The position numbers and the translations under genes are program-made. Source: an uncultured Eubacteriales bacterium (GTDB lineage Bacteria > Bacillota > Clostridia > Christensenellales > CAG-314). From it: 64,000 nt of DNA. Below are positions 1-64,000 of this stretch, piece after piece (positions within the stretch are counted from its first letter, which is position 1; the number at the start of each line of letters is the position of its first letter). The DNA lies in assembly GCA_948938605.1 (NCBI GenBank), contig CARAIG010000047.1, positions 982-64,981 on the forward strand. Direction: 5' to 3'. The notes under the pieces are model-generated. The model worked only from the letters and a program-made list of their open reading frames with translations. It was not told the DNA's origin and did not search any database.

Positions 1-1085
1 GCTTCGATAGCTTGGTGCAAACCGCCGCTGTAACGGCGTCCTTCCATTTTACGTCCCGTAAAGGAGTCAACGATTAAAATTTCGCCCTTTTCCACAATGT
101 AATCGTCGTCGCGACGCATAATTGCGTGAGCCTTTAAAGCATTGTTGATGTAATGGTTAATTTCGGTATTTTCCGGCGCAGACAAGTTGTCCACTTTAAA
201 AAACCGTTCCGCCTTTTTAACGCCCCTATCGGTAAGTCGCGCAGTTTTTTGTTTGCGGTCCACTACATAGTCGCCGTTAGGTTCGGTTTCGTTATCTTCC
301 GTTTTGCCTTCCTGATCGACATTGGTGGAATTTTGCAAAGTGCAGGCAAAGCGGTTGGCTGTAACATACATATCACTCGACTTACCGCTAGGTCCCGAAA
401 TGATTAAAGGAGTACGCGCTTCGTCGATCAAAATGCTGTCCACTTCGTCGATAATAACAAAATTCAATCCGCGCTGCACGCAGTTTGCTCGCGCGGTAGA
501 CATATTGTCCCTAAGGTAGTCGAAACCGAATTCGTTATTCGTTCCGTAAGTGATGTCACAGTTGTATGCGGCGCGTTTTTCGCGAGCGGTCATTTTGTTT
601 AACGTAACGCCGACGGTTAAACCTAAAAAGCGGAAAACCTTGCCCATCCACTCCATATCGCGGACGGCAAGATACTCGTTAACGGTAATGATGTGAACGC
701 CCTTGCCCGTTAAAGCGTTTAAGTACGCAGGCAACGTTTCGGTCAATGTTTTGCCTTCGCCCGTTGCCATTTGACAAATACGTCCTTGGTGCAACGCTAT
801 ACCGCCCAAAACCTGAACGTGGAAATGACGCTGCCTAAGCACACGCTTGCTTGCTTCGCGGCATACGGCGTAAGCATCGGGAAGCAACTTTTCCAACGCT
901 TCCCTGTCGTCGCACTTTTCCTTTTCTTTAAGTTCAACGTATCTGTTTTTAAGAATTTGCGTTTGCCCCGACAATTCGTCGTCGGTCATATTAATATATT
1001 CCGATTCCTTTTGTTCTACCAACTTCGCTATCTTTTCGAGTTTTTTGACGGCGACGGCGTTGGAATGACCGTATGGATCTCTCAT
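1..1085 (-). CDS. secA: Preprotein translocase ATPase SecA, N-terminal ~361 aa; the gene continues beyond the left edge
   Basis: Absent from the ORF track because it is truncated. My reverse-strand translation from ATG 1085 (RBS AAGGAG 6 nt upstream) reads [11 protein letters not shown]...[39 protein letters not shown]...[19 protein letters not shown]...[21 protein letters not shown]. These are the classic SecA motor-domain motifs. Confidence 0.93.
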
Positions 1086-1223
1086 ATAATTCTCCTTAAA
1101 ATAACCATTATTACGGCAATGTTTTTAAATTGTTAAACTTGCACGTATTTTACAGTATCGATAATATATTATTTTATCACAAAACTTACGCTACGGCAAG
1201 TTTACCGTAATTACTTTACAAAA

Positions 1224-3506
1224 CTACTTGTCGTCGTTTTCCGATTGTTCCCGCGATGCAGCGGTACTGAAATAACGTTGATGCATAGCGTTTTCTTCCT
1301 TTAAAAACCTGCACAAATTAGTGGATCGGGCGGCGACGTAATTGTTGCGTATCATCATTGCCAATATGCTTTTGCTGCCCACTATAACCACTGCACGCTT
1401 AGCACGGGTAATTGCAGTATACAATAAATTTTTGTTGATAATTTGCGGCGGACCGCTAACCAACGGAACTACCACGACGGGAAATTCGCTGCCTTGACTT
1501 TTGTGTATCGTAATGGCATACGCCAATTGCAAATCGGACAAATCCGCATTTGTATACATTGCCAAACGGTTGTCGTCAAACAACACCGTCAAAGTACCAG
1601 CCCCGCGGTCGATAGATTTGACTACACCGATATCGCCGTTAAACACTCCCGAACTTTCCTCGGTGGTGCCGTCTTCAAGGTAACGTCTGTACGGCAGTTC
1701 GTAGTTGTTTACCGTCTGCATAACCCTATCACCTACGCGGATAACCGTTTTGCCCGACATCATTTCCTGCTTGCCGTACATACGGGGGTTAAGCGACTGT
1801 TGTAAACGGACGTTTAGGTTGTCTACGCCCGCAACGCCGTTTTTTAACGGTCCCAATACTTGAATTTCGGACGATGGCAAATTTGTAAACTTAGGAAGCC
1901 TTGTAGTTACAAGTTCGACAACGGTATTGGATACTTGCTGCATATCGGTATACGGCATTACGAAAAAGTCGCGGCTGCGGTTGTTGATTTCGGGCATCTT
2001 GCCTTGATTGATAAGGTGTGCGTTGGTTACAATCAAACTGTCGTCCGACTGACGGTAAATGTGCGAAAGGTAGCGTATTTCCACCACTCCGCTGCGTATA
2101 ATATCCGCAAGCACGTTGCCAGCGCCGACGCTAGGAAGTTGATCCTTGTCGCCCACCATAATTATGCGTGTGCCGCTGTCCAAAGCAGACAGCAAACTGT
2201 ACATTACCGATACGTCCACCATAGACATTTCGTCGACGACTATCACGTCGCAAGGCAAAGTATTGTAACGGTTATACTTAAATTGCGGTCGGTCCCCCTT
2301 GACTTCGTAACCTAGCAAACGGTGAATGGTTTTAGCTTCCTTGCCGATTGCCTGCGACATACGCTTTGCCGCCCTGCCCGTAGGCGCGCAAAACTCCATA
2401 CGCAAACCGTGCGAAGTAAGGACATCCGCAATACAGTTGATAATTGTAGTTTTACCCGTACCCGGACCGCCGGTGATTACCGTTACGCCGTTGATTAAGG
2501 CGGACTTTACCGCGCCTAATTGTCCCGCGTGAAAAGTAATTTTGTTATTGCGCTCAAATTCCGCAATCAAAGTATCCGCATCGATTGCAATACGCTTTGC
2601 ATCGTGATTTAACTCTATTAGGCGCGAAGCAATACTTTTTTCCAACTTGTAGTATTTATTCAACGCTACACAGCGGACGTTATCCAATTCGAACACTTGA
2701 ATAAGGGGTTCCAACACCAGTTTTGTAATAGTGTTTTCCACAAGCTGTCCGCGTTCAACCAAATCCACTTCCAAAATTTCGCTGCACGCCTGCACTAAAT
2801 CGTCCAACGTCATATACGTATTGCCGTGCTTATCGGCGGATTCTTTAAGTTGGTAAATAATTGCCGCCCTTACGCGAAACTCGCCCGTAGCGTCGACACC
2901 CATACTTTGAGCTATTTTGTCCGCAGTAAGGAAACCTATTCCGTCAACGTCGTCTATTAAACGGTACGGATTGGCAAGTACAAGCGACTTGGTTTCGTCC
3001 TTGTAGATATTGTATATTTTTACCGCCAAATTTGTTGTTATACCGTAACTTTGCAAAAACATTATTTGCTGCTGCATACTTTTAAGTTCGGCAACGGCGT
3101 TGGAAATGTCCATTGCTTTCCTTTGGGATATTCCCTTTACCTTGACAAGCAGCATAGGATTGTTTTCGATTACGCTAAACGTGTCATCGCCGAACTTGTC
3201 GTAAATGTTATTGGCGGTAACTTCGCCCACGCCCTTGATTAAACCGCTGCTTAGATACTTAACTATGCCCGCTCGGCTGGTAGGGTCGCTCATAGTATAC
3301 GACTCGACAACAAGCTGTTCGCCGTAACGGTTGTGAACGCTTACCTTTCCGTTTAAGGTTAGTACGGCTCCGACGGACAGCGTAGGAAAACTACCGACGC
3401 ATACAATATCGTTTCCGTCGGTGCAATCTAAACTGAACACAGTATAACCGTTGTCTTCGTTGCGGAAAATTATGCCCGCAACCGTTCCTTTTACGCTAAG
3501 TTCCAA
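1224..3506 (-). CDS. recD2: SF1B ATP-dependent RecD-like DNA helicase (RecD2/YrrC type)
   Basis: 760 aa. N-terminus GIIFRNEDNGYTVFSL, Walker A GGPGTGKTT, Walker B VIVVDEMSMVD, and C-terminal AITIHKSQGSEFPVVV plus LLYTAITRAK. Confidence 0.9.
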   Translation of the reverse strand: MELSVKGTVAGIIFRNEDNGYTVFSLDCTDGNDIVCVGSFPTLSVGAVLTLNGKVSVHNRYGEQLVVESYTMSDPTSRAGIVKYLSSGLIKGVGEVTANNIYDKFGDDTFSVIENNPMLLVKVKGISQRKAMDISNAVAELKSMQQQIMFLQSYGITTNLAVKIYNIYKDETKSLVLANPYRLIDDVDGIGFLTADKIAQSMGVDATGEFRVRAAIIYQLKESADKHGNTYMTLDDLVQACSEILEVDLVERGQLVENTITKLVLEPLIQVFELDNVRCVALNKYYKLEKSIASRLIELNHDAKRIAIDADTLIAEFERNNKITFHAGQLGAVKSALINGVTVITGGPGTGKTTIINCIADVLTSHGLRMEFCAPTGRAAKRMSQAIGKEAKTIHRLLGYEVKGDRPQFKYNRYNTLPCDVIVVDEMSMVDVSVMYSLLSALDSGTRIIMVGDKDQLPSVGAGNVLADIIRSGVVEIRYLSHIYRQSDDSLIVTNAHLINQGKMPEINNRSRDFFVMPYTDMQQVSNTVVELVTTRLPKFTNLPSSEIQVLGPLKNGVAGVDNLNVRLQQSLNPRMYGKQEMMSGKTVIRVGDRVMQTVNNYELPYRRYLEDGTTEESSGVFNGDIGVVKSIDRGAGTLTVLFDDNRLAMYTNADLSDLQLAYAITIHKSQGSEFPVVVVPLVSGPPQIINKNLLYTAITRAKRAVVIVGSKSILAMMIRNNYVAARSTNLCRFLKEENAMHQRYFSTAASREQSENDDK

Positions 3507-3539
3507 AGTATCGTTTCCTTTATACGAAAATCTTTTATA

Positions 3540-4727
3540 TTACTTGTTTAAATGTTTTTTTAAATCGTTTACTTTGTCAAGCTGTTCCCAAGGGAAATCA
3601 GTTCTTCCGAAATGTCCGTAACTTGCAGTAGCAAGGTAAATAGGACGCTGCAATTGGAATTTGTCGATAATGGCGCGGGGGCGCAAGTCGAATTCGTCCG
3701 ATATTATTGACGACATTACGCTATCCGAAACTTTGCCCGTACCGAAAGTGTTTACGTCTACCGAAACGGGTTTGCTGCGACCTATCGCATAAGAAATTTG
3801 CAGTTGGATTTTGTCCGCAAGTCCTGCCGCTACGATATTTTTGCAAATGTAACGCGCCATATACGTTGCCGAACGGTCTACCTTGGTAGGGTCCTTTCCG
3901 CTGAACGCGCCGCCGCCATGAGCGCAGTATCCGCCGTAAGTGTCGACAATGATTTTACGTCCAGTAAGACCGCTGTCGGCAGCGGGACCACCTATTTCGA
4001 ACCTGCCCGTCGGATTAATGTAATACTTTGTTTCTTCGTCCAACAAATCGAGCGGCACTACTTGACGTATTACAAGGTTAATCATATCCTTTGCTATCGT
4101 TGCGCTGTCAACACTGGAACTGTGCTGAGTGGACAAAACTATTGTGTCGACTCGGCAAGGCTTGTCGTTTTCGTCGTATTCGACGGTAACCTGACATTTG
4201 CCGTCGGGGCGAAGGTAATCAACAAGATTATATTTGCGCACTTCCGCAAGACGTTGACTTATTTTGTGCGCAAGCATAATAGCCATAGGCATATATTCGG
4301 GAGTTTCGTTGCAGGCATAACCGAACATCATTCCTTGGTCGCCTGCGCCGTACATATCCAGTATTTCGCCGCGGTTTTTGTATTCGTTGGAACGGTCTAC
4401 GCCGAGAGCAATGTCGGGCGACTGTTTGTCCAACGAAATTATAACTCCGCAACTGTCGGCGTCAAAACCGTATTTAGCGCGTGTGTAACCGATACTGCGT
4501 ACCGTATCGCGCACGATTGTTGCGTAATCCGTAACCGCAGTTGTTGTAATTTGTCCCATTACGAACACAGTACCGGTGCAGACCACAGTTTCGCACGCTA
4601 CGCGCGCGTCGGGATCCTTGGCTAAAATAGCGTCCAGTATCGCGTCGGATATTTGGTCGCACATTTTGTCGGGATGCCCTTCGGTTACGCTTTCGGACGT
4701 AAAAAATCTGTGCTTGGTGTTTTTCAT
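3540..4727 (-). CDS. metK: S-adenosylmethionine synthetase
   Basis: [37 protein letters not shown] and the [16 protein letters not shown] signatures. I place the start at internal Met45 of the track ORF (ATG 4727, RBS GGAGG at 4738-4742). The upstream 132 nt of the track ORF covers the riboswitch terminator. Confidence 0.95.
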
Positions 4728-4795
4728 TTTAATTTTTCCTCCGTCAAATAATTTGTTTGACGCAAAATGCGTCAAACCTATCGAAGGCGGGGATT

Positions 4796-4955
4796 GCAAC
4801 AAAAAGGTCTTGTCCATAGCAATAGACAAGACCGCAATTATCGCTTTTCGCCGTCCCATCTTTCAAGGTTGCCCCTTGCGGAATTTAGCACCTAACTTTA
4901 TTTTAGGTTGCTGTAACTTCACCGAGTCCGTCTCTCCGTTACTCTCGATAGGTTG
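4796..4955 (-). promoter_or_regulatory. SAM-I (S-box) riboswitch with its terminator expression platform, controlling metK
   Basis: The minus strand reads CTATCGAGAGTAACGGAGAGACGGACTCGGTGAAGTTACAGCAACC...GGTGCTAAATTCCGCAAGG...GAAAGATGGG. This matches the S-box core (ATCNAGAG..GGAGGGAC..GGCCC..GAAG..CAGCAACC..GGTGCTAAATCC..GAAAGAT). It is followed by the hairpin GGTCTTGTC/GACAAGACC (4806-4833) and a T-run. Confidence 0.88.
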
Positions 4956-5070
4956 CATTAATTGTACCACTAACATCTGTGATTGTCAACAATACGTAAA
5001 AAAATATTAACTTTCACTCTCGGCAGGCAACGCAGCTTCGCCGTCGACGTTTCCGTCGGCAGATAGACCG

Positions 5071-6453
5071 CTACCCCCCCCCCTTGACGTTTTTGCGTTT
5101 AAACTTGACAAATACAATTACATTCATTAACGCAAACAATCCTACAAGGGCAGCAAGGGTTATTAAACTTGCCGTCATACCGCCTGCGGCATAACCTGCA
5201 AGCAACAGCATCGGAAAGCCGAACGCCATAGCCGGAACGCTTTGCATAATAAGGTTGTTTGCAGCGGGCGTTTGGAACTTGGGATCGATTTCACGCAAGA
5301 GAATCATACCTGTGCTTGCAGTACCCGTAAGCATACCGAACAAGGACACCATTGCTTGATAACGGTACGTCGGATAAAGCCTTTTGCATACGATGTTCAA
5401 ATATACAAACGTGACGGCTGTACCGAATACGCACAATAAAAGTAACGGCAGCCAAAGTTTTTGTATTACGTCGAACTTTATTGCGGAAATACCTGCAAGA
5501 ATCATCATATCGAACACAAAGCCCGAAATACGGTTCATCATATAATTGTTGATATAATCGTGCTTCATTATGTTGCGTTTGCGCAACAGCTGAATTATCT
5601 TTTTAACCAACAATGCAAACAAAGTACCGAACAGGAAGTTAAATCCCCAAATAAGCGGCTTTAACGTTTTTTCGCCGAAGTTGCCCATAATACCGGTATC
5701 GATGATTGCCGTAATACCCCACATAAGCAAAAACGTAATGAGATACGTACCCATAACTATTGCAACTTGAACGGTAAACTTGTCGATAGAATCGGACAGT
5801 GGAATGTCATTGGGCGAATCCGCTTGTTCGATGACTTCGGAATACTCCCCTTCCACAACGTCCAAAAGACGGTTTTTGCGTTTGAGAATATTAAGATAAA
5901 TAACGCCGACTATGCACGCAACCAAAAATCCTACGGTGGCTATTGTAAGCCCGAAACTTGCGCCTTCGAACAAACCGTGCTGAGCATACGTCGTACCGAA
6001 GTTGAGCGCTTGTCCCGGTCCTTGACCGAAGCCTAACGGCAACAGCAAACCTGCCGCGGGGATAAGCCCCGAAATAACCAAAGACAGCAATATGGTAATA
6101 ACTATACCTACTATGCCTTGAATTAAATACGTGCCTACAACAACGGCGCCTGTTTTTATTACAATGCCCGTACCGTCCGACTTGTTTACGTTGCTTTTTA
6201 AAGCTATTGCAATAAAGCCGAATGCCAAGCAGTGATACGCAACCCCTTCCATAAAGGTAGCGTCGATAAAATTGTTTACGGCAGGAATAAACTTAAACAA
6301 CAAAATTATAATTCCGCCGACAACGGCGCTTGGAAGCAACGACTTGCGCACAAACGGAACAAGCCTGCGTATAGTGTTTCCCACAAGTGCGGCTACAAGC
6401 AAAATGCTTATTTGCACTAGCGCGGACCAAAACGAATAGTCCCATGTATTCAT
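5071..6453 (-). CDS. Sodium/glutamate symporter family (GltS/ESS-like) membrane transporter
   Basis: 460 aa and polytopic. The N-terminus (LVGNTIRRLVPFVRKSLLPSAVVGG) and the internal GFGQGPGQA and GMLTGTASTG segments resemble E. coli GltS. The start overlaps the upstream gene's stop by 4 nt. Confidence 0.65.
   Translation of the reverse strand: MNTWDYSFWSALVQISILLVAALVGNTIRRLVPFVRKSLLPSAVVGGIIILLFKFIPAVNNFIDATFMEGVAYHCLAFGFIAIALKSNVNKSDGTGIVIKTGAVVVGTYLIQGIVGIVITILLSLVISGLIPAAGLLLPLGFGQGPGQALNFGTTYAQHGLFEGASFGLTIATVGFLVACIVGVIYLNILKRKNRLLDVVEGEYSEVIEQADSPNDIPLSDSIDKFTVQVAIVMGTYLITFLLMWGITAIIDTGIMGNFGEKTLKPLIWGFNFLFGTLFALLVKKIIQLLRKRNIMKHDYINNYMMNRISGFVFDMMILAGISAIKFDVIQKLWLPLLLLCVFGTAVTFVYLNIVCKRLYPTYRYQAMVSLFGMLTGTASTGMILLREIDPKFQTPAANNLIMQSVPAMAFGFPMLLLAGYAAGGMTASLITLAALVGLFALMNVIVFVKFKRKNVKGGG
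5074..5083 (-). repeat. G10 homopolymer (C10 on the plus strand) encoding the C-terminal GGG, directly before the stop codon
   Basis: The minus strand reads AAC GTC AAG GGG GGG GGG TAG. Confidence 0.9.
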
Positions 6454-7598
6454 AAATTAACTCCTTGATACAAATGTAAATACTTAACGGGACAAAACTT
6501 GTCGTCGCCCGTAATTTGATAAGTTATACCGTCAACGTAAAATTCAAACTTGTTTTTGCGCACAATGGCGAAACCGCTCATATCGCCATACAAAAACCGA
6601 GTTTCGATACGCTTAGACGAAAAAGTTATCCCTTCCGTATCTGCGCTTACGCTGCCTTTGGCAAGACGTTTTTTACGTTTTCCACCGCCGCTTCGGTACA
6701 GTTCGGTTGCATTATCCGCAATAACCGTTCCCGTAGACGTTTGCGCAATTCGGCGCATTTCGTCACGCTGCCATTCGTACCAAGGCAAAACGGTATCGAA
6801 CTTGTCGGCAGGTTCGATGTGCAAGTCCTCGGTATATGTCCATTCGTTGTTGCAGTTTACGCATTTAAACTTAGTTCTTTTAGACGTTATTGTTGATATT
6901 TTACCGCAATGCGGACACATATACAACGCCCTTTGGATATTTTCCGCACGGCGCTTGTTTTTAAACTTAACTCCGCTGTCCGCATCGTATACCGTAAGAT
7001 TTTTGCAAACAAACTCATACAATTGTTCGTTGGACATATTTTTAAATTCGTCGGGAGTTAAAACCGCCTTGACGTATCCGCACATTTTTCCTTTGCGAAT
7101 TTTTGTTCCCCAACGCGGATCCGAACCGTAACCGCCTTCGATATTATACAACACCAACGGCACATTGCACATTTTGACAAACTTAGATACGGCGTCGGTC
7201 ATTTCCCACTGCGCTCCGCTTAAAGTACGGTTTCCTTCGGGGAAAATGCCTACCGCACCCCCTTCGCGCGCAACGCGTACACAATCGCGTATTGCGTGCA
7301 TATCCATACCCGATTTCATTTTAGGTATGGGCGCAACCAAAAATTTAATTATAGGCGTAGCAACGGGAATGTTAAACAAATCGTCGGTAGAGCAAAAATA
7401 AATAGGACATTTAAACGACAGCGACGCAAAAAACGGATCCAATGCGGTTGTATGGTTTGACATCAACAAAAAAGGCGGTTTCAAACAGGACTTTTCCGCC
7501 TTGTAGTTATACCTTAATTTTGTATGAATTCCGAATATACCGCGCAAAACGGCAAAAACCGCTTTATGCCGCGTGCGCAACCATTTTCTTTTAGCCAT
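6450..7598 (-). CDS. PlsC-type lysophospholipid/glycerol-3-phosphate acyltransferase family protein with a C-terminal zinc-ribbon extension
   Basis: The HX4D motif is NHTTALD and the second acyltransferase motif is FPEGNRT. A CPHC...CVNC ribbon lies at aa 228-249 (nt 6852-6917), followed by about 130 more residues. Confidence 0.75.
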   Translation of the reverse strand: MAKRKWLRTRHKAVFAVLRGIFGIHTKLRYNYKAEKSCLKPPFLLMSNHTTALDPFFASLSFKCPIYFCSTDDLFNIPVATPIIKFLVAPIPKMKSGMDMHAIRDCVRVAREGGAVGIFPEGNRTLSGAQWEMTDAVSKFVKMCNVPLVLYNIEGGYGSDPRWGTKIRKGKMCGYVKAVLTPDEFKNMSNEQLYEFVCKNLTVYDADSGVKFKNKRRAENIQRALYMCPHCGKISTITSKRTKFKCVNCNNEWTYTEDLHIEPADKFDTVLPWYEWQRDEMRRIAQTSTGTVIADNATELYRSGGGKRKKRLAKGSVSADTEGITFSSKRIETRFLYGDMSGFAIVRKNKFEFYVDGITYQITGDDKFCPVKYLHLYQGVNL

Positions 7599-7730
7599 AT
7601 GTTTTTTTTTCTTCTTTTTGATTTGATTTTACCCAATATAACTGAAAACGGGTTGAAAATTTACAAGTTTATTTTAAGTAAAGATACCGTTAAAACAGTT
7701 TAAAACAAATCCGATACTTTACACAAAAAT

Positions 7731-8399
7731 TTAACGCTCGCCTAAATTGACCGACAACACGCGGTATTCGACAAAGCAATCGCATTGTCCCGCAGTAGTA
7801 AGATAGTATTGCGTTTTACCGTCGTTAACCGTTACCGTTTGCCATTTTTGTTCCGTCGCGTCTGTTTGTTCGGGAATAAAAGTTTTGCCCCCGTCACGCT
7901 TAAACAACGCTTCCTTTGCCGTCCACAACTTGTTAGCGTACAATGCGCGGCGTTCGTCGGGCAACTGCCAAGCAAACGCTTGTTCGTTTTTGCACAGTAT
8001 CCTGTTTTGCAACTTGACATCGAAACGCGAAATATCGACTTTTTCGACATCTAAGCCTACGGGCTTGTCCGACAATGCAACCGCTACAATACAGCCGCTG
8101 TGAGTAAGGGAAAACTTGCAAACGTCACAACTCCACTTGCCGTTAACATCCAGCACAAAGTTTACATCACACAACTGCTTACGGTAAACGTCGCGCAATG
8201 CAATTTCTAGCAATTTAAAGGCGTAGTATTTGCTTTGACGGACGTTTACGTCCTTGCAGCAATCTATTTCCGCTTGACGCGCAGGCGGCATATAACCGCT
8301 TAAAACGTCAAATGGATATTTGGCGGCAAAAACGTAAATTTTTTGTATCGGGTTGCTGTTCATATCGCTAAGAATACCATTTTTTTTTAAAACCGTCAA
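7731..8399 (-). CDS. 4'-phosphopantetheinyl transferase, Sfp type
   Basis: SLTHSG...VGLDVEKV and WTAKEALFK are the PPTase superfamily motifs. The start is uncertain: TTG at 8399 or ATG at 8363, and neither has a good RBS. Confidence 0.7.
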   Translation of the reverse strand: MTVLKKNGILSDMNSNPIQKIYVFAAKYPFDVLSGYMPPARQAEIDCCKDVNVRQSKYYAFKLLEIALRDVYRKQLCDVNFVLDVNGKWSCDVCKFSLTHSGCIVAVALSDKPVGLDVEKVDISRFDVKLQNRILCKNEQAFAWQLPDERRALYANKLWTAKEALFKRDGGKTFIPEQTDATEQKWQTVTVNDGKTQYYLTTAGQCDCFVEYRVLSVNLGER

Positions 8400-8493
8400 T
8401 CTAATTGCCGTAACACACGCGAACGATGTAAGCCGAATACATCAAAATTAAAGCCCTTTGCAAAAATAAGCAAAGGACTTTAAAGTAAATTTG

Positions 8494-10434
8494 TTATTCG
8501 GTTTTAACGTCGGCGCCGTCTGCGTCGTCGTGAATATCGGCGGGCGGTTGTCCGTTGTCCGCAGTTTGTTGTTTGCGTTTTTCGATTTCCTCCAACATCA
8601 TATCGTAGTACTCTTCGGTAATAATAAACTTTTTGTGTTGAACGATAAGCGCAGCTGCTATGAACAAAATGGGAACAAGGGTTACGCCCATACGCAGCCA
8701 TACCCGCATTGACGTAGTACGTTTATCGCGGAAGTTGTTGTTTGCCGCATTATAAATTGTTCCGTCGGGTTGTTCGTACGTAATGGAAAACCTGTATTTG
8801 ACGTTGCCGCTTGCCGTAAGTTCGGATTCGGCACCAGCGTCCTGCAAATCCTTTACAAAACAGACAAAAGTTGCAGTTTCCTTTTGCTTGCCGTTTTCCG
8901 TTACGGTTTCAACGCGCATAACGGCAATGTCGCCAATAGCGTCAAGGTATTCGGCAGAAATTTGGTGTCCCGCTAACGGGTACACTTTTTGTCCGTTTAA
9001 AGTTTTTTCGTATGTGTCGATTTTTTCGGTAAATGCCGAAGCAAATTCCTTGTCGGAGCGTTGCTGCTCGGTTGCGCTGTTCCATTCGACGCGCAATTCG
9101 TTTATGCTGTCGATGTAACAAATTTGTTGTTCGGTCGTCATCGAATCGGCGTTAAAGTAACTGTTTTGCGATTCCAACGTGGAAATATTTTGCGACAAAC
9201 CGTAAACCATAGATACGGTAAGCACAAGGGTAACTATACCGTACTTTAACGCTTCGGCAAACTTTGCCATAAAGGGACGCAAAGTGGACACTACCGCTTC
9301 GTTACGTTCGCCGCGTTTGTATTCGTTGTATTCGACGCAGTTAGTCATATTGATTATACTTGACATATAAAACAGCGCTTGACCGACAAATACCAATATG
9401 CCGAAACCGCTTAAAGTGTACAAGTTAAAGGGGAACCACTCCGCCCAACCTATTAACGCAATGCCCGCATATCCTACGCAAGCAGTAATTATGGAAATAA
9501 CTTGCAATTTACGTCTGCCTAACTTTTTGACGATAACGGGGTAAAGCAATTGCGAAAGTATGTTGAATATGCCGAAAATTGCCACAAACACTATTGCGTT
9601 GCCGTCGTAGCCTATTTCGAGATAATACAAGTTGTAAGCAAAACCTACAAGCATTGCCGAACCTACGTTATAAAACAACATTGACAACGTCATCCAAAGT
9701 ATTTGGTCGTTGTGACGGATTGTATTCCACATTTGCTTTAAGGAAATTTTTTCGTTAACTTCCATTTGCGCGCGGGGACGTTCCTTAACGAACAATGCCA
9801 TTACCACTTGCATTGCTACAAATATTGCGGCTATGCCGATACTTAACCACCTAAACGCTTCGCGGACGTGACCGGGGTAAATCATAGGAATAACGCCCTG
9901 TGCCGCAAACGCACCGATACCTGCAAATACAACGGTCAACATTGTTGCCGAATCACGTTGCGACTGTTTGCTTGACAAGCTTGCAAGCATCGACCAATAG
10001 CCGATGTCGTTCATTGTAAACGCCGTTTCCCACAGCAAATACATTACCACCATAAAAGCGATAAAGCCCCAACCAGACAACGATTGCACGTTAAACATTA
10101 TAACGATTATTATACCGGTAAGTATTGCGCCTATCATTATCCAAGGACGAAACTTGCCCATCTTCATATGCGTGCCTTCGATAATTGCACCCATCATAGG
10201 ATCGTTTACGGCATCCCAAATACGCCCTACTACGCCGATAAGCATACTTATAGTTGCAAACTGCAAAACGTTTAGCGTTGTGCCGAACTGTACGTAAGCC
10301 AACAAAAACGACGCTATCAATTGATATGCCATATCCCTGCCTATGCCCGAAACTCCGAACAACCATTTGTTACGGTTAAACTGTCTGTCTTCGGCAGAGA
10401 GCGGGGTTTTTGCTTTTAAAACTTTTTCCGCCAT
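8494..10434 (-). CDS. GPH-family (MelB-like) glycoside/cation symporter with a ~160-aa hydrophilic insert before the last transmembrane helix
   Basis: DAVNDPMMGAIIEGT is the GPH signature, and I count 12 predicted helices. The start is set at ATG 10434 (RBS AAGGAG 5 nt upstream), not the track's GTG at 10440. Confidence 0.8.
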   Translation of the reverse strand: MAEKVLKAKTPLSAEDRQFNRNKWLFGVSGIGRDMAYQLIASFLLAYVQFGTTLNVLQFATISMLIGVVGRIWDAVNDPMMGAIIEGTHMKMGKFRPWIMIGAILTGIIIVIMFNVQSLSGWGFIAFMVVMYLLWETAFTMNDIGYWSMLASLSSKQSQRDSATMLTVVFAGIGAFAAQGVIPMIYPGHVREAFRWLSIGIAAIFVAMQVVMALFVKERPRAQMEVNEKISLKQMWNTIRHNDQILWMTLSMLFYNVGSAMLVGFAYNLYYLEIGYDGNAIVFVAIFGIFNILSQLLYPVIVKKLGRRKLQVISIITACVGYAGIALIGWAEWFPFNLYTLSGFGILVFVGQALFYMSSIINMTNCVEYNEYKRGERNEAVVSTLRPFMAKFAEALKYGIVTLVLTVSMVYGLSQNISTLESQNSYFNADSMTTEQQICYIDSINELRVEWNSATEQQRSDKEFASAFTEKIDTYEKTLNGQKVYPLAGHQISAEYLDAIGDIAVMRVETVTENGKQKETATFVCFVKDLQDAGAESELTASGNVKYRFSITYEQPDGTIYNAANNNFRDKRTTSMRVWLRMGVTLVPILFIAAALIVQHKKFIITEEYYDMMLEEIEKRKQQTADNGQPPADIHDDADGADVKTE

Positions 10435-10671
10435 AAACACTCCTTGTTAATTAACTTTATTACAATTATTTCAACGATTAAATAACCTTAAAATATTCTT
10501 AACCGTTACAGTATATCACATTGCATAACATAAATGTTAATAAATGAAAAATAGACGTTACAATTTTTTTTATAGCAATAATTAAATATATCCACTCCTT
10601 TTTTAATTTCCGTTAAAACTTATACCGACAAATAAGTATGCGGGCGGATACCGTCCGTATTACAAAACGCA

Positions 10672-10707
10672 ACAATAAAAAATCCGCAGGCATATGTACC
10701 TGCGGAT
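10672..10707 (-). terminator. Intrinsic terminator downstream of the M6 protease gene
   Basis: Stem ATCCGCAGG/CCTGCGGAT followed by TTTTTT on the minus strand. Confidence 0.7.
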
Positions 10708-10719
10708 AATTAAAAACAA

Positions 10720-13068
10720 TTAATTATTATATGTGATAGTTATTGTTGCGCCGTCTTTCGAAACGCTGTCGATTGTAATGTTGAAGTTGAGCAGTTTTCC
10801 GTCGTAACGCATATATTGCGGGAATACTTCGCTAAGCGAGTCGCCCGTTTGCCACAAGTCAGTTTGCGAAGCCCAACTGCCTTCCGTACTCTTACTCGTT
10901 TCGCCGTCTGCTTCAACCAACTTAATAAGGGGAAGCCCGGATACGGAATTGTTATTGTCGGTGAACGAACCGTATTCGTCATTATAAGGATTGTTAATAG
11001 ATGAAGCTACGTGATAAATGCGTACGCCGTATTCCGCACCGTCGTATAGAATAGTGTTTGTTTGCTGTGAGCCCATTTCGTTAAGTCCCGTTGCGGTGTA
11101 CAAATCGATCAGCAAATATTCGCAGAAATACGAGTTGTTCCAGTTTAACGGAATAAGTATTGCATATCCGCCTGCTTGCGAACTTTGTATCGTAACCGTC
11201 TTACTGGATGTAATTATTTCGGGAGTAAGCCAACCAAGCATTATTTTAGAATATACGCCGTGATCGCCTACGTTATAGTCCATCATGTCGGCACCGCCCA
11301 GTCCTAAATTACTGCCGCTGTTTTCGTCGTAATCGTAGTAGTCGTCCAAGCCTAAAAGGTGTCCCGTTTCGTGAATGTAAGTTTCGGCATTTACCTTTAC
11401 GTTAGGCATTTTGTCAATATTTTCCGTCATAAAGTCGAAACCCGCAAACAAATAATAGAATGCATCTTTACCGCCAAACGTTTGGTCGCCGTAATACCAA
11501 GTAACATACGCCCAATAGAACGAATCATCGCTTATGTAGTCGACTTCTTCCGAATAGATAAGATATACTGCGTCGATACAACCGTCGCCGTCCGAGTCGT
11601 ACTTTGTTAAGTCGATACGGCTTGCGTAATAAGCAAGCACTTCTTCCAAAAGCTTTGCGGAACCGTCTTTTGTCCAAATGTCGCCATCGATGTCAACTTG
11701 CTCGGAGTATTTAGAATAATAGGACGCACTGTTTTCCGATTCATATACATCCGCAATATCGAATGTAATATTCAACTTGCCGTAGGAAGATTTTTGGTAG
11801 AACGTTTTTACGCTTTCCCAACCGGTTTGCGCCGATGTGCCGTTAAAAGCAATGTTTAGGTTTACCAATTGCTGCTGCGTGATTGTATCGCCGCTGAATT
11901 GAACGGGAATTACAAGCGCATTGAAAGTACCTTGCGACGGCAAACCGATGTAACCGTCGTCTTTTTTCATTTGGTCTTGCAAGTTGCTGTTGTCGAATGT
12001 TTCCTTGTCGTAAACTTGGTTATCCATTGTACCGGTAGGTTCGGTAGGAAGTTCGCTGCCCGAACCGCCTGTACTTGCTTCGGGCAAAGTAAAGTTTACT
12101 TGACCGTACTTGCTAAATTCGTACGTCATTGTGTAACCGTCGGACATTTCGCCGACAATTTTTGTAATTTTGCCGTCGACGATAGTTACTATAAACGAAT
12201 TCCAATTGATGCCGTAATCGCCCAAAACAGCATTACCCGCCGATGTAGGATTAGCTGCGGCATAATTAGTACCCGATTGTACAAATGACAAACTGCTTAT
12301 TTGCGACATATCGATTATATACGAATAAGAATAATAATCGTCAAACTCATTTGAGTTTTCGTCGTATGCGGTATACGTACCGTCGCCGTTGTCGTAATAA
12401 TATGTAAAGCCGTTGGAGTTATCCCAACTTAAATATTCGGTGTATTCGCTTCCGTCGCTGCCGCTATATGTATTTAAAATGTCGTCGCCGCGATATTCGT
12501 AATACTCGATAGATTCGCCGCCTTCGCCGTCGTCTACGGTTACCGTTACGGCAAAGTTCCAGTTGGAATCGTACTGTTTTAATACGTCGCTTATATCGAC
12601 GGGTTTTGTATCTTCACCGCCTTGACTGCCGCCCGAAGTCCAGTGAGCGTACAAAGTCATATTAGACGATATTGCCATAGAATTGTCCCATTTAATGCCG
12701 TTGCCGTTTGTTTCGGTGTACCAACCGCCAAATGTGTAGCCGCTACGGGCGGGCGTAGGCAAAACGGTTGCGGAGTTTTTGTCCAATTCCCTTACTATCG
12801 GTGTAGAACCGGAGTAATTTAAATTTAAAGTCAACACTACTTTGTCGCCGACAATTCCGCCTTGGGAATTTTCCCACTTGGCGTACAAGGCGGTGCCGCT
12901 TGCAATATCGGTATCGTCATTGCTGTAAGGTTGAGTACAATCTTTATCGTAATACCAGCCCTTAAACGTCAAGTTGCCGTTAGTAACTGCGGGCAAGTCG
13001 TCTTGACCTATTGTGTGATTGCGCTCTATCGGCGTACTGTCCGCCGTTACGTAAAGTTTAATGCGCAC
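10720..13068 (-). CDS. M6 (immune-inhibitor-A-like) zinc metalloprotease with N-terminal Listeria-Bacteroides (Flg_new) repeats; separated from its signal peptide by an in-frame TAA
   Basis: HETGHLLGLDDYYDY contains the HExxH motif. FKGWYYDKDCTQPY and YTFGGWYTETNG are Flg_new repeats. The track ORF begins at a GTG that is in frame with the upstream lipoprotein signal peptide ORF. Confidence 0.8.
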   Translation of the reverse strand: MRIKLYVTADSTPIERNHTIGQDDLPAVTNGNLTFKGWYYDKDCTQPYSNDDTDIASGTALYAKWENSQGGIVGDKVVLTLNLNYSGSTPIVRELDKNSATVLPTPARSGYTFGGWYTETNGNGIKWDNSMAISSNMTLYAHWTSGGSQGGEDTKPVDISDVLKQYDSNWNFAVTVTVDDGEGGESIEYYEYRGDDILNTYSGSDGSEYTEYLSWDNSNGFTYYYDNGDGTYTAYDENSNEFDDYYSYSYIIDMSQISSLSFVQSGTNYAAANPTSAGNAVLGDYGINWNSFIVTIVDGKITKIVGEMSDGYTMTYEFSKYGQVNFTLPEASTGGSGSELPTEPTGTMDNQVYDKETFDNSNLQDQMKKDDGYIGLPSQGTFNALVIPVQFSGDTITQQQLVNLNIAFNGTSAQTGWESVKTFYQKSSYGKLNITFDIADVYESENSASYYSKYSEQVDIDGDIWTKDGSAKLLEEVLAYYASRIDLTKYDSDGDGCIDAVYLIYSEEVDYISDDSFYWAYVTWYYGDQTFGGKDAFYYLFAGFDFMTENIDKMPNVKVNAETYIHETGHLLGLDDYYDYDENSGSNLGLGGADMMDYNVGDHGVYSKIMLGWLTPEIITSSKTVTIQSSQAGGYAILIPLNWNNSYFCEYLLIDLYTATGLNEMGSQQTNTILYDGAEYGVRIYHVASSINNPYNDEYGSFTDNNNSVSGLPLIKLVEADGETSKSTEGSWASQTDLWQTGDSLSEVFPQYMRYDGKLLNFNITIDSVSKDGATITITYNN

Positions 13069-13077
13069 GGTAGTTGC

Positions 13078-13155
13078 TTAGGGTGCGCATGCAGTAACTG
13101 CAATCAACGCAAATACCATTACGATTGAAAGCATTATTACAACGATTTTTTTCAT
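13078..13155 (-). other. Orphaned lipoprotein signal peptide (MKKIVVIMLSIVMVFALIAVTACAP) ending at an in-frame TAA (13078-13080)
   Basis: ATG at 13155 with RBS GGAGGT 5 nt upstream; the lipobox is VTAC. It is in the same reading frame as the 10720-13068 ORF, which resumes 3 codons after the TAA. Confidence 0.8.
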
Positions 13156-13377
13156 AGTTACCTCCATTACGGTTTTATTTTAAACCCGCGTACAAAAATA
13201 GTCAATACAATTTTTTTAATAGATATATAAATTACGCAAATAAACTGTTATAAGATATGCAAAGCAACCGACTTACATATAAAAATCAATTTATTGAGAT
13301 TGCGCAAATAATTTTTACCGTTTTAATAAACGTTACAAACCGTTATTTTATTGCAGATTTAAACAAAAATTTGAGTA

Positions 13378-13406
13378 TTGATTAAATCATTGCATAATGG
13401 TATAAT
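13378..13406 (+). promoter_or_regulatory. Sigma-70-type promoter for the PI-PLC-like gene
   Basis: TTGATT, 17-nt spacer, TATAAT, with TGG directly upstream of the -10. Confidence 0.45.
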
Positions 13407-13487
13407 AAATTAATCACGCAAACGACAACAAAAATACATTTTGTCGCGCGTAACATTATACGCATATCGACACACAAGGAGTTAATT

Positions 13488-14528
13488 ATGACTAAACGCA
13501 AATTATCTTTAATAATAATTGCAGCCGTTTTAGGCGCAATACTTATTGCCGTATCCGTTTGCGCAATTATAGCAAACAGCAAAAACGACAAAAGCCAGCC
13601 TGTCGAACAACTTGCTAGCTGGCAAAGTATGATTAAAGACGATGTTTTGCTTAAAGACGTTGTTATAGCAGGCGCGCACGACGCGGGAACAAAGGGAATA
13701 TCCTACCTTGCCGCAACGCAAGACAGAGATATTGCCGACTTGCTTAAATGCGGTACGCGCTATCTTGACTTGCGCGTTGCGTATTCCAAACAGAAACTGT
13801 TAATTTATCACGGACCGTTTAAGGGAATGAGTTTGGAAAGCGTAATTGACGACGTTAAGCAATTCCTTGTTGACAACACCAGCGAAAACATAATTTTAGA
13901 CTTCCAACACTTTGAAGAAAATGACACCGAAGCGCAAAACGAAACAATTAAACTTGTAGACGAACAATTAAAAGAAATGCTTGTAATAAACCTAACAGAC
14001 AAGTCAGACGTTGAATTTGTCGACAGTTTGACAATGGGCGACGTACGCGGTAAATGCCTTATTGTTTGGGGACGGACAAATGACGATATAATTTCAAAGA
14101 ATTACGTATTTCAACGTAACAATGATGACGGAAGCCGCACGAACAGTGTTTTACACTCCTTTTATTTTAGCAAGTACAACAAAAAAAGTTCGGCAAACTA
14201 CATTAAAGACGGATTGTCGCACTATTTGGGTTTGTACAAAGAACCGCAATACGGACAAGGACTTAGAATATTGCAAGGACAGTTGACGGACGGTATGTTT
14301 GTATTCGGCCCGCACTTTCGCGAAGCAACGCACACCGACAATATGAACGAATATCTTGACGGACTAAAAACAAGCCCCGACCTTGCATACATTAACATTG
14401 TAATACGCGACTTTATAACGCCGTCGAAAAATTGTTACGCGCTGCAATTAAACCTTGCTAAAAACACCGTAAAGACGGACAAAGTTGCGACATTCGAAAA
14501 AATGATTGCGGACACGTTGGGGAAATAA
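13488..14528 (+). CDS. Membrane-anchored PI-PLC X-domain (phosphatidylinositol-specific phospholipase C-like) phosphodiesterase
   Basis: VIAGAHDAG, GTRYLDLRV and LLIYHGP align with the IPGTHD / IRYIDIR / IYHGP motifs of Bacillus PI-PLC. There is an N-terminal transmembrane anchor. Confidence 0.75.
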   Translation: MTKRKLSLIIIAAVLGAILIAVSVCAIIANSKNDKSQPVEQLASWQSMIKDDVLLKDVVIAGAHDAGTKGISYLAATQDRDIADLLKCGTRYLDLRVAYSKQKLLIYHGPFKGMSLESVIDDVKQFLVDNTSENIILDFQHFEENDTEAQNETIKLVDEQLKEMLVINLTDKSDVEFVDSLTMGDVRGKCLIVWGRTNDDIISKNYVFQRNNDDGSRTNSVLHSFYFSKYNKKSSANYIKDGLSHYLGLYKEPQYGQGLRILQGQLTDGMFVFGPHFREATHTDNMNEYLDGLKTSPDLAYINIVIRDFITPSKNCYALQLNLAKNTVKTDKVATFEKMIADTLGK

Positions 14529-14547
14529 TTAAATCTGCACAAAATGA

Positions 14548-14593
14548 TAAAAACGCACCATTTTAGGAAAAATCCAAAATGATGCGTTTTTTA
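14548..14593. terminator. Bidirectional intrinsic terminator shared by the convergent PI-PLC and trkH transcription units
   Basis: Stem ACGCACCATTTT/AAAATGATGCGT, flanked by an A-run upstream and a T-run downstream. Confidence 0.6.
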
Positions 14594-14611
14594 ATGCGCA
14601 TTAAAATATAT

Positions 14612-15294
14612 GTCATCCTGAGCGAACGCAGTGAGTCGAAGGATCTAAGTGCCAACGGAATAAATCGTATATACCGTATTCTTAGATGTTTCGCAACATT
14701 CGCCGTCCTTTGGCGAAACTGCGCCTACGGCTCCGCTCAGGATGACATAATTGATGTTATGCTCAGGATGACATATATTTGGAACACGTAAAGCGTAATT
14801 GTGGTGGCATTTAATTCTGGATTGCTTCGCTAACGCTCGCAAAGACGTTACCAAGTAACAACCTGAGCCCGTAGATGGGTGCGGATACAAGACAAACGAA
14901 TAACCCGCAAAGGAAAAAACAATGCGGGCTAAAATTATATATTATGCGGTGGGCAAGAGTCTGCCCACCCTACGATGATGTTTAACGCAGTAGACGCGCC
15001 TTTTAAATTGCCTATTTTGCCCTAAGCCCGTAAAAACGAGCAAGAGAAGGCGGGTGCGGATATGACGACGGAAGCGTATTAGGTTTACGTGACTGCAATG
15101 TACGTTAAACATTTAATGACACATTTAAATCCTATTGATAATTCGTGTAAAACAACAAGTAAGGGCTAACTAAGCCCGTAGATGGGTGCGGATACAAGGC
15201 AAACGAATAGCCCGCTAGGAAGTGTATAAAGACATACACGACCGACGCGGGCTATGATGTTTAACGCAGTAGACGCGCCCATATACGGGCTTAG
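14612..15294. repeat. Palindromic repeat island A, a mosaic of extragenic palindrome modules colinear with island B
   Basis: Modules, in order: GTCATCCTGAGCGAACGCAGTGAGTCGAAGGATCT (14612-14646). CTTAGAT..TCGCAACATTCGCCGTCCTTTGGCGAAAC (14681-14719). GCTCAGGATGAC twice (14735, 14761). GGATTGCTTCGC.. (14819). Hairpin-element copies at 14864-15000 (degenerate, carrying an inserted GGTGGGCAAGAGTCTGCCCACC palindrome), 15022-~15120 (5' fragment) and 15170-15294 (intact). Confidence 0.85.
15170..15294. repeat. Intact ~125-nt long-hairpin element, copy A3, beginning 3 nt after the trkH stop codon
   Basis: CTAAGCCCGTA...TACGGGCTTAG closing stem, extended by ATGGGTGCG/CGCGCCCAT. Middle stem TAGCCCGC/GCGGGCTA. 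Apical stem GTGTAT-AAAGAC-ATACAC. Confidence 0.8.
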
Positions 15295-15297
15295 GAA

Positions 15298-16770
15298 TTA
15301 TTTTTTTATCCACGTTAAGGGGGACAGAGTCAACAATAAGGGGTAAATTTCCAGTCTGCCGAACATCATTGCAAACGTCATTGCCAGCTTGGACAGCCAA
15401 CTGTACATATAGCAACCGTTAGACGCAACTCCGAATGCAGGCCCGACGTTATTAACGCACGAAGCCGCAATTGAAATATTTGCTTCAACCGAAAGTTCGG
15501 GGTTGGGATCGAAACTTAAAATTACAAACAGCGCCGCTATTATAAACATATACAGCGCAAAGTAACTTGTAACGCCGTGCAAGGTTTCGTCCGTTACCGC
15601 CTTGCCTTCAAACTTGATTGCGTTGGCGTGACGGGGATGAATGATGCGTCGCAATTCCTTGCGTACAGCGCAGCACAGTAGCGCTATACGGGATATTTTA
15701 AGCCCGCCTGCGGTAGAACCTGCACAACCGCCCACAAACAGCAGTAAAAACAGCAAGCCTTTGGTTAATTGCGGAAGTTCGTTTATTGACGACGATGAAG
15801 GTATCGTGGAATAACCAGTTGTAGTTACAAAGGACGCCACTTGGAAAAACGCATGACGTATTCCGTCGTTTGCGCCTTGCGTAAAATTCATTTGGTTAGT
15901 AATGTTTATTGCTATTGCGGTTGTAAACACCACTATTATACCCGTATATATCCACAGTTCGCGCGACGAAAACGCCGAACGGAACTTGCGTATTAACATC
16001 AAAAAGTACAAGTTGAAGTTTACGCCGAACAACAACATAAATACCGTTATTATCCATTGACAAGCGGGATTGTACGAAGCAATGCTGTCGGCGTGTATGC
16101 CGAAACCGCCTGTACCCGCCGTACCGAACGAATGGGTTACGGCGTCGAACAACGGCATACCGGCAATTATCAACGCGATAATTTCCAAAACGGTAAGACC
16201 GACGTAAATAAGGTACAGTATTTTTGCGGTATTGCGCGCGCGGGGAACAATTTTGTCAACGGTAGGACCGGGCATTTCCGCACGTAAAATGTGCATACTG
16301 CGTTCGCTTGCGCCCGTCATAACCGCCATTACCAAAACTATTACTCCCATACCCCCTATCCAGTGGGTAAAACTCCGCCAAAACAGCAAACCTTTTGCCA
16401 TTGTTTCGATTTGCTCGCCTTGCAGTATGGTTGCGCCCGTTGTGGAAAATCCGCTTGTGGTTTCGAATAACGCGTCTATATATGACGGAATAGCTCCGCT
16501 TATAACAAAGGGCAATGCGCCTATTAGCGAAACGTACACCCACGACAGAGATACGATTATAAGCCCTTCCTTGGAAAAGAAAACGTTATTTTTAGGACGC
16601 AATGCAAACACGAGCACAACGCCTACAACTGCGCTTATACCTATCGTAACGGCAAATGCCCACCAACAGCTTTCCGTTAAACTTGCGGCAATAACCATTG
16701 GCAGTACCAACAGTGCGGCAAGCACCAACGCTACTTTGCCTAATGTGTTAAAAATTATGCGGTAGTTCAT
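15298..16770 (-). CDS. trkH: TrkH/KtrB-family potassium uptake membrane subunit
   Basis: 490 aa and polytopic, with repeated selectivity-filter-like GFSTTG, GTAGTGGFG, TTTGYS and STAGGLK segments. It lies 2 nt downstream of trkA. Confidence 0.9.
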   Translation of the reverse strand: MNYRIIFNTLGKVALVLAALLVLPMVIAASLTESCWWAFAVTIGISAVVGVVLVFALRPKNNVFFSKEGLIIVSLSWVYVSLIGALPFVISGAIPSYIDALFETTSGFSTTGATILQGEQIETMAKGLLFWRSFTHWIGGMGVIVLVMAVMTGASERSMHILRAEMPGPTVDKIVPRARNTAKILYLIYVGLTVLEIIALIIAGMPLFDAVTHSFGTAGTGGFGIHADSIASYNPACQWIITVFMLLFGVNFNLYFLMLIRKFRSAFSSRELWIYTGIIVVFTTAIAINITNQMNFTQGANDGIRHAFFQVASFVTTTGYSTIPSSSSINELPQLTKGLLFLLLFVGGCAGSTAGGLKISRIALLCCAVRKELRRIIHPRHANAIKFEGKAVTDETLHGVTSYFALYMFIIAALFVILSFDPNPELSVEANISIAASCVNNVGPAFGVASNGCYMYSWLSKLAMTFAMMFGRLEIYPLLLTLSPLTWIKK

Positions 16771-16772
16771 TG

Positions 16773-18134
16773 TTACCTCACAATTTCCGACAAGTCGTAC
16801 AAGTGCGAACCCATTGCAACGACTATTACGCGGTCGCCTATATTAATACTGTCCGAACCTTGGGGAATGATTGTTTCCCTGCCGCGGATAATTCCCGCAA
16901 TAATGAAGTTAGGTTTTAAATTTAAATCTTTAAGGGGAACGCCGATTATTGCGCTATCGGACAATACGGCAAATTCCAACGCTTCCGCCTTACCGTCCAT
17001 AAGGTTGTACATTGTTTCCACCTTGCTGGCAAGAGAATTGTCCAAAGCCCGCGCATAACGGGTTAACGTATTAGCAACAAACTTTTGCGGACAAACCGTT
17101 GTGTACAAACCCAGTTTTTCCGCAAGACTAATCATATTTTGATGACTTACTTTTGTTATTACCTTGGGGACTCGTTCGCTGTTGCAGTAAAAGGACATAA
17201 GGATATTTTCCTCATCGTTACCCGTTAAGGCAACAAAAGCCGAAGTTTGCCTAATGCCTTCCTCCCACAACAAGTCCTGATTTGTTCCGTCACCGCAAAT
17301 GACCGTTGTAGACGACGGCAATTTTTCGGCAATGACGGCACACTTTTCTTCGTCCTTTTCAATTATCTTAACGTTCAGTCCGTTACTTGCAAGCAATTTT
17401 GCAAGATAACACGCAACGGTACTTCCGCCCATAATTATTACGTCGTGTCCTTGTTTTTGCGCAAAGCCCGCGCCTTTTACGAATTTGTGCGAATCGCTGC
17501 GCTTAACCATAAAAGCGACTTTGTCTTCCACTTGAAGTTGAAAAGTACCTGTCGGAATATACACTTGGTCGTCACGTTGAACTACGCACGCAACAAACGG
17601 CACTGAACTTTTTTTACGGATATCCTGCAATGTTTTGTTGACAATGGGCGAATCGTCGTGAACGACTATTTCCAACAACTGCACCATTTTGCCTGCAAAG
17701 TTGTCTACATTTACTGCCGAAGGCAGTTTTAAAATGTCGTACAACGCTTGCGCCGTTAACAGTTCGGGGTTTAAAGACATTGACAAGTCCAATTCCTTTT
17801 TCAATATCTGCAAACTGTCGTCGTTATACTCCGTTTCGCGGATACGCGCAACCGTATACTTTGCCCCCATACGTTTTGCCAAAAAGCACGATAACATATT
17901 AACTTCGTCCGATTCGGTAACGGCAATAAACAAGTCTGTCTTGGACACTTCCGCTTGATTAAGCATTTCGGTAGAAGTAGCACTGCCGTAAATTGCCATT
18001 ACGTCAAATGTGTTGGTTATTTGTTCGATGACCTGAGGATCGTTGTCGATAGCGACAATGTCGTGACGCTCCTCCTGCATACTTTCCAAAATTGCTTTAC
18101 CGATTTTACCGCAACCTACTACGATAACTTTCAT
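16773..18134 (-). CDS. trkA: Trk system NAD-binding peripheral subunit with two RCK/TrkA-N domains
   Basis: MKVIVVGCGKIGKAI is the first Rossmann motif and VIIMGGSTVACYLAKLL is the second. 453 aa. Confidence 0.9.
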   Translation of the reverse strand: MKVIVVGCGKIGKAILESMQEERHDIVAIDNDPQVIEQITNTFDVMAIYGSATSTEMLNQAEVSKTDLFIAVTESDEVNMLSCFLAKRMGAKYTVARIRETEYNDDSLQILKKELDLSMSLNPELLTAQALYDILKLPSAVNVDNFAGKMVQLLEIVVHDDSPIVNKTLQDIRKKSSVPFVACVVQRDDQVYIPTGTFQLQVEDKVAFMVKRSDSHKFVKGAGFAQKQGHDVIIMGGSTVACYLAKLLASNGLNVKIIEKDEEKCAVIAEKLPSSTTVICGDGTNQDLLWEEGIRQTSAFVALTGNDEENILMSFYCNSERVPKVITKVSHQNMISLAEKLGLYTTVCPQKFVANTLTRYARALDNSLASKVETMYNLMDGKAEALEFAVLSDSAIIGVPLKDLNLKPNFIIAGIIRGRETIIPQGSDSINIGDRVIVVAMGSHLYDLSEIVR

Positions 18135-18210
18135 AAAAATTGACCTCTATTGTCAAATGATTGCGCAACGCTTGTCCCGTCAAGTAAAACGGTTACGTTA
18201 AGCAAAAAAC

Positions 18211-18239
18211 ATTATATCACGAACGGCAAACGTTTGCAA
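18211..18239 (-). promoter_or_regulatory. Sigma-70-type promoter for trkA-trkH
   Basis: The minus strand reads TTGCAA, 17-nt spacer, TATAAT, about 75 nt upstream of the trkA ATG. Confidence 0.5.
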
Positions 18240-18302
18240 CAAATATTTTGAACGGATAAAAAATGCTGTGCCCTTTCAAATCAGCCAACTATTGCGGCAC
18301 GC

Positions 18303-18336
18303 ACAAAAAACCGCAAATATAATTATCTGCGGTTTT
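18303..18336 (-). terminator. Intrinsic terminator after the sigma/beta-propeller operon
   Basis: Stem AACCGCA/TGCGGTT followed by TTTTTT on the minus strand. Confidence 0.6.
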
Positions 18337-18380
18337 AATCAAATTATTCAGTTGTACTTTAACAACGTGAAACCCTAACG

Positions 18381-20312
18381 TTAAACTTCTATAAACAAAA
18401 ATCCGCTTGTGCCGAATACATACACGCCGTTATCTTTATAAAAGGCGCGGGTGTAATCCGTATGCGAGTCGAATTCGTCCAAATATACTTGTTGCAGTTC
18501 GCAATTTTGAGCGTCATACTTTAAAAGCAAATACTTGTTTTTAATCGCATTGGGGTTGCTTGTAATAAGATCGTCTTGCATATCGTAAATCTGCAAGCCT
18601 ATTAAGTTATTATCAGCATTGACGAAATGCGCTTTATATTCGTAAGAAAACCTGCAAATACGTTTGAATTTAGCAATGCTTACAATTCCGTTTTCGGCAG
18701 AATTATCGTCCGTTTCCTTGTACAGTTCAACTTTAAGTATTCCGTTATCCGCACCTTGCCCGATACCCAAAAGCAAACCGTTAAACTTAATTAGGTTTAC
18801 GGAAAAACCGTCAATTTCGCCAGTATCGACAAAGGAAATATTGTTTAAGTCGATTAAGTCGAAACAAAACACAGGATCGGTGTTTAACCGCGCCGTACAT
18901 ACATACGCTTTGTTTCCGTCAAAGCGGGCGGACTTAACTTCGTCGCCCGACGGAGCAAACCGTTCCTTGCTTGCTACGGTTTGCATATTTTCGAGATTGA
19001 CGCAATACAAACTTACGTTAATTACCGACGGTGACGTTGCGGTATACTTCGAATGTCGGACAGTGACGAAAACACGCAACACACCGTCCTTTTCGTCCAT
19101 ACTGTACCTGTCCTTGACAAAACCGTCCAAGCCCGTTTCGCCCTTAAACTCAAAGCCGTCCTTGTACTTTAACGCGACAATTTCGCATACGTAAGCGTTA
19201 AAATCCGCATTTGACGACGATTCCGTTTCGTGTCCGTATTCGAATTGATTTTTATAACAGTAGTAATTGTTGCGCATTACTACGATGTAGTCCTGCGAGA
19301 CGTAAACGTCTTGCGTGTACGAAAACACTGCGTGACTGTCGACGACGGACAATGACGTTTCGTCAAGTAACGCAAGCACCGTATAATTTGTTTGTTGACA
19401 GTTGTCGGGAATGTGAATATTTTCGATAGGGATAAATGCGCCGTTTAAATCGCTTCCGCATTGGGGAATGTACGTTTGTTTTTCGTCATAATCGATAGCG
19501 TTGTAGCCGTAATAACCGTAATGTCCCGCATTAAAGTTTGTAATAACAAGCAAGCTGCCGTCCGTCTTGCGACTAGACAAATACTCGCCCGAAACATACA
19601 CGCGGTTAACTTCCGTAACGTTGCTTACGTCGGTTACGTCCAATGAGATAACCGTTGTATATACTATGTTTTGTTCGCTTATACAAGTGGCTATTACCGT
19701 TATACGGCTTGCGTCGTCGCTTAAAAACATTTCGCCGTCGATATATGCGCTGTATTTGCAAAAACTTGTTCCGTCCTTAGGACGGATAAAATACTCGGTC
19801 ACTTTTTCCGTATCTGCCCCGTCAAGACGGTAAATTTGCAAAAGCAAGCAAGGGTCTTCATTTTTAGAATAACCGTTTTTTAAATAAAACGCATGGGTTG
19901 AACTACGTTTAAGCAAATCGCTCTCTACTATGCCGTCCACTTGGTTTAAAGTAGTTTCCTCGTATTTGTTGCCCGACGACGAAGAATTATCACCTTCACT
20001 TACATCGGGAGAGGAAGGTTCAAAAACATTACCGTCGTCTTTACTGCCGAAACCTTGACTTAATTTATCGAAAATACTGTATTTATTATCACCGATTTGC
20101 GAGTTTATTTTTTTGATAAGCGGGTAGTATTCGTCATTTTTGTAAGCGTTTATGTTAGGAACGCCTGTACCTAAAATAGGCAATGAACACACTACTGTTA
20201 AAACCAACAATGCGCAAGCTACCGAACTTGCCGTCCATATTACCAGCCTACGGTCACGCTTTGCCTTTACTTTGTTTTTGATTGATTGCGTTCGTTCGTT
20301 ATAAGTCTTCAT
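18381..20312 (-). CDS. Membrane-anchored secreted beta-propeller domain protein (COG4880/PF09826-like), overlapping the sigma factor gene
   Basis: A short basic N-terminus, one transmembrane helix, then ETTLNQVDGIVESDLLK, which resembles the family's NxQVxGVDEADIVKTDG block. Its start overlaps the sigma gene by 14 nt. Confidence 0.65.
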   Translation of the reverse strand: MKTYNERTQSIKNKVKAKRDRRLVIWTASSVACALLVLTVVCSLPILGTGVPNINAYKNDEYYPLIKKINSQIGDNKYSIFDKLSQGFGSKDDGNVFEPSSPDVSEGDNSSSSGNKYEETTLNQVDGIVESDLLKRSSTHAFYLKNGYSKNEDPCLLLQIYRLDGADTEKVTEYFIRPKDGTSFCKYSAYIDGEMFLSDDASRITVIATCISEQNIVYTTVISLDVTDVSNVTEVNRVYVSGEYLSSRKTDGSLLVITNFNAGHYGYYGYNAIDYDEKQTYIPQCGSDLNGAFIPIENIHIPDNCQQTNYTVLALLDETSLSVVDSHAVFSYTQDVYVSQDYIVVMRNNYYCYKNQFEYGHETESSSNADFNAYVCEIVALKYKDGFEFKGETGLDGFVKDRYSMDEKDGVLRVFVTVRHSKYTATSPSVINVSLYCVNLENMQTVASKERFAPSGDEVKSARFDGNKAYVCTARLNTDPVFCFDLIDLNNISFVDTGEIDGFSVNLIKFNGLLLGIGQGADNGILKVELYKETDDNSAENGIVSIAKFKRICRFSYEYKAHFVNADNNLIGLQIYDMQDDLITSNPNAIKNKYLLLKYDAQNCELQQVYLDEFDSHTDYTRAFYKDNGVYVFGTSGFLFIEV

Positions 20313-20847
20313 AATTTATACCTTTGTCAATAAGCAATTTTTTGAGAGTCTGCTTTGCGCGCGCTAGCAAATTGTATGTTTGCTTTGCCGTTTTACCCAT
20401 AATTCGGGAAGCTTCGTCAACCGAAAAACTCTCAATATACACCAACGTTAAAACATACCTGTATTGCGGAGCAAGGCTTTGCATACACTTGTACAAAAAC
20501 GCCAGCCGTTCGTTCATTTCCACTGCGCCGTCGACGTCGTTTGTACTAAGCACGTTTTGCAAGTCGTCCAACGGCACAAAGCGTTTGTGAAAACGCAAAT
20601 AGTCGATGCATTTGTTGCGTACCGTTTTGTACAAGTACGTTTTGAACGAAGCACGTGAAAAAAACCGCTTACGCTTAACAATAAGCGTAGCATACGCGTC
20701 GGCTACGACGTCTTCCGCGACTGCCGCACTTTTGACAAAACAATACGCAAAACGGACAAGACCGTCGTAGTAAAGTTTTACAAGTTGTTCTAATGCGGAT
20801 TCGTCGCCGTTTAAATATGCGGTATACAATATTGCGCCGTTATCCAT
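20299..20847 (-). CDS. RNA polymerase sigma-70 family factor, ECF-like (regions 2 and 4 only)
   Basis: 182 aa. Region 2 is LVRFAYCFV...DVVADAY and region 4 is SFSVDEASRIMGKTAKQTYNLLARAKQTLKKLL. Confidence 0.85.
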   Translation of the reverse strand: MDNGAILYTAYLNGDESALEQLVKLYYDGLVRFAYCFVKSAAVAEDVVADAYATLIVKRKRFFSRASFKTYLYKTVRNKCIDYLRFHKRFVPLDDLQNVLSTNDVDGAVEMNERLAFLYKCMQSLAPQYRYVLTLVYIESFSVDEASRIMGKTAKQTYNLLARAKQTLKKLLIDKGINYEDL

Positions 20848-20905
20848 TTTGTTTTTTGAGGTCCTCTGCTTATTAAACGAATATGAATGTGCTTTTACTC
20901 ACTAG

Positions 20906-20934
20906 ATTATACTATTTTTTAAAATTGTTTTCAA
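20906..20934 (-). promoter_or_regulatory. Sigma-70-type promoter for the ECF sigma operon
   Basis: The minus strand reads TTGAAA, 17-nt spacer, TATAAT. The CACTGT element starts 1 nt upstream of the -35. Confidence 0.5.
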
Positions 20935-20935
20935 G

Positions 20936-21015
20936 GTTAGCAACGTGAGAATATAACACTGTGAAGTTTAGGCAGTGTTATGTGTGGTTATTCGGCGCAA
21001 CTACGCACTCACAGT
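20936..21015. repeat. 80-nt CACTGT element, full copy 1
   Basis: GTTAGCAACGTGAGAATATAACACTGTGAAGTTTAGGCAGTGTTATGTGTGGTTATTCGGCGCAACTACGCACTCACAGT. It aligns end to end with 42851-42930. Confidence 0.8.
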
Positions 21016-21029
21016 TTGTAAATTTCAAT

Positions 21030-21069
21030 AAGAAAATACCGTTACAAGTTTGTTGGCTTGTAACGGTAT
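21030..21069 (-). terminator. Intrinsic terminator of the acyl-CoA ligase gene
   Basis: 13-bp stem ATACCGTTACAAG/CTTGTAACGGTAT followed by TTTCTTATT on the minus strand. Confidence 0.7.
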
Positions 21070-21076
21070 ATTACGT

Positions 21077-22654
21077 TTATAAATTATTTTTTTCTTCAAG
21101 CGACTTAAAGTCGATTTTGGCAAGTTTGGTACGGGGTAAAGCGTCTAACACTTCAACAAAGGTCGGCACCGAATAACGTATTAAATGCGCTTTGCAATAG
21201 GATATAATCTGCGTTTCGACATCCGAACCGCTCATAGGCTGTTTTAACGACACGTACGCTTTAAGATACTGCTTGCCGTTTACCTTTGTACCTACCACGC
21301 AAACTTCTCGCACAAAAGGCAGTTGGGATATACAGTTTTCCACTTCGGACGGAAATACGTTTACTGCCGCTATTTTTACCATACGTTTTTTACGGTCGAC
21401 GACATATACGAAGCCGTTTTCGTCAACGTAACCCATATCGCCCGTTTTTATCCAGTGTCCGTCCTTGACGAACGAACCGTCGTCGTCCAAGTAACCCGAC
21501 ATAAGTCCGTTTGCAGTTAAAGCAATTTCACCGATTTCGCCCGTAGGCAAAACATTGCCTTGTTCGTCCCAAATTTCCACTTGACATCCGTCTATCGGAC
21601 GACCGCAACTTTCCTTTGCGTAATGGTCGTAGTTGTTAACCGCGCACACGCCGCACGTCTCGGTTAACCCGTAGCCCCGCATAATTTGCGCAGGACGTTT
21701 GGAATACTTTGCCAAAATGCCGTCCACTTGCTCGACAAGCTGCTCTGTCAAAACATCGCCGCCGCACCAAATAACGTCTAATTTGCCCATACGTTTGTGG
21801 TCGAAAGCGTTTGCGCGGAGCATTTTTTGTATCATTGCAGGCACTACCGCCCAAGCGGTTATGTTGTACTTGTTAAAGTAACGTTTTACAACCTTTATGT
21901 CATACTGCGGAATTAAAGCAAGATTGAACCCCGCAACAAACCCCGTATGCACCGAATTGCACAAGCCGTACGCGTGAAATACCGGCAAAGTGGTAAGATA
22001 GTAATTTGTCCCGTCGTTTGCGGGGTTGTACATATCCACTATCGTAGTTGCCGTACTGTTAAATGCAAAGTTGGATATTTTAACGATTTTGGGCTGTCCG
22101 CTTGTACCGCCGCTGTGCATATAGCACACGACGTCCTGTCCGTTTCCTGCAATGTCGGTTGGGGTTTTATCCTTGATTAAAGCCGCATACGTTTTAACGT
22201 CTTTAACACGCTTGCCTATTGCCTTGGCGTACAAGCCGTAAACGGGCTTGCGTAAGGTTACGTAGTCGGTAATGCTGCAACGCAAAAGCTGCACGTTGAG
22301 TTTTAAGAGAGGTCGTTCGTCCTTAACTAAAACATCGTAAAACAGCAACGCTTTGGATTTTGTAATTGTTATATTGTCGGCAAGCTCATCGACGGGCGTT
22401 AACGGGTGAACGAAACTTGCAATCAACCCTAACTTCGAACAAGCGTAAAAAGCCACTACGCTTTGCGGACACGTAGGCAAATATACCGTAATGACGTCAC
22501 CTTTAACAAAACCCAAATTCGTTAAACCGCGTGCAAAAGCGTCCACATCGCGCAAAAAACGCGACATAGGTATGGCGTGGTCGTAGTAAACTATTTTGCC
22601 GTCCTTTTTGCAACGGTTTAGCATAACTTCGTAACAAGTGTTCAATTTTGCCAT
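21077..22654 (-). CDS. AMP-dependent synthetase/ligase (long-chain fatty acid-CoA ligase-like)
   Basis: YMHSGGTSGQPKIV is the AMP-binding motif. GYGLTE, WIKTGDMGYVDENGFVYVVDRKK and a C-terminal PRTKLAKIDFK are also present. Confidence 0.85.
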   Translation of the reverse strand: MAKLNTCYEVMLNRCKKDGKIVYYDHAIPMSRFLRDVDAFARGLTNLGFVKGDVITVYLPTCPQSVVAFYACSKLGLIASFVHPLTPVDELADNITITKSKALLFYDVLVKDERPLLKLNVQLLRCSITDYVTLRKPVYGLYAKAIGKRVKDVKTYAALIKDKTPTDIAGNGQDVVCYMHSGGTSGQPKIVKISNFAFNSTATTIVDMYNPANDGTNYYLTTLPVFHAYGLCNSVHTGFVAGFNLALIPQYDIKVVKRYFNKYNITAWAVVPAMIQKMLRANAFDHKRMGKLDVIWCGGDVLTEQLVEQVDGILAKYSKRPAQIMRGYGLTETCGVCAVNNYDHYAKESCGRPIDGCQVEIWDEQGNVLPTGEIGEIALTANGLMSGYLDDDGSFVKDGHWIKTGDMGYVDENGFVYVVDRKKRMVKIAAVNVFPSEVENCISQLPFVREVCVVGTKVNGKQYLKAYVSLKQPMSGSDVETQIISYCKAHLIRYSVPTFVEVLDALPRTKLAKIDFKSLEEKNNL

Positions 22655-22704
22655 CCTTCTTTTGCAAGTATTGCTATAAGTATAACAAATTAAACAAAAA
22701 ATTG

Positions 22705-22738
22705 CAACTTAAAAGCCTTGACTGTACAAGTCAAGGCT
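22705..22738 (-). terminator. First intrinsic terminator downstream of the phosphoribosyltransferase (PRTase) gene, beyond repeat island B
   Basis: Stem AGCCTTGACT/AGTCAAGGCT followed by TTTTAAGTT on the minus strand. Confidence 0.6.
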
Positions 22739-22754
22739 TACGATTATGTTGGTT

Positions 22755-23175
22755 CTTAGATCCGTCGCAACATTCGCCGTCCTTTGGCGAAACATATCGA
22801 AACACAGTATGTACGATTTATCCTGTTGGTTCTTAGATCCTTCGACTACGCTCAGGATGACATAATGGATATTATTTTTCGCTCAGGATGACATATATTT
22901 TTAATGCGCAATGCGTAATGCATAATTGCGGTGACGTTTAGTTTGATTCCGGATTGCTTCGTCGCTACCGCTCCTCGCAATGACGAAAGAATACATATGT
23001 TAAATGCATTCGCAACTACGTTGCTCGGCTAAAGACGATTGGCATCCCGTTCTAAGCCCGTAGAAAGGGGTGGATGCTAGGCATACAAGTACGTGTGAGA
23101 GGAGCGTATACAGACATACGTGACTCGAACACGCACGGAGTATAACGACGCAGACGCCCCTTTATACGGGCTTAG
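22755..23175. repeat. Palindromic repeat island B, colinear with island A
   Basis: Modules, in order: CTTAGATCCGTCGCAACATTCGCCGTCCTTTGGCGAAAC (22755-22793). AGATCCTTCGACTACGCTCAGGATGAC (22835-22861). GCTCAGGATGACATATATTT (22881-22900). GGATTGCTTCGTCGCTACCGCTCCTCGCAATGACG (22951-22985). Hairpin element (23052-23175). Confidence 0.85.
23052..23175. repeat. Intact ~124-nt long-hairpin element, copy B; its closing stem contains the stop codon of the PRTase gene
   Basis: CTAAGCCCGTA...TACGGGCTTAG closing stem, extended by AAAGGGGTG/CGCCCCTTT. Apical stem GCGTAT-ACAGAC-ATACGT. The TAA stop (23172-23174) lies inside CTTAG. Confidence 0.8.
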
Positions 23176-23708
23176 AGAAGTGGGATTACGCCGAGATAGC
23201 AAATATCCTTCCGCTCGGCAGCCTTACCTTCGGCAAGCACAAAGCCTTTTTTGTGGATAATGCCCCCTGCCAAATTGACAAGTTCTTCAAGTCCTACAAG
23301 GCTGTTGCCTGTGGACACAACGTCGTCGATAATACCGACTTTTTTGCCTTTAAGCAGTTCGGCGTCGTGACGGGAAATATACAGTTTTTGTTCCGCGCCG
23401 GTTGTTATGCTGGACTTGATTGCTACTTCCAAGCCGTCCTGCATATACAACTTTTTAGATTTGCGCGCAACGGCATAAAACTTGTGCCCCAGTTCGCGCG
23501 CGATAACGTGCGTTAATTGAAGTCCTTTGCTTTCCGCAGTTAAAAGCACGTCGCAATCCGAAACAAGCTTAGCAAGTTCGCGACCGCAGTGTTCGGTCAT
23601 TTCAACATTGCCGTGAAGATTGAAAAACGCAATGTTTACTCCGCTAGGTAACGGAAGTATTGGCAAGTCGGCTTTGTAGCCGTTAAGGTCGACGGTAAAG
23701 TACTTCAT
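23172..23708 (-). CDS. Type I phosphoribosyltransferase family protein (adenine PRTase-like)
   Basis: The PRPP-binding loop is VGIIDDVVSTGNSL. 178 aa, and the overall layout resembles the Apt-like proteins of Firmicutes. Confidence 0.75.
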   Translation of the reverse strand: MKYFTVDLNGYKADLPILPLPSGVNIAFFNLHGNVEMTEHCGRELAKLVSDCDVLLTAESKGLQLTHVIARELGHKFYAVARKSKKLYMQDGLEVAIKSSITTGAEQKLYISRHDAELLKGKKVGIIDDVVSTGNSLVGLEELVNLAGGIIHKKGFVLAEGKAAERKDICYLGVIPLL

Positions 23709-23788
23709 TGTTGCTTTGCTCCTTAAAGTTAAAAATGCTTGTAAAACAGTTTTGCGTGAGTTTTATTTCCCACGCAAATTACGGTTTT

Positions 23789-23817
23789 ATTGTAACACTT
23801 ACAGTATAATATGTCAA
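23789..23817 (-). promoter_or_regulatory. Sigma-70-type promoter for the PRTase gene
   Basis: The minus strand reads TTGACA, 17-nt spacer, TACAAT, about 80 nt upstream of the ATG. Confidence 0.5.
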
Positions 23818-23996
23818 CATCATTTTTATTCAACGCTTGCATATTTATTTTCATATTTTAAAAGTCATTAAAAAATTGCGACTACAAATTTATGAAATTA
23901 GTTTTGTAAGTTCAAAATAAAAGAATACGATTTTTATTTTGTACGGCAATACGGGTTTTGCTTGTAAAAGACAGTTGTATGTGGTACAATAATTTT

Positions 23997-24593
23997 ATGA
24001 ACGGATACGATTTTGACGAAACAATATTAAAGGGTAACAGCGTAAGACGGTTTTTTTGTTACTGTTGGGCAAGACTGCCATACCTGTTTATTTATTTGCC
24101 GGTACTGCTTTGTGCGGTAATTTTTAAACGGTGCGTAAGTTCCGACACATACTACAATATGTTGACATACTTTGTTAAACTGGTGCCTAACAAACAAAAA
24201 TTTGTGGTCAGGTACTGGGACAAACACATCAATAAAATAAAGCAATGGTACTTTAAGCAGCAAAAGGAAGACGACATTATAATTTCCGCTTCGCCCGACT
24301 ACCTTGTTAACGAAGCGTGCAAACGCATAAACGCACGGTGCATTGCAACGCCTGTTGACATTAAAACATCCAAAGTATTGGGCGGAAAACACTGCTACGG
24401 CAAAAACAAACCCGACTTTTACCGCGAAGTGTTCGGCAACACGCCGCTGGAAACATTTTACAGCGATTCGATGAGCGACGAGCCGATGTTTAAACTGGCA
24501 AAACGCGGATACCTTGTACAAGGGGATAAAATCACGTTAATTTACGAAAACGGCGAAATGCTCCCCAAGGAAAAGCAAATACAAGTGCAATAA
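23997..24593 (+). CDS. HAD-IB family hydrolase (phosphoserine-phosphatase-like)
   Basis: MNGYDFDETILKGNS carries the DxDxT nucleophile motif at the N-terminus, and there is a C-terminal YSDSMSDEPM (DD-type motif IV). The start is set at ATG 23997; the track ORF starts at TTG 23958. Confidence 0.65.
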   Translation: MNGYDFDETILKGNSVRRFFCYCWARLPYLFIYLPVLLCAVIFKRCVSSDTYYNMLTYFVKLVPNKQKFVVRYWDKHINKIKQWYFKQQKEDDIIISASPDYLVNEACKRINARCIATPVDIKTSKVLGGKHCYGKNKPDFYREVFGNTPLETFYSDSMSDEPMFKLAKRGYLVQGDKITLIYENGEMLPKEKQIQVQ

Positions 24594-24623
24594 AAAACTC
24601 TCTTGGTTCAAGAGAGTTTTTTT
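24592..24623. terminator. Bidirectional terminator between the HAD and M60 peptidase genes
   Basis: AAAAAA-CTCTCTTG-gtt-CAAGAGAG-TTTTTTT. Confidence 0.75.
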
Positions 24624-24681
24624 GTTGCAGTGCGCAAGTATCTGCGCTTATGCTAAATTACATTTATTGTTTAACAAGCGT

Positions 24682-27600
24682 TTAGGGATATACTACGAAC
24701 GAGTCGAAGTTGGCTTCGCCTTTACATTTGATTGTAACAGTATGCTTGCCTTCCTCCAAAACTTCGCTCAAAAACGACATTCCCGTTTCGTCTTTTTGTT
24801 CGTTAAGCGGTTTAAGCTGCGGAACAGACGTCATTTTGTGTCCGTCGATGAACACTTCGTAATTAGTGCCGAACTTATTGGAGGACAGTACGCCGAGACG
24901 CGTTCCTTCGAATTCGAAACTGATGTTGGCGTTGCGCGAACCGACCATTACGTATCCGTAGTTAGCTAATGTTTGTTCGGTATTCCATTTACCCTTAAAC
25001 GTTACACTGTTATCAACGGGGGAAAGCATTTTAGCCCCGTTTGCTTCAAACACGTGCCACATTTCAATTTCGGCGATAATCAACAAATTACTTGTCGAAC
25101 CGGTAAATGTAATGCGGTAATAACGCAATGTCGTTTCGTCAAAATCTACCGTTGTAGTATGAACGCCGTTAGCATGTACAAGAGGAACATCGGCAAAGTC
25201 ACCTATTGTCGTATAAGTTTCGCCGTCAATGCTGCCTTCCAATTTAAAGGTCTTGGCAGCATGATAGTCGCCGTTAGGACGGTACGAAGTATAAATTATC
25301 ATACGGTTAACGGACTTCGCTTCACCCATATCGATTACAAATTGTATCGGACGGGAATCGTTTGTACCCCAACCGTCCTTGGTATGAATAATGGTGTTTT
25401 TATTGCCGTCCGTCAAATTTTCGACTTTAAAACTGTTCCAATCGCCCGCCCAACATTTACCTTTGTCATAGTTTGTCGAAACCAATGTTTGTTCGGTGTT
25501 TTGCAACTCGTTATCTTTATAGTCGTATTTATATTCACGCGTATAGAAGTAATCGGCAACGAATTCGCTCTTTACTTCTTCGTAAGAATTACGGTACGCA
25601 TTTACATACGGCTGACTGTTTTTGGTAACAGTCGGTTCGATTAGTTGCGCATTGTTTGCTTCTTCTTCGGTTACTTCCACGCCTCGATAGTCGTAATACT
25701 TAATTACGGTTTTACCGTTAGCGTCGGTTTCTTCTCTCATTGTGAACATCGGCTTTGTCCATTGCTTCATACCCAAACCGATATAACTTGTTCCGCTTGT
25801 GGAAGCGTTTTGAGTAAGCAAAACTTCCTTAAAGTACAACCACGATTTTTCGCCTAAATCAACGTCGAAATAGGTGTTTTCGTCATTGGGGCGGAAATAA
25901 GCGCTGTCATTGGGAACTTTTTCGTCGGTAATTTTTGCGCCAAGTTGATAGGTTTTACCGCCGTCCGTCGAATAGAACACTGCGCAATTCAACCTTCCGC
26001 GCAAGTATACTCGGTATTTACCTTCTTCTTCGGCATACAGTTTGCCTTCGATTACCGATATAGTATTGTTTTTTGCTATTTGGAAATCCAGTGCATCGGG
26101 GAATCGGTTATGTCCTGCTTCGTTATCGGTTACAAACCAAATATCGGTATTGCAGTTTTGCGTAGGATTGCTGTGATTGATTTTTTCCTCGGTTTTAAAG
26201 CCTTTCACATCAGTCCATTTTTTATCCTCGGCACTTATTAAGTTATTGAAAGCGTCCATTGCCTTACCTTCGTCATAGGTGTAAATGGTACGTTCCAAAA
26301 CCGTCTTGTTTTTGTCGTGAGTTTGTTCGAATTCCAAAATCAAGTCGATATCTTCCACTTCGAAAGCATTGTCCGTCTTGGTAACTCCCAAAGTAACCTT
26401 GATTTTCCCCGAACGCATATTTTTATCGGGTGTGAATTTATATGTTCCGTCGCCGTTGTCGGTAATTTTACCGTGATCGGGCTGCGAAACGTTTTTAACC
26501 GTATATTCGAAACCGTCAGGCAAAACTATGCTGCCCTTAGCGTACTGACCGCCGGGACTGTCGTATTTGCGCAAGTCGATTGTAAAGTCTTCACCGTAAG
26601 GAATAACATACGGTTGCATTGTTTCGATATAGTCGGTGTTGTTGCCGACTTTAATTCCGCGTCCCGTTTGGTAAACACAGGATACGGGAACGAACATCGG
26701 ATACTCGCTGTTACCCAAACTCGGATTAACATTACCGCCCAGCATTTCGTTAAAGAAATACGTCATATTGTAATGCGTCACATCTTGCCAAGCTTGCATA
26801 TAGCCTGCGTAGTTTTCGCCGTAAGCACTTGTCCTTTGTTGTTTTACTTTTGCTTGAATATAGTTGTCGGGACCGAAATTATGCAGCAATGTTGCATACA
26901 AAGCAAGACCTTGATTACCGTTATCGGGGCTGACACCTTCACGTGCGATGCGCATAGTCTGTTCCAAAGCCCAAGTAGCACTGGTATATTGATTCCAACC
27001 GCTCAAATTTGCAGCGCCGTAGTTTGACATACCGCGTGCGGACGATACCTTTGTAAACAAAGCGTACGAAACCAACGACATACCGTTGTTAGTTACTTCA
27101 CCGCCGTTACCGACGCCGTAGCCTTGGAAGTTGTGGTGATATTCGTGGAAGTTACCCCACGAGCCTTGCGCAACTATCGAATTGTAGCTAAGCGAACTGC
27201 GCATCCAGCCGGTAGGACAGTTAACCGACCCCTGACCGGGGAAAGCAACCGCAGCACCCGCCGCCACAAACGGATCGTACAAAAATACAATACCTTGAAG
27301 CGAATTCGTGGTGGTAACAAGGGAAACCTTTTCCCACAAAACCGCCGCTTTGTACAAGTCATCATAACTCAATCCGCTAGCCTGGGATTTGGGACCGGAG
27401 TGCAATACCCCGTAAGACCAAACTTCCAAATCGAAATACGGTGCGGACGATTTAGAGATACGTGCGAAGTCCTCGGGAGTTGTATAACCTAAAATAAAGT
27501 GAGGATAGTTTACTCCGCCCGAAACTGTAACGCTAAACGTTACGCTTTCGTTACGGATGTATAACGGACCGCCAACAAAACTGCCGACATATGCGGTGTA

Positions 27601-28851
27601 CGTATCGGTATCTTCGTTATAGACGGACGTGCTTTTGTCCACCGTCATAGTGTTAAGAATTACAGGAAAGCGCTGCATTTGGTTTTTAGCCGCCCAAATG
27701 TTATTAGCTTTACCGTTGTACAACGCTTGACCGATATGTATTACTATACCGCCGGTGGCTTCCATATCCTCGGCGCTGATTTCAATTTTAATAACTTCGC
27801 CTGCGGGCGCATAAATACCTGTTACGTTATAACCCCTTGTATATCCGCGGGGACGGAAAGTCAATTGCTTGATTACGCCGGGTTCGTCGTCTGATACGTC
27901 TCCGCCGTAAAGACCAACCGACGCAGTATGCTTGTACAGTTGACGTTGATTGTTACTGCCGTCAACGGTGGGAATAGGATTTGCAGTGGACCCGCGGTAT
28001 AACTTGCCGTCCTTATCCATCCAGGTGTATTCACCTGCGCCGCCGTTCCATGTTCCCGTTGCCGTCAGATAACTGGATTCCCTAATAAGAGCGTTACGTG
28101 CGGCAACTTTGTCGGGATCGGATCCGATTACCGAACTGAGCGTTTTGCCGTAAGTGGGATAAGCGGACAAACCACCGTCCTTGATTTCGCTTACCGGCTT
28201 AACACGTTCGGTTGTGCCTAAATCCTGCGAATAGAAACCTACTTGCTGTATTCCGCGATAACTGTTGACATACGGAACAGTGCTTTTAAGCGCGCCCATT
28301 ACAGCGCTTAAAATTATACCGCTGAGCAATGCTGCGATAAGTACGCCGACAAGAATCCACAAAATGATTGTCTGCTTTTTTGTATTCGCAGTTGCAGTTC
28401 CGTCGCTTGACGGCGTATCTTGAATGGCAATATACCTTTCTTCGGTTTTGCGCGCCTTTAATTCGCCAACGACGCTTGTCTTTTTACCGCGCGAATTAGT
28501 GTGTTTTTCCACTACTGCCGCTACGTAAGCGTCTTCGGACTTCTTTGCCTTTTTAAGCGGAACTTCCTCTTCGACGACAACAGACTTGCGGTCGCGGTTG
28601 GAATACTTAGCCACTACGCTTTCGGCTGTCGGCTCCTTTTTAGCGGCCGTCGTCTTTGTTGCGGGCTTTTCGGCAGCTGCCGACGCCTTAGTTACGGGTT
28701 TTTCCGCAACGGTTTTTTTCGCAGGTTTTTCAGTGGGTTTAGTCGCAGTAGTTTTTGCCGCAGACTTTGTTGCCGCAGTTTTAGCCGTTGAAGATTTTGC
28801 TGTGCTGCTTTTTTCTTCTTTTGGGTTAGACTTAGTTTCCTTATCTGCCAT
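24682..28851 (-). CDS. Membrane-anchored M60/enhancin-like zinc metallopeptidase with C-terminal carbohydrate-binding (F5/8 type C-like) modules and a Lys/Ala/Thr-rich cytoplasmic N-terminus
   Basis: 1389 aa. The N-terminal ~80 aa are KTAATKSAAKTTATKPTEKPAKK-type low complexity. A transmembrane helix spans aa ~161-187. WGNFHEYHHNFQ contains HExxH in an M60-like context, and beta-rich modules follow. Confidence 0.7.
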   Translation of the reverse strand: MADKETKSNPKEEKSSTAKSSTAKTAATKSAAKTTATKPTEKPAKKTVAEKPVTKASAAAEKPATKTTAAKKEPTAESVVAKYSNRDRKSVVVEEEVPLKKAKKSEDAYVAAVVEKHTNSRGKKTSVVGELKARKTEERYIAIQDTPSSDGTATANTKKQTIILWILVGVLIAALLSGIILSAVMGALKSTVPYVNSYRGIQQVGFYSQDLGTTERVKPVSEIKDGGLSAYPTYGKTLSSVIGSDPDKVAARNALIRESSYLTATGTWNGGAGEYTWMDKDGKLYRGSTANPIPTVDGSNNQRQLYKHTASVGLYGGDVSDDEPGVIKQLTFRPRGYTRGYNVTGIYAPAGEVIKIEISAEDMEATGGIVIHIGQALYNGKANNIWAAKNQMQRFPVILNTMTVDKSTSVYNEDTDTYTAYVGSFVGGPLYIRNESVTFSVTVSGGVNYPHFILGYTTPEDFARISKSSAPYFDLEVWSYGVLHSGPKSQASGLSYDDLYKAAVLWEKVSLVTTTNSLQGIVFLYDPFVAAGAAVAFPGQGSVNCPTGWMRSSLSYNSIVAQGSWGNFHEYHHNFQGYGVGNGGEVTNNGMSLVSYALFTKVSSARGMSNYGAANLSGWNQYTSATWALEQTMRIAREGVSPDNGNQGLALYATLLHNFGPDNYIQAKVKQQRTSAYGENYAGYMQAWQDVTHYNMTYFFNEMLGGNVNPSLGNSEYPMFVPVSCVYQTGRGIKVGNNTDYIETMQPYVIPYGEDFTIDLRKYDSPGGQYAKGSIVLPDGFEYTVKNVSQPDHGKITDNGDGTYKFTPDKNMRSGKIKVTLGVTKTDNAFEVEDIDLILEFEQTHDKNKTVLERTIYTYDEGKAMDAFNNLISAEDKKWTDVKGFKTEEKINHSNPTQNCNTDIWFVTDNEAGHNRFPDALDFQIAKNNTISVIEGKLYAEEEGKYRVYLRGRLNCAVFYSTDGGKTYQLGAKITDEKVPNDSAYFRPNDENTYFDVDLGEKSWLYFKEVLLTQNASTSGTSYIGLGMKQWTKPMFTMREETDANGKTVIKYYDYRGVEVTEEEANNAQLIEPTVTKNSQPYVNAYRNSYEEVKSEFVADYFYTREYKYDYKDNELQNTEQTLVSTNYDKGKCWAGDWNSFKVENLTDGNKNTIIHTKDGWGTNDSRPIQFVIDMGEAKSVNRMIIYTSYRPNGDYHAAKTFKLEGSIDGETYTTIGDFADVPLVHANGVHTTTVDFDETTLRYYRITFTGSTSNLLIIAEIEMWHVFEANGAKMLSPVDNSVTFKGKWNTEQTLANYGYVMVGSRNANISFEFEGTRLGVLSSNKFGTNYEVFIDGHKMTSVPQLKPLNEQKDETGMSFLSEVLEEGKHTVTIKCKGEANFDSFVVYP

Positions 28852-29136
28852 AAAGTTTCTCCTTGTATTAATATGATACTGAAACTATTAAATTGTAGCA
28901 CACCAAATGGATAATGTCAAATTTTTACATAAAAAGTAACCCTGTCTTTTAACAGGCAAACAAACGCCTAAAACAACGTAAAACTCCTTATGTTTTTAAT
29001 AACACAAGCGCCGACAAAAATCGACGCTGCCGCCCATTACAATTGCAAATTTTAATTACTGTTATTACTCCCGCCCGCATAAATTTTTGCATACGGGTTT
29101 GACGCAGCTGTTCCCTTAATACATCACGTCAAAAAC

Positions 29137-29454
29137 CTATCCCACAGAATATGCGGAGTTGAGTTGTTGTAGCTGTTCGGTTTGTATTATGGTTTTTGCT
29201 AGTTTGTTGTACCTTTGACGATAGCGGTCTAGGGTGTAGGTATCTATATAGTACTGTTCGGACAGTTCGTCGTATGTTAACGGGTTTTTTGTTAAATACA
29301 GGGATTTGAATATTTCACCGTGTTTACGTCCCGTTTCCATATCCGTTTGTTTGTAATAATTATACAGTCTATATAAAAATACTTTACATTCTTCGTCAAA
29401 CGTGTCATAGTAACGTTTTCTTATGCTGTCCAGCAGATCCTGCCGTTTGTTCAT
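29137..29454 (-). CDS. Small hypothetical protein with a sigma-70 region-4-like helix-turn-helix (HTH)
   Basis: 105 aa from ATG 29454 (RBS AGGTG 6 nt upstream). LTYDELSEQYYIDTYTLDRYRQRY resembles a region-4/ArpU-like HTH. The track start at 29505 abuts a 13-bp perfect hairpin and has no RBS. Confidence 0.4.
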   Translation of the reverse strand: MNKRQDLLDSIRKRYYDTFDEECKVFLYRLYNYYKQTDMETGRKHGEIFKSLYLTKNPLTYDELSEQYYIDTYTLDRYRQRYNKLAKTIIQTEQLQQLNSAYSVG

Positions 29455-29505
29455 TGTTTTCACCTGGCATTTAGATTTGCTTAAACTATAACCTATTTTT
29501 TGCAT

Positions 29506-29536
29506 AGCGAAGCACCCAACTATTGGGTGCTTCGCT
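29506..29536. promoter_or_regulatory. Perfect 13-bp inverted repeat (AGCGAAGCACCCA-actat-TGGGTGCTTCGCT) in the leader of the small HTH gene
   Basis: It lies between a candidate promoter (minus strand TTGCAC, 18-nt spacer, TACAAT, at 29548-29577) and the ATG at 29454. Neither strand has a U-tail after it. Confidence 0.5.
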
Positions 29537-29562
29537 ATGTGAAAATTATTGTATAATTAAAT

Positions 29563-29604
29563 GTTAGCAATGTGCAATTCGAACACTGTAAAGTTTAGAC
29601 AGCA
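29563..29604. repeat. CACTGT element, 5' half copy
   Basis: GTTAGCAATGTGCAATTCGAACACTGTAAAGTTTAGACAGCA. It matches the first half of the 20936 and 42851 copies. Confidence 0.7.
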
Positions 29605-29686
29605 TAGTAGCAATTTTGGAATTCGCAATCAATCCAAATCGAGTTTTTAGAGTATGTCATAATTCATATGTTTTAATAGCGCAAGC

Positions 29687-30874
29687 TTACTGCGCAATAC
29701 CTATTGTTATGCAAGGACGCACACAATGGCTTGCGCCGTCGACGGCATACGCACTTAAAACCCCGCCCGAATTGACGTTCCATGCGCAGTAGGCATAAAC
29801 GTCCGACGGCGAACGCGTCCAATACGAACCGTTATATTCAAGTGTGCTTGCAGTGTTATACCAAGCGCCGCGCGCCCTTGCGTAATCGGTGGTTTTGCTT
29901 TCCCTTGTTTGCGAAGTTTCGTCCGCAGTTGCATTAAACCCGTAACTTGCGTTTAAATAATCGGCGTAACTTGGCAAGTAAACTTTGTCCGTTGTATCTA
30001 GGCAAGCGTACAAATTTCCGTTTGAAGATGTAGTTTCCGCACCGTTGTCCACCGCTGTTGCTTTAACATATGCGTTGTTTAAAGCAAACGCCGTATCGTA
30101 AAAGCTGCCGTTTAAAAACTTACGGACATCGCTTTGCGCATAGTTGTTGGAGTAGACGGTTGCTCCGTTATCAGTACGGTTGGCGTAATCCGCATAGTAA
30201 TTGTGCGCATCCAGCAATTTGTCGGATAACAAGTAATATGTTCCGTCTTGCGCGCTAAGCACGCGCCACTCTATAACTTCGCACTTGAACCAGTATTCGG
30301 TTCCGTTTACTATTGCCGTTCCGTCGTCGAACGTATAATTTTCGTTATTGTAAACTTTTGCCGCACTCTTAACGTAATACTCGCCGTCAAGCATAAACCA
30401 ACCGTTTGTTTGCGACGGAGTCAATTCATTTAATTGTGCAATCAGGCTTTCGTCGCCTATGTGCGTTTGGGGATAAAATCCGTATTTGACTGTTTTGCCG
30501 TTATCCGACAAAACGGGATCGACACCCGCAATCGGCTCGCCGATAAGTTTTGCGTTGAAAACCGCCGTATATGTTACGTTACCGGTTACTGCCGAAACTT
30601 GGGGAGTCCAACCCGCAAAAACATACGAATAGCGCCCGTCGGACTGCCTTGCGGGAGTTGCCCCGTCGTATACGGGAACTGCGCCTTCCTTTACTTTTTC
30701 GTCAATTTTCAAAACATCGCCGTTGTAGTTTTTCCAAGTGACGGTATAAGTTTTAACCGTACCGCCGTCGCCGTTTGGGTCGCCGTTGTCGGACGGCACG
30801 CACGAGACAAGGCTTAGTAAACAAATTATACAAAACAGCACTATTAGCATAACAGATAATTTTTTAACGTTCAT
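29687..30874 (-). CDS. DUF6273-type lipoprotein with an N-terminal Listeria-Bacteroides repeat
   Basis: Start at ATG 30874 (RBS AAGGGG); lipobox LVSC. FAGWTPQVSAVTGNVTYTAVF is a Flg_new repeat. The C-terminal SYWTRSP...HCVRPCITI is typical of DUF6273. Confidence 0.7.
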   Translation of the reverse strand: MNVKKLSVMLIVLFCIICLLSLVSCVPSDNGDPNGDGGTVKTYTVTWKNYNGDVLKIDEKVKEGAVPVYDGATPARQSDGRYSYVFAGWTPQVSAVTGNVTYTAVFNAKLIGEPIAGVDPVLSDNGKTVKYGFYPQTHIGDESLIAQLNELTPSQTNGWFMLDGEYYVKSAAKVYNNENYTFDDGTAIVNGTEYWFKCEVIEWRVLSAQDGTYYLLSDKLLDAHNYYADYANRTDNGATVYSNNYAQSDVRKFLNGSFYDTAFALNNAYVKATAVDNGAETTSSNGNLYACLDTTDKVYLPSYADYLNASYGFNATADETSQTRESKTTDYARARGAWYNTASTLEYNGSYWTRSPSDVYAYCAWNVNSGGVLSAYAVDGASHCVRPCITIGIAQ

Positions 30875-30908
30875 TGCAATTTCCCCTTCATTATTTAGCT
30901 GCTGTAAA

Positions 30909-32309
30909 TTACTGCGCAACGTCGGAGTCCAGTATAAACTCGATAGACGTAATGTACAACGGGTATTTGGTTGAAGTTGTGTTTATTGTGGCAAGCGTTA
31001 CGCTGCTTGTACTTTCAAAATTAATGACGATTGTGGACGTTTGGTTATTTTCGACCGCTTCCTTACTTACAACGGTCATATCCGAACATTGATATGTTGA
31101 CGTCTTGTTGTCGGCGGAATCCGCAGTCCAGTCCGCAGATGTGCTGTCGCCGACGCGTATTTCGCACTTATCGCTATGCACATAGCCCGTAATTTTGACA
31201 CCGATTACTTTTGCGTTAAGTTCCAACGTAATGCTGCCGACAATACTTGTTGTTCCCAATTTCAACATTTCGGTAGACGACCACTTTGTTTCATTTCTGC
31301 CGCCCGAACCGCCGCCGTAAATTCCGCTTATAGCACTAACTTCCCTAATCAGTCCGTTACCGTCGCCGTCCAATTTAAATGCGGCAAACGCATTTTCGTT
31401 TGTTTTAATTTGTGCGGTGCTTGTGCCCTGCAAATTGTACTTGGTTACAAAATCGCCCGTTATTACCGATTGTTCCCTAACGGTTACGGTGCATTCGGCG
31501 CTAAGCGTTTCGTTATAAGTTGCTTTTATTTTAGCCGTTCCCGCGGATACGGCACTGACTGTTAAGACGTTGCCGTTTGGCGAAATCGTCACTACGTCGC
31601 CGCCTTCGGTAACGCTCCAAGACACCGCGCCGGTATTGTCCTGCGCGCGAACTGTTGCGGTGATTGTTGCGTTTTCGCCCACTGTAAGGCGCAAATTACT
31701 TGTGTTAAGCGTAATGCTGTCCGACGGTTTGTAACCTTTGACGTTGTTTGCAATATCTTCCCAAGGAACGCACGCACGCATATTTTTAGCGATTGTCGAA
31801 ACGTTTGTGCCTGCCGCCTTGCCTTGTTCGGCAACGGTCTTGGCATTGCTTACCTTAACGGGATCGACACCCGACGCTTCGTATATCCAAAGCAGAAGTT
31901 CGGGACACAACAACCCCGTATAAACGCGCCTTTTGGCGTCGGCGTCCCACGTAAGACTTCCGTCATCTATACTGGGGTACAGCCACGAATCGAAAAAGTG
32001 CCACTTTTGATTGGGTTCGTGTTTTTGCTTGTCAACGATAAGTCCCGCTTTTTTTGCCGTATCTATGTAACCGCCGCCCGACTGCTGATACCTTTCGATA
32101 AACTCGTCAGAAAAAGGATAATGCGCGTTTTTATCCTGCAAAAAGTCGGCAATTTCCCGCATAGTTACCGTTTGTTCCGTTTCCGCCGAAACGGTGTAGG
32201 ACGTTCCGTTTTGGCGCGATACGTCCGCACTGCCGTTAGTTAAAACAACTGACGCTGCCGAAAAGCAAAAGATTAAAGCAATCAATATTGACAAAGACTT
32301 GCGTTTCAT
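30909..32309 (-). CDS. Secreted protein with a central Big_2 (bacterial Ig-like group 2) domain; function unknown
   Basis: A signal peptide, then LTVGENATITATV...VSWSVTEGGDVVTISPNGNVLTVSAVSAGTAKIKATY, which is a Big_2 signature. Confidence 0.65.
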   Translation of the reverse strand: MKRKSLSILIALIFCFSAASVVLTNGSADVSRQNGTSYTVSAETEQTVTMREIADFLQDKNAHYPFSDEFIERYQQSGGGYIDTAKKAGLIVDKQKHEPNQKWHFFDSWLYPSIDDGSLTWDADAKRRVYTGLLCPELLLWIYEASGVDPVKVSNAKTVAEQGKAAGTNVSTIAKNMRACVPWEDIANNVKGYKPSDSITLNTSNLRLTVGENATITATVRAQDNTGAVSWSVTEGGDVVTISPNGNVLTVSAVSAGTAKIKATYNETLSAECTVTVREQSVITGDFVTKYNLQGTSTAQIKTNENAFAAFKLDGDGNGLIREVSAISGIYGGGSGGRNETKWSSTEMLKLGTTSIVGSITLELNAKVIGVKITGYVHSDKCEIRVGDSTSADWTADSADNKTSTYQCSDMTVVSKEAVENNQTSTIVINFESTSSVTLATINTTSTKYPLYITSIEFILDSDVAQ

Positions 32310-32315
32310 ATATTT

Positions 32316-32323
32316 CCCCCCCC
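32316..32323 (-). repeat. G8 homopolymer (C8 on the plus strand) occupying the RBS position 6 nt upstream of the ATG at 32309
   Basis: The minus strand reads TTAAAACGGGGGGGGAAATATATG. Confidence 0.9.
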
Positions 32324-32534
32324 GTTTTAAATTTAAATCATTATGTAAATCGATTAAAAGTAAAAAGTTACACTTACGTTTTGTTTGCAGTAATATTCGG
32401 TAAAACCTTTACAAAATTATTGTAACATAAAACTTTGTATTAGTAACTAATAAACCGATTGTATTTTGTATAATAAAAAAATTGTATTTTCAATTTATGT
32501 TTACCATATAATTTTACCGCAAATTATTAAATAC

Positions 32535-32570
32535 AAAAAGGAACGCATTTCAACAAATGTGTTCCTTTTG
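32535..32570. terminator. Terminator downstream of aspS (bidirectional geometry)
   Basis: AAAAA-GGAACGCATTT-caac-AAATGTGTTCC-TTTT. Confidence 0.7.
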
Positions 32571-32581
32571 TTAAATTGATA

Positions 32582-33880
32582 TTACGGTTTAAGACGAGCG
32601 GGTCCGCGGAACAGGAACGTAACGTCCTTTACGCTGGGCAAATCGAACAGTTTGACAAGCGTGCGGGTAATACCCAAGCCGAAACCGCCGTGCGTGGGCG
32701 CGCCGTACTTAAAGAAGTCCAAATACTCGCGCATATTTTCGGGGTCGATGCCTTGCTCGGCAATGTTGGCGCGCAAGTTTTCGTAACGGTGTTCGCGTTG
32801 CGCACCGCTGGTAATTTCGATGCCTTTAAACAACAAGTCGTACGTTTTGGTAAGTTCGGGGTTTTCGTCCTGCTTCATCGAATAGAAAGCGCGCGCCTTT
32901 GCGGGGAAGTCGATAATAAAGACAAAATCGCTGTTGAACTTTTCCTTGACGTATTCGCAAATTAAACGTTCGCCTTCGGGGTCCAAGTCGCCCTTTAACG
33001 CACGGGGAACTTCGTAGTTCTTTTCGCGTTTTAAAATGTCGTACGCTTCGGTAAGGCTTATGCGGGGAATTGTGTAATCCATTGTGATGATGTCGTTGCC
33101 AAAGTACTTTTTGTATTCCTCGTTGTATTGCTTTTTAACGCCGGCAATGACGTATTTAAGCAACGCTTCCTCAACGTCCATAACTTCGTGGTGGGACTCA
33201 ATAAAGGAAATTTCCACGTCGATACCGGTAAATTCCGTATCGTGACGGCTGGTAAAACTGGGGTTTGCGCGGAAGTATTCGCCGATTTCGAACGTCTTGT
33301 CGAAGCCTGCCATCATACTCATTTGCTTGTACAGTTGGGGGCTTTGCGTAAGGTACGCGGGTTGACCGAAGTAGTTTTTAAGTTCGAACACTTCGCTGCC
33401 GCCTTCGCTTGACAATGCGGTAATTTTGGGAGTGTGAATTTCGATAAAGCCGTTTTTGTTAAAAAACTCCACTGCGTACTTTTCGAAAGCGGTTTGAATT
33501 TTAAACAAAAACACTTTCTTTTCGTCGCGCAAGTCTATCCAACGGTAGTCCATACGAAGGTCGGGACCGCTTTCCGCATTGATAGGCAACACATCGGCAA
33601 TACTCATAATTTCGATGTCGGTAGGATAAATTTCCTTACCGCCGTTGCGGACGTATTCCGAATAAACGCATTTGCCGTAAACTGCAACAAAGCTGTGCAA
33701 CGTTAACGCCTTGGCTTTTTCGTAGACTTCGGGGCAGACGGACTTTTCGATAGTCACCTGCACCGAACCCGTTACGTCGCGGATTACTAAAAACATAATT
33801 TTTTTGTCGCGGATAGCTTCGACATATCCCTTAATAAGGCACTTGCCTTGTTTAAGTTTTGCAATGTATGTACGTTTCAT
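32582..33880 (-). CDS. aspS: Aspartate--tRNA ligase, type 2 (archaeal/eukaryotic-like, ~432 aa)
   Basis: FRANPSFTSRHDTEFTGIDVE is class II motif 2 of the Asp type. GGFGLGITRT and the C-terminal FLFRGPARLKP match the archaeal-type AspRS ending PRD..RL.P. Start at ATG 33880 (RBS GGAGG), not the track start at 34027. Confidence 0.8.
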   Translation of the reverse strand: MKRTYIAKLKQGKCLIKGYVEAIRDKKIMFLVIRDVTGSVQVTIEKSVCPEVYEKAKALTLHSFVAVYGKCVYSEYVRNGGKEIYPTDIEIMSIADVLPINAESGPDLRMDYRWIDLRDEKKVFLFKIQTAFEKYAVEFFNKNGFIEIHTPKITALSSEGGSEVFELKNYFGQPAYLTQSPQLYKQMSMMAGFDKTFEIGEYFRANPSFTSRHDTEFTGIDVEISFIESHHEVMDVEEALLKYVIAGVKKQYNEEYKKYFGNDIITMDYTIPRISLTEAYDILKREKNYEVPRALKGDLDPEGERLICEYVKEKFNSDFVFIIDFPAKARAFYSMKQDENPELTKTYDLLFKGIEITSGAQREHRYENLRANIAEQGIDPENMREYLDFFKYGAPTHGGFGLGITRTLVKLFDLPSVKDVTFLFRGPARLKP

Positions 33881-34095
33881 ATATTCCTCCAAAAGGTAAA
33901 TTAACAAGCGTTGTTGTAAAATTATGTGCTTGCGAAAATTTATAATACAATTGAGTAAATTTGCTTGCAACGGTTTGCGAGCGTAATGCAAAACATTGTT
34001 TTTACCCTGTTCGAATTTATTATACACTTACATAAAATAAAAGTCAATTTTTTGTAGGTAAAAGAAATTGAGCAACACAATGAAAAACAACGACG

Positions 34096-34122
34096 AAAAA
34101 AAAAGACAGTCCGCAGACTGCC
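34096..34122 (-). terminator. Intrinsic terminator of the hybrid kinase gene
   Basis: The minus strand reads GGCAGTC-TGCG-GACTGTC followed by T9. Confidence 0.75.
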
Positions 34123-34148
34123 TTTTAATATGACAATATTTATTTGGA

Positions 34149-36377
34149 TTACTTATTTTCCTTACGGCTACGCATAACTTCCGCTACTGTTTGGAGCAGT
34201 AAGGGGATATCGACGGGCTTGGTTAAGTGCGCGTCCATACCGTATTCCATAGAAAGTTTTTTGTCGCTTTCGAATGCGTTTGCAGACAGCGCTACAATGG
34301 GTACAGCGGCAATTTCCTTATTGGGAAGTTCGCGGATAAGTTTGGTTGCGGTACGTCCGTCCATTGTGGGCATTTGTACGTCCATTATTACCAAAGCGTA
34401 TTCGTCGGGTTTAGCGGCAGCCATTTTGTCTACTGCAAAGTTACCGTCCATTGCAGTATCCGTTTCGAAGCCCAAGTCTTGCAAAATTTCCGTTTCGATT
34501 TCCAAGTTGATTTCGTTGTCGTCCACGACCAAAATCTTTTTGCCTTTTAGCATCGATACCAAGTCGTCGGTGGTTTCGGACAGCGATTCCTTGTTGGGAC
34601 GTACGCACAAGTTAAGTTCGATTGTAAACTTACTGCCTTCGCCCACTTTGCTTTGCGCGGATATTTTGCCGTCCATTGCGTCGACGTATTTTTTAGCAAT
34701 GGTTAGCCCTAAGCCTGTACCGAATTCACCGCTGGCGGTTGTGTTGCGGATACGTTCGAACGGCTCGAACGCGTGAATGAGCGATTCCTCGTCCATACCC
34801 ACGCCGGTATCTTCAACGCTGATTTCGTAAACCGAATAGCCGTTGGGAAGCTGCTGCGTTTCGTATGCTTCAAGTTTGACGCTTCCGCCCTTGTCGGTAT
34901 ACTTAATGGCGTTGTTAACTATGTGCTGTATTACTTGTTCCAACTTTTCGGCGTCGCACACTACGTTAGTGTGGGTAAGCTGCGAAACGTTTAAATTAAA
35001 TTTGAGCCCTTTGCGCGAAGCCAAGTTTTGCTGATTGTCGAAAACCCTGTGTAAGATTATTGACAAGTCGCTTTCCGATTCGTTAAGTTCGATTTCGCTG
35101 GATTCGATTTTAGACGCTTGCAAAACTTGGTCTATTAAGTTAAGCAGTTGCTGCCCCGCCGCATCGATCTTTTCCAAATACGAATGAATTGCCTTGTCGT
35201 CGGTGTGTTTTGCAAGGGCGGTATAACCGAAAATTGCATTCAGCGGCGTGCGCATATCGTGCGACATATTGGACAAAAACGTAGTCTTGGCAATATTGGC
35301 AAGTTTGGCGTTGGACAACGCTTCTTCCAAAACCTGCGTTTGCTTCATATCGCGACGGATTTCCTCCTCGATATTACGCGCACCCCAAACAACTTGGAAA
35401 TTGCGGTTGTCGGTGCCGACGTTGACTATACGCAACTGCATATGCACTACCAAATCGTCGTCCATTTCGCGGTAGTTTACGTAGTAGGTTTTGCTTTCGG
35501 ACAGTTTCCTGCGCATATAGCCCATGTCCGTTTCCTTTGCTACAAGTTCGCGGTCCTCGGGGTGAACCTTGGTGCGGATATAACGCATAACGTAAGCGCG
35601 GTATTCGCGCGGTTGATACATCTTTTCGAATTCCGCTTCGGAGTCGTCGTTAACGCGGTACGGCAACACCTTGTTGGCGTCAAGGTCGATGTACAAAATC
35701 GTGTCGTAGTTTACGCTAAGCCCTTCGATAACTTCCAAACGTCTTAAATGTTCCTGGTTAACCAAACGGCGTTCGCGGTTGTATTTGTCTATTAAGTTTT
35801 GAATTTTGCGTTCCTTTTCCGAAAGCATTTCGGCGGCTTCGTCCAGACGGCGGTTTTTATCTTCCGACACGTCGCTCATAAACACGTAAAAGATGTCGCC
35901 GACTTTTTCGCTGTGGAAACTGCGGATATAATCTTCCACCCAACGCACCGCTCCGTCCTTACGGCGAATGCGGTACTCGACGTAGTCCAAATTGTCTTCG
36001 TTATCGAAACGCTGTTTGTTTATGCTCATTTCAACCGATACTAAGTCCTTAGGATGAACCATACCTTTAAAGGAATTGCCGGTAAAGTCCCTAAATTCTT
36101 TTAGGGTTTTGCAGCAAAACATTTTTATAAGCGCGCGGTTGGCGTACAAAATTTCCTCATCGCCCGTTGCGCGGTAAATGAGAAATCCGCCGGGAATTTC
36201 GTCCATAAAGCGGATAAATTCCGTAATAGCTTCGGAATATCTGGCGTCGATATTAGCGGACTTGCTAAGCGAAATGTTGTCTAAATCGAACAATTCGCCG
36301 TTTCCGTCGGATACGTTGTTAAGATACTCCAATACGTTTTCGATGATGTTACCTTTGTTGACTTGTTTTTTAGGCAT
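34149..36377 (-). CDS. Hybrid sensor histidine kinase/response regulator: cytoplasmic, PAS-containing, with HisKA, HATPase and a C-terminal receiver domain
   Basis: The H-box is SHDMRTPLNAI; the N and G boxes are NAIKYT and DTGVGM...GTGLGL. The receiver is ILVVDDNEINLEI...VIMDVQMPTMDG...ALSANA. I see no transmembrane segments. Confidence 0.85.
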   Translation of the reverse strand: MPKKQVNKGNIIENVLEYLNNVSDGNGELFDLDNISLSKSANIDARYSEAITEFIRFMDEIPGGFLIYRATGDEEILYANRALIKMFCCKTLKEFRDFTGNSFKGMVHPKDLVSVEMSINKQRFDNEDNLDYVEYRIRRKDGAVRWVEDYIRSFHSEKVGDIFYVFMSDVSEDKNRRLDEAAEMLSEKERKIQNLIDKYNRERRLVNQEHLRRLEVIEGLSVNYDTILYIDLDANKVLPYRVNDDSEAEFEKMYQPREYRAYVMRYIRTKVHPEDRELVAKETDMGYMRRKLSESKTYYVNYREMDDDLVVHMQLRIVNVGTDNRNFQVVWGARNIEEEIRRDMKQTQVLEEALSNAKLANIAKTTFLSNMSHDMRTPLNAIFGYTALAKHTDDKAIHSYLEKIDAAGQQLLNLIDQVLQASKIESSEIELNESESDLSIILHRVFDNQQNLASRKGLKFNLNVSQLTHTNVVCDAEKLEQVIQHIVNNAIKYTDKGGSVKLEAYETQQLPNGYSVYEISVEDTGVGMDEESLIHAFEPFERIRNTTASGEFGTGLGLTIAKKYVDAMDGKISAQSKVGEGSKFTIELNLCVRPNKESLSETTDDLVSMLKGKKILVVDDNEINLEIETEILQDLGFETDTAMDGNFAVDKMAAAKPDEYALVIMDVQMPTMDGRTATKLIRELPNKEIAAVPIVALSANAFESDKKLSMEYGMDAHLTKPVDIPLLLQTVAEVMRSRKENK

Positions 36378-36530
36378 CGGGCTATACCCTCCGTTATTAA
36401 CTGTATTGATTGTAATATATATATACTAAGTTTGTCAATAAATGTAGAAATCTTTTTAAGATTTTTTAAACTTTGCTTGTATTGCCTTGACGTATTTTGC
36501 ATAAACTAGGTGTATATGGGGAGTTTAACT

Positions 36531-37235
36531 ATGCGTAAATTAGCGGAAAAAGTAGTACTTGTTGCGCAAATTTGCATAACGCTTGTTTTTGCAATTACCG
36601 CACTGCTTAACAATACAAACTTAATTTATCCCGAACAAGACGGCAACGGCGTTAACAACGCCGCCGATTACGCAGTTGCAAACAACGGCGTTTTAACAAC
36701 GTTAATTTGGGTATTGTTTATTGCGTATTTAGGACTGTCGGCATATATGCTATACGTCAATTTTAGCGAAAGGGAAAACTTAAAACGCGTACTGTTGTTT
36801 TGCGACAGCGAAAGCGCAACCCACACTACAACAAAAGTCGTACACCGTATAATTGCCGATTGCGCAAAACAAACGGACGGCATTACCGTCAAAAAAACGC
36901 GCGTACGCCCCGACGAAAAGCAAGGCTTTGCAATAAACTTAAAAGTTAAAGTGTCGGCAGACAACGTGTCGCAAGCAATAGATACTTTTAGATGTATGCT
37001 TGCCGACAGTTTTAAAAACACACTGGGATTGACTTTTAATTCAATTAATTTCGAAGTGGTTAAACTTAACACGCATTATTCAACAAGCATTAGAAAAGCG
37101 GAAGAACAAGCGGAAAAACTGGGCGAACAAAGGGAAATAGCCGACGAAATTTACAATGAACCCTTAGACAACGACATAAACTTGGATTGCGTAATAGAAG
37201 AAAAGAAAAACAATGACGCTTCGGACAACTTATAA
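36531..37235 (+). CDS. Membrane protein with a C-terminal Asp23/AmaP-like region (alkaline-shock anchor-like)
   Basis: Start at ATG 36531 (RBS GGGGAG). Two N-terminal transmembrane helices are followed by the alternating beta pattern GFAINLKVKVSADNVSQAIDTFRCMLADSFKNTLGLTFNSINFEVVKL. Confidence 0.45.
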   Translation: MRKLAEKVVLVAQICITLVFAITALLNNTNLIYPEQDGNGVNNAADYAVANNGVLTTLIWVLFIAYLGLSAYMLYVNFSERENLKRVLLFCDSESATHTTTKVVHRIIADCAKQTDGITVKKTRVRPDEKQGFAINLKVKVSADNVSQAIDTFRCMLADSFKNTLGLTFNSINFEVVKLNTHYSTSIRKAEEQAEKLGEQREIADEIYNEPLDNDINLDCVIEEKKNNDASDNL

Positions 37236-37281
37236 TATACGGCACTTAATGCTTTGTTGCAAAGTGCCAGATAAATATCCG

Positions 37282-37731
37282 CTAATTGCGTTTTGATTTA
37301 AAATAATTTGTCAGCAGTTGCGAACACTCTTTTTCCAACACGCCGCCCTGAATTGTCAATTCGTGGTTTAACGTCCGCCCAATTACTTCCGCAAGATGTA
37401 TACAGCCGTTGCCGCTAAGGTCGAATGCGCCGAAATACACATTAGATATACGTGCATTGTAGCACGCGCCCAAACACATAACGCAAGGTTCTAACGTAAC
37501 GTACAAATCGCACCCCGTAAGCCGCCAATCGTTCAACACGCTGCAAGCGCGCTGTATTGCGACAAGTTCGGCGTGTTCGACGGCATTGCGGGATTTGTTG
37601 CGGGTGTTGTGCGCATAAGCCAAAACAACTCCGTCCTTTACGACTACCGCGCCGATAGGCACTTCGTCTTCGGCGGCGGACAGTTCGGCTTGTTTTAACG
37701 CTTGGCGCATAAAATTTTCGTTAAATTGCAT
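37282..37731 (-). CDS. tadA: tRNA-specific adenosine deaminase
   Basis: HAELVAI and PCVMCLGA are the zinc-binding motifs. 149 aa. Confidence 0.9.
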   Translation of the reverse strand: MQFNENFMRQALKQAELSAAEDEVPIGAVVVKDGVVLAYAHNTRNKSRNAVEHAELVAIQRACSVLNDWRLTGCDLYVTLEPCVMCLGACYNARISNVYFGAFDLSGNGCIHLAEVIGRTLNHELTIQGGVLEKECSQLLTNYFKSKRN

Positions 37732-37739
37732 ACATACCT

Positions 37740-39473
37740 TTACAGTTTGATTTTTTTGTTTATTTCCCGCATCATATCGGGATTTATTTTTAGCACTTTG
37801 CGGTCGTAAGTGTACAAACCGTTAACTTCGTCTTCAACATCGGACACTTGCGTATAGACGGTAGCGGAAAGTCCTTTGTCTATCAACCTAATGACGTCGC
37901 GCGTGTACAATTCGTAAACGCCGTCGTTAAATTCCGATACCGTTTCGAACTTTTTGTAGCTATACGTACGGTTAGGATTAAAGCTGTGGTCGGCGTCCTT
38001 GTAACTGTAACCGCCGAACTCCGTCAAGCAAACCGCGCGTTTCGAATCCTTATTTAACCGCACCTTTTTAAAGTACACGTGCATACTGTTAATATCCCCG
38101 CCACCTTGGTCGTGCCAACCGCTGGCGTGGTCGACTGTACGGGTAGGATCGATGTCCTTTGTAAGTTGCGCAATTTTGTTGGCGTCGAACTGTCCCCAGG
38201 CTTCGTTAAAAGGCACCCACATAGCAATGGACACACAGTTATACAGTTGGTCGAGCATTTCGGTATATTCCGAAACAAAGTTATCGCGGCTTTCGTCGCT
38301 TTTACGCGAAAAGCGCGTATAGTTGCCGTCATTCATTTTGTTAATGCCTAAATTGGGCGCAATTAACGTCACCCACTTATGCTGTTTAGTTCCGCCGCTG
38401 GGCATATCCTGCCAAACAAGCATACCGAGACGGTCGCAATGGTAATACCAACGCATAGGCTCCACCTTGATGTGTTTGCGCAGCATATTGAAGCCTAAGT
38501 CTTTCATTGCCTTGATATCGAATTGCAACGCTTCGTCGCTAGGCGCGGTATACAAGCCGTCGCTGTAATAACCTTGGTCGAGCAAACCGTTGTGGAAGTA
38601 CGGCGCATTATTCAACATTAAACGGTAATATTTGCCGACCTTTTCGCACGAAAACTTGCGCATACCGAAGTAGCTTTCCACTTTGTCCCTACGGGAAATT
38701 ACGCGCAGATTGTACAAAAACGGGTCATCGGGCGACCACATTTTAAACACTTCTTTGGGGAAATACAACTTGATTGCGCCTTTGCCGTCAGCGCTTACAA
38801 TTTCCTTTTGCCCGTCTAACACTTTGACTGTTATGGGCTCGTCGATGTTTAATTCCGCTTCCACCGTCACCGAAGCGTCGTCGATATTGGGCGTTATGCG
38901 TATGCTTTGTATATAATGCGCGGGGACGCTTTCCAACCATACCGTCTGCCAAATTCCGCTTTGCGGAGTATACCACATTCCGCCGCGAGACGTGGACTGT
39001 TTGCCGTTTGCGTAATGTTTTGTATCGGTAAAGTCGCGCACTTTAACTACAAGTTCGTTTGTTTCCGCAAGCGACTGGGTAATGTCTACGGTAAAGCTGT
39101 TATATCCGCCTTCGTGATGATACAAATGCTTGTTGTTGACGTAAACGTCTGCAATGCAGTCCACTGCGCCGAAGTTTAACAAAACTATGTCCTTGACAAA
39201 AGTCTTGGGCAAAGTAAACGATGTACGGTAAAACAAATACTCGTTAGGTTTGACGATACGGTCAACCCCCGATAACGGCGATTCGGGTGAAAAAGGCACT
39301 AATATTTTTCCGTCGTATTTAGTCGGCATTACGTCCTTTTTAGTAATTGCGTAATCCCACTTACCGTTAAGGTTGATATAACTGTTGCGTACAAATTGCG
39401 GGCGGGGATATTCCTGCAAGGGTTTATCCGTTAAATTTTCGCCCCATACGGTTGTAAGTTGTTGTAACGCCAT
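37740..39473 (-). CDS. Glycoside hydrolase family 2 enzyme (beta-galactosidase/glucuronidase-like), cytoplasmic
   Basis: Sugar-binding, Ig-like and TIM-barrel domains in the GH2 order. WSPDDPFLY, NMLRKHIKVEP, MWVPFNEAWG and a catalytic-like LTEFGGY are present. Confidence 0.8.
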   Translation of the reverse strand: MALQQLTTVWGENLTDKPLQEYPRPQFVRNSYINLNGKWDYAITKKDVMPTKYDGKILVPFSPESPLSGVDRIVKPNEYLFYRTSFTLPKTFVKDIVLLNFGAVDCIADVYVNNKHLYHHEGGYNSFTVDITQSLAETNELVVKVRDFTDTKHYANGKQSTSRGGMWYTPQSGIWQTVWLESVPAHYIQSIRITPNIDDASVTVEAELNIDEPITVKVLDGQKEIVSADGKGAIKLYFPKEVFKMWSPDDPFLYNLRVISRRDKVESYFGMRKFSCEKVGKYYRLMLNNAPYFHNGLLDQGYYSDGLYTAPSDEALQFDIKAMKDLGFNMLRKHIKVEPMRWYYHCDRLGMLVWQDMPSGGTKQHKWVTLIAPNLGINKMNDGNYTRFSRKSDESRDNFVSEYTEMLDQLYNCVSIAMWVPFNEAWGQFDANKIAQLTKDIDPTRTVDHASGWHDQGGGDINSMHVYFKKVRLNKDSKRAVCLTEFGGYSYKDADHSFNPNRTYSYKKFETVSEFNDGVYELYTRDVIRLIDKGLSATVYTQVSDVEDEVNGLYTYDRKVLKINPDMMREINKKIKL

Positions 39474-39624
39474 AGTTCGGTTCCTCCGATTGCCCGCGCA
39501 GCCAATGTTAATAGCGAACGCGTATTACGAATTAATTGTAGCACAAGTTTGTTAAGATGTAAACAACGAATATGTTAAGTTAAATACAAAACAAAAAATA
39601 TATTTCGTCAATATCCAAAGCAGG

Positions 39625-39654
39625 TTGCAAAATCATACGGAATTGTGGTACAAT
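39625..39654 (+). promoter_or_regulatory. Extended -10 promoter for dut
   Basis: TTGCAA, 18-nt spacer, TACAAT, preceded by TGG. The 17-mer TGTGGTACAATAATTTT also occurs at 23979-23995. Confidence 0.45.
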
Positions 39655-39685
39655 AATTTTGCAATTTAATTAAAGGAAAAGACAA

Positions 39686-40165
39686 ATGCAAATTAACGCA
39701 AGATTTGAAAAAGTAAGTTTTACGCAATTTGCCGAATACGGCAACGAACAAACATACAATGAAATAAAAATACCCAAACGTGCAACGGAATTAAGCGCAG
39801 GGTACGACTTTTTTGCGCCGACGGATATAACTTTTGAAGCAGGGCAAACAGTTACGGTTGCAACGGGCATACGCATTGTTATGCCTAACGATTACTTTTT
39901 GATGATAGTTCCCCGCAGCGGATTGGGCTTTAAATACAAATTGCGTTTAAACAATACGGTAGGCATAATCGACGCCGATTACGTAAACTCGCCTAACGAA
40001 GGGCACATATTTGTGCGTATGACGAACGAAAGCGACAAAACTTTGGAAATAAAAAAAGGCGAAGCGTTTGCGCAAGGAATTTTACTTGCCTACAACACTA
40101 CCGCCGACGACTGTGTTACCGAACAACGCAAAGGCGGATTAGGTTCGACAACGAAGCCAAAATAA
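39686..40165 (+). CDS. dut: dUTP diphosphatase (trimeric dUTPase)
   Basis: SAGYDF, PRSGLGFK, GIIDADY and the C-terminal RKGGLGST motifs. Confidence 0.88.
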   Translation: MQINARFEKVSFTQFAEYGNEQTYNEIKIPKRATELSAGYDFFAPTDITFEAGQTVTVATGIRIVMPNDYFLMIVPRSGLGFKYKLRLNNTVGIIDADYVNSPNEGHIFVRMTNESDKTLEIKKGEAFAQGILLAYNTTADDCVTEQRKGGLGSTTKPK

Positions 40166-40232
40166 TAAATACAATAAAAAACACTCCTTCAATCGCCACA
40201 CGAAATACTGCCTTGATGTGTCATTCATTGAC

Positions 40233-40299
40233 GAATCCTCCTGTGGTTATTTGTTCAGCTGCCGGGCTTGAACTCATTATACCACGGGAGGATTCTTTT
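40233..40299 (+). terminator. Long hairpin plus TTTT downstream of dut; a candidate terminator or structured RNA
   Basis: GAATCCTCCTGTGGT pairs with ACCACGGGAGGATTC over 15 bp. The one odd pair is a G-U wobble only on the plus-strand RNA. The loop is 33 nt with internal pairing, and TTTTG follows. Confidence 0.45.
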
Positions 40300-40355
40300 G
40301 CTCATCGGTTAACCTTCACGGAAACACCGAACTATCCGATGGTTTTCGGCACACC

Positions 40356-40391
40356 AAAAGGCACCGTGACTTTAATCACGGTGCCTTTTTA
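40356..40391. terminator. Bidirectional terminator between dut and the Fic remnant
   Basis: AAAA-GGCACCGTGA-ctttaa-TCACGGTGCC-TTTTT. Confidence 0.75.
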
Positions 40392-40418
40392 AGCGATTTG
40401 CTTTTGTACTTTACGACG

Positions 40419-40658
40419 TCAATATTGTATCTTGAAATAATCAAGGTAAAGTTTGAATTTGTCTTGCGCCGCAAGGCAAGTGTCCCGCAAATAACCACGC
40501 TCGTTTTGCCACTCCTTTAATCCGCGATAGTAAAACAGTTTTAATTCTTCGTCAATTATAAACGGAACGATATTATATTTTAAGCAATCCTTGAAAAGTA
40601 AAAGTCTGCCGATACGCCCGTTGCCGTCTTGAAATAAGTAAGTATGTTTATTTTCCAT
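40419..40658 (-). pseudogene. Fic/DOC-family remnant: the C-terminal 79 aa only, with a degenerate active-site motif
   Basis: MENKHTYLFQDGNGRIGRLLLFKDCLKYNIVPFIIDEELKLFYYRGLKEW matches the ...IHPFQDGNGRxGRLL... core of small Firmicute Fic proteins. The H-P of HPFxDGNGR is replaced by Y-L, and no in-frame N-terminal domain exists (a TGA lies 2 codons upstream). Confidence 0.6.
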
Positions 40659-40992
40659 AACTCATATATGCCAGTTAAATATTTGTCCGGTCGAATGTCA
40701 CAAAGCGACAGCGAAATATTTCCTTGAACACGTAAAAGCATACCGAGACTTTTCCTGATCTGTTTTAATACACAATCAGCAACACGATATATAATTATTT
40801 CGCAATTATATACAATTCTTCGTATTCTGATTGCGTAATTATTTTCTTTTCCAATAAAATTCGAATATGAATTTTAGTCAAACAATCATAGGTATTTATC
40901 ATTGCGTCAAAGTAAAATCTTAATTTGTTGACTAAAATTATTTTTTAACAACAGCACGATTTAAAATTTATTAAACAACAGCAATAATTTTG

Positions 40993-41021
40993 TTGCGTTT
41001 TGGAAAATAATGTGGTATGAT
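40993..41021 (+). promoter_or_regulatory. Extended -10 promoter for the TetR-antiporter operon
   Basis: TTGCGT, 17-nt spacer, TATGAT, preceded by TGG. It overlaps the track's ATG at 41017, which argues for the ATG at 41056 as the real start. Confidence 0.45.
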
Positions 41022-41055
41022 ATGGAAACAAAATATAGGAGTTTTTGTTTCCGTT

Positions 41056-41532
41056 ATGAAAAATGCAATTTTAGAAGCGACAATAATAGGCTTACAAAAA
41101 GACGGGTTGAAGTTTTCAATCGATACGATAGCAAGCAAATTGAAAATATCCAAAAAGACGGTATACAAGTTTTTCCCTTGCAAGGAAGACTTAGCGGTTG
41201 CGGTATACGATAAATTTTACGACGAAACAAATAAACGCATTGACGCGTTGACTGACGACAAAGCCGTAGACAGTTTTGCCGAACTGCTAAATTTGTATTA
41301 TCAATCGTATTGTATGATACGTGACGACGTTTTCAACAAATTTGCCTTAAACGACGTCGTAAAAAAAATAGCATTGCAAAAGCACAATGAAATTAAGGAC
41401 AAATTTAAAGGCACGTTACAAACCGACGAAATTGACACCGCTATGTTTATTATAGACGGCGTGTTGGAAAAGTTAAACGGACAACCTTTAACGGCGCAAA
41501 TAACGTCAAGATTGGAGCAATTAATATGGTAG
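41056..41532 (+). CDS. TetR/AcrR family transcriptional regulator
   Basis: The N-terminal HTH is ILEATIIGLQKDGLKFSIDTIASKLKISKKTVYKFFPCKEDL. The stop overlaps the downstream antiporter start. Confidence 0.8.
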   Translation: MKNAILEATIIGLQKDGLKFSIDTIASKLKISKKTVYKFFPCKEDLAVAVYDKFYDETNKRIDALTDDKAVDSFAELLNLYYQSYCMIRDDVFNKFALNDVVKKIALQKHNEIKDKFKGTLQTDEIDTAMFIIDGVLEKLNGQPLTAQITSRLEQLIW

Positions 41533-42773
41533 TTGATATTTTAAGATTATTCGGAGTGTTGTGTATAGCGTTTGTTGTGGGCAAACTGGTTTCAAAAATT
41601 AAATTACCCGCAATTTTAGGTTGGTTACTGACGGGCATTGCATTCGGACCGTATCTTGCGCAAGTAATAACGTTTGAAATTACCGACGCTGTGTGGTATA
41701 AAATATTTGTAAAAGTTTTCGAGTGTTTTGCCGGCGTAATGATAGGCAGAGAGATTATATTCAAAAAAATTGCCAAATCGGGCAAACAAATTATCGGCAT
41801 AACGGCAATACAGGCATTGGGAACATTTGCGTTTGTGTCGCTTGCATTTGCAATAACCTTTTTAATTGCAAAAATACCCGTTTATTTAGCGTTTGTGTTC
41901 GGCGGAATTGCACTTGCAACGGCGCCCGCGCCTGCACTGTCAATTGTTAACGAATACCGCACAAACGGTCCCGTAACCAAAACGCTCATACCCCTTGCGG
42001 CAATAGACGACGTAATAGGCGTAATTGTGTTTATTACCACCATATCGGTAATAGGCGCAGTTAAGGGCGGACAATCTACATCTGTCCTTTTAACTATTGG
42101 CACAATAGTTTTCCCATTTGTTATAGGTGTTGCGTTCGGCGTTGCCGTAGGCTTTATCTTGCGTAAAATTAAAAACGCAGTCGGTTGCCTTGCGGTATTT
42201 TTAGCAGGATTGCTATGCTGCGTTGCGACGGGTATAGTAATCGACTACTTTGTTTTCCACGCTTTTTCGCTAAACTATTTACTTATAGGTATGGCATATG
42301 CTTCCGCAGTCGCCAACTTAATAGACGAACAAAAATTAGAAGATATGATGAAAAAGTACGCCCCAGTATTAAACATTTCACTAGTTATAGTCATTGTCAA
42401 CTTGGGGTTGCCCCTTGACTACCGTCTGATTGCGGGCGCGGGTATATTTACCGTAATATACATTGTGTCAAGAGCAATCGGCAAAATAGGCTTTTCGTTT
42501 ATAGGCGGAAAAATTACCAAAGCCGAACCTGCCGTTACAAAATGGCTTGGGTTTACGCTACTGCCCCATTCGGGAGTTTCGTTAGTATTTACAGGAATAG
42601 CGGTAAATACGTTTATGACGATAGATCAATCGTTAGCAACGATCATTTCGGGGACGATAGTCGCGGCGGCAATTATAAACGAAATTATTGCAGTAATACT
42701 TGCCAAAGTAGCATTTAAAAAGGCAGGGGAACTAGACGCCCCGAAAAACAGTACCGACATTGCCGAAAACTAA
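41526..42773 (+). CDS. Cation:proton antiporter (Na+/H+ exchanger, CPA family)
   Basis: 415 aa with about 12 transmembrane helices. The N-terminus FVVGKLVSKIKLPAILGWLLTGIAFGP is typical of CPA/Kef-type exchangers. Translationally coupled to the TetR gene. Confidence 0.7.
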   Translation: MVVDILRLFGVLCIAFVVGKLVSKIKLPAILGWLLTGIAFGPYLAQVITFEITDAVWYKIFVKVFECFAGVMIGREIIFKKIAKSGKQIIGITAIQALGTFAFVSLAFAITFLIAKIPVYLAFVFGGIALATAPAPALSIVNEYRTNGPVTKTLIPLAAIDDVIGVIVFITTISVIGAVKGGQSTSVLLTIGTIVFPFVIGVAFGVAVGFILRKIKNAVGCLAVFLAGLLCCVATGIVIDYFVFHAFSLNYLLIGMAYASAVANLIDEQKLEDMMKKYAPVLNISLVIVIVNLGLPLDYRLIAGAGIFTVIYIVSRAIGKIGFSFIGGKITKAEPAVTKWLGFTLLPHSGVSLVFTGIAVNTFMTIDQSLATIISGTIVAAAIINEIIAVILAKVAFKKAGELDAPKNSTDIAEN

Positions 42774-42835
42774 CGCAACTCGATTACTTATTGCAAACTA
42801 TTGACATATACAACAATTTTAGATAGGATATTTAA

Positions 42836-42930
42836 GCACTGTAAAGATTTGACAGCAATGTAACATTAGAACACTGTAAAGTTTTATGCAGTGCAATATG
42901 TTGTTATCTGCGTAACTACGCACTTACAGT
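42836..42930. repeat. CACTGT element: a 22-nt partial copy (42836-42857) overlapping a full 80-nt copy (42851-42930)
   Basis: GCACTGTAAAGATTTGACAGCA, then GACAGCAATGTAACATTAGAACACTGTAAAGTTTTATGCAGTGCAATATGTTGTTATCTGCGTAACTACGCACTTACAGT. Confidence 0.8.
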
Positions 42931-43014
42931 ACGTAAAGCGCGGTAAAACGGCTAAACCGTACAAGCAAACAAATTAAACTTGACTAACCGCAACGGTTGG
43001 AGTAAAATACAGAT

Positions 43015-43527
43015 ATGAAAGTTATAAGTAAACAAAAGAACAGTAAAATGTGTATCATTTGCGGTATGGACAACGAATACGGACTGCGCGCGCCATTTTA
43101 CAATATGGAAGACGGCAGTGTAATGACTGTGTTCCGTTACCGCGAACAACACCAAAGCTATCCCCAACGCGTGCATGGCGGACTTATTACCGCAATGCTG
43201 GACGAAATGGGTTTGCGCGCATTGTGGGCGAAGGATTTGGACGAAAGGCAATTCGGCGTTACAATGACGTTGGAAGTAAAATTCCGCAAGCCCGTGCCCT
43301 ACGACGTCGACTTAATGGGCAAGGCGATTATAGTAAAGGACAACGACCGCTTCCTCGTTACCGAAGCAAACATTACCGACGTCTACGGTAACGTACTGGC
43401 AAACGGTACTATTAAATACCTAAAACTACCGTTAGACAAACTTGGCAACAACATTTCCGCACACGAAGAAATGTGCTACTTAATCGACGACGGGGTAACG
43501 GAAATTAATTACAAACAACCCGATTAG
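43015..43527 (+). CDS. PaaI-family hotdog-fold thioesterase
   Basis: CIICGMDNEYGL at the N-terminus and HGGLITAMLDEMG, typical of PaaI-type thioesterases. 170 aa. Confidence 0.7.
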   Translation: MKVISKQKNSKMCIICGMDNEYGLRAPFYNMEDGSVMTVFRYREQHQSYPQRVHGGLITAMLDEMGLRALWAKDLDERQFGVTMTLEVKFRKPVPYDVDLMGKAIIVKDNDRFLVTEANITDVYGNVLANGTIKYLKLPLDKLGNNISAHEEMCYLIDDGVTEINYKQPD

Positions 43528-43577
43528 TCGGCGTTAACGCTTTACTTGCGCGTTTGTCGCGATTAATTAAATATTAC

Positions 43578-43617
43578 ACAAAACCGTCCGCTGTAAAACA
43601 ACAGCAGACGGTTTTTA
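43578..43617. terminator. Bidirectional terminator between the thioesterase and DUF3737 genes
   Basis: AAACCGTCCGCTG-taaaacaa-CAGCAGACGGTTT followed by TTT. Confidence 0.7.
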
Positions 43618-43631
43618 ATTTGTTTAAATTT

Positions 43632-44495
43632 TTACTTTTTTAATTGCACTACTTTGCAGTTGCAGGGATACTTGCTGTCGGAAGTTATAATAACTTCCCC
43701 TATGCTGTCGGCTACAATCCTACCCGAACGGGGGTTTTTAACCGACACGATATTACCGACAACCGAAGCTTCCGCGTCGGAATACTCAAACGCCAAGTCG
43801 GTGTCAATCATTGTGCAATTGACAAGCGTTAAATTTTTGCAATAACACAACGGTTGCGTGCCGATAATTTTGCAATCTATTAACGTTAAGCCTTGCGAAT
43901 ACCAAGCAAGATATTCCCCCTTGACGACGCTGTTTTTAACCGTTACGTTTTGCGAATGCCAAAAGGCGTCCTTTGTATCCAGTACGCTGTTTTCTATAAC
44001 GACGTTTTGAACATATTGAAAGGAATATTTGCCTTTAAACTGCACGTTGCGCAGTTTTATATCCGTACCTATGAAAAACAGATATTCGCTTGAAATTTCG
44101 CTGTCGGCAATTTCCGCAAAATGACTTTTCCAACCGAATTCCGGAGATACGATTAGAGAATTGCCTATACGTATGTTGTTACATTCGCGCAGTGCCTTGA
44201 TGCCTAGCAATTGCGAGTTGTCGATTGTAACATCGTCGGAATACCACAATCCCGCACGACAGTTTTCCGTCAATACAACATTGTTCAATGTCACTCCTAC
44301 GTCGTGCCACAACGGGTAACGCAAGTTAAAACGACTGTCCGCAACAAATATGTTCCTTGCTTCCTTTAAAGCCGATTCGCCGTCTTCTACGCCGTCAAAC
44401 GCACAATTTACAATCCTTGTGTCGGTTGCGCCGTACAAGGCGCGTTCCTCGCCGAACGTTTGGTTTTGTACCGTGTTAATGTAAGATTTTTCCAT
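43632..44495 (-). CDS. DUF3737 family protein (right-handed beta-helix repeats)
   Basis: QNQTFGEERALYG...DGESALKE...RYPLWH...FQYVQNVVIENS...EYLAWYSQGLTLIDCKIIGTQPLCYCKNLTLVNC matches my recollection of DUF3737 proteins along the whole length. Confidence 0.7.
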   Translation of the reverse strand: MEKSYINTVQNQTFGEERALYGATDTRIVNCAFDGVEDGESALKEARNIFVADSRFNLRYPLWHDVGVTLNNVVLTENCRAGLWYSDDVTIDNSQLLGIKALRECNNIRIGNSLIVSPEFGWKSHFAEIADSEISSEYLFFIGTDIKLRNVQFKGKYSFQYVQNVVIENSVLDTKDAFWHSQNVTVKNSVVKGEYLAWYSQGLTLIDCKIIGTQPLCYCKNLTLVNCTMIDTDLAFEYSDAEASVVGNIVSVKNPRSGRIVADSIGEVIITSDSKYPCNCKVVQLKK

Positions 44496-44554
44496 AACGT
44501 ACAGTCTAGCAAATTTGTTGCTTTATGTCAAATGTCAACACCGCTACATAATCA

Positions 44555-46636
44555 TTAAGCATAATAAACAGTACAATACTTGTTTTCGGCTATAATATAA
44601 ATGTAATCCTTACTAAATTTGTAGAAACAATCATCCTTATCCACATTTGCCCATTCTTGACTAGTTCCGTTAAATTTAAAATCCGTTACCGCAGGACAAT
44701 ACCAAAACGCATATTTGTTTATTTTTTCAATGTCGTTTTCAATCAATATGCTTGTTAGATTTTTACAGTCTCGAAACGCACCGTATCCAACAATTTTTAC
44801 ACCCTTGCCAATAACTACCGACGTGAGCTTAGAATAGCCAAAAAACATATTTCTGCCCATTTCTGTAACACCCGTTATATTAACTTCCGTTACAAGTTCG
44901 CCGTTAATATACAAGCCGGTTTCGCCCGAATTGTGATTATTAACAAACACCGTAGCGTAAAAATCAATTCCGCACCATTGTGCAAGCGTGCCCGTAAAAT
45001 GAATTTCCGCGATGTCGTTATATCCGTAAAAGGCATCTTGGACATATTCCAAACCTGTACCCAAGGTTATCTTCGTTAAAGAGCAATTGACAAACGCTCC
45101 TTCTTTTATATTTTTTATACTGTTGGGAATTACTACGCTATTTACACGATTGTCGCGAAATGCGTTGTTGTTAATTTCCGTTACGGGCTTTCCGTCGTAA
45201 ACGGACGGGATTACAATATCGATATCGGTTGCGGTTCCTTTGCCCGTAACCATATACGAATTACCGTCGGGTTTCAATCGGTATTCCAGCCCTTGCGTAT
45301 ACGGATTCCACTTAGCATACAGCGTTGTATCGCCCGTAATAACGTCGCTGTCGAAATACCACCTGTCTTTAAGTTCAACGTCTTTAAACCAACCGAAAAA
45401 TTCGTTGCCATCCTTTAAAGGCGGTTCGGGTTCGGTTACCGTCGACGCGTATTCGGCATCGGTAATTGGCGACACTTCGCTTCCGCCATTGCTGTTAAAT
45501 GTGACGGTGTGTTTGTTCGCCGTCCACTTGGCGTCGAATTCGAAATCCGTTCCGTCAAGCTTCCATACGTTTGAAGCGGTTATTTGATTGTCGCCTAAAT
45601 ACCAACCCGCAAAGACGTGTCCCGTTTTTACGGGAGCGGGCAATTCCCCTACGGCGTTGTCGTACGTTACGGTTATACTGCGCAATGAATCGTTTTCGTC
45701 TGCGCCGTTGTAGTTTAACGTTACGGCGTACTGTTTTGCAGTATATACGGCGTTTACAGTCACATCGCCAACGGTCAACGTATAAGTTTCCCATTCGCCG
45801 TTATATCCCGTTTTTGCAGGAACTGCGGGAGCGTTTACGGCGTTGTTTTCCACTGTGTATGTACGCTCGCCCACCTTTTTACCTTCCGCAATAAAAGTTA
45901 TGTAGTAAGGTTTTGCAGTCCACTTTGCAATTAATTCAAAATTTCCGTCGTTGTTCCATACGGTAAATTGATTGACTTTGTTTCCGTCAAGAAACCAACC
46001 TTCAAAAATGTAACCCGTTTTTTGGGGTGCGGGCAATTTTCCAACATAATTATCGAACGTTACGGTTAATTGTTGTTGAGTGTCGTTGCTTGTTGCGCCG
46101 TTGTAATCAAAACTTACCGTATACTGCTTTGGAGTGTATTCGGCAAATACCGATACGTCGCCTACCGTCAAATTGTATTCGCGCCATATGCCGGTGTAGC
46201 CGACTTTTGTAGGCACGGCGGGTTCGGTTATTTGCGTGTTTTGAGCGGTATAAGTCCGCGTGTCTACTGTTTTGCCGTCCGCAATAAACGTTACGGTGTA
46301 CGTTTCGGAATCGGGTTCGGGCAAGGTAGATTTCTTTTCCACTTTAACCGTTACACTGCAACTTAAACCGTTGTACTTTACTGTCAACACGCTGTCGCCT
46401 TCCGCAAGCGTTCCGCTAACGGTATAATCCGTCACAACGGACTGTTGTCCCTTTTCGTCCGTATACGTTACGGATAGATACGGATTCAAACTTTCAAGGC
46501 TGTCGTCATCGTAAACGACGTGCTTGCCGTCAAAAACTGCGGTTAGCGTTGCTTCGACTTCGTTAGGCGTACAAGCAACGACAGTCAAACTGCAAGCAAT
46601 TGCCAACAGCAATAAAACCAATGTCAATTTTTTCAT
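44555..46636 (-). CDS. Surface lipoprotein with about 5 Listeria-Bacteroides (Flg_new) repeats and a C-terminal BspA-type leucine-rich repeat domain
   Basis: Lipobox VVAC. Repeats include GYIFEGWF, GHVFAGWY and NEFFGWF. A ~130-aa internal tandem duplication starts at YTVTFIADGK... and YYITFIAEGK.... The LRR_5-like segment is IPNSIKNIKEGAFVNCSLTKITLG. Confidence 0.8.
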   Translation of the reverse strand: MKKLTLVLLLLAIACSLTVVACTPNEVEATLTAVFDGKHVVYDDDSLESLNPYLSVTYTDEKGQQSVVTDYTVSGTLAEGDSVLTVKYNGLSCSVTVKVEKKSTLPEPDSETYTVTFIADGKTVDTRTYTAQNTQITEPAVPTKVGYTGIWREYNLTVGDVSVFAEYTPKQYTVSFDYNGATSNDTQQQLTVTFDNYVGKLPAPQKTGYIFEGWFLDGNKVNQFTVWNNDGNFELIAKWTAKPYYITFIAEGKKVGERTYTVENNAVNAPAVPAKTGYNGEWETYTLTVGDVTVNAVYTAKQYAVTLNYNGADENDSLRSITVTYDNAVGELPAPVKTGHVFAGWYLGDNQITASNVWKLDGTDFEFDAKWTANKHTVTFNSNGGSEVSPITDAEYASTVTEPEPPLKDGNEFFGWFKDVELKDRWYFDSDVITGDTTLYAKWNPYTQGLEYRLKPDGNSYMVTGKGTATDIDIVIPSVYDGKPVTEINNNAFRDNRVNSVVIPNSIKNIKEGAFVNCSLTKITLGTGLEYVQDAFYGYNDIAEIHFTGTLAQWCGIDFYATVFVNNHNSGETGLYINGELVTEVNITGVTEMGRNMFFGYSKLTSVVIGKGVKIVGYGAFRDCKNLTSILIENDIEKINKYAFWYCPAVTDFKFNGTSQEWANVDKDDCFYKFSKDYIYIIAENKYCTVYYA

Positions 46637-46702
46637 AATGTCTTTCCCCTTAAAATAATTTTTAAATAAGGTTTCGCTTTCATAAGTTCACTCAACCTTG
46701 TC

Positions 46703-46750
46703 ACAAAAAAAACGACAATAAAAAAGTGCCGTCCCTAACGGAACGACACT
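46703..46750 (-). terminator. Intrinsic terminator inside the 5' leader of the LRR lipoprotein gene (candidate attenuator or sRNA 3' end)
   Basis: The minus-strand RNA reads AGUGUCGUUCC-GUUA-GGGACGGCACU followed by UUUUUAUUGUCGUUUUUUUU. Its two G-U pairs would be C-A mismatches on the plus strand. Confidence 0.65.
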
Positions 46751-46892
46751 TGTAGAATATGCGTCCCGATAGTTACCACACTATTTCCCAATGTTTAGCA
46801 AACAAACATGCCAAAGAAAGACACACATATCTACCAATAGATAATTATGTGTTTGTTTGCCTAAAAATATTAAGAAATAATGTGGTAAAATG

Positions 46893-46921
46893 ATTGTAAC
46901 AAAACAAAATTAAAAAGTCAA
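46893..46921 (-). promoter_or_regulatory. Near-consensus sigma-70 promoter facing the LRR lipoprotein gene
   Basis: The minus strand reads TTGACT, 17-nt spacer, TACAAT, about 250 nt upstream of the ATG at 46636. Confidence 0.55.
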
Positions 46922-46962
46922 GGCAATGCACTAACGTTAGCAATTATAGTTGACCGTCCGTA

Positions 46963-46991
46963 TTGACTAAATAACCGTTGTATGTTATAAT
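46963..46991 (+). promoter_or_regulatory. Near-consensus sigma-70 promoter for nrnA-nrnA-surE
   Basis: TTGACT, 17-nt spacer, TATAAT, 80 nt upstream of the ATG at 47072. Confidence 0.55.
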
Positions 46992-47071
46992 TAAATACTA
47001 AATTCAACTTATACAAAGCTGTACTATGCGCATTATTTTACTTGCAAATATACAACTTAAAACGGAGAAAT

Positions 47072-48004
47072 ATGTTTAAACAAGCCTTAGAATTAATAAA
47101 AAAATACGACACAATCATTATACACCGTCACACAAATCCCGACGGCGATGCAATAGGCAGTCAAACGGGAATGCAACAGCTGCTGCAATGCAATTTCCCC
47201 CAAAAGTCGGTTTTTATTGTAGGCGACGACCCCAAAAGATACGGCTTTATGGATAACTGCGCACCGCAAACCGTAGCGGACGAAACTTACAAAGGCGCGC
47301 TTGCCATAATACTGGACACCTCGGTTAAATCGATGATTTCCGACGGACGTTACACCACTGCGGAAAAAACTTTGCGTTTTGACCACCACATCTACTGCGA
47401 AACGATAGCGGACGTTGACATTGTGGACAACACCTACGAAAGCTGCTGCGGACTTGTTGCCGACTTTGCATTACAAACGGGGCTTAAACTCAACCAAGCA
47501 TCGGCAAAAGCGTTGTTTACGGGAATGGTAACCGATAGCGGACGTTTCCGTTACGATGCGACAAACGCAAGGACGTTTAGGTTGGCTTCCGCCCTAATAG
47601 AGCAAGGCTTCGACACAAACGAGATATATGCAAACCTTTACGCCGACGACTTCGATATGATACTGCTGCGTGCGAAATACGTGCAAAAAATACGCTTTAC
47701 AAAGCATAACGTTGCATACATAATTACAACCAAGGACGAACTGCTTAGCACTCCCGCCGACGAATTTACCGTATCGCGCGGAATGGTAGGCGTAATGAGC
47801 GACATCCGCGGGGTAGACAGCTGGGTAAACTTTACCGAAACCGACCATGGCGTACTGTGCGAATTGCGCAGCAAAAAGTACAACATTAACCCCGTTGCCG
47901 TAAAATACGGCGGGGGCGGTCACGCAAAAGCCAGCGGCGCAACAATTAATGACTTGGATACCGCAATGTTAATGTTACAAGACTTGGATGAATTGAGCAA
48001 ATAA
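47072..48004 (+). CDS. nrnA: DHH/DHHA1 phosphoesterase: NrnA-type oligoribonuclease/pAp phosphatase, paralogue 1
   Basis: IIIHRHTNPDGDAIGS, DHH (RFDHHIY), GMVTDSGRFRY and GGGHAKASGA. Start at ATG 47072 (RBS GGAG); the track ORF starts at TTG 47042. Confidence 0.85.
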   Translation: MFKQALELIKKYDTIIIHRHTNPDGDAIGSQTGMQQLLQCNFPQKSVFIVGDDPKRYGFMDNCAPQTVADETYKGALAIILDTSVKSMISDGRYTTAEKTLRFDHHIYCETIADVDIVDNTYESCCGLVADFALQTGLKLNQASAKALFTGMVTDSGRFRYDATNARTFRLASALIEQGFDTNEIYANLYADDFDMILLRAKYVQKIRFTKHNVAYIITTKDELLSTPADEFTVSRGMVGVMSDIRGVDSWVNFTETDHGVLCELRSKKYNINPVAVKYGGGGHAKASGATINDLDTAMLMLQDLDELSK

Positions 48005-48023
48005 AATTTACGGAGTTAAATAT

Positions 48024-49010
48024 ATGACAGAACAATTTAAAACAATGAAAGCAATTTTAGACAAAATCAAGCAATACGACCGAATAATAATTACTCGGCA
48101 CGTGCGTCCCGACGGCGACGCAATAGGTTCGACAAAGGGCTTGGCGCGCATATTGCGGTTAACATACCCTAAAAAGGAAATTTACCTGCAAACAAACGAC
48201 GGCAGCGACTACCTTGCGTTTTTAGGCAAGGACGACGAACACATAGCCCCCGAACTGTACAAGGACGCATTGTTAATAGTTATCGACACCGCCACCGCCG
48301 ACAGAATTTCCAATAGCCATTACGACAAAGCGCGCGAAATAATTAAAATAGACCACCACATAGACATCAAGCCCTACGGCGACTTGTGCTGGATAGAGGA
48401 CTTGCGCAGTTCCGCTTGCGAAATGATTGCATATTTTTACCAAACTTTTAAAGACGAACTTAAAATCGACAAGGAAGCGGCAACCTACATCTTTTGCGGA
48501 ATGGTAACGGATTCCGGACGTTTCCGTTACGAATCGACAACCGGCGAAACATTGCGCCTTGCAAGCATGCTGCTCGACTGCGGAGTAGACACCGAAACGC
48601 TGTACTCCCACTTATACTTGGAGGACTTCGACTTCCTTAAATTCCAAGCATATGTATTCGAACAAATGCAAATTACAAAAAACGGCGTTGTACACTTGTA
48701 CGTAGACAACGCAATGCAACAAAAGTTTAACCTTACAACCGAGCAAGCAAGCGAAGCAATAAGTTTTCTTAAAGGCATAAAAGGTTGCATAGCACAACTG
48801 GCATTTATAGATATGCCCGACGGCACTATCCGCGTAAGGTTGCGCAGTCGCTTTATGACAATAAACCAACTTGCGGAAAAATACGGCGGTGGCGGACACC
48901 AATGCACTTGCGGAGCAACGTTGCACAACCCTGCCGAAATTGAGCCGATGCTTGACGACGCGGACAAAATGGTTGCCGACTATAAGGCAAACAACAAGGG
49001 TTGGTTATGA
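48024..49010 (+). CDS. nrnA: DHH/DHHA1 phosphoesterase: NrnA-type, paralogue 2
   Basis: IIITRHVRPDGDAIGS, KIDHHID, GMVTDSGRFRY and GGGHQCTCGA. The stop TGA overlaps the surE ATG as ATGA. Confidence 0.85.
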   Translation: MTEQFKTMKAILDKIKQYDRIIITRHVRPDGDAIGSTKGLARILRLTYPKKEIYLQTNDGSDYLAFLGKDDEHIAPELYKDALLIVIDTATADRISNSHYDKAREIIKIDHHIDIKPYGDLCWIEDLRSSACEMIAYFYQTFKDELKIDKEAATYIFCGMVTDSGRFRYESTTGETLRLASMLLDCGVDTETLYSHLYLEDFDFLKFQAYVFEQMQITKNGVVHLYVDNAMQQKFNLTTEQASEAISFLKGIKGCIAQLAFIDMPDGTIRVRLRSRFMTINQLAEKYGGGGHQCTCGATLHNPAEIEPMLDDADKMVADYKANNKGWL

Positions 49011-49735
49011 AAATACTGGTTACAAACGATGACGGAATAGACGCAATCGGGCTGCAAACCCTAGTAAAATTTGCCAAAACGTTGGGGGACGTTACGATAT
49101 GTGCGCCCGCCGTGCAACAAAGTGCTAAAAGCCACGCAATAAACGTACACAACCCGTTTGAAGTTACCAAAGTAAATTATCCCGTTTGTAAAGTTACCGC
49201 CTACAAAGTCAATTCCACGCCCGTAGACTGCGTAAGGTATGCAATGATAGGTTTAGGGATAAAGTTCGACTTGGTACTGTCGGGAGTAAACAACGGCTAC
49301 AACATAGGCGAAGATATTTTGTATAGCGGAACGGTCGGTTGCGTATTCGAAGCGGGTTTGCACGACACCCGCGCCATTGCATTTAGCACCGAACACAACA
49401 ACGGCGAAAACGTACAACAACACATACAAACGGCATACGAATTTATAACTAAAAACAAACTGTTTGATTACTGCAACGTCTACAACGTAAACATACCGCA
49501 AAACGTTACGGGAAGCACCGTAGTTACCCGTCAAGGCGGAGCGTACTTTACCGACGAGTTTATTAAAACGGACGAAACGCACTTTGACCAGCGCGGGTAC
49601 TGCGTGTACAGTTACGGCAACGATTTAACGCTAGACACCGACGCGACAATGAACGGATACATAAGCATAACGCCGTTAACCTGCAAACGGGACGACGAAC
49701 AAGCGTATGCAAAGATTAAAGCGACACTGCGTTAG
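49007..49735 (+). CDS. surE: 5'/3'-nucleotidase SurE
   Basis: MKILVTNDDGIDAIGL and SGVNNGYNIGEDILYSGTVG. ATG at 49007; the track's TTG at 49001 is less likely. Confidence 0.88.
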   Translation: MKILVTNDDGIDAIGLQTLVKFAKTLGDVTICAPAVQQSAKSHAINVHNPFEVTKVNYPVCKVTAYKVNSTPVDCVRYAMIGLGIKFDLVLSGVNNGYNIGEDILYSGTVGCVFEAGLHDTRAIAFSTEHNNGENVQQHIQTAYEFITKNKLFDYCNVYNVNIPQNVTGSTVVTRQGGAYFTDEFIKTDETHFDQRGYCVYSYGNDLTLDTDATMNGYISITPLTCKRDDEQAYAKIKATLR

Positions 49736-49841
49736 GAACAGTTAATTTAATGTACAATTTCGGACGACATTACATTGTGTAATGTCGTCCGAAGCTGGGA
49801 CATCTAGACAAGTTTACGAGTCGCATTTTACTAAATATAGC

Positions 49842-49873
49842 AAAAAGGCATAACCGTACGGTTATGCCTTTTT
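49842..49873. terminator. Bidirectional terminator between surE and the convergent lipoprotein gene
   Basis: AAAAA-GGCATAACC-gtac-GGTTATGCC-TTTTT. A 14-bp hairpin without a T-run sits at 49759-49793. Confidence 0.75.
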
Positions 49874-49900
49874 GTGATAGTTAAATAATATTTATATGTT

Positions 49901-51295
49901 TTAAGCATAGAAGTCTATCGACTTTATGCGCATTTGCGACAACAAGTTTCCACTAATAAAACTTGTAGAAGCGGCATCAAGTACTATCGTTGTCGTAGCA
50001 CCGTTTACTGTAATAGTTGCTCCCGTAACAGTCATACCATTAAAGCCTGTAGTATATTTTCCACTACTATAGTCATCTGCATTGATAACAATTTTTTTAA
50101 ACGCTTGCGTACTTTGGAATGTCATAGTCGAGCCCCTGTAAAATCTTGCGGATACAGGGTCTGCAATATTCATTGTATCGGTAGATTCCGCTTTGTCATT
50201 AATTACAGTAAGTCCGTTTAATGTATATGTTTTTTGCTCAGTACCGTTATTAGATGTCGGAGCAACTTTTTCAAGAGAAATCGTTCCTATCAGCGTTCCG
50301 TCGGGCGCAGGAGTCTCAGTTCCGCCTTGATTACCGCCCTGATTTCCGCCTTGGTTTCCACCGCTACCTATTGTAACATTAGCAGGAATTAAACGCGCAA
50401 CAAATTGTGAAATATCAACGGCATATTCGCCCTTGCTATCATTAAGGTAGTGGTCGGAATTGGAACTGATTGTTTCGTAAGTTCCGTGTGTAGACAGCAT
50501 AAATTTGCCATTGTCGAACGCCCCCATAAGAATGTTGTCGTTAGCTACCGAATAAACGGTCGAACCGCTTGCAGTGAGTGTTATTTTTGTTTTGATATTT
50601 GTTGCGCCATTTGTATCATCAACTAATGTGATGTACTGTTTGGATCCGCCTTTGGCAGTTAACGCAATGTAAAAACCGCCTGTTGTTGTTTCAATTGTTA
50701 CGGTTGCAGCTTGATCCTTACTCTCGGTAGTAGCAAGAAATTTGCCATCCATTACACCTGTTGCGTAAAGAACCTTGTTTGCACTGCCTTGCCACATTAC
50801 CATAACGTAATCGGTTCCGGCTGCAGGGGCGCTTACTGCATTTTCTTTTATTTGTTCAAGAGATGTTTTTTGTGTGTCACCGCCTTGGTTGCCACCCTCA
50901 TTTCCACCTTGGTTACCGCCTTGGTTTCCGCCGTTTACGGATACAGCCTTGCTGACGGTTTTAATTTCGTTACCCTTTTCGTCAACTAACTTGGCAGTTA
51001 AAATATAACTTGTAACACCGCTAGGTACAGTTACCGAACCGTTTGTAATTGTTACGCCGTTGTCGGCTTCCCATTTAATGTTACAAGAAATTTCGTTACC
51101 GTCAACGTCTTCGAACGACACAACGTCGCTAAGCACATAACTTGTTTTGCCTTGTGCATTACTGATTTGTTCTTCAACTTTTTTTGTCAGTTCGGTGATA
51201 GCATAATCATCGAGACCTTGACACGCAACAAGCACGCCAAAACATACCGACAAAGCAAGGACAACAAGCACGATTAAAGAGACTTTCCTTTTCAT
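49901..51295 (-). CDS. Lipoprotein of unknown function with two GGNQ-repeat linkers; its N-terminal module is paralogous to the upstream gene
   Basis: Start at ATG 51295 (RBS AGGAG 8 nt upstream); signal plus lipobox MKRKVSLIVLVVLALSVCFGVLVAC. GGNQGGNQGGNEGGNQGG lies at nt 50879-50932 and GGNQGGNQGGNQGG at nt ~50320-50366. Confidence 0.7.
   Translation of the reverse strand: MKRKVSLIVLVVLALSVCFGVLVACQGLDDYAITELTKKVEEQISNAQGKTSYVLSDVVSFEDVDGNEISCNIKWEADNGVTITNGSVTVPSGVTSYILTAKLVDEKGNEIKTVSKAVSVNGGNQGGNQGGNEGGNQGGDTQKTSLEQIKENAVSAPAAGTDYVMVMWQGSANKVLYATGVMDGKFLATTESKDQAATVTIETTTGGFYIALTAKGGSKQYITLVDDTNGATNIKTKITLTASGSTVYSVANDNILMGAFDNGKFMLSTHGTYETISSNSDHYLNDSKGEYAVDISQFVARLIPANVTIGSGGNQGGNQGGNQGGTETPAPDGTLIGTISLEKVAPTSNNGTEQKTYTLNGLTVINDKAESTDTMNIADPVSARFYRGSTMTFQSTQAFKKIVINADDYSSGKYTTGFNGMTVTGATITVNGATTTIVLDAASTSFISGNLLSQMRIKSIDFYA
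50879..50932 (-). repeat. 12-nt tandem coding repeat (GGNQ, 4-5 units); a second array lies at ~50320-50366
   Basis: The plus strand shows reiterated ccttggttNccNcc units. Confidence 0.8.
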
Positions 51296-51499
51296 TCCGC
51301 AAACTCCTAAAATTCTTATAAATTCAAGCAAAAATGCCTGTAAATTAATTATAACACTAAGCAACAATTTGCGCAATAGGTAACGGTAAATTTAATAAAA
51401 ATTTACTCGTACTTGTTGTTAGCACAAAAATGCAATGCTTCTCAGTCAAAAGCAAATTATTAATCAAAACATCTAATGGGTACTTTTTCGGTTATTCAA

Positions 51500-51528
51500 G
51501 CAAAAAGGCCAACCGCAAGGGTTAGCCT
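51500..51528 (-). terminator. Intrinsic terminator after the 752-aa lipoprotein gene
   Basis: The minus-strand RNA reads AGGCUAACC-cuugc-GGUUGGCCU followed by UUUUU. The one G-U pair would be a C-A mismatch on the plus strand. Confidence 0.65.
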
Positions 51529-51589
51529 TTTATAAGGATTTTTAAAAGATTAAATTTTAGTAATTGTATCTTTTTACAATCGCCGTCAA

Positions 51590-53848
51590 TTATTCAGCAT
51601 CGGCCGTTCCGATTGTGATGTTAGCATCTTCCCTTGTAATATCATTTCTTGTAAGAACGATATCATATGTTCCTTCGGGCAATATTAATACTGCTTTTTC
51701 TACCCAGTCGGTACCTTCAATGCGGCTTGCTGCACCGTATTCGATTTTACCTGTAATTGTGCAGCCTGCTTCTACCGTTACGCTTAATCCTTCGTCATAT
51801 TGTGCAAACATTCCGTACCAAAGGTCGAATGCCACACCGTTTTCAGCAGCAATAATCTTGCTGTTGCCTTTGATTACAACCGTTCCGAAGTTGTTGGAAA
51901 GGGTGTATTTGCTTCCTTTAAGGTTGGTTCCGTCAAGAGTTACTCCGTCAAGAGTTAAGTTGCAGTAGTTTTGGATAAGCATTTGAGCGGAGTCCGCTTG
52001 GCAATTGATTGTGCCGTTTTTGAATACAACAGTGTTACCTTTTTCAAGGTGAATACTTTGAGATACTGTACCGGTGCTGCCAACAAGGGGTTTACCGATT
52101 GTCAATGTGTGTTTATTAAGGTCGATTGTAAAGTTGCGAGAACCTTCGCCAAGGAAGATACCGCCGCTTACTACGTCCTTTTGCAATACAATCGTTTCAC
52201 CGTTTCTAACTGCTTCGATTGCTTCGAGAAGAGTTGCATAGGAAGTGTTTCCGATTTTTGCTTCGCCTTCAACGGGAGTAATGGGTTCATCAATTTTGTC
52301 ACCAACAGTGATATTGAGCGACTTCAAACCAACTTGTTGATTTCCAGATTCGCATCCGCTAAGTAGAACCAATCTAACTGCTTTAACATTAGCAGGCAAA
52401 TTGCTTACGGTTAAAGTAGTATAATTTTCTAAAGAAACTGCCTTTTCAGCATTTCTAATTCCTACGCCTTCCACTTCTTCCCATGTTGTGCCATCAACAG
52501 TATAATCCAACGCAATTGTATTGAATTTCTTGCTTGCAGCCCACATTTCCAAATTAAGAGTAATGCTCTTTATAGCTTTACCGTTTACGGCTATCGTTGT
52601 ATACATCGGTGTAGTATTACTATTCGGTGCCAAAACCGGCATAGTAGTAATTGTTTGAGTTTGTTTTGCAGCACGTGCAATTGAAATCAAAATATCCATA
52701 TTGGTTACATCTAAAGCCGCGCTGTCGATTTCACGTGCAGCATAGGAATTACTCCAATCTTTTGCATAAGTTGCAAAGTTTGTCGCAAAATTAATGTTTG
52801 CAGTTTGTTCGCCTTCTGCCGCAACTAAAGCAACAACCGTAATCTCTGTATCCCCTTCGATTGTGCCTTCATAATTATTTCCGCTTGTAGCGGCAACTTC
52901 CGTTCCATTAACTTTGACACTTGAAATTGTAGCATTATTTTTAGCAGTTACCGTAAAAGTAAACTTTTCGCCATTAAGACCACTGGTTTTGCCAAGTGTC
53001 ACTTCCGCATTTTCATTAGCAGGAGCAGTAATGGCAGAAGTACCGATGGTACGAGAAGTAACAACAGGATAATCGCGAGCGGGAGTGGTACCTTCTGCTT
53101 TAGAACCTGTTAATTCGGGATTTGTAGGACTATAGTTCATATAATATCCATTCACAACAACTGTATCATTTTGGTACACAGCGTCAATTCCGCTTTGTAA
53201 TGTGCCAGAATAAATTTGAAGTTTTTGTGTTGAATCTTTACTGTCGGCAATCCAAAACGAATACGACTTATAATTCGCATTATAACTAGGCGCAGTAATG
53301 ACAATACCGCTTACATATAATTTATTTTCGGAAAAGCCTTTTTCTGGGATAGTTATCATTTCAGCCAAAAGACCCGCTACCGAATACGGTGAATCTACTG
53401 TACCTTGTCCTTTTCCTGCGGGAACAACTTTGGAAATTTCCAACTTATATTCTTTGCCGTCCTTATCGGTGTAAGCATTACCTTTTTCGTCTACCATTAC
53501 GCCAACTAATTTATAGTTAACTTCTTCGTCAACTTCGTCGGGAACGATAATTTGGTATTGACCGTTAGAGTTAGGAGTTTCGCCAACTTTAACCAAAGTG
53601 GTTCCTTCGATCGTCCACTTGATTTTTACAGAAATTTCCTTTCCGCCGTCTTCGAGAACAAATACGTCTCCTTCAACCCAGAAAGATGTTGCTGATTCCT
53701 TAGCATCGTTTTTGTGAAGTTTAGTGAATTCCTTGTATAAGCTGTCAAGCTGTTCGGTTGAAGGTCCCTTTTGACAAGCAACCAAAACGCCCAAACCCAA
53801 TGCAATCACTAACATGAGCGATAAAATTGTTATCAGTTTACGTTTCAT
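51590..53848 (-). CDS. Large multidomain lipoprotein: shared N-terminal module, OB-fold-like module, Ig-like module and C-terminal beta-helix-like repeats; function unknown
   Basis: MKRKLITILSLMLVIALGLGVLVAC. EISVKIKWT...MVDEKGN parallels EISCNIKWE...LVDEKGN of the downstream gene. KLYVSGIVITAPSYNANYKSYSFWIADSKDSTQKLQIYSG looks like the OB-type modules seen in extracellular nucleases. Confidence 0.7.
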   Translation of the reverse strand: MKRKLITILSLMLVIALGLGVLVACQKGPSTEQLDSLYKEFTKLHKNDAKESATSFWVEGDVFVLEDGGKEISVKIKWTIEGTTLVKVGETPNSNGQYQIIVPDEVDEEVNYKLVGVMVDEKGNAYTDKDGKEYKLEISKVVPAGKGQGTVDSPYSVAGLLAEMITIPEKGFSENKLYVSGIVITAPSYNANYKSYSFWIADSKDSTQKLQIYSGTLQSGIDAVYQNDTVVVNGYYMNYSPTNPELTGSKAEGTTPARDYPVVTSRTIGTSAITAPANENAEVTLGKTSGLNGEKFTFTVTAKNNATISSVKVNGTEVAATSGNNYEGTIEGDTEITVVALVAAEGEQTANINFATNFATYAKDWSNSYAAREIDSAALDVTNMDILISIARAAKQTQTITTMPVLAPNSNTTPMYTTIAVNGKAIKSITLNLEMWAASKKFNTIALDYTVDGTTWEEVEGVGIRNAEKAVSLENYTTLTVSNLPANVKAVRLVLLSGCESGNQQVGLKSLNITVGDKIDEPITPVEGEAKIGNTSYATLLEAIEAVRNGETIVLQKDVVSGGIFLGEGSRNFTIDLNKHTLTIGKPLVGSTGTVSQSIHLEKGNTVVFKNGTINCQADSAQMLIQNYCNLTLDGVTLDGTNLKGSKYTLSNNFGTVVIKGNSKIIAAENGVAFDLWYGMFAQYDEGLSVTVEAGCTITGKIEYGAASRIEGTDWVEKAVLILPEGTYDIVLTRNDITREDANITIGTADAE

Positions 53849-53903
53849 TTTTTTTCTCCTTTTATTTTAAGCGTTAACCGCTTTAAATACCAAAATACTT
53901 TTG

Positions 53904-55385
53904 TTATTCAACAATTAAAATATCTGTGTAATTTGTTACACGTATTTGATATTCATTGTTATTGTTATAATTGTACCAATCTACCATTCCAACAACGGAA
54001 ATCGTTTTGCCTTCAAATTCGTCTTGAGTTACTAAATCGTACAAACCGGTAGATTCGTTTAATTTGTAAAGTTTTTCCGTACGAACGGTAATTTTGTTGC
54101 CGTTGGAATCTTCACAATAAAGCGACATTGCACCTTTACTTGTTCCGCTAGGAGTTGTATAAATGCGTGTAATTGTAAGATTTTTCATAGTAACCGAAGT
54201 GTCTACCAACAGTTGATGAAGTTTGAAAGTTTTAGGAACGGTATCTTCCGAATTAGGATCATAAACATTAACTGTCCTGTTTGAATTAAACTCAGGAATA
54301 GTAAGTTCAACAGGCTCAACAGGTTCGCCGACTCCATCCAACTTGATTGTGTTGTTGGGGTCCTTGGAGTTAACAACGTTATACGACAAACCGGACACTT
54401 GCCACGATCCGTTAAAGTTTTGTGCAGTACCTACCACACGTACGTGATTACCAATATTTAATGCATCCTTAATTTTAGCATTTGAACCATTGTAATAAAC
54501 GGAAATTCCGTAATACAAATCGTCTTCCTCACAATACCATTGCACGTATGTGCTACCATCATAGGAACCTGTCACATAGCCTTCAAAAGCCACTTTTATT
54601 CCGTCATATTGATCGAAATTAGTACGTAATTCTTTAAGGTCTATTTCCTTTGCTGTTCCGTAATAGTAGTTTTCGTCTTTCAACTTGGAGTGCACAATAA
54701 GTTTAGCTTTAACGGCTTGTTGAAGAGCATTCATACAATACTCGCCATAACGGTTGTCGCTTGCGCTGGAACCGTAACCGTAACCTTTTTGCAACAACTC
54801 TAAATTAAGGTTGCGCCAGTCTGACTCCGCATCGGGTTTATACCAAACCCAAGCAAGAGTACGTCCGTAACTGTCGTTGTTCCAAAGATTGTCATCAGTG
54901 TCGGATTCGACAAGTACCGAACCGCCGTTATCTATCGCAGCTTGCAATGTTTCGTGTACATAATTGGAAGCAACTTTGCCGTAAGGCTCGACTTGCCCGG
55001 TGCTTTCGGGAGTATTAACCGCAAGATAACGCGCCTTTAAAACTCCTTCGGGGTGTTTGTCGGACACGGGCACATTGAAGTGCGTTGTATCGCCGTCAAT
55101 GTACATACGCACAATGTTTGCAGCAGTGTATTTTTTTGTATTGGAATTCATATCCAATTGACACTGAGCAACGTAATCCTCCATAGGAAAATCTTCGTCA
55201 CAAAGTTTGCAAACACCGTTGACGTAATCGTGACCTTCGACATCACACTTTTTTTTGCCGCATATTGAACAAACATTGTCATCGTTGAATGTGTGTCCGT
55301 CAGCGCACTTATCGCACGCTATTAAACCGGTTAAACACAAACTCAAAGCGACAAGTAAAAGTATAATTTTTACAAATTTATTCAT
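53904..55385 (-). CDS. Lipoprotein staphylococcal-nuclease (SNase/thermonuclease)-like nuclease with an N-terminal Cys/His-rich module and C-terminal OB-fold-like modules
   Basis: Start at ATG 55385 (RBS GAGGT); lipobox LIAC. The SNase core is RMYIDGDTTHFNV...ARYLAVNTPES...EPYGKVASNYV...DSYGRTLAWVWY...NLELLQKGYGY. VRVVGTAQNFNGSWQVSG is OB-like. Confidence 0.8.
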   Translation of the reverse strand: MNKFVKIILLLVALSLCLTGLIACDKCADGHTFNDDNVCSICGKKKCDVEGHDYVNGVCKLCDEDFPMEDYVAQCQLDMNSNTKKYTAANIVRMYIDGDTTHFNVPVSDKHPEGVLKARYLAVNTPESTGQVEPYGKVASNYVHETLQAAIDNGGSVLVESDTDDNLWNNDSYGRTLAWVWYKPDAESDWRNLNLELLQKGYGYGSSASDNRYGEYCMNALQQAVKAKLIVHSKLKDENYYYGTAKEIDLKELRTNFDQYDGIKVAFEGYVTGSYDGSTYVQWYCEEDDLYYGISVYYNGSNAKIKDALNIGNHVRVVGTAQNFNGSWQVSGLSYNVVNSKDPNNTIKLDGVGEPVEPVELTIPEFNSNRTVNVYDPNSEDTVPKTFKLHQLLVDTSVTMKNLTITRIYTTPSGTSKGAMSLYCEDSNGNKITVRTEKLYKLNESTGLYDLVTQDEFEGKTISVVGMVDWYNYNNNNEYQIRVTNYTDILIVE

Positions 55386-55399
55386 ATTGCCAACCTCTG

Positions 55400-56875
55400 T
55401 TACCATTCGCATTCCGCCAATGCACTATCGAAAGCTTCCTTAATTCCTTTCGCAACAGAAGCTTCGTCGCTACCGGAAACTTTAACGCATTGACTAAGCA
55501 GAACTTCCATTTGGTCGCGCGCTTCCGCCGAACCATAGAAAGCAGGGGATACGAAAAATGCTTCTTTAAAATCGATACAAAGTTTTGCAGCCATACCTGC
55601 CATATTTTCAGCTGTATTAGCGTTAGCAATTATATCTGCATAGCCGTCAAGTTTGTTAACGGATTGAATAACGGGCAGGTAACCTGCCGTCGAACCGTAG
55701 CGGGCTTCAAATTCCGCATTGGTAGTAAGGTACTTAACCAACAACCACGAAGCAACAACTTCCTGCGGGTTAGCAGACTTGAATACGCAAACACTGGGGC
55801 CTTGCGAAATAACTTTTGAGTTGGCAATCGACGTATTGGCTTCCTTTTGAGGAATCATTGTAACGCCCACTTCAAACGGATACTTATTATTTTGCTTAGC
55901 CGGCACTTGCTTAGCCGCTCCGGCAGACGAACCGATAGAAATGTAAGATTTTTTACCCTCGGCGCTGGATGTAGACGTAAAGTAAGTGCTTGTATATGTG
56001 CCTTGAAGCAAATATTTGGTGGTAAACCAGTTCTTTTGATACCATCTACGAAGAGTAGTCAACATTTTTTGGTTTTGTTCGTTGTGGAACAAGTAGTGAT
56101 CGCCTGTGGCGCTGGTATAACCGCTTTGATATTGTTCAAACAAAGTGATAAGCCAGTTTGAACCGGAGTCTACGCCCAAAGGAGTACAATTGGGGTCCTT
56201 ATCCTTAATGAAAGCAAGAGCATATTCCATACTTGTTTTATCGCTTGTTTCCAATCCTTGTTTTCCGTCGGTTGCAAACCAGTGATCCGGCACTTGAAGT
56301 CCCCATTGTTCGAACGACGTCTTATTGTAATACATCAATTCGGTCGACTTTGCAAATGGTAACATATACATTTTGTCGTCGCCGAAAGACTTACCTTCAT
56401 TGTAGTACGCTTCGATAAAGTCATCTTTTTGTGCGTCCGTCAACCCCAAAATTTCAGTTGTACCGTCAGCGCGTTCAACTTCTATTTGACTTTCGATAAG
56501 GCTGTCAAGCGTAACTACTGCGCGCGATTTGTTGTACATAGCCACGTGGTCAGAGTAACAGAACGCTACATTGGGAGGCTGATTAGTAGCCAACAAATTT
56601 TTGATAAGATCGCGGTTAGTATCGTAGTCGCCGCCACGAGTGTGATCAATAGTAATGTTGGGGTACAGTTCGTTAAAACCAACCAATGTTTCTTCCAAAA
56701 TCGTGTTGTAATCCTGTCCCATACTAGAATAGAACTTGATTGTTACTTCACTGCCGTCATAACCGCCTTCGGGAATTTCAAAGTCGGGAATTTCATTTGG
56801 CGTACACGCTACAAAAACAGCGCATATAGATACGACAAGTGCAACAATCAAAATGCTTGCAAAGATTTTCTTCAT
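55400..56875 (-). CDS. ABC transporter substrate-binding lipoprotein (family 1, CUT1-type)
   Basis: Lipobox FVAC. 491 aa with family-1 SBP features, and it lies directly downstream of two MalFG-type permease genes. Confidence 0.8.
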   Translation of the reverse strand: MKKIFASILIVALVVSICAVFVACTPNEIPDFEIPEGGYDGSEVTIKFYSSMGQDYNTILEETLVGFNELYPNITIDHTRGGDYDTNRDLIKNLLATNQPPNVAFCYSDHVAMYNKSRAVVTLDSLIESQIEVERADGTTEILGLTDAQKDDFIEAYYNEGKSFGDDKMYMLPFAKSTELMYYNKTSFEQWGLQVPDHWFATDGKQGLETSDKTSMEYALAFIKDKDPNCTPLGVDSGSNWLITLFEQYQSGYTSATGDHYLFHNEQNQKMLTTLRRWYQKNWFTTKYLLQGTYTSTYFTSTSSAEGKKSYISIGSSAGAAKQVPAKQNNKYPFEVGVTMIPQKEANTSIANSKVISQGPSVCVFKSANPQEVVASWLLVKYLTTNAEFEARYGSTAGYLPVIQSVNKLDGYADIIANANTAENMAGMAAKLCIDFKEAFFVSPAFYGSAEARDQMEVLLSQCVKVSGSDEASVAKGIKEAFDSALAECEW

Positions 56876-56945
56876 TGTTTTCTCCTTTTTTTAGTATTTG
56901 TTGTTAGTTTGAAAATAATTTACATATAACCGTAAAATACAGTTT

Positions 56946-58061
56946 TTATCCTTTAATTCCGCTACGGGATACGCCTTTCATTATGTATTTACGAAGGAAA
57001 ATAAACACCACAAACAGAGGTATAGACACCAACGTTACAGCAGCCATTTGTACGGGGTAATTGATTTTGTCCGCATCTATCGTGCCGTCTGCCAAATACA
57101 CGTAGAATGATGTTCCACGCAAACCGTTAGTTATAAGTTGGTGAACTTCGTCGTCGGCAACCAAACGCGGCCAAATGTAACTATTCCAACTTCCCATCAT
57201 TTTTAATATCGTAATAGATATTATTGTGGGCAAAGCCAAGGGAATCATTACTTTCCATAAATATTTAAGGTCGCTCGTTCCGTCTACCTTTGCCGCATAA
57301 TACAATTCGTCGGGAATTTGCATAAAGTTTTGACGAAGCAAGTAAATGTAAAATACGCTTACAAGGAAAGGAACTATCAATGCCGTATAGGTATTGCCCC
57401 ATTTGAAATAGTTTGTAACAGTACCGAAGTTTGTAATTGTAAACAGTTCGCCGGGAATCATCATTGTTGCAAGCAAAGCGGCAAACAATGCGTTTTTACC
57501 GCGGAATTGCAATCTAGAAAAAGCAAAAGCGGCAAGTACTGTGATAATTAAAGACAATACAGTAGATACAATGCCTACAAATACGGTGTTTACAAACAAT
57601 GTTCCGAGATTTGCAGTATCAAACGCTTGCGCGTAGTTACTCCACATTATCGTCGTAGGAAAAAACGTCGGCGTCGCACGACTAGCAAATTCCCCCGTCA
57701 AAGCGTATTCGTCATAAGTTTTAAGAGACGATATAATCATCCAATAAAACGGGAACAAAACCGATATTGCAACAGCGATAAGAAAAATATAGATTATCGT
57801 TTTAATCGTGATTTTACCCACTTTTTGCATACGGGTAATGCTGCTAATGTCACGTTCCTTCATTACGCCCTTACTTAAAACAGATGTATCGGTCAAAGCC
57901 TCCGTTACAAGCGTGGGTTCGGTTACAACATCCGCTACGATGTTTTCCTGTTTAATTTCGCCAACTTTTTCGTCTGTCGGCACTACATCCGACGCAACAG
58001 TTACGTTCAACATTTCGTCCGTAACAGGAGTTGCAGTTTCTTTTGATTTCTTTTCAGCCAT
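56946..58061 (-). CDS. CUT1 ABC transporter permease (MalG-like) with a ~85-aa acidic N-terminal extension
   Basis: The EAA-loop region is AAKVDGTSDLKYLWKVMIPLALP. A strong RBS (GGGAGGTG) at the 58061 start supports the extension. Confidence 0.85.
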   Translation of the reverse strand: MAEKKSKETATPVTDEMLNVTVASDVVPTDEKVGEIKQENIVADVVTEPTLVTEALTDTSVLSKGVMKERDISSITRMQKVGKITIKTIIYIFLIAVAISVLFPFYWMIISSLKTYDEYALTGEFASRATPTFFPTTIMWSNYAQAFDTANLGTLFVNTVFVGIVSTVLSLIITVLAAFAFSRLQFRGKNALFAALLATMMIPGELFTITNFGTVTNYFKWGNTYTALIVPFLVSVFYIYLLRQNFMQIPDELYYAAKVDGTSDLKYLWKVMIPLALPTIISITILKMMGSWNSYIWPRLVADDEVHQLITNGLRGTSFYVYLADGTIDADKINYPVQMAAVTLVSIPLFVVFIFLRKYIMKGVSRSGIKG

Positions 58062-58076
58062 AATTGCACCTCCCTT

Positions 58077-59027
58077 TTAATAATGTACGCGCTTTTTGCT
58101 TACGTACATATTAAGCATTGTTACTGCGAAAATTATCACAAACAATATTAACGCTCCGGCGCTAGCTCTGCCCTCGGCAGGTTTTCCGCTCATAAGATTG
58201 GTATTAATAAAACCTACCATTGTATTTAAAGCATTTTCGCTTCCCGGAGGCCCCATATTTTCACCAAAGACGCCAACGACGCTGCTGTATTCTTTAAATC
58301 CGCCAATGAAGCCCGTTATAATGACATATGCGAGCATCGGGGACAACATAGGCACTGTTATACGCCAGAATGTGCGGAAACGGCTTGTTCCGTCCACTTT
58401 TGCCGCTTCGTAATACTGCTTGTTTACGCTTTGAAGACCGCCAAGCAATATAAGAATTTTAAAGGGCAATGCGTTCCAAACTATGTAAACAATCATAACA
58501 AACATATTTGCCCAGTAAGACGATCCCATATTTACCCAATTGACTGCCTTACCGCCGAAAAACTCTATTATGTTGTTTATAATACCCGCGGTACTGATTA
58601 TGGGGTTTTCGCCGCCGATACCCGAACCGACCATACTGAACATTGTAGAAAATACAAGACCTATTGCAATCGTGTTGGTTACATACGGTAAAAAGTAAAT
58701 TGTTTGCAACAGTCTGTTTAATGCCTTTATAGAATTAAGACAAACGGCAATAATCAAAGCCAACATAGTCGAAATAGGCACCGTAATAACTGTAAGAAGA
58801 ATCGTATTTAAAAGGCAAGTTTTAAATCCCGGATACTTTACCACCTTTACAAAATTTTGTACGCCGAAAGAAAACTTTACGCCGCCCACTTCTTCTAACA
58901 ATGTGTAATCGTCCAAAAACGCAATACGCAAAGTGTTAATAATCGGCCAAACTGTAAATATCAGCGTCAAAATTATTACGGGCGATAAATACAGCCAAGC
59001 TTTCCATTGTTTTTTATCATCTACCAT
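58077..59027 (-). CDS. CUT1 ABC transporter permease (MalF/UgpA-like)
   Basis: AAKVDGTSRFRTFWRITVPMLSP is the EAA loop. Six transmembrane helices; RBS GAGGTG. Confidence 0.85.
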   Translation of the reverse strand: MVDDKKQWKAWLYLSPVIILTLIFTVWPIINTLRIAFLDDYTLLEEVGGVKFSFGVQNFVKVVKYPGFKTCLLNTILLTVITVPISTMLALIIAVCLNSIKALNRLLQTIYFLPYVTNTIAIGLVFSTMFSMVGSGIGGENPIISTAGIINNIIEFFGGKAVNWVNMGSSYWANMFVMIVYIVWNALPFKILILLGGLQSVNKQYYEAAKVDGTSRFRTFWRITVPMLSPMLAYVIITGFIGGFKEYSSVVGVFGENMGPPGSENALNTMVGFINTNLMSGKPAEGRASAGALILFVIIFAVTMLNMYVSKKRVHY

Positions 59028-59042
59028 TTAATCACCTCGCAA

Positions 59043-60320
59043 CTATTTGTCAGCTTTTTCCGCAGTCTTTTTTGCGGGCGCTTTTTTCGTCGTTGTTTTT
59101 ATTGTAGGCTCCTTTTTTGCAGAAGCCTTTTTTGTTGTTGTCGATTTTTTAGCAGGAGCTTTTTTAGCCGCTTTTTCGGACGCCGATTCTTCTGCCGCAG
59201 GTTCTACCGTCTTGGCAACGGGAAGTTCAAAGTAAATTCTTTCTTCCGTTTCTTCATCAAAGATAAACACCTTGTGTGATTTTAACGAAAAACGCACACA
59301 GCCTTCTGCGTCAGCTTCAATCTTGTTGTCAGCATCTACGATTGAGCGAACTTGCGGGTTAAAAGACGCTTCATTTGAAGAAACTACGCTCACGTCACGT
59401 CCCATAACTTCAACACTGCGCAGTTGACAACGCAAAGGTCCGTTTTTATCGTAGATAAAGCCCTCGGGACGTATACCTACGGAAACATTACGGTCGTCAA
59501 CGCCTTTTACATCCATAACAACGTCTTCGCCTATAATCAATTTTTGATTTTCAACCCTACCTTTAAATACGTTAATCGGCGGGGTGCCCAAGAATTTAGC
59601 AACGAACAGGTTAACGGGATTGTCGTAAACATCCTGAGGCTTACCTATTTGCTGCACCACACCCAATTTCATAACGACAATGAAGTCCGAAATAGACATG
59701 GCTTCTTCCTGGTCGTGAGTGACGAATACGGTTGTAATGCCTGTTTCACGCTGAATACGTTTGATTTCTTCACGTGTTTGCAAACGTAAACGTGCGTCTA
59801 AGTTGGACAAAGGTTCGTCCAAAAGCAAAACTCTGGGCATCTTAACCAATGCGCGGGCAATTGCAACACGCTGTTGTTGTCCGCCCGACAACTCGTTAGG
59901 TTTACGATTCATCAATTCGTCAATTTGAACAAGCTTTGCCGCTTGATACGCCCTTTCCAGCATTTCAGTTTTGGTAAGTTTATCCTTACCCTTGAAATTT
60001 TGCAAAGGGAATAGAATATTTTGTTTTACCGTCATATGCGGATACAACGCATAGTTTTGGAACACAAGCCCTACCCCACGGTTTTCTGGCGAAAGTTCGG
60101 TAACATCGTCATCGCCGAAGAAAATTTTACCGCTGGACGGTTTTTGCAAACCGCATATCATATACAGCGTGGTGCTTTTTCCGCAGCCTGACGGCCCCAA
60201 TAAACCGATAAGTTTTCCGTCGGGAATTTCGTAATTAAACTTATTGACCGCAACGACCTCTTGTCCGTTTTTTGTTCTGCTTGGAAAAATCTTGGTTATG
60301 TCTTGCAAAACAACTTTCAT
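59043..60320 (-). CDS. ABC transporter ATP-binding protein (MalK/UgpC-like) with a C-terminal Lys/Ala/Thr-rich tail
   Basis: GPSGCGKST, LSGGQQQRVAIARAL and LLLDEPLSNLD. The last ~55 aa are AKKAPAKKSTTTKKASAKKEPTIKTTTKKAPAKKTAEKADK. Confidence 0.9.
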   Translation of the reverse strand: MKVVLQDITKIFPSRTKNGQEVVAVNKFNYEIPDGKLIGLLGPSGCGKSTTLYMICGLQKPSSGKIFFGDDDVTELSPENRGVGLVFQNYALYPHMTVKQNILFPLQNFKGKDKLTKTEMLERAYQAAKLVQIDELMNRKPNELSGGQQQRVAIARALVKMPRVLLLDEPLSNLDARLRLQTREEIKRIQRETGITTVFVTHDQEEAMSISDFIVVMKLGVVQQIGKPQDVYDNPVNLFVAKFLGTPPINVFKGRVENQKLIIGEDVVMDVKGVDDRNVSVGIRPEGFIYDKNGPLRCQLRSVEVMGRDVSVVSSNEASFNPQVRSIVDADNKIEADAEGCVRFSLKSHKVFIFDEETEERIYFELPVAKTVEPAAEESASEKAAKKAPAKKSTTTKKASAKKEPTIKTTTKKAPAKKTAEKADK

Positions 60321-60368
60321 AACATTACTCCCTTGTAATTAGTATATTTGTTAACAAGTACTGATGTA

Positions 60369-60902
60369 CTATTGATTACTCTGCGCGTCGTCCGCTTTGG
60401 AAACCGATTCGTCAACGGAATCGGTTTGTTGTAATTCCACAACGTTACTTTTACTGTGAGCGCCGTCTTCCTTTAACGTTGCAGTCAAAACGATATTGGC
60501 AGCTTGCACTGCCGTAGCCAAATAGCTAAACACCAAAGCTATAATTATCGACGCCTTAGCGGCTTCATACTCAGTTTTTTTAGCCAAACCGGCTTTTCTC
60601 AACTTTTCCAGTGCCTCAACGTAAAAATTCGACGTGCTAAACAAATGATAATAAACGATTAGTCCGATAGCCAAAGCCAATCCCAAACCCTTCATAATAA
60701 ACATAACGACAGGTTTTTCGTTAAAATTATTTGAAAAGAAAAATACTATCGCACTACCGAAACAAAGCAATACGGATATAATAAGATTGCCCGAATTGTT
60801 TTTAAAGGTCAGGTCTGACATAACAATAAATATCAAACCACCAGTAAACATAATTAACACGCCGATGAATAGCGTTATATTTTTTAATTTCGATTTTAAC
60901 AT
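60369..60902 (-). CDS. Hypothetical integral membrane protein (4-5 transmembrane helices)
   Basis: 177 aa and hydrophobic, with an acidic C-terminal tail. It sits between the RDD-family gene and the ABC ATPase gene on the same strand. Confidence 0.55.
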   Translation of the reverse strand: MLKSKLKNITLFIGVLIMFTGGLIFIVMSDLTFKNNSGNLIISVLLCFGSAIVFFFSNNFNEKPVVMFIMKGLGLALAIGLIVYYHLFSTSNFYVEALEKLRKAGLAKKTEYEAAKASIIIALVFSYLATAVQAANIVLTATLKEDGAHSKSNVVELQQTDSVDESVSKADDAQSNQ

Positions 60903-60940
60903 TTTTCCTCCATCTTGTTACTATCCGTTAAAACTTGCAA

Positions 60941-61705
60941 TTAATACGTCGATTTTTTCACTTCTTCCTGATGTAAACTTTCCTTATATTCCATCAATTC
61001 GTCGTAAGTGGTGAATACCATTTGAGTCTGCATATCCACTACTGCTGTATTTGAGAGGACATCGTGAATGCAGGAATTGGTTTTGGTTGCGATAACCACA
61101 GCAAGCTGCAATACAACAAGCAAACCCAACACTATCAAACCCGTTATGCCTAAAATATTGTTATAGAACACCATATAAAGCAACAATATGGGAACCATTG
61201 TTTCTATTGTATATTTACCCAAAATCGACCTGACGAACAATGCAAACGTAGACATTTTTACACTGTTTTTGAACACAACACCTAAATTGAATACTTTTTT
61301 TCCAACAGTTCTGCCATTTTTCAAACAAAGAGGAATAATAAATTCCACAATAATAATAGGGATAAGCGCGCTAAATGTTATTATCAGTAACGGTAAAGTA
61401 AGCACTTGATTGTATGCGTTTTTCGCATCTTCGTTGCTGAAAAAATCTTGCACAGCTTCATTATACCTTACTACATATTCCTCAGTTTGCTTGTTTAATT
61501 CTTCTTGTGAAATTAAAAGATCGACATTGTGTTTTTCACCGAATTCGACGTAATATTTTTGCAACGCATCGGAATGTTTTTCAATTCCTGTAATAAGAGC
61601 CATCAAATACATTACGCCAACAGCCAAAATAACTATTAATATAAAATCCAACAACCAAGCGGAAATTCTTTTTAATATACTTGCTTTTTGTAAATCGTAA
61701 ATCAT
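60941..61705 (-). CDS. RDD-family membrane protein
   Basis: The N-terminal KRISAWLLDFILIVIL and the later GRTVGKKVFNL are typical of RDD-domain proteins. Confidence 0.55.
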   Translation of the reverse strand: MIYDLQKASILKRISAWLLDFILIVILAVGVMYLMALITGIEKHSDALQKYYVEFGEKHNVDLLISQEELNKQTEEYVVRYNEAVQDFFSNEDAKNAYNQVLTLPLLIITFSALIPIIIVEFIIPLCLKNGRTVGKKVFNLGVVFKNSVKMSTFALFVRSILGKYTIETMVPILLLYMVFYNNILGITGLIVLGLLVVLQLAVVIATKTNSCIHDVLSNTAVVDMQTQMVFTTYDELMEYKESLHQEEVKKSTY

Positions 61706-61851
61706 TAATTTACCTCAAATTCCGCCCCGTTTTGCATTATAATCCGACAAACAGCAACATATTTTGCACTTTTGCGCAAATCGTTCGCATTACAGCGACG
61801 ATACCGTTTTTGCCGTCCGATGTTCCCCAAAACATTACCGTTGACGCAACA

Positions 61852-61887
61852 ATAAAAAAAGCACTATTCTAGAATAAAATAGTGCTC
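61852..61887 (-). terminator. Intrinsic terminator downstream of the 5'-nucleotidase gene, overlapping the 3' end of a small ORF
   Basis: The minus strand reads AGCACTATT-ttattctaga-AATAGTGCT followed by T7. Confidence 0.7.
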
Positions 61888-61955
61888 GTAAAATAAGGGT
61901 GCGACAAGCCAACCTTAAAGAATGCCGTATTAAGATACTGGATCGTTTGTGACAT
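61869..61955 (-). CDS. Candidate 28-aa small ORF (MSQTIQYLNTAFFKVGLSHPYFTSTILF)
   Basis: RBS AAGGAG 7 nt upstream of the ATG at 61955. The stop TAG lies in the loop of the terminator hairpin. No homology is recognisable. Confidence 0.25.
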   Translation of the reverse strand: MSQTIQYLNTAFFKVGLSHPYFTSTILF

Positions 61956-62138
61956 CTCGCTACTCCTTGTCAAATGCTTTTAAAGGTACTAATATAGTCT
62001 ACCATACATTCTGCAAAAAAGCAATACTAAAACATCAAATTGCAAAATAGTTTTTTATTTATTGCCGCAATTTTCGCTCATTTTCATATAGGTTTGCAAC
62101 AAAAATTTCACATATATAACAAGTAACACTCAACCTTG

Positions 62139-63962
62139 CTAAGCATACGTCCATTTACCCGAGGCATTAAACGTCAACTTGACGCTTTGCGTAAGTTTCG
62201 AAACCGATGTGTTGTTGTTGTCAATAGTATAATCCGAACAAGCAACATTAATATTAGACAGCAAATAGTCCCGCGTTATTTGACGATAATTGTAAATCTG
62301 TCCGTTTTTTGTAAGCGCAACCGGCTTAAAGTTGTTGCTTTCAAACGCCGACGGAAAATAATTATAGTTGCGGTAAGAATTTTGGTGGAACAGCAAGTAG
62401 TCAATAACGGCAATTTTGTAGTACTCTTTACTTTCTATGGCGACGCCCGAAACCCGCCAAAAATAGTTGCCGTATTTTACTTCGTTAATAATTTCGCTTC
62501 CCTTTACCCTTGCCACATAAACGATGTTATCAAACGGTATTGCTTCGTAAAGTTCGGAATACGTTATTTCACCGCTATACAAACTGTTACGGGCAGTGTT
62601 GACCATGGCAAGCGCAATGTCGTCATATCCTTGGTTAATTGCATATTCCGCAATGGCTCGGCTGACAAGTCGGGCTATATCGGGGTTGCGATCCAAATAC
62701 GCATCCGTCTTGGCCACTATTTGATTGCGTTCGTCCTTGATTTGCGCGTTGGAATTGTCAATCATTTCGTCCACTACGTACAAATTAGGCCAAGAATTTT
62801 GACGGTAAATATTTTCGTTTGCGTTGTATGTGATATTGCCGTTTGCGTCCACCGTAAGTTTGACGTGCGAAACGTTTGTGCCGTAACTGCCCCCTTGAAT
62901 AAAGGGGATTCCGTCCACGATGTAATTTTGCTGACGGTGAGTGTGTGCGCAAAAAACGGCATCGACATATTGGGATAACCCTGCCGATGACGACGGGCAT
63001 TCGTTGTTTTCCTGTTCGCCAACTAACGCTTGCGGACCGACGTGCGCGCTGACGACTACAACGTCGCAGTCTTTTTCATCGCGCAATTCCTGCGCCAATT
63101 CCTTAATAATGGGCAACGGTTCCTTAAAACCGATTGTCTGCACAAGATTGGACGAAATAGACGTAATTTGGTCCGATCCTATTACTCCTATAATACCCAC
63201 TTTTAAACCGTTATTCAACGTCTTTACAACATACTTTTGAGCAAGTTCGTCGGCAAATGTGCCCCAAGTTTTTGTAGCCGCATCCCAATGGTAGATGTTT
63301 GCGCCTAAAAACGGAACGGAACTTTGGCTTGCCAAAGTTTGCAAATTGTCCAACCCCCAGTCAAACTCGTGGTTGCCAAACGTAAATGCGTCAAAGCCTA
63401 TTTGCGACATACAGCGCGAAAGCAAACTGCCGTAATTCCAGTTGGATTCCATCGAGCCTTGAAACATATCGCCCGAATTTAACAATACGGTGTCGGGGTT
63501 TTGGTTTACGCGTTCCTTTAAATATCCCCCCACCTGAGATATTACGTCGGTTGCGCCGTGAAAGTCGTTAATTGCGTACAAGTCGACGGTTCTTTCTTCC
63601 GACGTCAGCTTGTCGATAATTTGTGTGTCGAAAATTTTGCTGCATACGGAACATTGATAATTTCTAATGCCCGTTGACGTTATTGTAGGGGAAACGGCAA
63701 CAACCCACTTTTTACTGTGGACGTCTTCCTGAACGGTTTGCTTACAATCCGAACACACCTTCCAATGTTTATTTTCGTCAAACTGCCAGTCGCCCGTTGT
63801 GTGCTTGTGCGTATCATCGGGAGGATTGACAGGCGGCTTATCGGACGGATTGTTAGGAGGATTGATAACGCCTGGGAAAATGCCGCAAGCAGACAACATA
63901 AAAACAGACATTGCCAATGCCAGCAACAATATAACGGCTGTAATTTTTTTAAAACTTTTCAT
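62139..63962 (-). CDS. Lipoprotein bifunctional metallophosphatase/5'-nucleotidase (UshA/YfkN-like) with an N-terminal Cys/His-rich module
   Basis: Lipobox LSAC. DLYAINDFHG, NSGDMFQGS and GNHEFD are calcineurin-like motifs, followed by a C-terminal 5'-nucleotidase domain. Confidence 0.85.
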   Translation of the reverse strand: MKSFKKITAVILLLALAMSVFMLSACGIFPGVINPPNNPSDKPPVNPPDDTHKHTTGDWQFDENKHWKVCSDCKQTVQEDVHSKKWVVAVSPTITSTGIRNYQCSVCSKIFDTQIIDKLTSEERTVDLYAINDFHGATDVISQVGGYLKERVNQNPDTVLLNSGDMFQGSMESNWNYGSLLSRCMSQIGFDAFTFGNHEFDWGLDNLQTLASQSSVPFLGANIYHWDAATKTWGTFADELAQKYVVKTLNNGLKVGIIGVIGSDQITSISSNLVQTIGFKEPLPIIKELAQELRDEKDCDVVVVSAHVGPQALVGEQENNECPSSSAGLSQYVDAVFCAHTHRQQNYIVDGIPFIQGGSYGTNVSHVKLTVDANGNITYNANENIYRQNSWPNLYVVDEMIDNSNAQIKDERNQIVAKTDAYLDRNPDIARLVSRAIAEYAINQGYDDIALAMVNTARNSLYSGEITYSELYEAIPFDNIVYVARVKGSEIINEVKYGNYFWRVSGVAIESKEYYKIAVIDYLLFHQNSYRNYNYFPSAFESNNFKPVALTKNGQIYNYRQITRDYLLSNINVACSDYTIDNNNTSVSKLTQSVKLTFNASGKWTYA

Positions 63963-64000
63963 TTCGTCCTCCGACGCAATTTACTTAAAATATTACTTTG

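Follow-up and report, generated by a model that had tools for sequence, protein, structure and literature searches.

Palindromic-repeat islands between stop codons and terminators in a Clostridia genome: probable lineage-specific mosaics with an ERIC-type hairpin at the gene-proximal end

The window analysed in this study is a 64-kb stretch of DNA from a Clostridia metagenome-assembled genome (MAG). It contains two repeat islands, 14612-15294 (island A) and 22755-23175 (island B), which are located downstream of trkH and of a phosphoribosyltransferase (PRTase) gene, respectively. A previous sequence-only reading had placed both islands between the stop codon of a minus-strand gene and the first terminator. 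This gene context proved to be as stated, with the stop codons at hairpin ends, but it had to be corrected for island A, which lies between two convergent genes and is closed by a bidirectional terminator. The genes and terminators are as follows.

13488-14528, plus strand: PI-PLC-like gene, convergent with trkH across island A.
14549-14591, no strand assigned: native hairpin resembling a bidirectional intrinsic terminator, which closes island A distal to trkH (terminator scan: 18-pair stem, then a T run).
15298-16770, minus strand: trkH, with its stop codon at 15298-15300, 3 nt from the end of hairpin A3.
22705-22738, minus strand: probable native terminator serving the PRTase transcription unit, at a present distance of ~430 nt from its stop codon (recognised by eye from a 10-bp stem and a short U tract).
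23172-23708, minus strand: PRTase gene, with its TAA stop codon (23172-23174) inside the end of hairpin B1.

The hairpin at 22705-22738 failed the U-tract rule of the terminator scan and was not flagged. Because the scan detected no convincing internal terminator within the islands, it is plausible that they are transcribed as a predicted 3' UTR of 0.45-0.7 kb.

The two islands contain the same modules in identical order, as the sequence-only reading had claimed; this was borne out by our own reading of the sequence, by a repeat finder (families D2, D7, D14, D17 and D19 cover the islands) and by pairwise alignment. In the 64-kb window, GTCATCCTGAGC occurs 5 times (0.05 expected), CTAAGCCCGTA 7 times (0.76 expected) and the 28-nt core of module 1 twice (0 expected). 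These motifs are confined to islands A and B, with the sole exception of a one-mismatch match to CTAAGCCCGTA at 34709, and no island module was found in the rest of the window. Module 5 is a hairpin of ~125 nt, the copies of which are listed further below. The other repeats are as follows.

14611-14649, plus strand: TGTC-tagged REP with an enlarged loop (TGTC-ATCCTGAG...CGAAGGAT-CTAAG), the 'inverted partner' of the sequence-only reading (sequence; matches the CGTC/TGTC REP description in PMC3733652).
14681-14719, plus strand: module 1 of island A, a short hairpin repeat with a TTCGCC/GGCGAA stem and a CTTAGAT end, outside the named classes (28-nt core).
14735-14780, minus strand: modules 2 and 3 of island A, a tandem pair of TGTC REP half-units (minus strand, GTCATCCTGAGC; motif count).
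14797-14809, plus strand: truncated GTAG REP remnant AATTGTGGTGGCA, common to island B (A/B spacer alignment; intact at the matching place in island C).
14817-14847, minus strand: module 4 of island A, a CGTC-tagged REP (CGTC-TTTGCGAG-CGTTAG-CGAAGCAA-T-CCA on the minus strand; tag and CCA tail as in PMC3733652).
14946-14974, minus strand: GTAG-tagged REP (GTAG-GGTGGGCAGACTCTTGCCCACC; the minus strand reads CGTAG-GGTGGGCAGACTCTTGCCCACC), inserted in hairpin A1 (sequence).
22755-22793, plus strand: module 1 of island B (repeat family D17).
22832-22862, minus strand: canonical TGTC-tagged REP (TGTC-ATCCTGAG-CGTAGT-CGAAGGAT-CTAAG), which includes module 2 (regex search, sequence).
22881-22900, minus strand: module 3 of island B, half a TGTC REP (repeat family D14).
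22924-22936, plus strand: truncated GTAG REP remnant AATTGCGGTGACG, homologous to 14797-14809 (alignment).
22950-22985, minus strand: module 4 of island B, a CGTC-tagged REP (CGTC-ATTGCGAG-...-CGAAGCAAT-CCG on the minus strand; sequence).

CGTC-tagged REPs, as described by Di Nocera, De Gregorio & Rocco (2013, PMC3733652), have an unpaired terminal CGTC (or TGTC/CCTC) tag, an 8-9-bp stem that starts with A-T pairs, a 4-5-nt loop and a short CCA-like tail; the paper reports them from five phyla, which do not include the Firmicutes, and states for REPs that their ends often provide stop codons. Our examination of the terminal tags found CGTC at 14847 and 22985 (minus strand) and TGTC at 14611 and 22862. 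The stems ATCCTGAG/CGAAGGAT and ATTGCGAG/CGAAGCAAT span eight positions, with six Watson-Crick pairs and a tandem G-A/A-G mismatch, the loops are 6 nt or much longer, and the tails are CCA, CCG or CTA. By the terminal tag, the AT start of the stem and the CCA-like tail, modules 2-4 and the inverted partner can be assigned to the CGTC/TGTC-tagged REPs. The impression that several modules resemble palindromes of unrelated phyla was thus sound, and a unit of the same type is present in a Rickettsiales MAG. Similarly, GGTGGGCA..TGCCCACC-CTAC is a GTAG-tagged REP, and its relative in L008 (GGAGCGCA..TGCGCTCC-CTAC) has a covarying stem. Searching both islands with the Rfam 15 families gave nothing relevant at E<=10, at either gathering or lenient thresholds. 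A BLASTN search of island A against plasmids and phages gave no match, and a literature search with literal GTCATCCTGAGC-type strings returned unrelated primers only.

Over 172 aligned columns, modules 1-4 of island A are 88% identical to those of island B. Because this identity continues through the inter-module spacers, the modules have apparently been copied between the two loci as a single block of ~170-240 nt. The spacing between module 4 and the hairpin differs between the two islands. A third island (island C), located downstream of dapB (L007/L008), was reached via a protein search with a spurious 70-aa ORF, which gave four candidates in all. The 28-nt core of module 1 is identical in islands A, B and C, and the 46-nt stretch of modules 2-3 is identical in islands A and C. 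In island C, modules 2-3 are followed by an intact GTAG REP, module 1, other palindromes and the hairpin, in that order. We also observed a putative outward promoter (TTGATG-17-TATATT) in modules 2-3 of islands A and C; it was rejected as a conserved feature because it is missing in island B.

The sequence-only reading took the fixed order to indicate a composite unit, in which modules 1-5 together would form a non-autonomous mobile element or a modular RNA and transpose as one. The identical order at two unlinked loci, the similarity through the spacers of modules 1-4 and the presence of CTTAGA-like sequences at both ends of islands B and C are consistent with this proposal, and its part concerning modules 1-4, which form one copied block, stands. 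However, the order in island C differs and includes extra palindromes, the hairpin occurs alone at two sites in sister species L009 and without modules 1-4 in many phyla, strain differences remove or replace single modules, and the distance from module 4 to the hairpin is not kept. Transposition of the whole island as one unit is therefore quite unlikely. A simple segmental duplication, or a mere stack of intrinsic terminators, would also produce similar tracts 8 kb apart and hairpins downstream of genes. However, the genes flanking the two islands are unrelated, contrary to the shared flanks that had been named as the outcome speaking for a duplication, a third island is present at dapB, no U tract follows the hairpins in either orientation, and the only terminator reported by the scan is the outer native one at 14549-14591. 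The unrelated flanks, the terminator scan and island C already refute this reading, to which we assign virtually no probability.

The hairpin copies were scored with covariance models. One of these, R2, was built from 86 metagenomic copies only and contains no window or enterobacterial sequences. The copies in the window are as follows.

14863-15015, plus strand: hairpin A1, ERIC-like, without the closing arm and with an internal insertion (the embedded REP) (model R1, 27 bits; alignment).
15022-15135, plus strand: hairpin A2, truncated in the window strain (13 bits).
15170-15294, plus strand: hairpin A3, a complete predicted ERIC-superfamily element, with its 3' end 3 nt from the trkH stop codon (-71.8 kcal/mol, z -11.7; R2, 92.7 bits).
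23052-23175, plus strand: hairpin B1, a complete predicted ERIC-superfamily element, the terminal C-TTA-G of which supplies the PRTase TAA stop codon (-66.2 kcal/mol, z -12.4; R2, 95.5 bits).

Hairpins A1 and A2 correspond to the two extra degenerate copies already reported in island A, which are real. In strains L002 and L003, the counterpart of A2 is intact (124 nt, 112-114 bits) and abuts the trkH stop codon. For elements of 124-127 nt, the folding energies range from -55 to -72 kcal/mol (z -9 to -12). The six copies found in this species have a common architecture, and 18 of its 40 pairs show compensatory changes. The hairpin ends in this species read C-TA-AGCCCGTA...TACGGGCT-TA-G. The terminal stems are different in the L009 copies and in those of most metagenomic lineages, and TA flanks are missing there. 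In 185,579 species genomes, the terminal-stem pattern CTAAGCCCGTA..TACGGGCTTAG matched only once, in a palindrome cluster of a Rickettsiales genome that is informative for the REPs; because the pattern thus recovered no hairpin copy, the terminal stem appears to be lineage-specific. This pattern had no match in viral contigs, nor did the terminal stem combined with GGTGCGGATA match in the metagenome search. A check of the TA flanks revealed no target-site duplication common to the lineages. IS630/Tc1-style insertion into CTAG with TA duplication (C-TA-..-TA-G, TAG to TAA) would suit this species well but was dropped as a general rule, since other lineages have no TA flanks. Because a common target duplication is missing and the terminal stems vary by lineage, the hairpin seems to be unlike a classical MITE defined by terminal inverted repeats. 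Sequence features led us to reject a hammerhead ribozyme as well as a group II intron domain V. As a Rho-independent terminator, the hairpin was rejected because B1 lacks a following U tract on both strands and A3 lacks one in the gene sense; on the plus strand, A3 is followed by a T run, which begins ~7 nt past the stem.

Strains of the same species differ in these repeats: single modules are lost (one 26-nt copy of modules 2-3 is missing in strain L003), hairpin copies are truncated or replaced, and the hairpin interior is swapped. Repeat turnover thus appears to be ongoing. In sister species, only 73-179 nt are present at both island sites and a terminator follows soon after the stop codon. 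In these species, whose PRTases show 86-89% identity, the PRTase and AMP-binding genes are 89-122 nt apart, a terminator lies ~17-27 nt past the PRTase stop codon, and trkH is followed by 73-179 nt; none of modules 1-4 was found at the corresponding trkH and PRTase sites. Because these sites are empty and the terminator is close to the stop codon, each island is a lineage-specific insertion into the spacer that separates the stop codon from the ancestral terminator. All 124 PRTase homologues among the matches listed are 177-178 aa in length, and therefore the protein end is unchanged despite the stop codon supplied by the hairpin.

ERIC/IRU/RU-1 elements were reportedly described by Sharples & Lloyd in 1990, Hulton et al. 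in 1991, De Gregorio et al. in 2005 and Wilson & Sharp in 2006. According to the covariance model, the ~125-nt hairpin is a member of this ERIC/IRU superfamily. Model R2 recognized five of the six enterobacterial ERICs, belonging to four genera (E. coli, Klebsiella, Enterobacter and Rahnella), at 23-42 bits, and missed one Citrobacter copy. The matches were full length and on one strand only, their boundaries agreed with BLAST, and the R2 search of 126 kb yielded no further match at E<=10. In the model alignment, the hairpins and ERIC have AAGGC, AGGAGCnUAC..GUAnGUGAC and AACGCAGCA in common. The ERIC core (the ERIC-PCR primer region, ..CCAGGAGCTTACATAAGTAAGTGACTGG..), which is present in all of 5426 E. 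coli genomes, was aligned with high posterior probability onto the apex of the hairpin family (GGAGCGTATACAGACATACGTGAC or GAAGTGTATAAAGACATACACGAC in the window). The metagenomic copies were collected by way of one apex motif, and the alignments A7 and A8 were fitted to the model. The Rfam families gave no match to six non-enteric hairpin copies.

A 2024 review gives the occurrence of ERIC as Enterobacteriaceae and Vibrionaceae, and the Clostridia MAG analysed here exceeds this stated host range. Metagenomic contigs of several phyla contain at least 145 hairpin copies, some of which neighbouring proteins anchor to Clostridia, Porphyromonas, Opitutae, and Delta- and Gammaproteobacteria; tandem arrays are present in some lineages. 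In the cross-phylum alignment, 92.9% of the cells are paired, compared with 59.8% in shuffles, and double changes were found in 38 of the 40 pairs, with the loop motifs conserved across phyla and the stems covarying. Two findings came as a surprise. In 38 copies (34 distinct sites), a convergent ORF has its stop codon <=5 nt from the 3' end of the hairpin, compared with 3 for the other end (binomial p ~1e-7). Furthermore, the better-folding strand is antisense to the abutted gene in all 90 of 90 copies, with a mean gap of 14 kcal/mol, and the same holds for the trkH and PRTase hairpins; this had not been foreseen by the sequence-only reading. Each hairpin has on average 3.8 G-U pairs on the sense strand and 1.8 on the other, and the folding asymmetry persists with DNA energy parameters. 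A small sample of enterobacterial ERICs showed mixed orientations.

One interpretation of these findings is that the hairpin is a functional cis-antisense RNA, transcribed from the better-folding ('sense') strand, that overlaps the gene 3' end and has a conserved protein partner. The uniform strand asymmetry, the larger number of G-U pairs and the retention of loop motifs across phyla while the stems covary are in line with this interpretation, as is a same-orientation match of Rfam RF02818 ('Vibrio antisense RNA AS5') to an E. coli ERIC, which at 46 bits stays below the gathering score. However, the hairpins in the window and in L009 have no conserved upstream promoter and no downstream terminator, enterobacterial ERICs occur in both orientations, and the asymmetry seen with DNA parameters does not single out RNA. 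We therefore consider an antisense RNA somewhat unlikely. In another interpretation, the hairpin is a mobile or recombination element that acts as single-stranded DNA, folds on one strand and is placed at gene ends by a dedicated enzyme. Its geometry is comparable to that of REPIN/RAYT, IS200/IS605 ends and integron attC sites, folding is strand-specific, placement at stop codons is precise and orientation-specific without target duplication, hairpin interiors are swapped cassette-fashion at the same site, and tandem arrays and GTAG REPs within the same islands also fit. However, the 64-kb window contains no gene for a Y1/HUH transposase, an integrase or another recombinase, the hairpin ends in the gene sense (CTCTAAG.. 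and ..GCTTAGA) do not contain the attC core sites RYYYAAC/GTTRRRY, the sense strand is on the leading-strand template as judged from GC skew, whereas IS608-type elements favour another orientation, and the hairpins abut syntenic housekeeping genes rather than cassettes. Such an element is unlikely in our assessment.

The islands are best explained overall as lineage-specific palindromic-repeat mosaics in stop-to-terminator spacers, with the ERIC-type hairpin in the gene-proximal position, and this is probably the correct explanation. Non-autonomous palindromic repeats would have accumulated in the short spacers between the stop codons of trkH (island A) and the PRTase gene (island B) and their ancestral terminators. 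The gene-proximal end of each island would be the ~125-nt ERIC/IRU long hairpin, antisense to the gene and touching or overlapping its stop codon, and the rest would consist of CGTC/TGTC-tagged REPs, the GTAG-tagged REP (intact or truncated) and one short hairpin repeat. Islands A and B would be colinear because modules 1-4 were block-copied and because the hairpin itself has a strong preference for the stop-codon side. The islands may be co-transcribed with the upstream gene as far as the old terminator, and terminating ribosomes might partly melt the stop-abutting hairpin, which could tune mRNA 3'-end stability or translation termination. Such mRNA effects are known from the ERICs of Yersinia and the REPs of E. 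coli. The antisense location of the better-folding strand is not easily reconciled with selection on an mRNA-sense hairpin.

More tentatively, the hairpin may be an ancient pan-bacterial structured element, with an ERIC superfamily extending over Clostridia, Bacteroidota, Verrucomicrobiota, and Delta- and Gammaproteobacteria, that has a conserved trans-acting partner; we regard this as possible, though on balance doubtful. A partner is suggested because the loop motifs are kept, the stems covary, folding is restricted to one strand and the orientation at stop codons is single. Candidates are a single-strand recombinase/transposase with gene ends as its targets, or else a factor that binds RNA or is linked to the ribosome. 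If this is true, the 35-year-old ERIC repeats would gain a testable function.

The islands as such are ordinary: they are akin to the clusters of REP/BIME and ERIC repeats in E. coli, and they account for the spurious small ORFs called within them. ERIC, which has long been used in ERIC-PCR typing, would have structural relatives in gut Clostridia and in contigs of at least four further phylum-level groups, and CGTC-tagged REPs would be extended to the Firmicutes. The sharp antisense stop-codon preference and the universal strand folding asymmetry are both unexplained by the current "MITE" description, and together they provide handles for identifying a mobilising or binding factor and for testing a translation-coupled control of mRNA 3' ends. 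In addition, the covariance model could improve the annotation of long "empty" 3' spacers in MAGs.

Comparison with known systems places the repeats as follows. Integron attC sites resemble the hairpin in geometry only, being imperfect palindromes of 60-140 nt that directly follow a stop codon and whose functional folded strand is the complement of the coding strand. Membership was rejected on the core-site sequence and the absence of an integrase from the window: R''/R' core sites are missing, the genes are syntenic housekeeping genes, and the apex is conserved here but variable in attC. BIMEs of E. coli are likewise combinations of extragenic palindromes and conserved linker motifs, the order of which recurs at several 3' intergenic sites; however, the motifs found here are unrelated to BIME motifs and the mosaic holds an ERIC-type long hairpin, so that this is an analogy and not membership. 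The element at 14946-14974 (minus strand) shares with GTAG-tagged REPs/REPINs, which are mobilised by RAYTs, the GTAG tag and the GC-rich stem-loop next to it, the stem of which covaries in a second copy, but the copies here are single and not inverted doublets; no RAYT (Y1 transposase) gene was found among the 44 ORFs of the window. The CGTC-tagged REPs, including Rickettsia RPE-4/RPE-6 and Neisseria dRS3, share with our modules the CGTC/TGTC tag, a stem starting with AT and an unpaired CCA/CTA tail, and both are clustered and located downstream of ORFs; the Firmicutes host, the loops of >=6 nt and the tandem G-A/A-G mismatch are differences. Compared with ERIC/IRU/RU-1 of Enterobacteriaceae and Vibrionaceae, the hairpin differs in its Clostridia host, in a terminal stem that is distinct and varies by lineage, in that the TA target duplication which flanks the terminal inverted repeats of ERIC is not demonstrable, in the strong bias of non-enteric copies to an antisense position at the stop codon and in the tandem arrays of some lineages. 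It nevertheless shares with them an imperfect palindrome of ~125-127 nt that forms one long hairpin, the core motifs AAGG, GGAGCnUAC..GUAnGUGAC and AACGCAG, an intergenic location beside coding regions and the presence of internal insertions in some copies.

The palindromic islands A (14612-15294) and B (22755-23175), each made up of short repeats (modules 1-4) and a ~125-nt hairpin (module 5), have their modules in common, arranged in an identical order, a point on which direct reading of the sequence, the repeat finder (families D2, D7, D14, D17 and D19 cover the islands) and pairwise alignment agree. In motif counts, GTCATCCTGAGC (at most one mismatch) occurred 5 times versus 0.05 expected, the hairpin end CTAAGCCCGTA 7 times versus 0.76, and the 28-nt core of module 1 twice versus 0. 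These counts greatly exceed chance, and all of the matches lie within the two islands except for one of CTAAGCCCGTA with one mismatch at 34709. The genes at the islands are as follows.

13488-14528, plus strand: PI-PLC-like gene, flanking island A
15298-16770, minus strand: trkH, flanking island A
16773-18134, minus strand: trkA
21077-22654, minus strand: AMP-binding enzyme gene, flanking island B
23172-23708, minus strand: phosphoribosyltransferase (PRTase) gene, flanking island B

Therefore, the genes on either side of island A converge, and island B separates two genes in tandem on the minus strand. The hairpin of island A ends 3 nt from the trkH stop, and the TAA stop of the PRTase gene (23172-23174) lies inside the terminal CTTAG of the hairpin.

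Di Nocera et al. (2013, PMC3733652) define two REP superfamilies, each by an unpaired terminal tag. In their definition, the CGTC-tagged REP carries CGTC, or often TGTC, as its tag, followed by a stem whose first pairs are A-T, a small loop and a tail resembling CCA; it is listed for five phyla, Firmicutes not among them. By their tags, the short modules read as follows.

Module 4 of island A, minus strand: CGTC-TTTGCGAG-CGTTAG-CGAAGCAA-T-CCA, a CGTC-tagged REP
Module 4 of island B, minus strand: CGTC-ATTGCGAG-...-CGAAGCAAT-CCG, a CGTC-tagged REP
Module-2-containing unit of island B, minus strand: TGTC-ATCCTGAG-CGTAGT-CGAAGGAT-CTAAG, the TGTC form of the CGTC-tagged REP
GGTGGGCA(A)GAGTCTGCCCACC-CTAC: a GTAG-tagged REP in reverse reading

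The inverted partner in island A (14611-14649) is a unit like the module-2-containing TGTC unit of island B but with a longer loop, and modules 2 and 3 are half-units of the TGTC REP. Module 1, another short hairpin repeat, was assigned to no REP class. A second GTAG REP, GGAGCGCA..TGCGCTCC-CTAC, whose stem covaries, is present in L008, a locus from this genome or one very close to it. TGTC units of the type TGTCACCCTGAGCCTGTCGAAGGGT were found in four copies in a Rickettsiales MAG and also at two other metagenomic loci, supporting the earlier view that unrelated phyla share palindromes of this kind. ORFs of 50-85 aa called across REP modules (P0001-P0004; window 14579-14791, plus strand, and L007:5361-5513) are artefacts of the repeats, not real proteins. 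In the Rickettsiales MAG (CANKYC010000018.1), L006:1700-1900 is a dense palindromic cluster of TGTCACCCTGAGCCTGTCGAAGGGT units and GTCACCCTAAGCCCGTATTG repeats, with which the window shares both the TGTC form of REP and the string CTAAGCCCGTA.

For the source species, an uncultured Clostridia bacterium, there are several MAGs and numerous metagenome contigs, and PRTase homologues at 86-89% identity carry the names Clostridiales or Clostridia bacterium. In two sister species, the spacer between the PRTase and AMP-binding enzyme genes is 122 nt (L009) or 89 nt (L010-L012), the spacers downstream of trkH measure 179 and 73 nt, and an intrinsic terminator lies shortly downstream of both the PRTase and trkH stops. 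None of modules 1-4 was found in these 20-kb loci. This comparison shows that each island was inserted between a stop codon and an ancestral terminator, and it explains the succession of stop codon, island and first terminator, which had been read correctly from the sequence alone. Because every one of the 124 PRTase homologues listed has a length of 177-178 aa, the insertion occurred exactly at the stop codon of this gene.

The two complete copies of module 5 (15170-15294 and 23052-23175) each form a single long hairpin (-71.8 and -66.2 kcal/mol; z -11.7 and -12.4). This architecture is retained in hairpins from other strains and loci, with compensatory changes at 18 of 40 pairs in an alignment of only six sequences. 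A covariance model built from six in-species copies (R1) detected two hairpins in sister species L009 with the same apex and different terminal stems, one overlapping a small gene's TGA stop and the second lying 2 nt past the trkA stop. In a metagenome scan, the apex motif GGGAGCGTAC-N4-7-GTACGTGACC matched at least 120 loci, in which model searches identified at least 86 and then at least 59 further hairpins, nearly all full length (120-127 nt) and, among the matches listed, with a GC content of 38-73%. In the 86-member alignment of the matches listed, which was fitted to the model itself, 92.9% of cells were paired versus 59.8% in shuffles, double changes occurred at 38 of 40 pairs, and the covariation score was 0.68 versus 0.15 in shuffles and 0.07-0.10 with slid partners.

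The apex resembles the ERIC-PCR primer region, a sequence that, when checked, was present in 5426 of 5426 E. coli genomes (median, 9 places each). A second model (R2), trained on metagenomic copies only, gave the following scores.

Window copies: 92.7 and 95.5 bits
E. coli chromosomal ERIC: 33.5 bits
ERICs on Klebsiella, Enterobacter, Rahnella and E. coli plasmids: 23-42 bits

The ERIC matches were full length, on a single strand only and with the same boundaries as those from BLAST; one of the six ERICs tested, that of Citrobacter, was not detected. The alignment revealed AAGGC, AGGAGCnUAC..GUAnGUGAC and AACGCAGCA as motifs common to the hairpins and ERIC. On the basis of these matches and shared motifs, module 5 is a member of the ERIC/IRU superfamily.

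Across modules 1-4, islands A and B are 88% identical over 172 columns, spacers included, and they share a truncated GTAG-REP remnant; therefore, these modules were copied as a unit. The composite unit proposed earlier thus holds for this block, and other observations speak against the whole island being fixed. In island C, a third island 3' of dapB (L007/L008) that came to light through a spurious 50-aa ORF, modules 2-3 come first, an intact GTAG REP second and module 1 third, before other palindromes and finally the hairpin; the hairpin is also found alone at other sites, and strains differ by single modules, one 26-nt half-REP being absent from strain L003. At the trkH stop, strains L002 and L003 have an intact second hairpin, where the window has half of that hairpin, ~80 nt and another copy. 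At the PRTase site, the hairpins of L003 (3601-3727) and the window (23052-23175) are 73% identical versus 95-97% for the flanks; the 11-nt ends and the fold are retained and the interior is largely different, which suggests replacement by another family member. These differences show modular turnover between strains. The islands are best filed as BIME-like mosaics of known repeat kinds, namely ERIC-type hairpins and CGTC- and GTAG-tagged REPs.

The sense strand of the hairpin was set by the apex GGGAGC..GUGACC. Among the matches listed, the 3' end lies no more than 5 nt from the stop of a convergent ORF of at least 150 codons in 38 of 145 copies (34 of 123 distinct sites after removal of duplicates), versus only 3 copies with the 5' end at the stop of a co-directional ORF, at least one of these ORFs being spurious (binomial p ~1e-7). 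The stop codon often lies within the terminal stem, with all three stop codons represented. The hairpin follows a placement rule at stop codons. Among the matches listed, the sense strand is also the better-folding one in 90 of 90 copies, with a mean advantage of 14 kcal/mol over the complement; its internal loops are purine-rich and its G-U pairs are double in number. The asymmetry is also seen with DNA parameters. The better-folding strand is thus antisense to the abutted gene. In a small sample of enterobacterial ERICs, orientations were mixed.

Tandem hairpin arrays are present in some lineages. On three contigs anchored to Acutalibacteraceae/Oscillospiraceae (L035:3926-4487, minus strand; L092:4553-5117; L124:6168-6732), four ERIC-like hairpins, repeating every 147 nt, begin 4 nt past the dnaK stop. 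A Verrucomicrobia/Opitutae contig (L085:3371-13036) carries five ERIC-like hairpins in 14 kb in both orientations; a head-to-head pair occupies the 277-nt spacer of two co-directional genes, and one hairpin ends 2-3 nt from a downstream ORF start.

The terminator scan found no convincing internal terminator in the islands, which would be co-transcribed up to the old terminators. Terminating ribosomes may partly open the hairpin abutting the stop codon and thereby modulate 3'-end decay or termination, as has been described for ERIC in Yersinia; a second parallel comes from E. coli, in the REPs that lie at most ~15 nt from stop codons. The folding asymmetry favours a different reading, with a sense-strand RNA or an intermediate of single-strand DNA. 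None of the 44 window ORFs encodes a transposase, RAYT, integrase or reverse transcriptase; by GC skew, the leading strand is the minus strand.

Several other features of the window were identified. A SAM (S-box) riboswitch (4853-4954, minus strand; 73 bits) lies directly 5' of the S-adenosylmethionine synthetase ORF (3540-4859, minus strand). Because it covers the initial 7 nt of this ORF, which was called at its maximal length, the actual start codon is probably further downstream. The 31-nt motif AGCAATGTnnnnTTnGAACACTGTAAAGTTT has four copies with 68-100% identity (20939-20969, 29566-29596, 42854-42884 and 43807-43837), at least two of them just 5' of minus-strand genes, including an ECF sigma factor gene, and may be a shared operator or promoter. 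At 47042-49010 (plus strand), two neighbouring paralogous DHH/DHHA1 phosphoesterase genes, ~70-74% identical in DNA blocks (repeat families D4, D8 and D11), precede surE. The repeats at 50310-50945 have a period of 12 nt (CCGCCTTGRTTNCC) and lie within a 491-aa ORF (49901-51376, minus strand) with no Pfam match, suggesting a low-complexity Gly/Asn/Gln-rich protein. The 851 nt at 40166-41016, with a terminator-like hairpin and without repeat modules or any ORF of at least 110 aa, possibly contain a decayed gene.

No Rfam family covers the non-enteric hairpins. RF02818 (Vibrio antisense RNA AS5) matched the E. coli ERIC at L133:1459-1582 below its gathering score, as RF02766 (Yersinia sRNA 49) also did on ERIC, the elements matched by the two being this one and L136:1199-1342 on a Klebsiella plasmid; both 'sRNA' families appear to be ERIC elements. 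Contig taxonomy was anchored by exact-sequence cluster look-up of neighbouring proteins. In reviews, ERIC figures as a MITE of 127 bp found in Enterobacteriaceae and Vibrionaceae; the hairpin-bearing contigs span a much wider range, with anchors to Acutalibacteraceae/Oscillospiraceae, another Clostridia bacterium, Porphyromonas, Verrucomicrobia/Opitutae, a deltaproteobacterium and a non-enteric gammaproteobacterium. The ERIC superfamily, cross-phylum, structurally conserved, strand-asymmetric and positioned at stop codons, merits follow-up.

Follow-up and report, generated by a model that had tools for sequence, protein, structure and literature searches.

REP sequences are palindromes of 20-40 nt, one end of which carries an unpaired tag (GTAG or CGTC), and a REPIN consists of two of them, inverted around a variable spacer; both are accompanied by a cognate single-copy RAYT gene (IS200/IS605-type Y1), which is usually itself flanked by the repeats. 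Structured repeats of MITE-like character can alter mRNA stability. A survey of REPs places them mostly downstream of ORFs, where they may supply the stop codon (PMC3733652). The same survey of REPs does not have Bacillota among the eight phyla that it lists, and it lists ERIC, Correia/NEMIS, RUP, BOX, bcr1, EFAR, and Nezha as structured MITE-like repeats (PMC3733652).

Here, we describe a strongly covarying element of ~125 nt that matches nothing in Rfam 15 or in the plasmid and phage records that we searched. It is found repeatedly where core genes end, in gut Clostridia, in Peptococcaceae-like bacteria, and in other Bacillota. Two intact copies (A and B) lie in the window, i.e., the whole 64,000-nt stretch of DNA analysed, which belongs to a MAG of uncultured gut Clostridia. 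The copies, the genes that they adjoin, and the parts of copy B are as follows (positions in the window).

15170-15294, + strand: intact hairpin copy A, 125 nt, its 3′ end 3 nt from the trkH stop
15298-16770, - strand: trkH (ORF and Pfam PF02386), with its stop at 15298-15300, 3 nt beyond the 3′ end of copy A
23052-23175, + strand: intact hairpin copy B, 124 nt
23172-23708, - strand: phosphoribosyltransferase (PRTase) gene (ORF and Pfam PF00156), with its TAA stop at 23172-23174, within the closing stem of copy B
23052-23062/23165-23175, + strand: copy B, helix P1
23063/23164, + strand: copy B, G.A mismatch
23064-23072/23155-23163, + strand: copy B, helix P2
23073-74/23153-54, + strand: copy B, outer tandem G.A
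23083-86/23140-43, + strand: copy B, helix P4
23099-23101/23124-26, + strand: copy B, helix P6
23102-03/23122-23, + strand: copy B, apical tandem G.A
23104-09/23116-21, + strand: copy B, apical helix P7
23110-15, + strand: copy B, apical loop

The preliminary description had reported these two copies as one hairpin of ~125 nt, and both the coordinates and the likeness of the two + strand folds proved right. As RNA, the + strand folds to -66.2 kcal/mol in copy B (z = -12.4) and -71.8 kcal/mol in copy A (z = -11.7), with 0 of 200 shuffles as stable in either case, and the - strands fold more weakly (-56.9 and -64.2 kcal/mol, respectively). DNA parameters give the same fold, and the strand difference is then smaller (+ vs - strand, -30.9 vs -27.2 for copy B and -37.8 vs -31.9 for copy A). 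The 11-bp closing stem said to be common to the copies, CTAAGCCCGTA/TACGGGCTTAG, is identical at their ends within the window, where it has 7 matches at ≤1 mismatch, compared with 0.76 expected and with 0 of 100 shuffles reaching 7. An unpaired G comes after the closing stem. The 1x1 G/A mismatch, the apical stem with its T-A to C-G swap and A(A/C)AGAC loop, and the placement of the two stop codons relative to the hairpins were likewise as described. A U-G wobble had also been placed at the equivalent position in the second stem of each copy; the wobbles are present, but they occupy columns 18/108 vs 20/106 and are thus two pairs apart.

Between copies A and B, identity over the aligned 46-nt 5′ arm is 63%, and every helix difference is compensated. 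The RNAalifold alignment of the pair, in which the second stem covaries as had been claimed, contains 40 pairs, 10 of them changed on both sides, 2 on one side, and 0 broken. The sequence of copy B is identical in 4 other assemblies of the same species.

Hairpins A and B are members of a widespread family of structured repeats. A covariance model built from these two copies was used first for searching relatives, and it found a divergent copy in a related MAG (L006:1226-1347) with different termini and the same inner motifs. A pattern made of the inner motifs (AGGCAWAC N13-21 AGYGTAY N4-7 TACRYGACY) returned 22 loci from JGI metagenomes, of which 20 were full-length or nearly so by the R2/R3 models (50-114 bits); L035 and L042 were set aside as chance pattern matches. 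Further copies lie at L006:13712-13836 and L059:7370-7495. Altogether, the pattern scan and the covariance models gave ~25 copies beyond the window, from 20 metagenome contigs and related MAGs, and ~30 copies were seen in total, a collection that, having been gathered via a core-motif pattern, underestimates the diversity of the family and over-represents intact copies. Scans with the terminal stem failed since the termini are not the conserved part of the element: among genome contigs, they matched only an unrelated Rickettsiales palindromic repeat, in JGI metagenomes nothing, and among viral sequences chance stretches within a phage coding sequence.

All hosts that could be placed are Bacillota. 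Besides the window MAG, they include the contig L030, which bears an OLE RNA, and L034, whose RadA is closest to those of Peptococcaceae and Clostridiales MAGs. Local GC content ranges from 29 to 61% in the copies and from 35 to 61% in the host loci. The preliminary description could assign the hairpin to no RNA family, and Rfam 15 bears this out: at the gathering threshold, no family was called at the elements (the window contains only a SAM riboswitch, and the loci contain tRNA, rRNA, OLE, and glycine riboswitches), and E-value mode gave nothing consistent there. BLAST against plasmid and phage records returned no match to the hairpin. Full-text literature searches found no description of the family, though one may exist.

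Read from base to tip, the element begins with an 8-12-bp closing helix, after which most copies have a 1x1 G.A mismatch; a second helix follows, and above it come a purine-rich interruption (tandem G.A in the window copies) and a short helix. Next is an asymmetric loop with conserved letters (5′ side, nAGGC; 3′ side, AACGnA) and a flanking AAAC/GUUU helix, and beyond this a variable helix of 5-10 bp. The apical module consists of a GG/CC helix of 2-3 bp, a tandem G.A, the helix GYGUAY/RUACRY of 6 bp, and a loop of 5-7 nt that is not conserved. This 6-bp helix opens with a G.U pair in 16 of 20 copies and with a G-C pair in 4. Running through these parts is a conserved, purine-rich, strand-specific core, namely AGGCAAAC, then GGAGYGUAY-loop-RUACRUGACC, then GUUUAACGnAGUA. 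In the GC-rich copy of L051, the AAAC/GUUU helix has been swapped for AGGC/GCCU and the letters of the flanking loop are kept.

To test covariation, 20 copies taken from different contigs were aligned independently with MAFFT and compared with 500 shuffles. Paired cells amounted to 91.3% (69.8% in the shuffles), and 149 cells had changes on both sides (50 in the shuffles); neither value was reached in any of the 500. Sliding the pairing partners by 1-3 columns left just 27-38% paired, and a comparison of three copies had already 19 of 44 pairs compensated. Pairing and compensation so far above the shuffled values mean that the hairpin fold is under selection, which upholds the view of the preliminary description that selection acts on the fold at the level of RNA or single-stranded DNA.

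The selection is not of one kind along the hairpin: the outer helices need only pair, while the inner core is conserved in sequence and strand-specific. The strand specificity of the core follows from the score of the R3 model on copy A, 99.6 bits on the + strand vs 17.3 bits on the - strand (copy B scores 96.7 bits on the + strand, and its - strand falls under the listing threshold). One strand of the core presents the G.A mismatch, the tandem G.A, and the G.U, and the other presents pyrimidine mismatches; in nearly all copies, the model strand is ~8-10 kcal/mol more stable as RNA than its complement. A wobble strand bias in the variable stems was considered and rejected, as the helices hold 17 G.U vs 16 A.C once the one conserved G.U pair is removed, i.e., no excess. 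The outer stems therefore favour neither strand, and it is the conserved core that makes the element asymmetric.

Beyond what had been noted before, two decayed copies stand directly upstream of copy A, and each of the two hairpin loci in the window is preceded by a mosaic of other short palindromic repeats.

14579-14862, strand not assigned: mosaic of other short palindromic repeats 5′ of the copy A array, with GCTCAGGATGACATA units, GGATTGCTTCG..CTCGCAAAGACG, and TTCTTAGAT..CGCCGTCCTTTGGCGAAAC
14863-15021, + strand: decayed tandem copy, 5′ arm 93-95% identical to copy A, apex replaced by unrelated sequence, 3′ closing arm gone
15022-15169, + strand: decayed tandem copy, 5′ closing arm CTAAGCCCGTA intact, apex GGAAGCGTAT..TACGTGAC recognisable, 3′ arm degenerated to TAAGGGCTAA
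22720-23051, strand not assigned: second copy of the mosaic, 5′ of copy B, lying between PRTase (stop codon) and an AMP-binding gene (promoter-like site)

The first decayed copy scores 21.1 bits with R3 (E = 0.01) and has a fold z of -3.0 only; the second scores 18.7 bits over 15022-15138 and has lost the fold (DNA fold z = +1.33). The two mosaics are homologous, with 71% column identity and long near-identical blocks, and the promoter-like site that bounds the second is TTGCAA-17-TATACT on the - strand (22707-22679). Their units CGTCATTGCGAG...GCAATCC and TGTCATCCTGAGCG... resemble the CGTC/TGTC-tagged REPs of PMC3733652, and a CGTC/TGTC-tagged REP-like unit also stands beside a hairpin copy in the unrelated contig L045. 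An extra 10 kb of the window genome held no further hairpin copy and contained strain-variable mobile elements instead. Tandem arrays with decayed or internally deleted upstream units occur in the window and in L034, L036, L039, L043, L044, L051, and L059, and the unit next to the gene is always the intact one.

Comparison of orthologous sites shows that copies are gained and lost between close relatives. The element that follows the PRTase gene in the window species is missing from relatives whose PRTase is 84-94% identical, where the gene ends at the same codon and is followed by a plain terminator or a short spacer. Likewise, the copy in the trkA-trkH spacer is found in L006 only, the spacer of other relatives being 2-6 nt; a copy follows the DUF1858 gene in L006 and not in L023; one follows radA in L034 and none does so in L059/L060 (90% identical RadA) or L056 (81%); and the ctsR-clpC spacer holds a copy in L059 and none in L056. 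That the insertion after PRTase is missing in L022, with its 94% identical PRTase, taken together with the 63% identity between the arms of copies A and B, implies several structurally intact source lineages and not divergence in place.

Two ideas on how the ends arise were discarded. An IS630/CTAG-type insertion, in which C-TA-AGCCC...GGGCT-TA-G would represent a TA duplication, does not agree with the ends, which differ elsewhere, or with the PRTase stop of the relatives, which is TAA and not TAG. Copying of the outer stem from the end of the target gene does not agree with the window copies, which share their stem at different loci, or with L023, which lacks the L006 stem sequence.

Where the copies insert follows a rule, which we describe for 23 loci, each oriented by the strand that folds better: the element comes up against a gene boundary with its 3′ end. 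At ~15 of these loci, the stop of an opposite-strand ORF lies between 14 nt inside and 29 nt beyond the 3′ end (median ~3 nt), so that among copies adjoining a stop the better-folding strand is antisense to the ORF in ~15 cases vs 1 sense case (L040, after the rpmJ stop). Three loci have a tRNA gene (Phe, Asn, or Met) in the same orientation, beginning 4-6 nt past the element, and two others have the start of a same-strand ORF downstream, recR after 5 nt (L030) and clpC after 14 nt (L059). On the 5′ side, 35-400 nt separate the element from the next gene, and this spacer often contains older copies or other repeats. The flanking genes are housekeeping ones (trkA/trkH, PRTase, uvrB, hrcA-grpE-dnaK, carB, pgk, dnaX-ybaB-recR, hup, metG, radA, rpmD-rplO, rpmJ-rpsM, NAD kinase, glyA, and ctsR-clpC), and no transposase, reverse transcriptase, or integrase recurs beside the ~30 copies, the window genome being covered over its 64 kb and 10-kb flanks.

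The element bears no fixed relation to transcription or replication, since both orientations occur and GC skew follows the genes. Ribosomal-protein operons hold copies both sense (rpmJ-rpsM) and antisense (rpmD-rplO); model-strand GC skew is negative in 15 and positive in 8 of 23 copies and tracks gene orientation, for which reason a fixed orientation to replication was rejected. Covariance scores are as high in copies that run with host transcription as in those that run against it, which argues against a cis-acting function in host mRNAs.

The hairpin of L030 lies flush at the end of a 270-nt insert, which is flanked by an 8-bp direct repeat, GTAATAAT; removal of the insert rebuilds a compact junction from the ybaB stop to the recR start, and in the present arrangement a Shine-Dalgarno sequence lies directly 5′ of the hairpin and the recR ATG 5 nt 3′ of it. 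The second L006 copy (L006b) has a 6-bp flanking direct repeat that may be due to chance; at the other loci, no direct repeat was found at the junction, and clean empty sites were seldom to hand for comparison. Neither family-wide terminal inverted repeats nor a target-site duplication of fixed length, which would mark the simple REP/MITE DNA that the preliminary description had set against a selected fold, were found. As to signals, the terminator scan called no intrinsic terminator at the elements (3′ flanks are T-rich in few copies), and promoter scans of the window and loci detected no conserved promoter upstream. A frequent reading of the 3′ arm is TTTAAC-N15-17-TATAAn or TAGAAT, whose -10-like box includes the conserved A of the G.A mismatch; we considered an outward sigma-70 promoter there and set it aside as weak, in that the final T is mostly missing, the site is lost in GC-rich copies, and it is uncalled in the window (a promoter-like site in the 3′ arm was called once, in L036).

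The reading that we prefer, and to which we give about an even chance, is that the hairpins are a non-coding, repetitive, evolutionarily mobile family of Bacillota with the genomic behaviour of REPs, REPINs, and MITEs, the fold of which is selected for propagation as a single strand. REP/MITE-type behaviour, i.e., gain and loss, arrays, decay, and stop-codon placement, makes propagation a more likely target of selection on the fold than a host role of the individual copies. New copies would arise only from structurally intact ones, through recognition of the folded single strand by a trans-acting enzyme; the recognised strand would most likely be DNA, as it is for REP/REPIN and RAYT or other HUH-type enzymes. 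If only intact folded copies propagate, compensated differences should build up between source lineages and inserted copies should decay uncompensated. A copy that is transcribed with its neighbours would act as a stable hairpin within the 3′ UTR, operon spacer, or tRNA leader that contains it. Such a mobile repeat is consistent with the fold and covariation in the 2-, 3-, and 20-copy comparisons, the gain and loss at orthologous sites, the tandem arrays with decayed members, the indifference to the direction of host transcription, and the co-occurrence with CGTC/TGTC-tagged REP-like units in the window and L045; position downstream of ORFs and the ability to supply a stop codon are shared with REPs (PMC3733652).

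Several observations fit mobility less well. No transposase or RAYT gene lies beside any copy and the neighbours are housekeeping genes; no target-site duplication of fixed length was found, with flanking repeats only in L030 (8 bp) and L006b (6 bp); and it is the inner core that is conserved and not the termini, the reverse of REPINs and MITEs. That core is kept across hosts of 35-61% genomic GC, and the apical G.U is kept in 16 of 20 copies though a G-C pair would be stronger; both are more in keeping with a functional RNA or protein-binding site than with an ordinary selfish repeat. Finally, the three copies 4-6 nt upstream of same-strand tRNA genes are probably transcribed and released by RNase P.

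In a possible, though less probable, alternative, the family is a functional structured RNA of Bacillota that binds or titrates a protein, or acts in processing or stability, and has been dispersed by duplication; the model strand would then be transcribed, in some loci as a tRNA 5′ leader released by RNase P. A core that is conserved and scores 99.6 vs 17.3 bits on its two strands would suit such an RNA, as would tandem sheared G.A together with a G.U (16 of 20 copies), which is typical of RNA recognition sites, and the 8-10 kcal/mol by which the model strand folds better as RNA in nearly all copies. The tRNA-Phe, tRNA-Asn, and tRNA-Met loci could be added, with their hairpins on the tRNA strand 4-6 nt upstream, and so could the sense copies in operon spacers (rpmJ-rpsM, ybaB-recR, and ctsR-clpC), among which the L030 hairpin between Shine-Dalgarno and recR ATG would work only with folded RNA. 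However, ~15 of 23 loci have the element antisense to the flanking genes, often inside operons (trkA-trkH, L30-L15, and grpE-dnaK), no conserved promoter precedes it, and no U-tract follows it. Outside the conserved pair, G.U and A.C are balanced at 17 vs 16, and the loop varies in sequence. Individual copies, moreover, are shown to be dispensable by their decay and by the speed with which they are gained and lost, which counts against a functional RNA.

More doubtfully, the hairpin might be either the constant 3′-terminal module of a new non-autonomous mobile element or a true trans-acting RNA class that Rfam has missed. In the former case, insertion at gene boundaries would be one-ended, with a 5′ tail and a flanking duplication of variable length as in L030 and L006b, and one possible route is that a dedicated enzyme reads the purine-rich core and copies a hairpin-terminated RNA or single strand. 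In the latter case, the core would be a putative binding site of a conserved Bacillota protein.

We regard as unlikely that the element is a folded site in single-stranded DNA, either an attC-like recombination site or, as with Frpo and sso elements, a promoter or priming site that works as a single strand. The bias of the better-folding strand toward the antisense of the adjoining ORF (~15 vs 1) reproduces the geometry of integron cassettes, in which it is the bottom strand of attC that folds, and conserved structure with variable stems is also found in attC, yet RYYYAAC/GTTRRRY core sites, an integrase, and cassette arrays are all missing, and the flanks are core genes in conserved synteny. 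Similarly, the promoter-like TTTAAC-N15-17-TATAAn/TAGAAT of the 3′ arm, with its one call in L036, could be taken as a single-strand promoter, but most copies lack the invariant final T of the -10-like box, GC-rich ones lack the box itself, and none was called in the window. Plasmids and phages, the home of sso and Frpo, gave no match, and ribosomal-protein operons carry the element in both orientations, with no fixed relation to replication. Host-selected DNA or RNA punctuation at gene ends (a terminator, insulator, 3′-end stabiliser, or nucleoid-protein/gyrase site as proposed for BIMEs) is very improbable, for although the 3′ end lies tightly against the gene boundary (median ~3 nt), the gene-adjacent array unit is always intact, and either strand forms a very stable hairpin, a U-tract is missing from most copies, close relatives lack the element at the same sites, and the strand transcribed at most loci is the less stable of the two.

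What the family would mean depends on which reading holds. As mobile DNA, it would extend REP/REPIN-type biology to Bacillota, with an unusual architecture of conserved core and free termini; as RNA, it would be a new and widespread class. In either case, a model of the family would improve the annotation of Bacillota MAGs, and the hairpins may explain contig breaks and spurious small ORFs. Their copies also mark sites at which insertion has rebuilt stop codons and the spacing between Shine-Dalgarno and AUG.

Compared with known systems, the family is set apart from intrinsic terminators, given that most copies have no U-tract directly after the hairpin, and from retron ncRNAs (with a1/a2 inverted repeats around msr-msd, a branching G, and a neighbouring reverse transcriptase gene), given that its fold is unbranched and no RT gene lies beside any copy. 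It resembles integron attC sites in being an imperfect hairpin (~60-140 nt in attC) directly after an ORF, with structure maintained over stem sequence and the folded strand antisense, but has no R/L core boxes, AAC/GTT triplets, integrase, or cassette arrays; its apex is conserved, whereas that of attC is variable, and its flanks are core genes. With MITE-like repeats such as ERIC, it shares a size of 100-170 bp, long stem-loops, insertion beside coding regions, and co-transcription. Those families are characterised by conserved terminal inverted repeats, fixed duplications (e.g., TA), a related transposase, and restriction to a genus, whereas the 11-bp ends of our hairpins are identical within the window and unrelated in L006 and the metagenome copies, the hosts span 35-61% genomic GC, and no fixed duplication was found; nor did we find an IS with the ends of the hairpin family, plasmid and phage records included.

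The REPs and REPINs (BIMEs), which are mobilised by RAYT transposases, are the remaining comparison. The hairpin family is built as one 125-nt unit of ~7 helices and not as one or more palindromes of 20-40 nt; it has no terminal GTAG/CGTC tag (an internal GTAG occurs in some copies only); and it conserves the inner core and apex, with a core common to very different hosts, while its ends vary. Intact copies of the same genome are just 63% identical over the 5′ arm, no RAYT was seen beside the copies, and the hosts are Bacillota. In their behaviour within genomes, on the other hand, the two are alike: both are extragenic, lie downstream of ORFs, supply stop codons, and form long single-strand hairpins, and both occur in clusters and in mosaics with other repeats, vary in presence among relatives, and carry compensated changes.

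In one of the metagenome loci (L030), the hairpin element lies within a 270-nt insert in the spacer between ybaB and recR (L030:7846-8132, minus strand), flanked by an 8-bp direct repeat, GTAATAAT. There recR has its Shine-Dalgarno sequence (AGAGGAGG) on one side of the entire 125-nt hairpin and its ATG on the other, so that for recR to be translated the hairpin would have to fold and thereby unite the two.

At the trk region, relatives carry a second trk pair between trkH and the PI-PLC gene (L007:15307-17680), consisting of a TrkA-like protein of 217 aa and a TrkH-like protein of 361-448 aa, whereas the window (14529-15297) lacks this pair and has the repeat array at that site. Separately, strains of the window species diverge directly beyond the 5'-nucleotidase gene, past the right end of the window (L052:1-9300 and L053:1-9700), where one carries a block that resembles a prophage and encodes a tyrosine integrase, and another a conjugative-element block (TraG-like ATPase, SSB, and T4SS pilin).

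Other RNA-like or repeated features were also located in the window:

46700-46900, minus strand: 116-nt long hairpin in the 5' leader of the gene at 44555-46636 (minus strand, 693 aa)
4853-4954, minus strand: SAM riboswitch (RF00162, 73.3 bits) upstream of the gene for S-adenosylmethionine synthetase (3540-4859, minus strand)
20939, 29566, 42854, and 43807, plus strand: four copies (68-100% identical) of a 31-nt motif, AGCAATGTG..ACACTGTAAAGTTT

The leader hairpin, which contains AGGCAAAC, is predicted at -46.5 kcal/mol (z = -8.7). A promoter-like TTGACT..TACAAT lies before it, and after it comes a terminator-like hairpin that has a T-run. It matched no Rfam family at threshold and scored weakly against the covariance models of the hairpin family (E about 0.05-0.13). 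This leader hairpin may represent an attenuator, T-box-like or of another kind. The 31-nt motif may be a common operator or promoter element.

Repeats of several kinds were seen in other loci. A Rickettsiales MAG contig (L001:1700-1900) carries nested palindromic repeats of the GTCACCCTAAGCCCGTATTG and CACCCTGAGCCTGTCGAAGGGTG type (RPE/CGTC-like), which have the word CTAAGCCCGTA in common with the window element, either by chance or through distant relation. Directly after radA, a Peptococcaceae-like MAG (L056:11400-11560) has a perfect tandem array of about eight copies of a 21-nt unit, GGCTCTGGCACCGCCTGC, with a TnpB (OrfB_IS605) gene 5 kb beyond it. Repeats upstream of a hairpin array in another locus (L043:1040-1230) gave a below-threshold 31 bits on both strands with Rfam LPR69 (Legionella RNA 69), an sRNA family that may itself be a REP-type repeat.

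Short palindromic repeat mosaics lie 5' of each of the two hairpin loci in the window:

14579-14862: short palindromic repeat mosaic
22720-23051: short palindromic repeat mosaic

Both are composed of GCTCAGGATGACATA units, GGATTGCTTCG..CTCGCAATGACG, and TTCTTAGAT..CGCCGTCCTTTGGCGAAAC, and short palindromic repeats of the same type flank a hairpin copy on an unrelated contig (L045:1000-1080). On the complement strand, the window mosaics read CGTCATTGCGAG.. and TGTCATCCTGAGCG... Firmicutes were not among the groups in a published survey of REP repeats (PMC3733652); in this complement reading, the mosaic repeats resemble the CGTC/TGTC-tagged REPs described there.

Follow-up and report, generated by a model that had tools for sequence, protein, structure and literature searches.

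The 64,000-nucleotide stretch analysed here (the window) carries a cassette of genes in which a CUT1-type ABC importer is joined to a surface nuclease and a modular lipoprotein, and which, judging from sequence, would allow nucleic acid to be scavenged along a route from the cell surface to the cytoplasm, a reading to which we assign a probability of about 0.55. Cleavage, import and cytoplasmic finishing make up the best reading of the locus because the SNase and ABC genes are adjacent, NrnA and SurE recur nearby, the neighbours include further nucleotide enzymes and the binding protein falls in the phosphate branch of the CUT1 family. An initial annotation of this DNA had proposed these three steps together with an extracellular dephosphorylation by a 5'-nucleotidase, and it is this last step that is not supported. 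The features of the region are as follows.

46963–46991, plus strand: promoter-like site of nrnA-nrnA-surE (TTGACT-17-TATAAT, 11/12 matches, upstream TG)
47042–48004, plus strand: NrnA paralogue 1 (DHH + DHHA1; NCBIfam NrnA, 231 bits)
48024–49010, plus strand: NrnA paralogue 2 (DHH + DHHA1; NCBIfam NrnA, 229.5 bits)
49001–49735, plus strand: SurE 5'/3'-nucleotidase (Pfam SurE, 1.9e-47)
49841–49874, bidirectional: terminator common to the convergent Lipo464 gene and surE (15-bp stem)
49901–51295, minus strand: 464-aa lipoprotein, Lipo464 (shared N-terminal domain and ~150-aa all-beta domain)
51500–51528, minus strand: terminator 3' of the 752-aa gene, a hairpin and T-run read from the sequence
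51590–53848, minus strand: 752-aa modular surface lipoprotein, Lipo752 (no Pfam family)
53904–55385, minus strand: SNase-type nuclease lipoprotein (Pfam SNase)
55400–56875, minus strand: substrate-binding lipoprotein, CUT1, U3GBP/UgpB branch (SBP_bac_1; lipobox VFVAC)
56946–58061, minus strand: permease 2, UgpE/MalG-like (BPD_transp_1, 7.2e-17; top NCBIfam match UgpE)
58077–59027, minus strand: permease 1, UgpA/MalF-like (BPD_transp_1, 1.9e-20; top NCBIfam match UgpA)
59043–60320, minus strand: UgpC/MalK-type ABC ATPase (Pfam ABC_tran, 1.1e-36; OB_MalK, 26.1 bits)
60369–60902, minus strand: 177-aa membrane protein, lineage-specific
60941–61705, minus strand: RDD-family membrane protein, cassette gene 1 (Pfam RDD, E 3.7e-12)
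61859–61887, minus strand: strong hairpin terminator between the 5'-nucleotidase and RDD genes (13-bp stem and T-run)
62139–63962, minus strand: UshA-like 5'-nucleotidase lipoprotein (Metallophos + 5_nucleotid_C)

All the genes named in the initial annotation were found where it had placed them and with the domains it had given, and the same was true of its terminator at 51500–51528 and of the 14-nt gap that separates the SNase gene from the binding-protein gene. The corresponding gap measures 34 nt and 18 nt in two relatives (L001 and L003, respectively). This operon-like spacing suggests that the cassette is co-transcribed. The ABC ATPase, whose top NCBIfam match is UgpC (349.8 bits), has a basic, Lys/Ala-rich C-terminal tail and is 62–84% identical across related loci; permease 2 carries an N-terminal extension of ~85 aa. 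Family searches with the 177-aa membrane protein gave no significant match, and its homologues were confined by tblastn to the closest relatives (L003–L006), while L085 has a gene of similar size in the same position. The term 'island', which had been applied to the region, is a misnomer, because the surroundings are ordinary chromosome of even G+C and no mobility genes were seen among those ORFs that were annotated.

Conservation was surveyed in 81 distinct related loci, with binding-protein identity of ~50%; 57 had enough flank for the upstream genes to be scored and 29 were fully flanked. In 81/81 loci, the SNase gene is the next gene after the binding-protein gene and has the same orientation, and in all 57 adequately flanked loci it is preceded by the genes for the RDD protein, the ATPase and the two permeases; the surveyed loci are not phylogenetically independent. 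The SNase–ABC adjacency is thus conserved in relatives, and its presence in every locus places the arrangement beyond chance. The gene set is a fixed cassette, which was found in at least 591 species genomes. Unbiased clustering of neighbouring genes showed that most other recurrent neighbours are nucleotide enzymes: besides NrnA and SurE, these comprise a dGTPase-like HD protein (12 loci), a PHP 3',5'-bisphosphate phosphatase/RNase RNM-like protein (11 loci), a 5'-3' exonuclease (10 loci) and an NT5C-guanylate kinase fusion (7 loci). The lone recurrent neighbour of another kind is a MATE transporter (9 loci).

The SNase profile spans residues 8–143 of the S. aureus nuclease. The catalytic motifs are conserved in the aligned sequences, D40 excepted: D21, R35, T41, E43 and R87 are invariant across 69 homologues, and the Ca2+ ligand D40 is Asn in 59 of them, the window protein included. 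This replacement in most members counts against a role in scavenging. The C-terminal half of the protein gives a weak OB-fold match.

When the binding-protein profile was compared with the PDB, the best solved relatives were 7C0F and its mutants (7.7e-19), followed by UgpB (about 5e-15), with sugar binders at 1e-12 or weaker. The first of these is described in PMC12718374, citing FEBS J 288:4614, as the uridylyl-3'-5'-phosphoguanosine (U3G)-binding protein of a Thermus CUT1 system. The phosphate-coordinating Tyr/Ser/Ser/Tyr set and the Arg of E. coli UgpB (Y42, S121, S247/248, Y323 and R374) align with Y84, S177, S316/317, Y399 and R453 of the window protein and are invariant or nearly so in its family; identity to UgpB is ~22% only, and the residue mapping therefore rests on a remote alignment. 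By the same alignment, the Trp clamp that holds glycerol in UgpB is absent, a pattern seen in the large-pocket GPC and U3G binders (PMC12718374). On these sequence grounds, the protein is placed in the CUT1 branch whose members bind phosphates or phosphodiesters, with a solved dinucleotide binder as its neighbour, and homology and gene linkage together point to a ligand derived from nucleic acid. Such a substrate had been presented as new for the CUT1 family; this overstates the case, as the mycoplasma operons discussed below and the Thermus U3G binder precede it.

Two modular lipoproteins lie beyond the nuclease gene. They had been called paralogous, which is correct for the N-terminal ~125 residues including the signal peptide (35% identity, E 7e-11) and does not extend beyond that stretch. 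Lipo752 is the positional counterpart of the lipoprotein encoded 3' of SNase in relatives; its homologues are few (n=18), some with an OB fold (PF01336) or aBig_2, and its AF2 model (pLDDT 80) gave Foldseek matches to beta-sandwich CBM-like and beta-helix domains. Lipo464 clusters with the lipoproteins that are encoded after SNase, a group drawn from 65 loci. Its residues 148–310 recur in 621 representative proteins, and this ~150-aa domain occurs elsewhere in fusion with OB folds or with a nuclease, either Endonuclease_NS_2 or Endonuclease I. In the L001 lipoprotein, OB folds score as significant. These associations suggest that the modular lipoproteins bind DNA; Foldseek searches with both window lipoproteins returned no nucleic-acid-binding fold, which counts against the scavenging reading.

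The convergent nrnA-nrnA-surE operon encodes two NrnA paralogues that are 35% identical, the first of which contains DHH and GGGH motifs and more likely starts at ATG 47072. SurE scores 144.7 against TIGR00087, above the cut-off of 135.1. Its ATG at 49007 overlaps the nrnA2 TGA (49008–49010), and this ATGA overlap at 49007–49010, the customary mark of translational coupling, agrees with the coupling annotated initially. An association of these genes with the cassette recurs through several rearrangements: 30 of 57 loci have an NrnA pair no more than 10 kb from the cassette, 25 of these with SurE, and the closest relatives also carry the pair. Among the 32 loci that possess the pair, 26 have it downstream in convergent orientation, 5 have it downstream on the same strand and 1 has it upstream. 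NrnA also serves housekeeping functions, and about half of the loci have none nearby, which counts against scavenging.

In the proposed pathway, the modular lipoproteins, bearing OB folds and/or the ~150-aa nuclease-associated domain, would retain DNA or RNA from outside the cell at the membrane, where the SNase lipoprotein would cut it to 3'-phosphorylated mono-, di- and short oligonucleotides. The binding lipoprotein would then capture a fragment that carries phosphate, and the UgpAEC-like transporter would import it; the likeliest such fragments are mono- and dinucleotides and very short oligonucleotides. Cytoplasmic processing would follow, with the NrnA paralogues cleaving short oligonucleotides and SurE stripping terminal phosphates, to yield nucleosides or nucleotides plus phosphate for salvage. 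The fit between product and enzyme is inexact, because SNase leaves a 3'-phosphate and a 5'-OH, whereas NrnA and RNase AM-type enzymes are best known for acting on 5'-phosphorylated oligonucleotides and pAp.

Nucleoside import is the usual route among bacteria, and the UshA-like lipoprotein gene that adjoins the cassette in the window would suit a scheme in which the transporter takes up nucleosides, SNase cuts the nucleic acid and the 5'-nucleotidase or other phosphatases strip it of all phosphate outside the cell, and NrnA and SurE are housekeeping neighbours. The 5'-nucleotidase, which matches the 5'-nucleotidase half of PRK09419, adjoins the cassette, however, in 1 of the 29 fully flanked loci, and in the window 430 nt with the terminator at 61887–61859 lie between them. 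Such enzymes also leave in place the 3'-phosphates made by SNase, which are not their substrate. The 5'-nucleotidase, initially counted as a member of the unit, is thus a neighbour and no conserved cassette partner. Retention of the tetrad by which the UgpB/U3G clade coordinates phosphate and the recurrence of oligonucleotide and bisphosphate enzymes (the two NrnA paralogues and the PHP RNase RNM-like protein) further make nucleoside import unlikely, even though metabolomics has tied an M. bovis UgpE-type CUT1 permease, reported as a nucleoside transporter, to nucleosides (PMC12838404).

The importer might instead, in the manner of Ugp, take a phosphodiester or phosphate ester unrelated to nucleic acid, for instance a sugar phosphate or a glycerophosphodiester derived from teichoic acid or lipids. 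SNase would then be carried in the operon as one component of a unit that scavenges phosphate in general. The four transporter proteins have UgpB, UgpA, UgpE and UgpC as their best family matches, and L001 has a sulfatase/phosphodiesterase-family gene upstream. The 'moonlighting function' of the Thermus protein is said to be the binding of glycerophosphodiester-type ligands. That phrase stands in the title of its source paper, as cited in PMC12718374. We consider this reading improbable, given the missing glycerol clamp, the absence of a ugpQ-type glycerophosphodiesterase gene from the recurrent neighbours, among which nucleotide enzymes predominate, and the absolute linkage to SNase. Less probable still is an ordinary oligosaccharide importer whose operon is shared, for surface co-expression, with a nuclease and lipoproteins for remodelling biofilm eDNA or for host or mucus attachment. 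Genes for glycoside hydrolases, sugar kinases or sugar regulators are not among the recurrent neighbours of the cassette, solved sugar binders score below U3GBP and UgpB, and the conserved phosphate tetrad and mostly nucleotide-acting neighbours also argue against it. In its favour are the database family name ('multiple sugar transport system substrate-binding protein'), the CBM32-like beta-sandwich and beta-helix domains in the Lipo752 model, and the presence, in other parts of the window, of genes for glycoside hydrolase and mucin-type peptidase.

Several known systems resemble the cassette in part. Bacillus subtilis YhcR is an OB-OB-SNase-5'-nucleotidase wall protein and resembles the cassette in placing SNase and nucleotidase activities, together with an OB fold, on the outside of the cell. 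YhcR is a single protein, whereas the modules of the cassette region are separate lipoproteins, the 5'-nucleotidase is no conserved partner and the cassette is tied to a dedicated importer. The Thermus thermophilus U3G-binding protein is not known to have a linked nuclease. This closest solved relative (PDB 7C0F; Chandravanshi et al., FEBS J 2021) likewise has the phosphate-coordinating Tyr/Ser/Ser/Tyr set and lacks the UgpB Trp clamp, but the similarity is remote (profile E 7e-19, over two aligned stretches), the window protein exceeds it by ~85 residues and is a lipoprotein, and the mutated U3GBP residue Y248 aligns with a variable position in the window family. In Ca. Izemoplasmataceae and other sediment bacteria, extracellular nuclease genes co-localised with nucleotidases and transporters are read as extracellular-DNA foraging loci (Wasmund et al. 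2021, PMC8289736); as far as the available portion of that source goes, the nucleases are paired with phosphate ABC and nucleobase transport, and a CUT1 importer, SNase or NrnA unit goes unmentioned.

The mycoplasma P80/P81/MslA operons follow a similar logic, each encoding a surface SNase lipoprotein (MAG_5040, Mhp379, MBOVPG45_0310, MPN133 or MG_186) alongside an ABC importer of the sugar/Ugp type and a further, accessory lipoprotein. MPN140 presumably lies only a few locus tags from MPN133, judging from the tags and from the M. genitalium gene order. MPN140 of M. pneumoniae is an NrnA homologue (PMC5508000). The P80/MslA-SNase-'oligosaccharide/Ugp-type ABC' operons have been described as putative nucleotide transporter operons, with a model of polynucleotide capture, cleavage and import of nucleotide precursors (PMC3585158, PMC4045577). 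Gene order differs, being lipoprotein-nuclease-ATPase-permeases in mycoplasmas and RDD-ATPase-permeases-SBP-nuclease-lipoprotein in the cassette, in which the RDD protein is always present, unlike in the mycoplasma operons. The cassette binding protein is a canonical SBP_bac_1 member, whereas P80/MslA belong to Lipoprotein_X/Lipoprotein_10 (PMC9769879). The one hint of sequence-level orthology to the mycoplasma genes comes from weak matches to a 'P68 family' lipoprotein model of mollicutes (21/24 members). The host, an uncultured gut bacterium of the Clostridia, uses the standard code and is not a mollicute. New here are the occurrence of such a cassette outside the mollicutes, its breadth, the RDD protein that accompanies it and a nuclease-associated domain not described before. 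A design hitherto proposed mainly for mycoplasmas would be present in hundreds of gut species.

Open reading frame (ORF) listing together with Pfam and NCBIfam scans of the window recovered all of the genes named in the initial annotation, arranged as follows.

62139-63962, minus strand: UshA-like 5'-nucleotidase lipoprotein (ORF listing, Pfam and NCBIfam scans)
61706-62138, minus strand: spacer of 430 nt from the 5'-nucleotidase gene to the RDD gene, holding a strong hairpin terminator (61887-61859)
60941-61705, minus strand: RDD-family membrane protein, the first gene of the cassette (ORF listing, Pfam and NCBIfam scans)
60369-60902, minus strand: 177-aa membrane protein (ORF listing)
59043-60320, minus strand: UgpC/MalK-type ATPase (Pfam, NCBIfam)
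58077-59027 and 56946-58061, minus strand: two permeases (Pfam, NCBIfam)
55400-56875, minus strand: SBP_bac_1 lipoprotein, the binding protein (Pfam, NCBIfam)
53904-55385, minus strand: SNase lipoprotein (Pfam), 14 nt after the binding-protein gene
51590-53848, minus strand: 752-aa lipoprotein, Lipo752 (ORF listing)
51528-51500, minus strand: hairpin terminator after the 752-aa lipoprotein gene
49901-51295, minus strand: 464-aa lipoprotein, Lipo464 (ORF listing)
49874-49841: terminator common to the 464-aa lipoprotein gene and the convergent operon
46963-46991, plus strand: near-consensus promoter-like site before nrnA-nrnA-surE

The intergenic gaps in the cassette are 14-70 nt, and inspection of the sequence from 61705 to 51590 revealed no strong terminator. 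Both the 14-nt gap between the binding-protein and SNase genes and the terminator following the 752-aa lipoprotein gene are as originally described. Besides its terminator, the minus-strand spacer upstream of the RDD gene contains a 28-codon ORF and a perfect palindrome, TTTGCGCAAA, at 61771-61780. A stretch of it (61852-61990) matches the PyrR-binding RNA family RF00515 with 37.8 bits against a gathering threshold of 54, and 12 nt of the binding loop are absent. No TCCAGAGAGG-like PyrR motif was found in 42 regions upstream of RDD, the window's among them, and the other 41 show no conservation of the spacer or leader sequence. A PyrR-binding attenuator before the cassette was rejected on these grounds; the spacer may act as a leader or attenuator, or may only hold the terminator of the gene before it.

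The locus had also been called an island. G+C is even across the window, the flanking genes are ordinary chromosome and no mobility gene turned up in the annotated ORFs, so the cassette is not regarded as a mobile element. The remaining genes of the window include RecD2, metK, Trk, a lysyl/asparaginyl-type tRNA synthetase, an M60-like peptidase and a GH2 enzyme. A SAM riboswitch (RF00162, 73 bits) precedes metK (3540-4954, minus strand). Large surface proteins are encoded at 24682-28851, 44555-46636 and 10720-13068 (all minus strand), among them an M60-like peptidase with F5/8 type C domains and BspA-type LRR and Listeria-Bacteroides repeat proteins; such a set would fit a mucosa- or gut-associated lifestyle.

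Relatives of the binding protein were sought in one genome per GTDB species. They form a tight family present in at least 591 species genomes; among the matches listed, the majority are gut and rumen MAGs of Oscillospiraceae, 'Ruminococcus' or Faecousia type, with a few labelled Spirochaetota. Of these loci 80 were fetched, and six more were obtained via exact-protein look-ups. The neighbourhood survey, with 13 window proteins as queries, was run on those 80 together with the first four of the six (81 distinct loci). In all 81, the binding-protein gene is followed directly, on its own strand, by the SNase gene, which confirms the proposed SNase-ABC adjacency. All 57 loci that have 5.2 kb or more of flank carry the RDD, ATPase and both permease genes upstream, and the RDD gene opens the cassette in each of them. 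To our knowledge, no role of RDD proteins beside ABC importers has been described. The two closest relatives on long contigs (79-81% binding-protein identity) share the same cassette and the same convergent surE-nrnA-nrnA. The domains, motifs, spacing and conservation of the cassette are direct observations.

The entire cassette is also present, at about 50% binding-protein identity, in six related loci from MAGs labelled Sphaerochaetaceae, Spirochaetales or Ornithospirochaeta (L014, L022, L057, L065, L068 and L073). L068 carries nrnA-nrnA-surE on the strand of the cassette; L073 has the nrnA pair on that strand and no surE match. These Spirochaetota-labelled occurrences represent either inter-phylum transfer or mis-binning.

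All parts of a CUT1 (TC 3.A.1.1) system are encoded in the cassette, with Pfam matches to SBP_bac_1, BPD_transp_1 (twice) and ABC_tran; the OB_MalK match of the ATPase, at 26.1 bits, falls just below the cut-off of 27. The best NCBIfam matches of the transporter proteins are UgpB, UgpA, UgpE and UgpC, all under the equivalog cut-offs. By this composition the transporter belongs to the CUT1 importers. The C-terminal ~60 residues of the ATPase (~59043-59225, minus strand) form a basic Lys/Ala/Thr-rich tail (KAAKKAPAKK...) that recalls histone-H1-like tails, and the tblastn match ends before this tail in most homologues (86% of the query covered).

Searched as a single sequence, the binding protein gave only weak matches in the PDB. 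A profile built from 24 family members ranked the 7C0F series at the top (E about 7e-19), followed by E. coli UgpB (about 5e-15), a binder of glycerol-3-phosphate (G3P) and glycerophosphodiesters, and by oligosaccharide binders from 1e-12 downward. PMC12718374, with its SI Table S5, identifies 7C0F as the uridylyl-3'-5'-phosphoguanosine (U3G)-binding protein of Thermus thermophilus, a dinucleotide binder of the CUT1 family. In UgpB, the GPC-binding protein and the U3G-binding protein, the phosphate is coordinated by two strictly conserved Tyr and two strictly conserved Ser, a two-Trp clamp on the glycerol is peculiar to UgpB, and the pocket widens in steps, with about 315-320 cubic angstroms for G3P, 796 for GPC and 1291 for U3G (PMC12718374).

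Alignment of the family with E. coli UgpB, remote at 22% identity and anchored on the GxY, PFxxST, SSxG and GYxP motifs, pairs UgpB Y42, S121, S247/248 and Y323 with window Y84, S177, S316/317 and Y399, and R374 with R453. All of these window residues are invariant or nearly so in the family. The Trp clamp (W169/W172) is replaced by S239/L242, and the family carries N240-W241 instead; an assignment as UgpB proper, that is a G3P binder, was rejected for this reason. Aligned phosphate residues combined with a missing clamp make the pattern of large-pocket phosphodiester binders, and on sequence grounds the binding protein is placed in the UgpB/GPC/U3G phosphate-binding branch of CUT1. The mutants of the U3G-binding protein deposited in the PDB, N83A, Y226A, T242A and Y248A, correspond in the printed alignments to window D109, Y294, S316 and K322, and the mutated positions are presumably ligand-contact residues.

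The SNase domain spans nearly all of S. aureus nuclease. D21, R35, E43 and R87 are invariant in 69 SNase homologues and T41 is kept in 68; the window protein retains all five and is likely to be catalytically active. The Ca2+ ligand D40 is replaced by Asn in the window (54999-55001 region, minus strand) and in 59 of the 69 homologues, which hints at a different metal dependence. The M. agalactiae nuclease MAG_5040 is Mg2+-dependent. OB-fold matches in the C-terminal half, sub-threshold and found in 7 of 33 members, are suggestive of an OB fold there. Cys-rich CxxC...CxxC stretches follow the lipobox directly in both the SNase (55250-55320, minus strand) and the 5'-nucleotidase (~63630-63800, minus strand) lipoproteins; they look like zinc ribbons, which would be unusual in extracellular lipoproteins.

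The lipoprotein slot after the SNase gene is modular. The two window lipoproteins had been described as paralogues, and this holds for a common N-terminal domain of ~125 residues and not beyond it. Other modules in the slot are OB folds with aBig_2 (49 bits for PF01336 in the related locus L001) and/or one to three copies of a ~150-aa all-beta domain, located in Lipo464 at residues 148-310 (window 50366-50854, minus strand). The latter domain belongs to no Pfam family, is represented by 621 cluster representatives, usually in tandem (2-6 copies), and is fused elsewhere to Endonuclease_NS_2, Endonuclease I, OB folds, DUF5689 or an S1/CSD domain. A nucleic-acid-related role is plausible because of these nuclease and OB fusions, and the domain is a candidate for a new nuclease-associated, perhaps nucleic-acid-binding, module. 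AF2 models of the two window lipoproteins (pLDDT 78 and 80) were compared with the PDB by Foldseek. Lipo464 gave no informative match (TM <0.25), Lipo752 gave generic beta-sandwich/CBM-like and beta-helix matches only, and no DNA-binding or diagnostic fold was found in either.

In the convergent operon, both NrnA paralogues (35% identical to each other) contain Pfam DHH and DHHA1 domains with readable DHH and GGGH motifs, and score 231 and 229.5 bits in NCBIfam against an equivalog cut-off of 350. The third protein matches TIGR00087 with 144.7 bits (cut-off 135.1) and has an N-terminal VTNDDG containing the NDDG motif; its ATG start at 49007 and the nrnA2 stop codon share the overlap ATGA. These features identify the products as two NrnA-type proteins and SurE. 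An NrnA pair occurs within 10 kb of the cassette in 30 of the 57 loci with at least 7 kb downstream, accompanied by SurE in 25, which largely supports the proposed association. Across all loci having a pair, the orientation is mostly convergent, as in the window, with five pairs on the same strand and one upstream. The 5'-nucleotidase gene, which the initial annotation had included in the pathway, adjoins the cassette in one of 29 fully flanked loci, and in the window a terminator intervenes; it was rejected as a cassette member.

Unbiased clustering of all ORFs in the related loci served as an internal control, and NrnA and SurE recurred beyond the core. Also recurrent were a dGTPase-like HD protein (12 loci), a PHP protein just upstream of RDD (11 loci) that is matched best by 3',5'-nucleoside bisphosphate phosphatase and RNase RNM, a stand-alone 5'-3' exonuclease (10 loci), a MATE transporter (9 loci) and an NT5C-guanylate kinase fusion (7 loci). 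Examples of the PHP, HD, exonuclease and NT5C-guanylate kinase genes are L066:5169-6029, L067:2180-3421, L068:3702-4556 and L077:3815-4939.

For the ligand, transcription and activities of the cassette products, we infer a pathway of capture, cleavage, import and finishing, which is the best-supported reading. Lipoproteins at the surface would capture nucleic acid, and SNase would cut it into 3'-phosphorylated mono-, di- and short oligonucleotides. A phosphorylated fragment would be picked up by the binding protein and brought into the cell by the UgpAEC-like transporter, and the two NrnA and SurE would finish the breakdown in the cytoplasm, probably with a contribution of the PHP RNase RNM-like enzyme in other genomes. 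One mismatch lies in the ends: SNase products carry a 3'-phosphate and a 5'-OH, whereas NrnA-type enzymes prefer 5'-phosphorylated substrates. The invariable presence of the RDD protein is likewise unexplained by this pathway.

The likeliest rival is that nucleic acid is dephosphorylated outside the cell and nucleosides are imported; however, the 5'-nucleotidase is not conserved beside the cassette, the binding protein keeps the phosphate tetrad and the neighbours are oligonucleotide-specific. Less likely is a Ugp-like importer of other phosphodiesters inside a phosphate-scavenging unit. A plain sugar importer ranks last; oligosaccharide binders score worse in the profile search than the 7C0F series and UgpB, and the clustering of related loci returned no recurring sugar-metabolism genes beside the cassette.

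The closest known arrangement is found in mycoplasmas, where an SNase lipoprotein gene is grouped with an ABC ATPase, two permeases annotated as sugar, oligosaccharide or Ugp type and a P80/P81/MslA lipoprotein in a 'putative nucleotide transporter operon'; P80 was modelled as a sugar-type binding protein, and MslA is reported as DNA-binding (PMC3585158, PMC4045577). A UgpE-type permease of M. bovis has been assigned to nucleoside uptake (PMC12838404), and the Thermus U3G-binding protein shows that a dinucleotide can be the ligand of a CUT1 binding protein. The idea of a CUT1 importer, presented initially as the unusual element, has precedent. As in mycoplasmas, the SNase gene is contiguous with the ATPase and two permease genes, here in 81/81 loci. 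The gene order differs, and the window binding protein is of the canonical SBP_bac_1 type, not of the Lipoprotein_X/Lipoprotein_10 type (PMC9769879); the window lipoproteins gave no Pfam match to these P80/MslA families at E<=0.01. Weak matches of 21 of the 24 binding-protein family members to the mollicute 'P68 family' lipoprotein model (NCBIfam NF045826) are the only hint of orthology; the window system would work like the mycoplasma operon, of which it is at most a candidate member.

The YhcR-type wall nuclease combines OB folds, SNase and 5'-nucleotidase in one polypeptide. These modules are split in the window, as had been noted, with SNase and 5'-nucleotidase encoded as separate lipoproteins; the SNase has at most weak OB-fold signals, and the 5'-nucleotidase is a separate transcription unit. 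Overall, the initial interpretation stands largely for the core and nrnA-nrnA-surE, loses the 5'-nucleotidase and overstated the novelty. What is new is a non-mollicute cassette across many gut and rumen species, together with a canonical soluble binding protein that allows a direct test of the nucleotide-import hypothesis. Two further parts are new and unexplained: the RDD protein linked to the ABC importer, and the nuclease-associated domain, which is fused to several nuclease types.

We assign a probability of about 0.4 to the full proposal: a dedicated ABC importer of phosphorylated nucleic-acid fragments (dinucleotides or short oligonucleotides from its own SNase) in at least 591 species of uncultured gut and rumen Clostridia and some Spirochaetota-labelled genomes, with an obligatory RDD-family subunit and an undescribed nuclease-associated surface domain. 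If so, no earlier importer of this kind would have been defined outside Mollicutes, and the cassette would mark bacteria that forage on nucleic acid or are auxotrophic for nucleotides. In the gut and rumen, nucleic acids form a large pool of nutrients, and little is known about how most anaerobes acquire the products of their breakdown. Annotations everywhere label the cassette a generic sugar transporter; should its substrate be nucleotides or short oligonucleotides, thousands of such annotations would be reassigned, and the soluble binding protein of the cassette would let the long-standing mycoplasma 'nucleotide transporter operon' hypothesis be tested directly. The cassette may also account for growth requirements of uncultured Oscillospirales-type bacteria.
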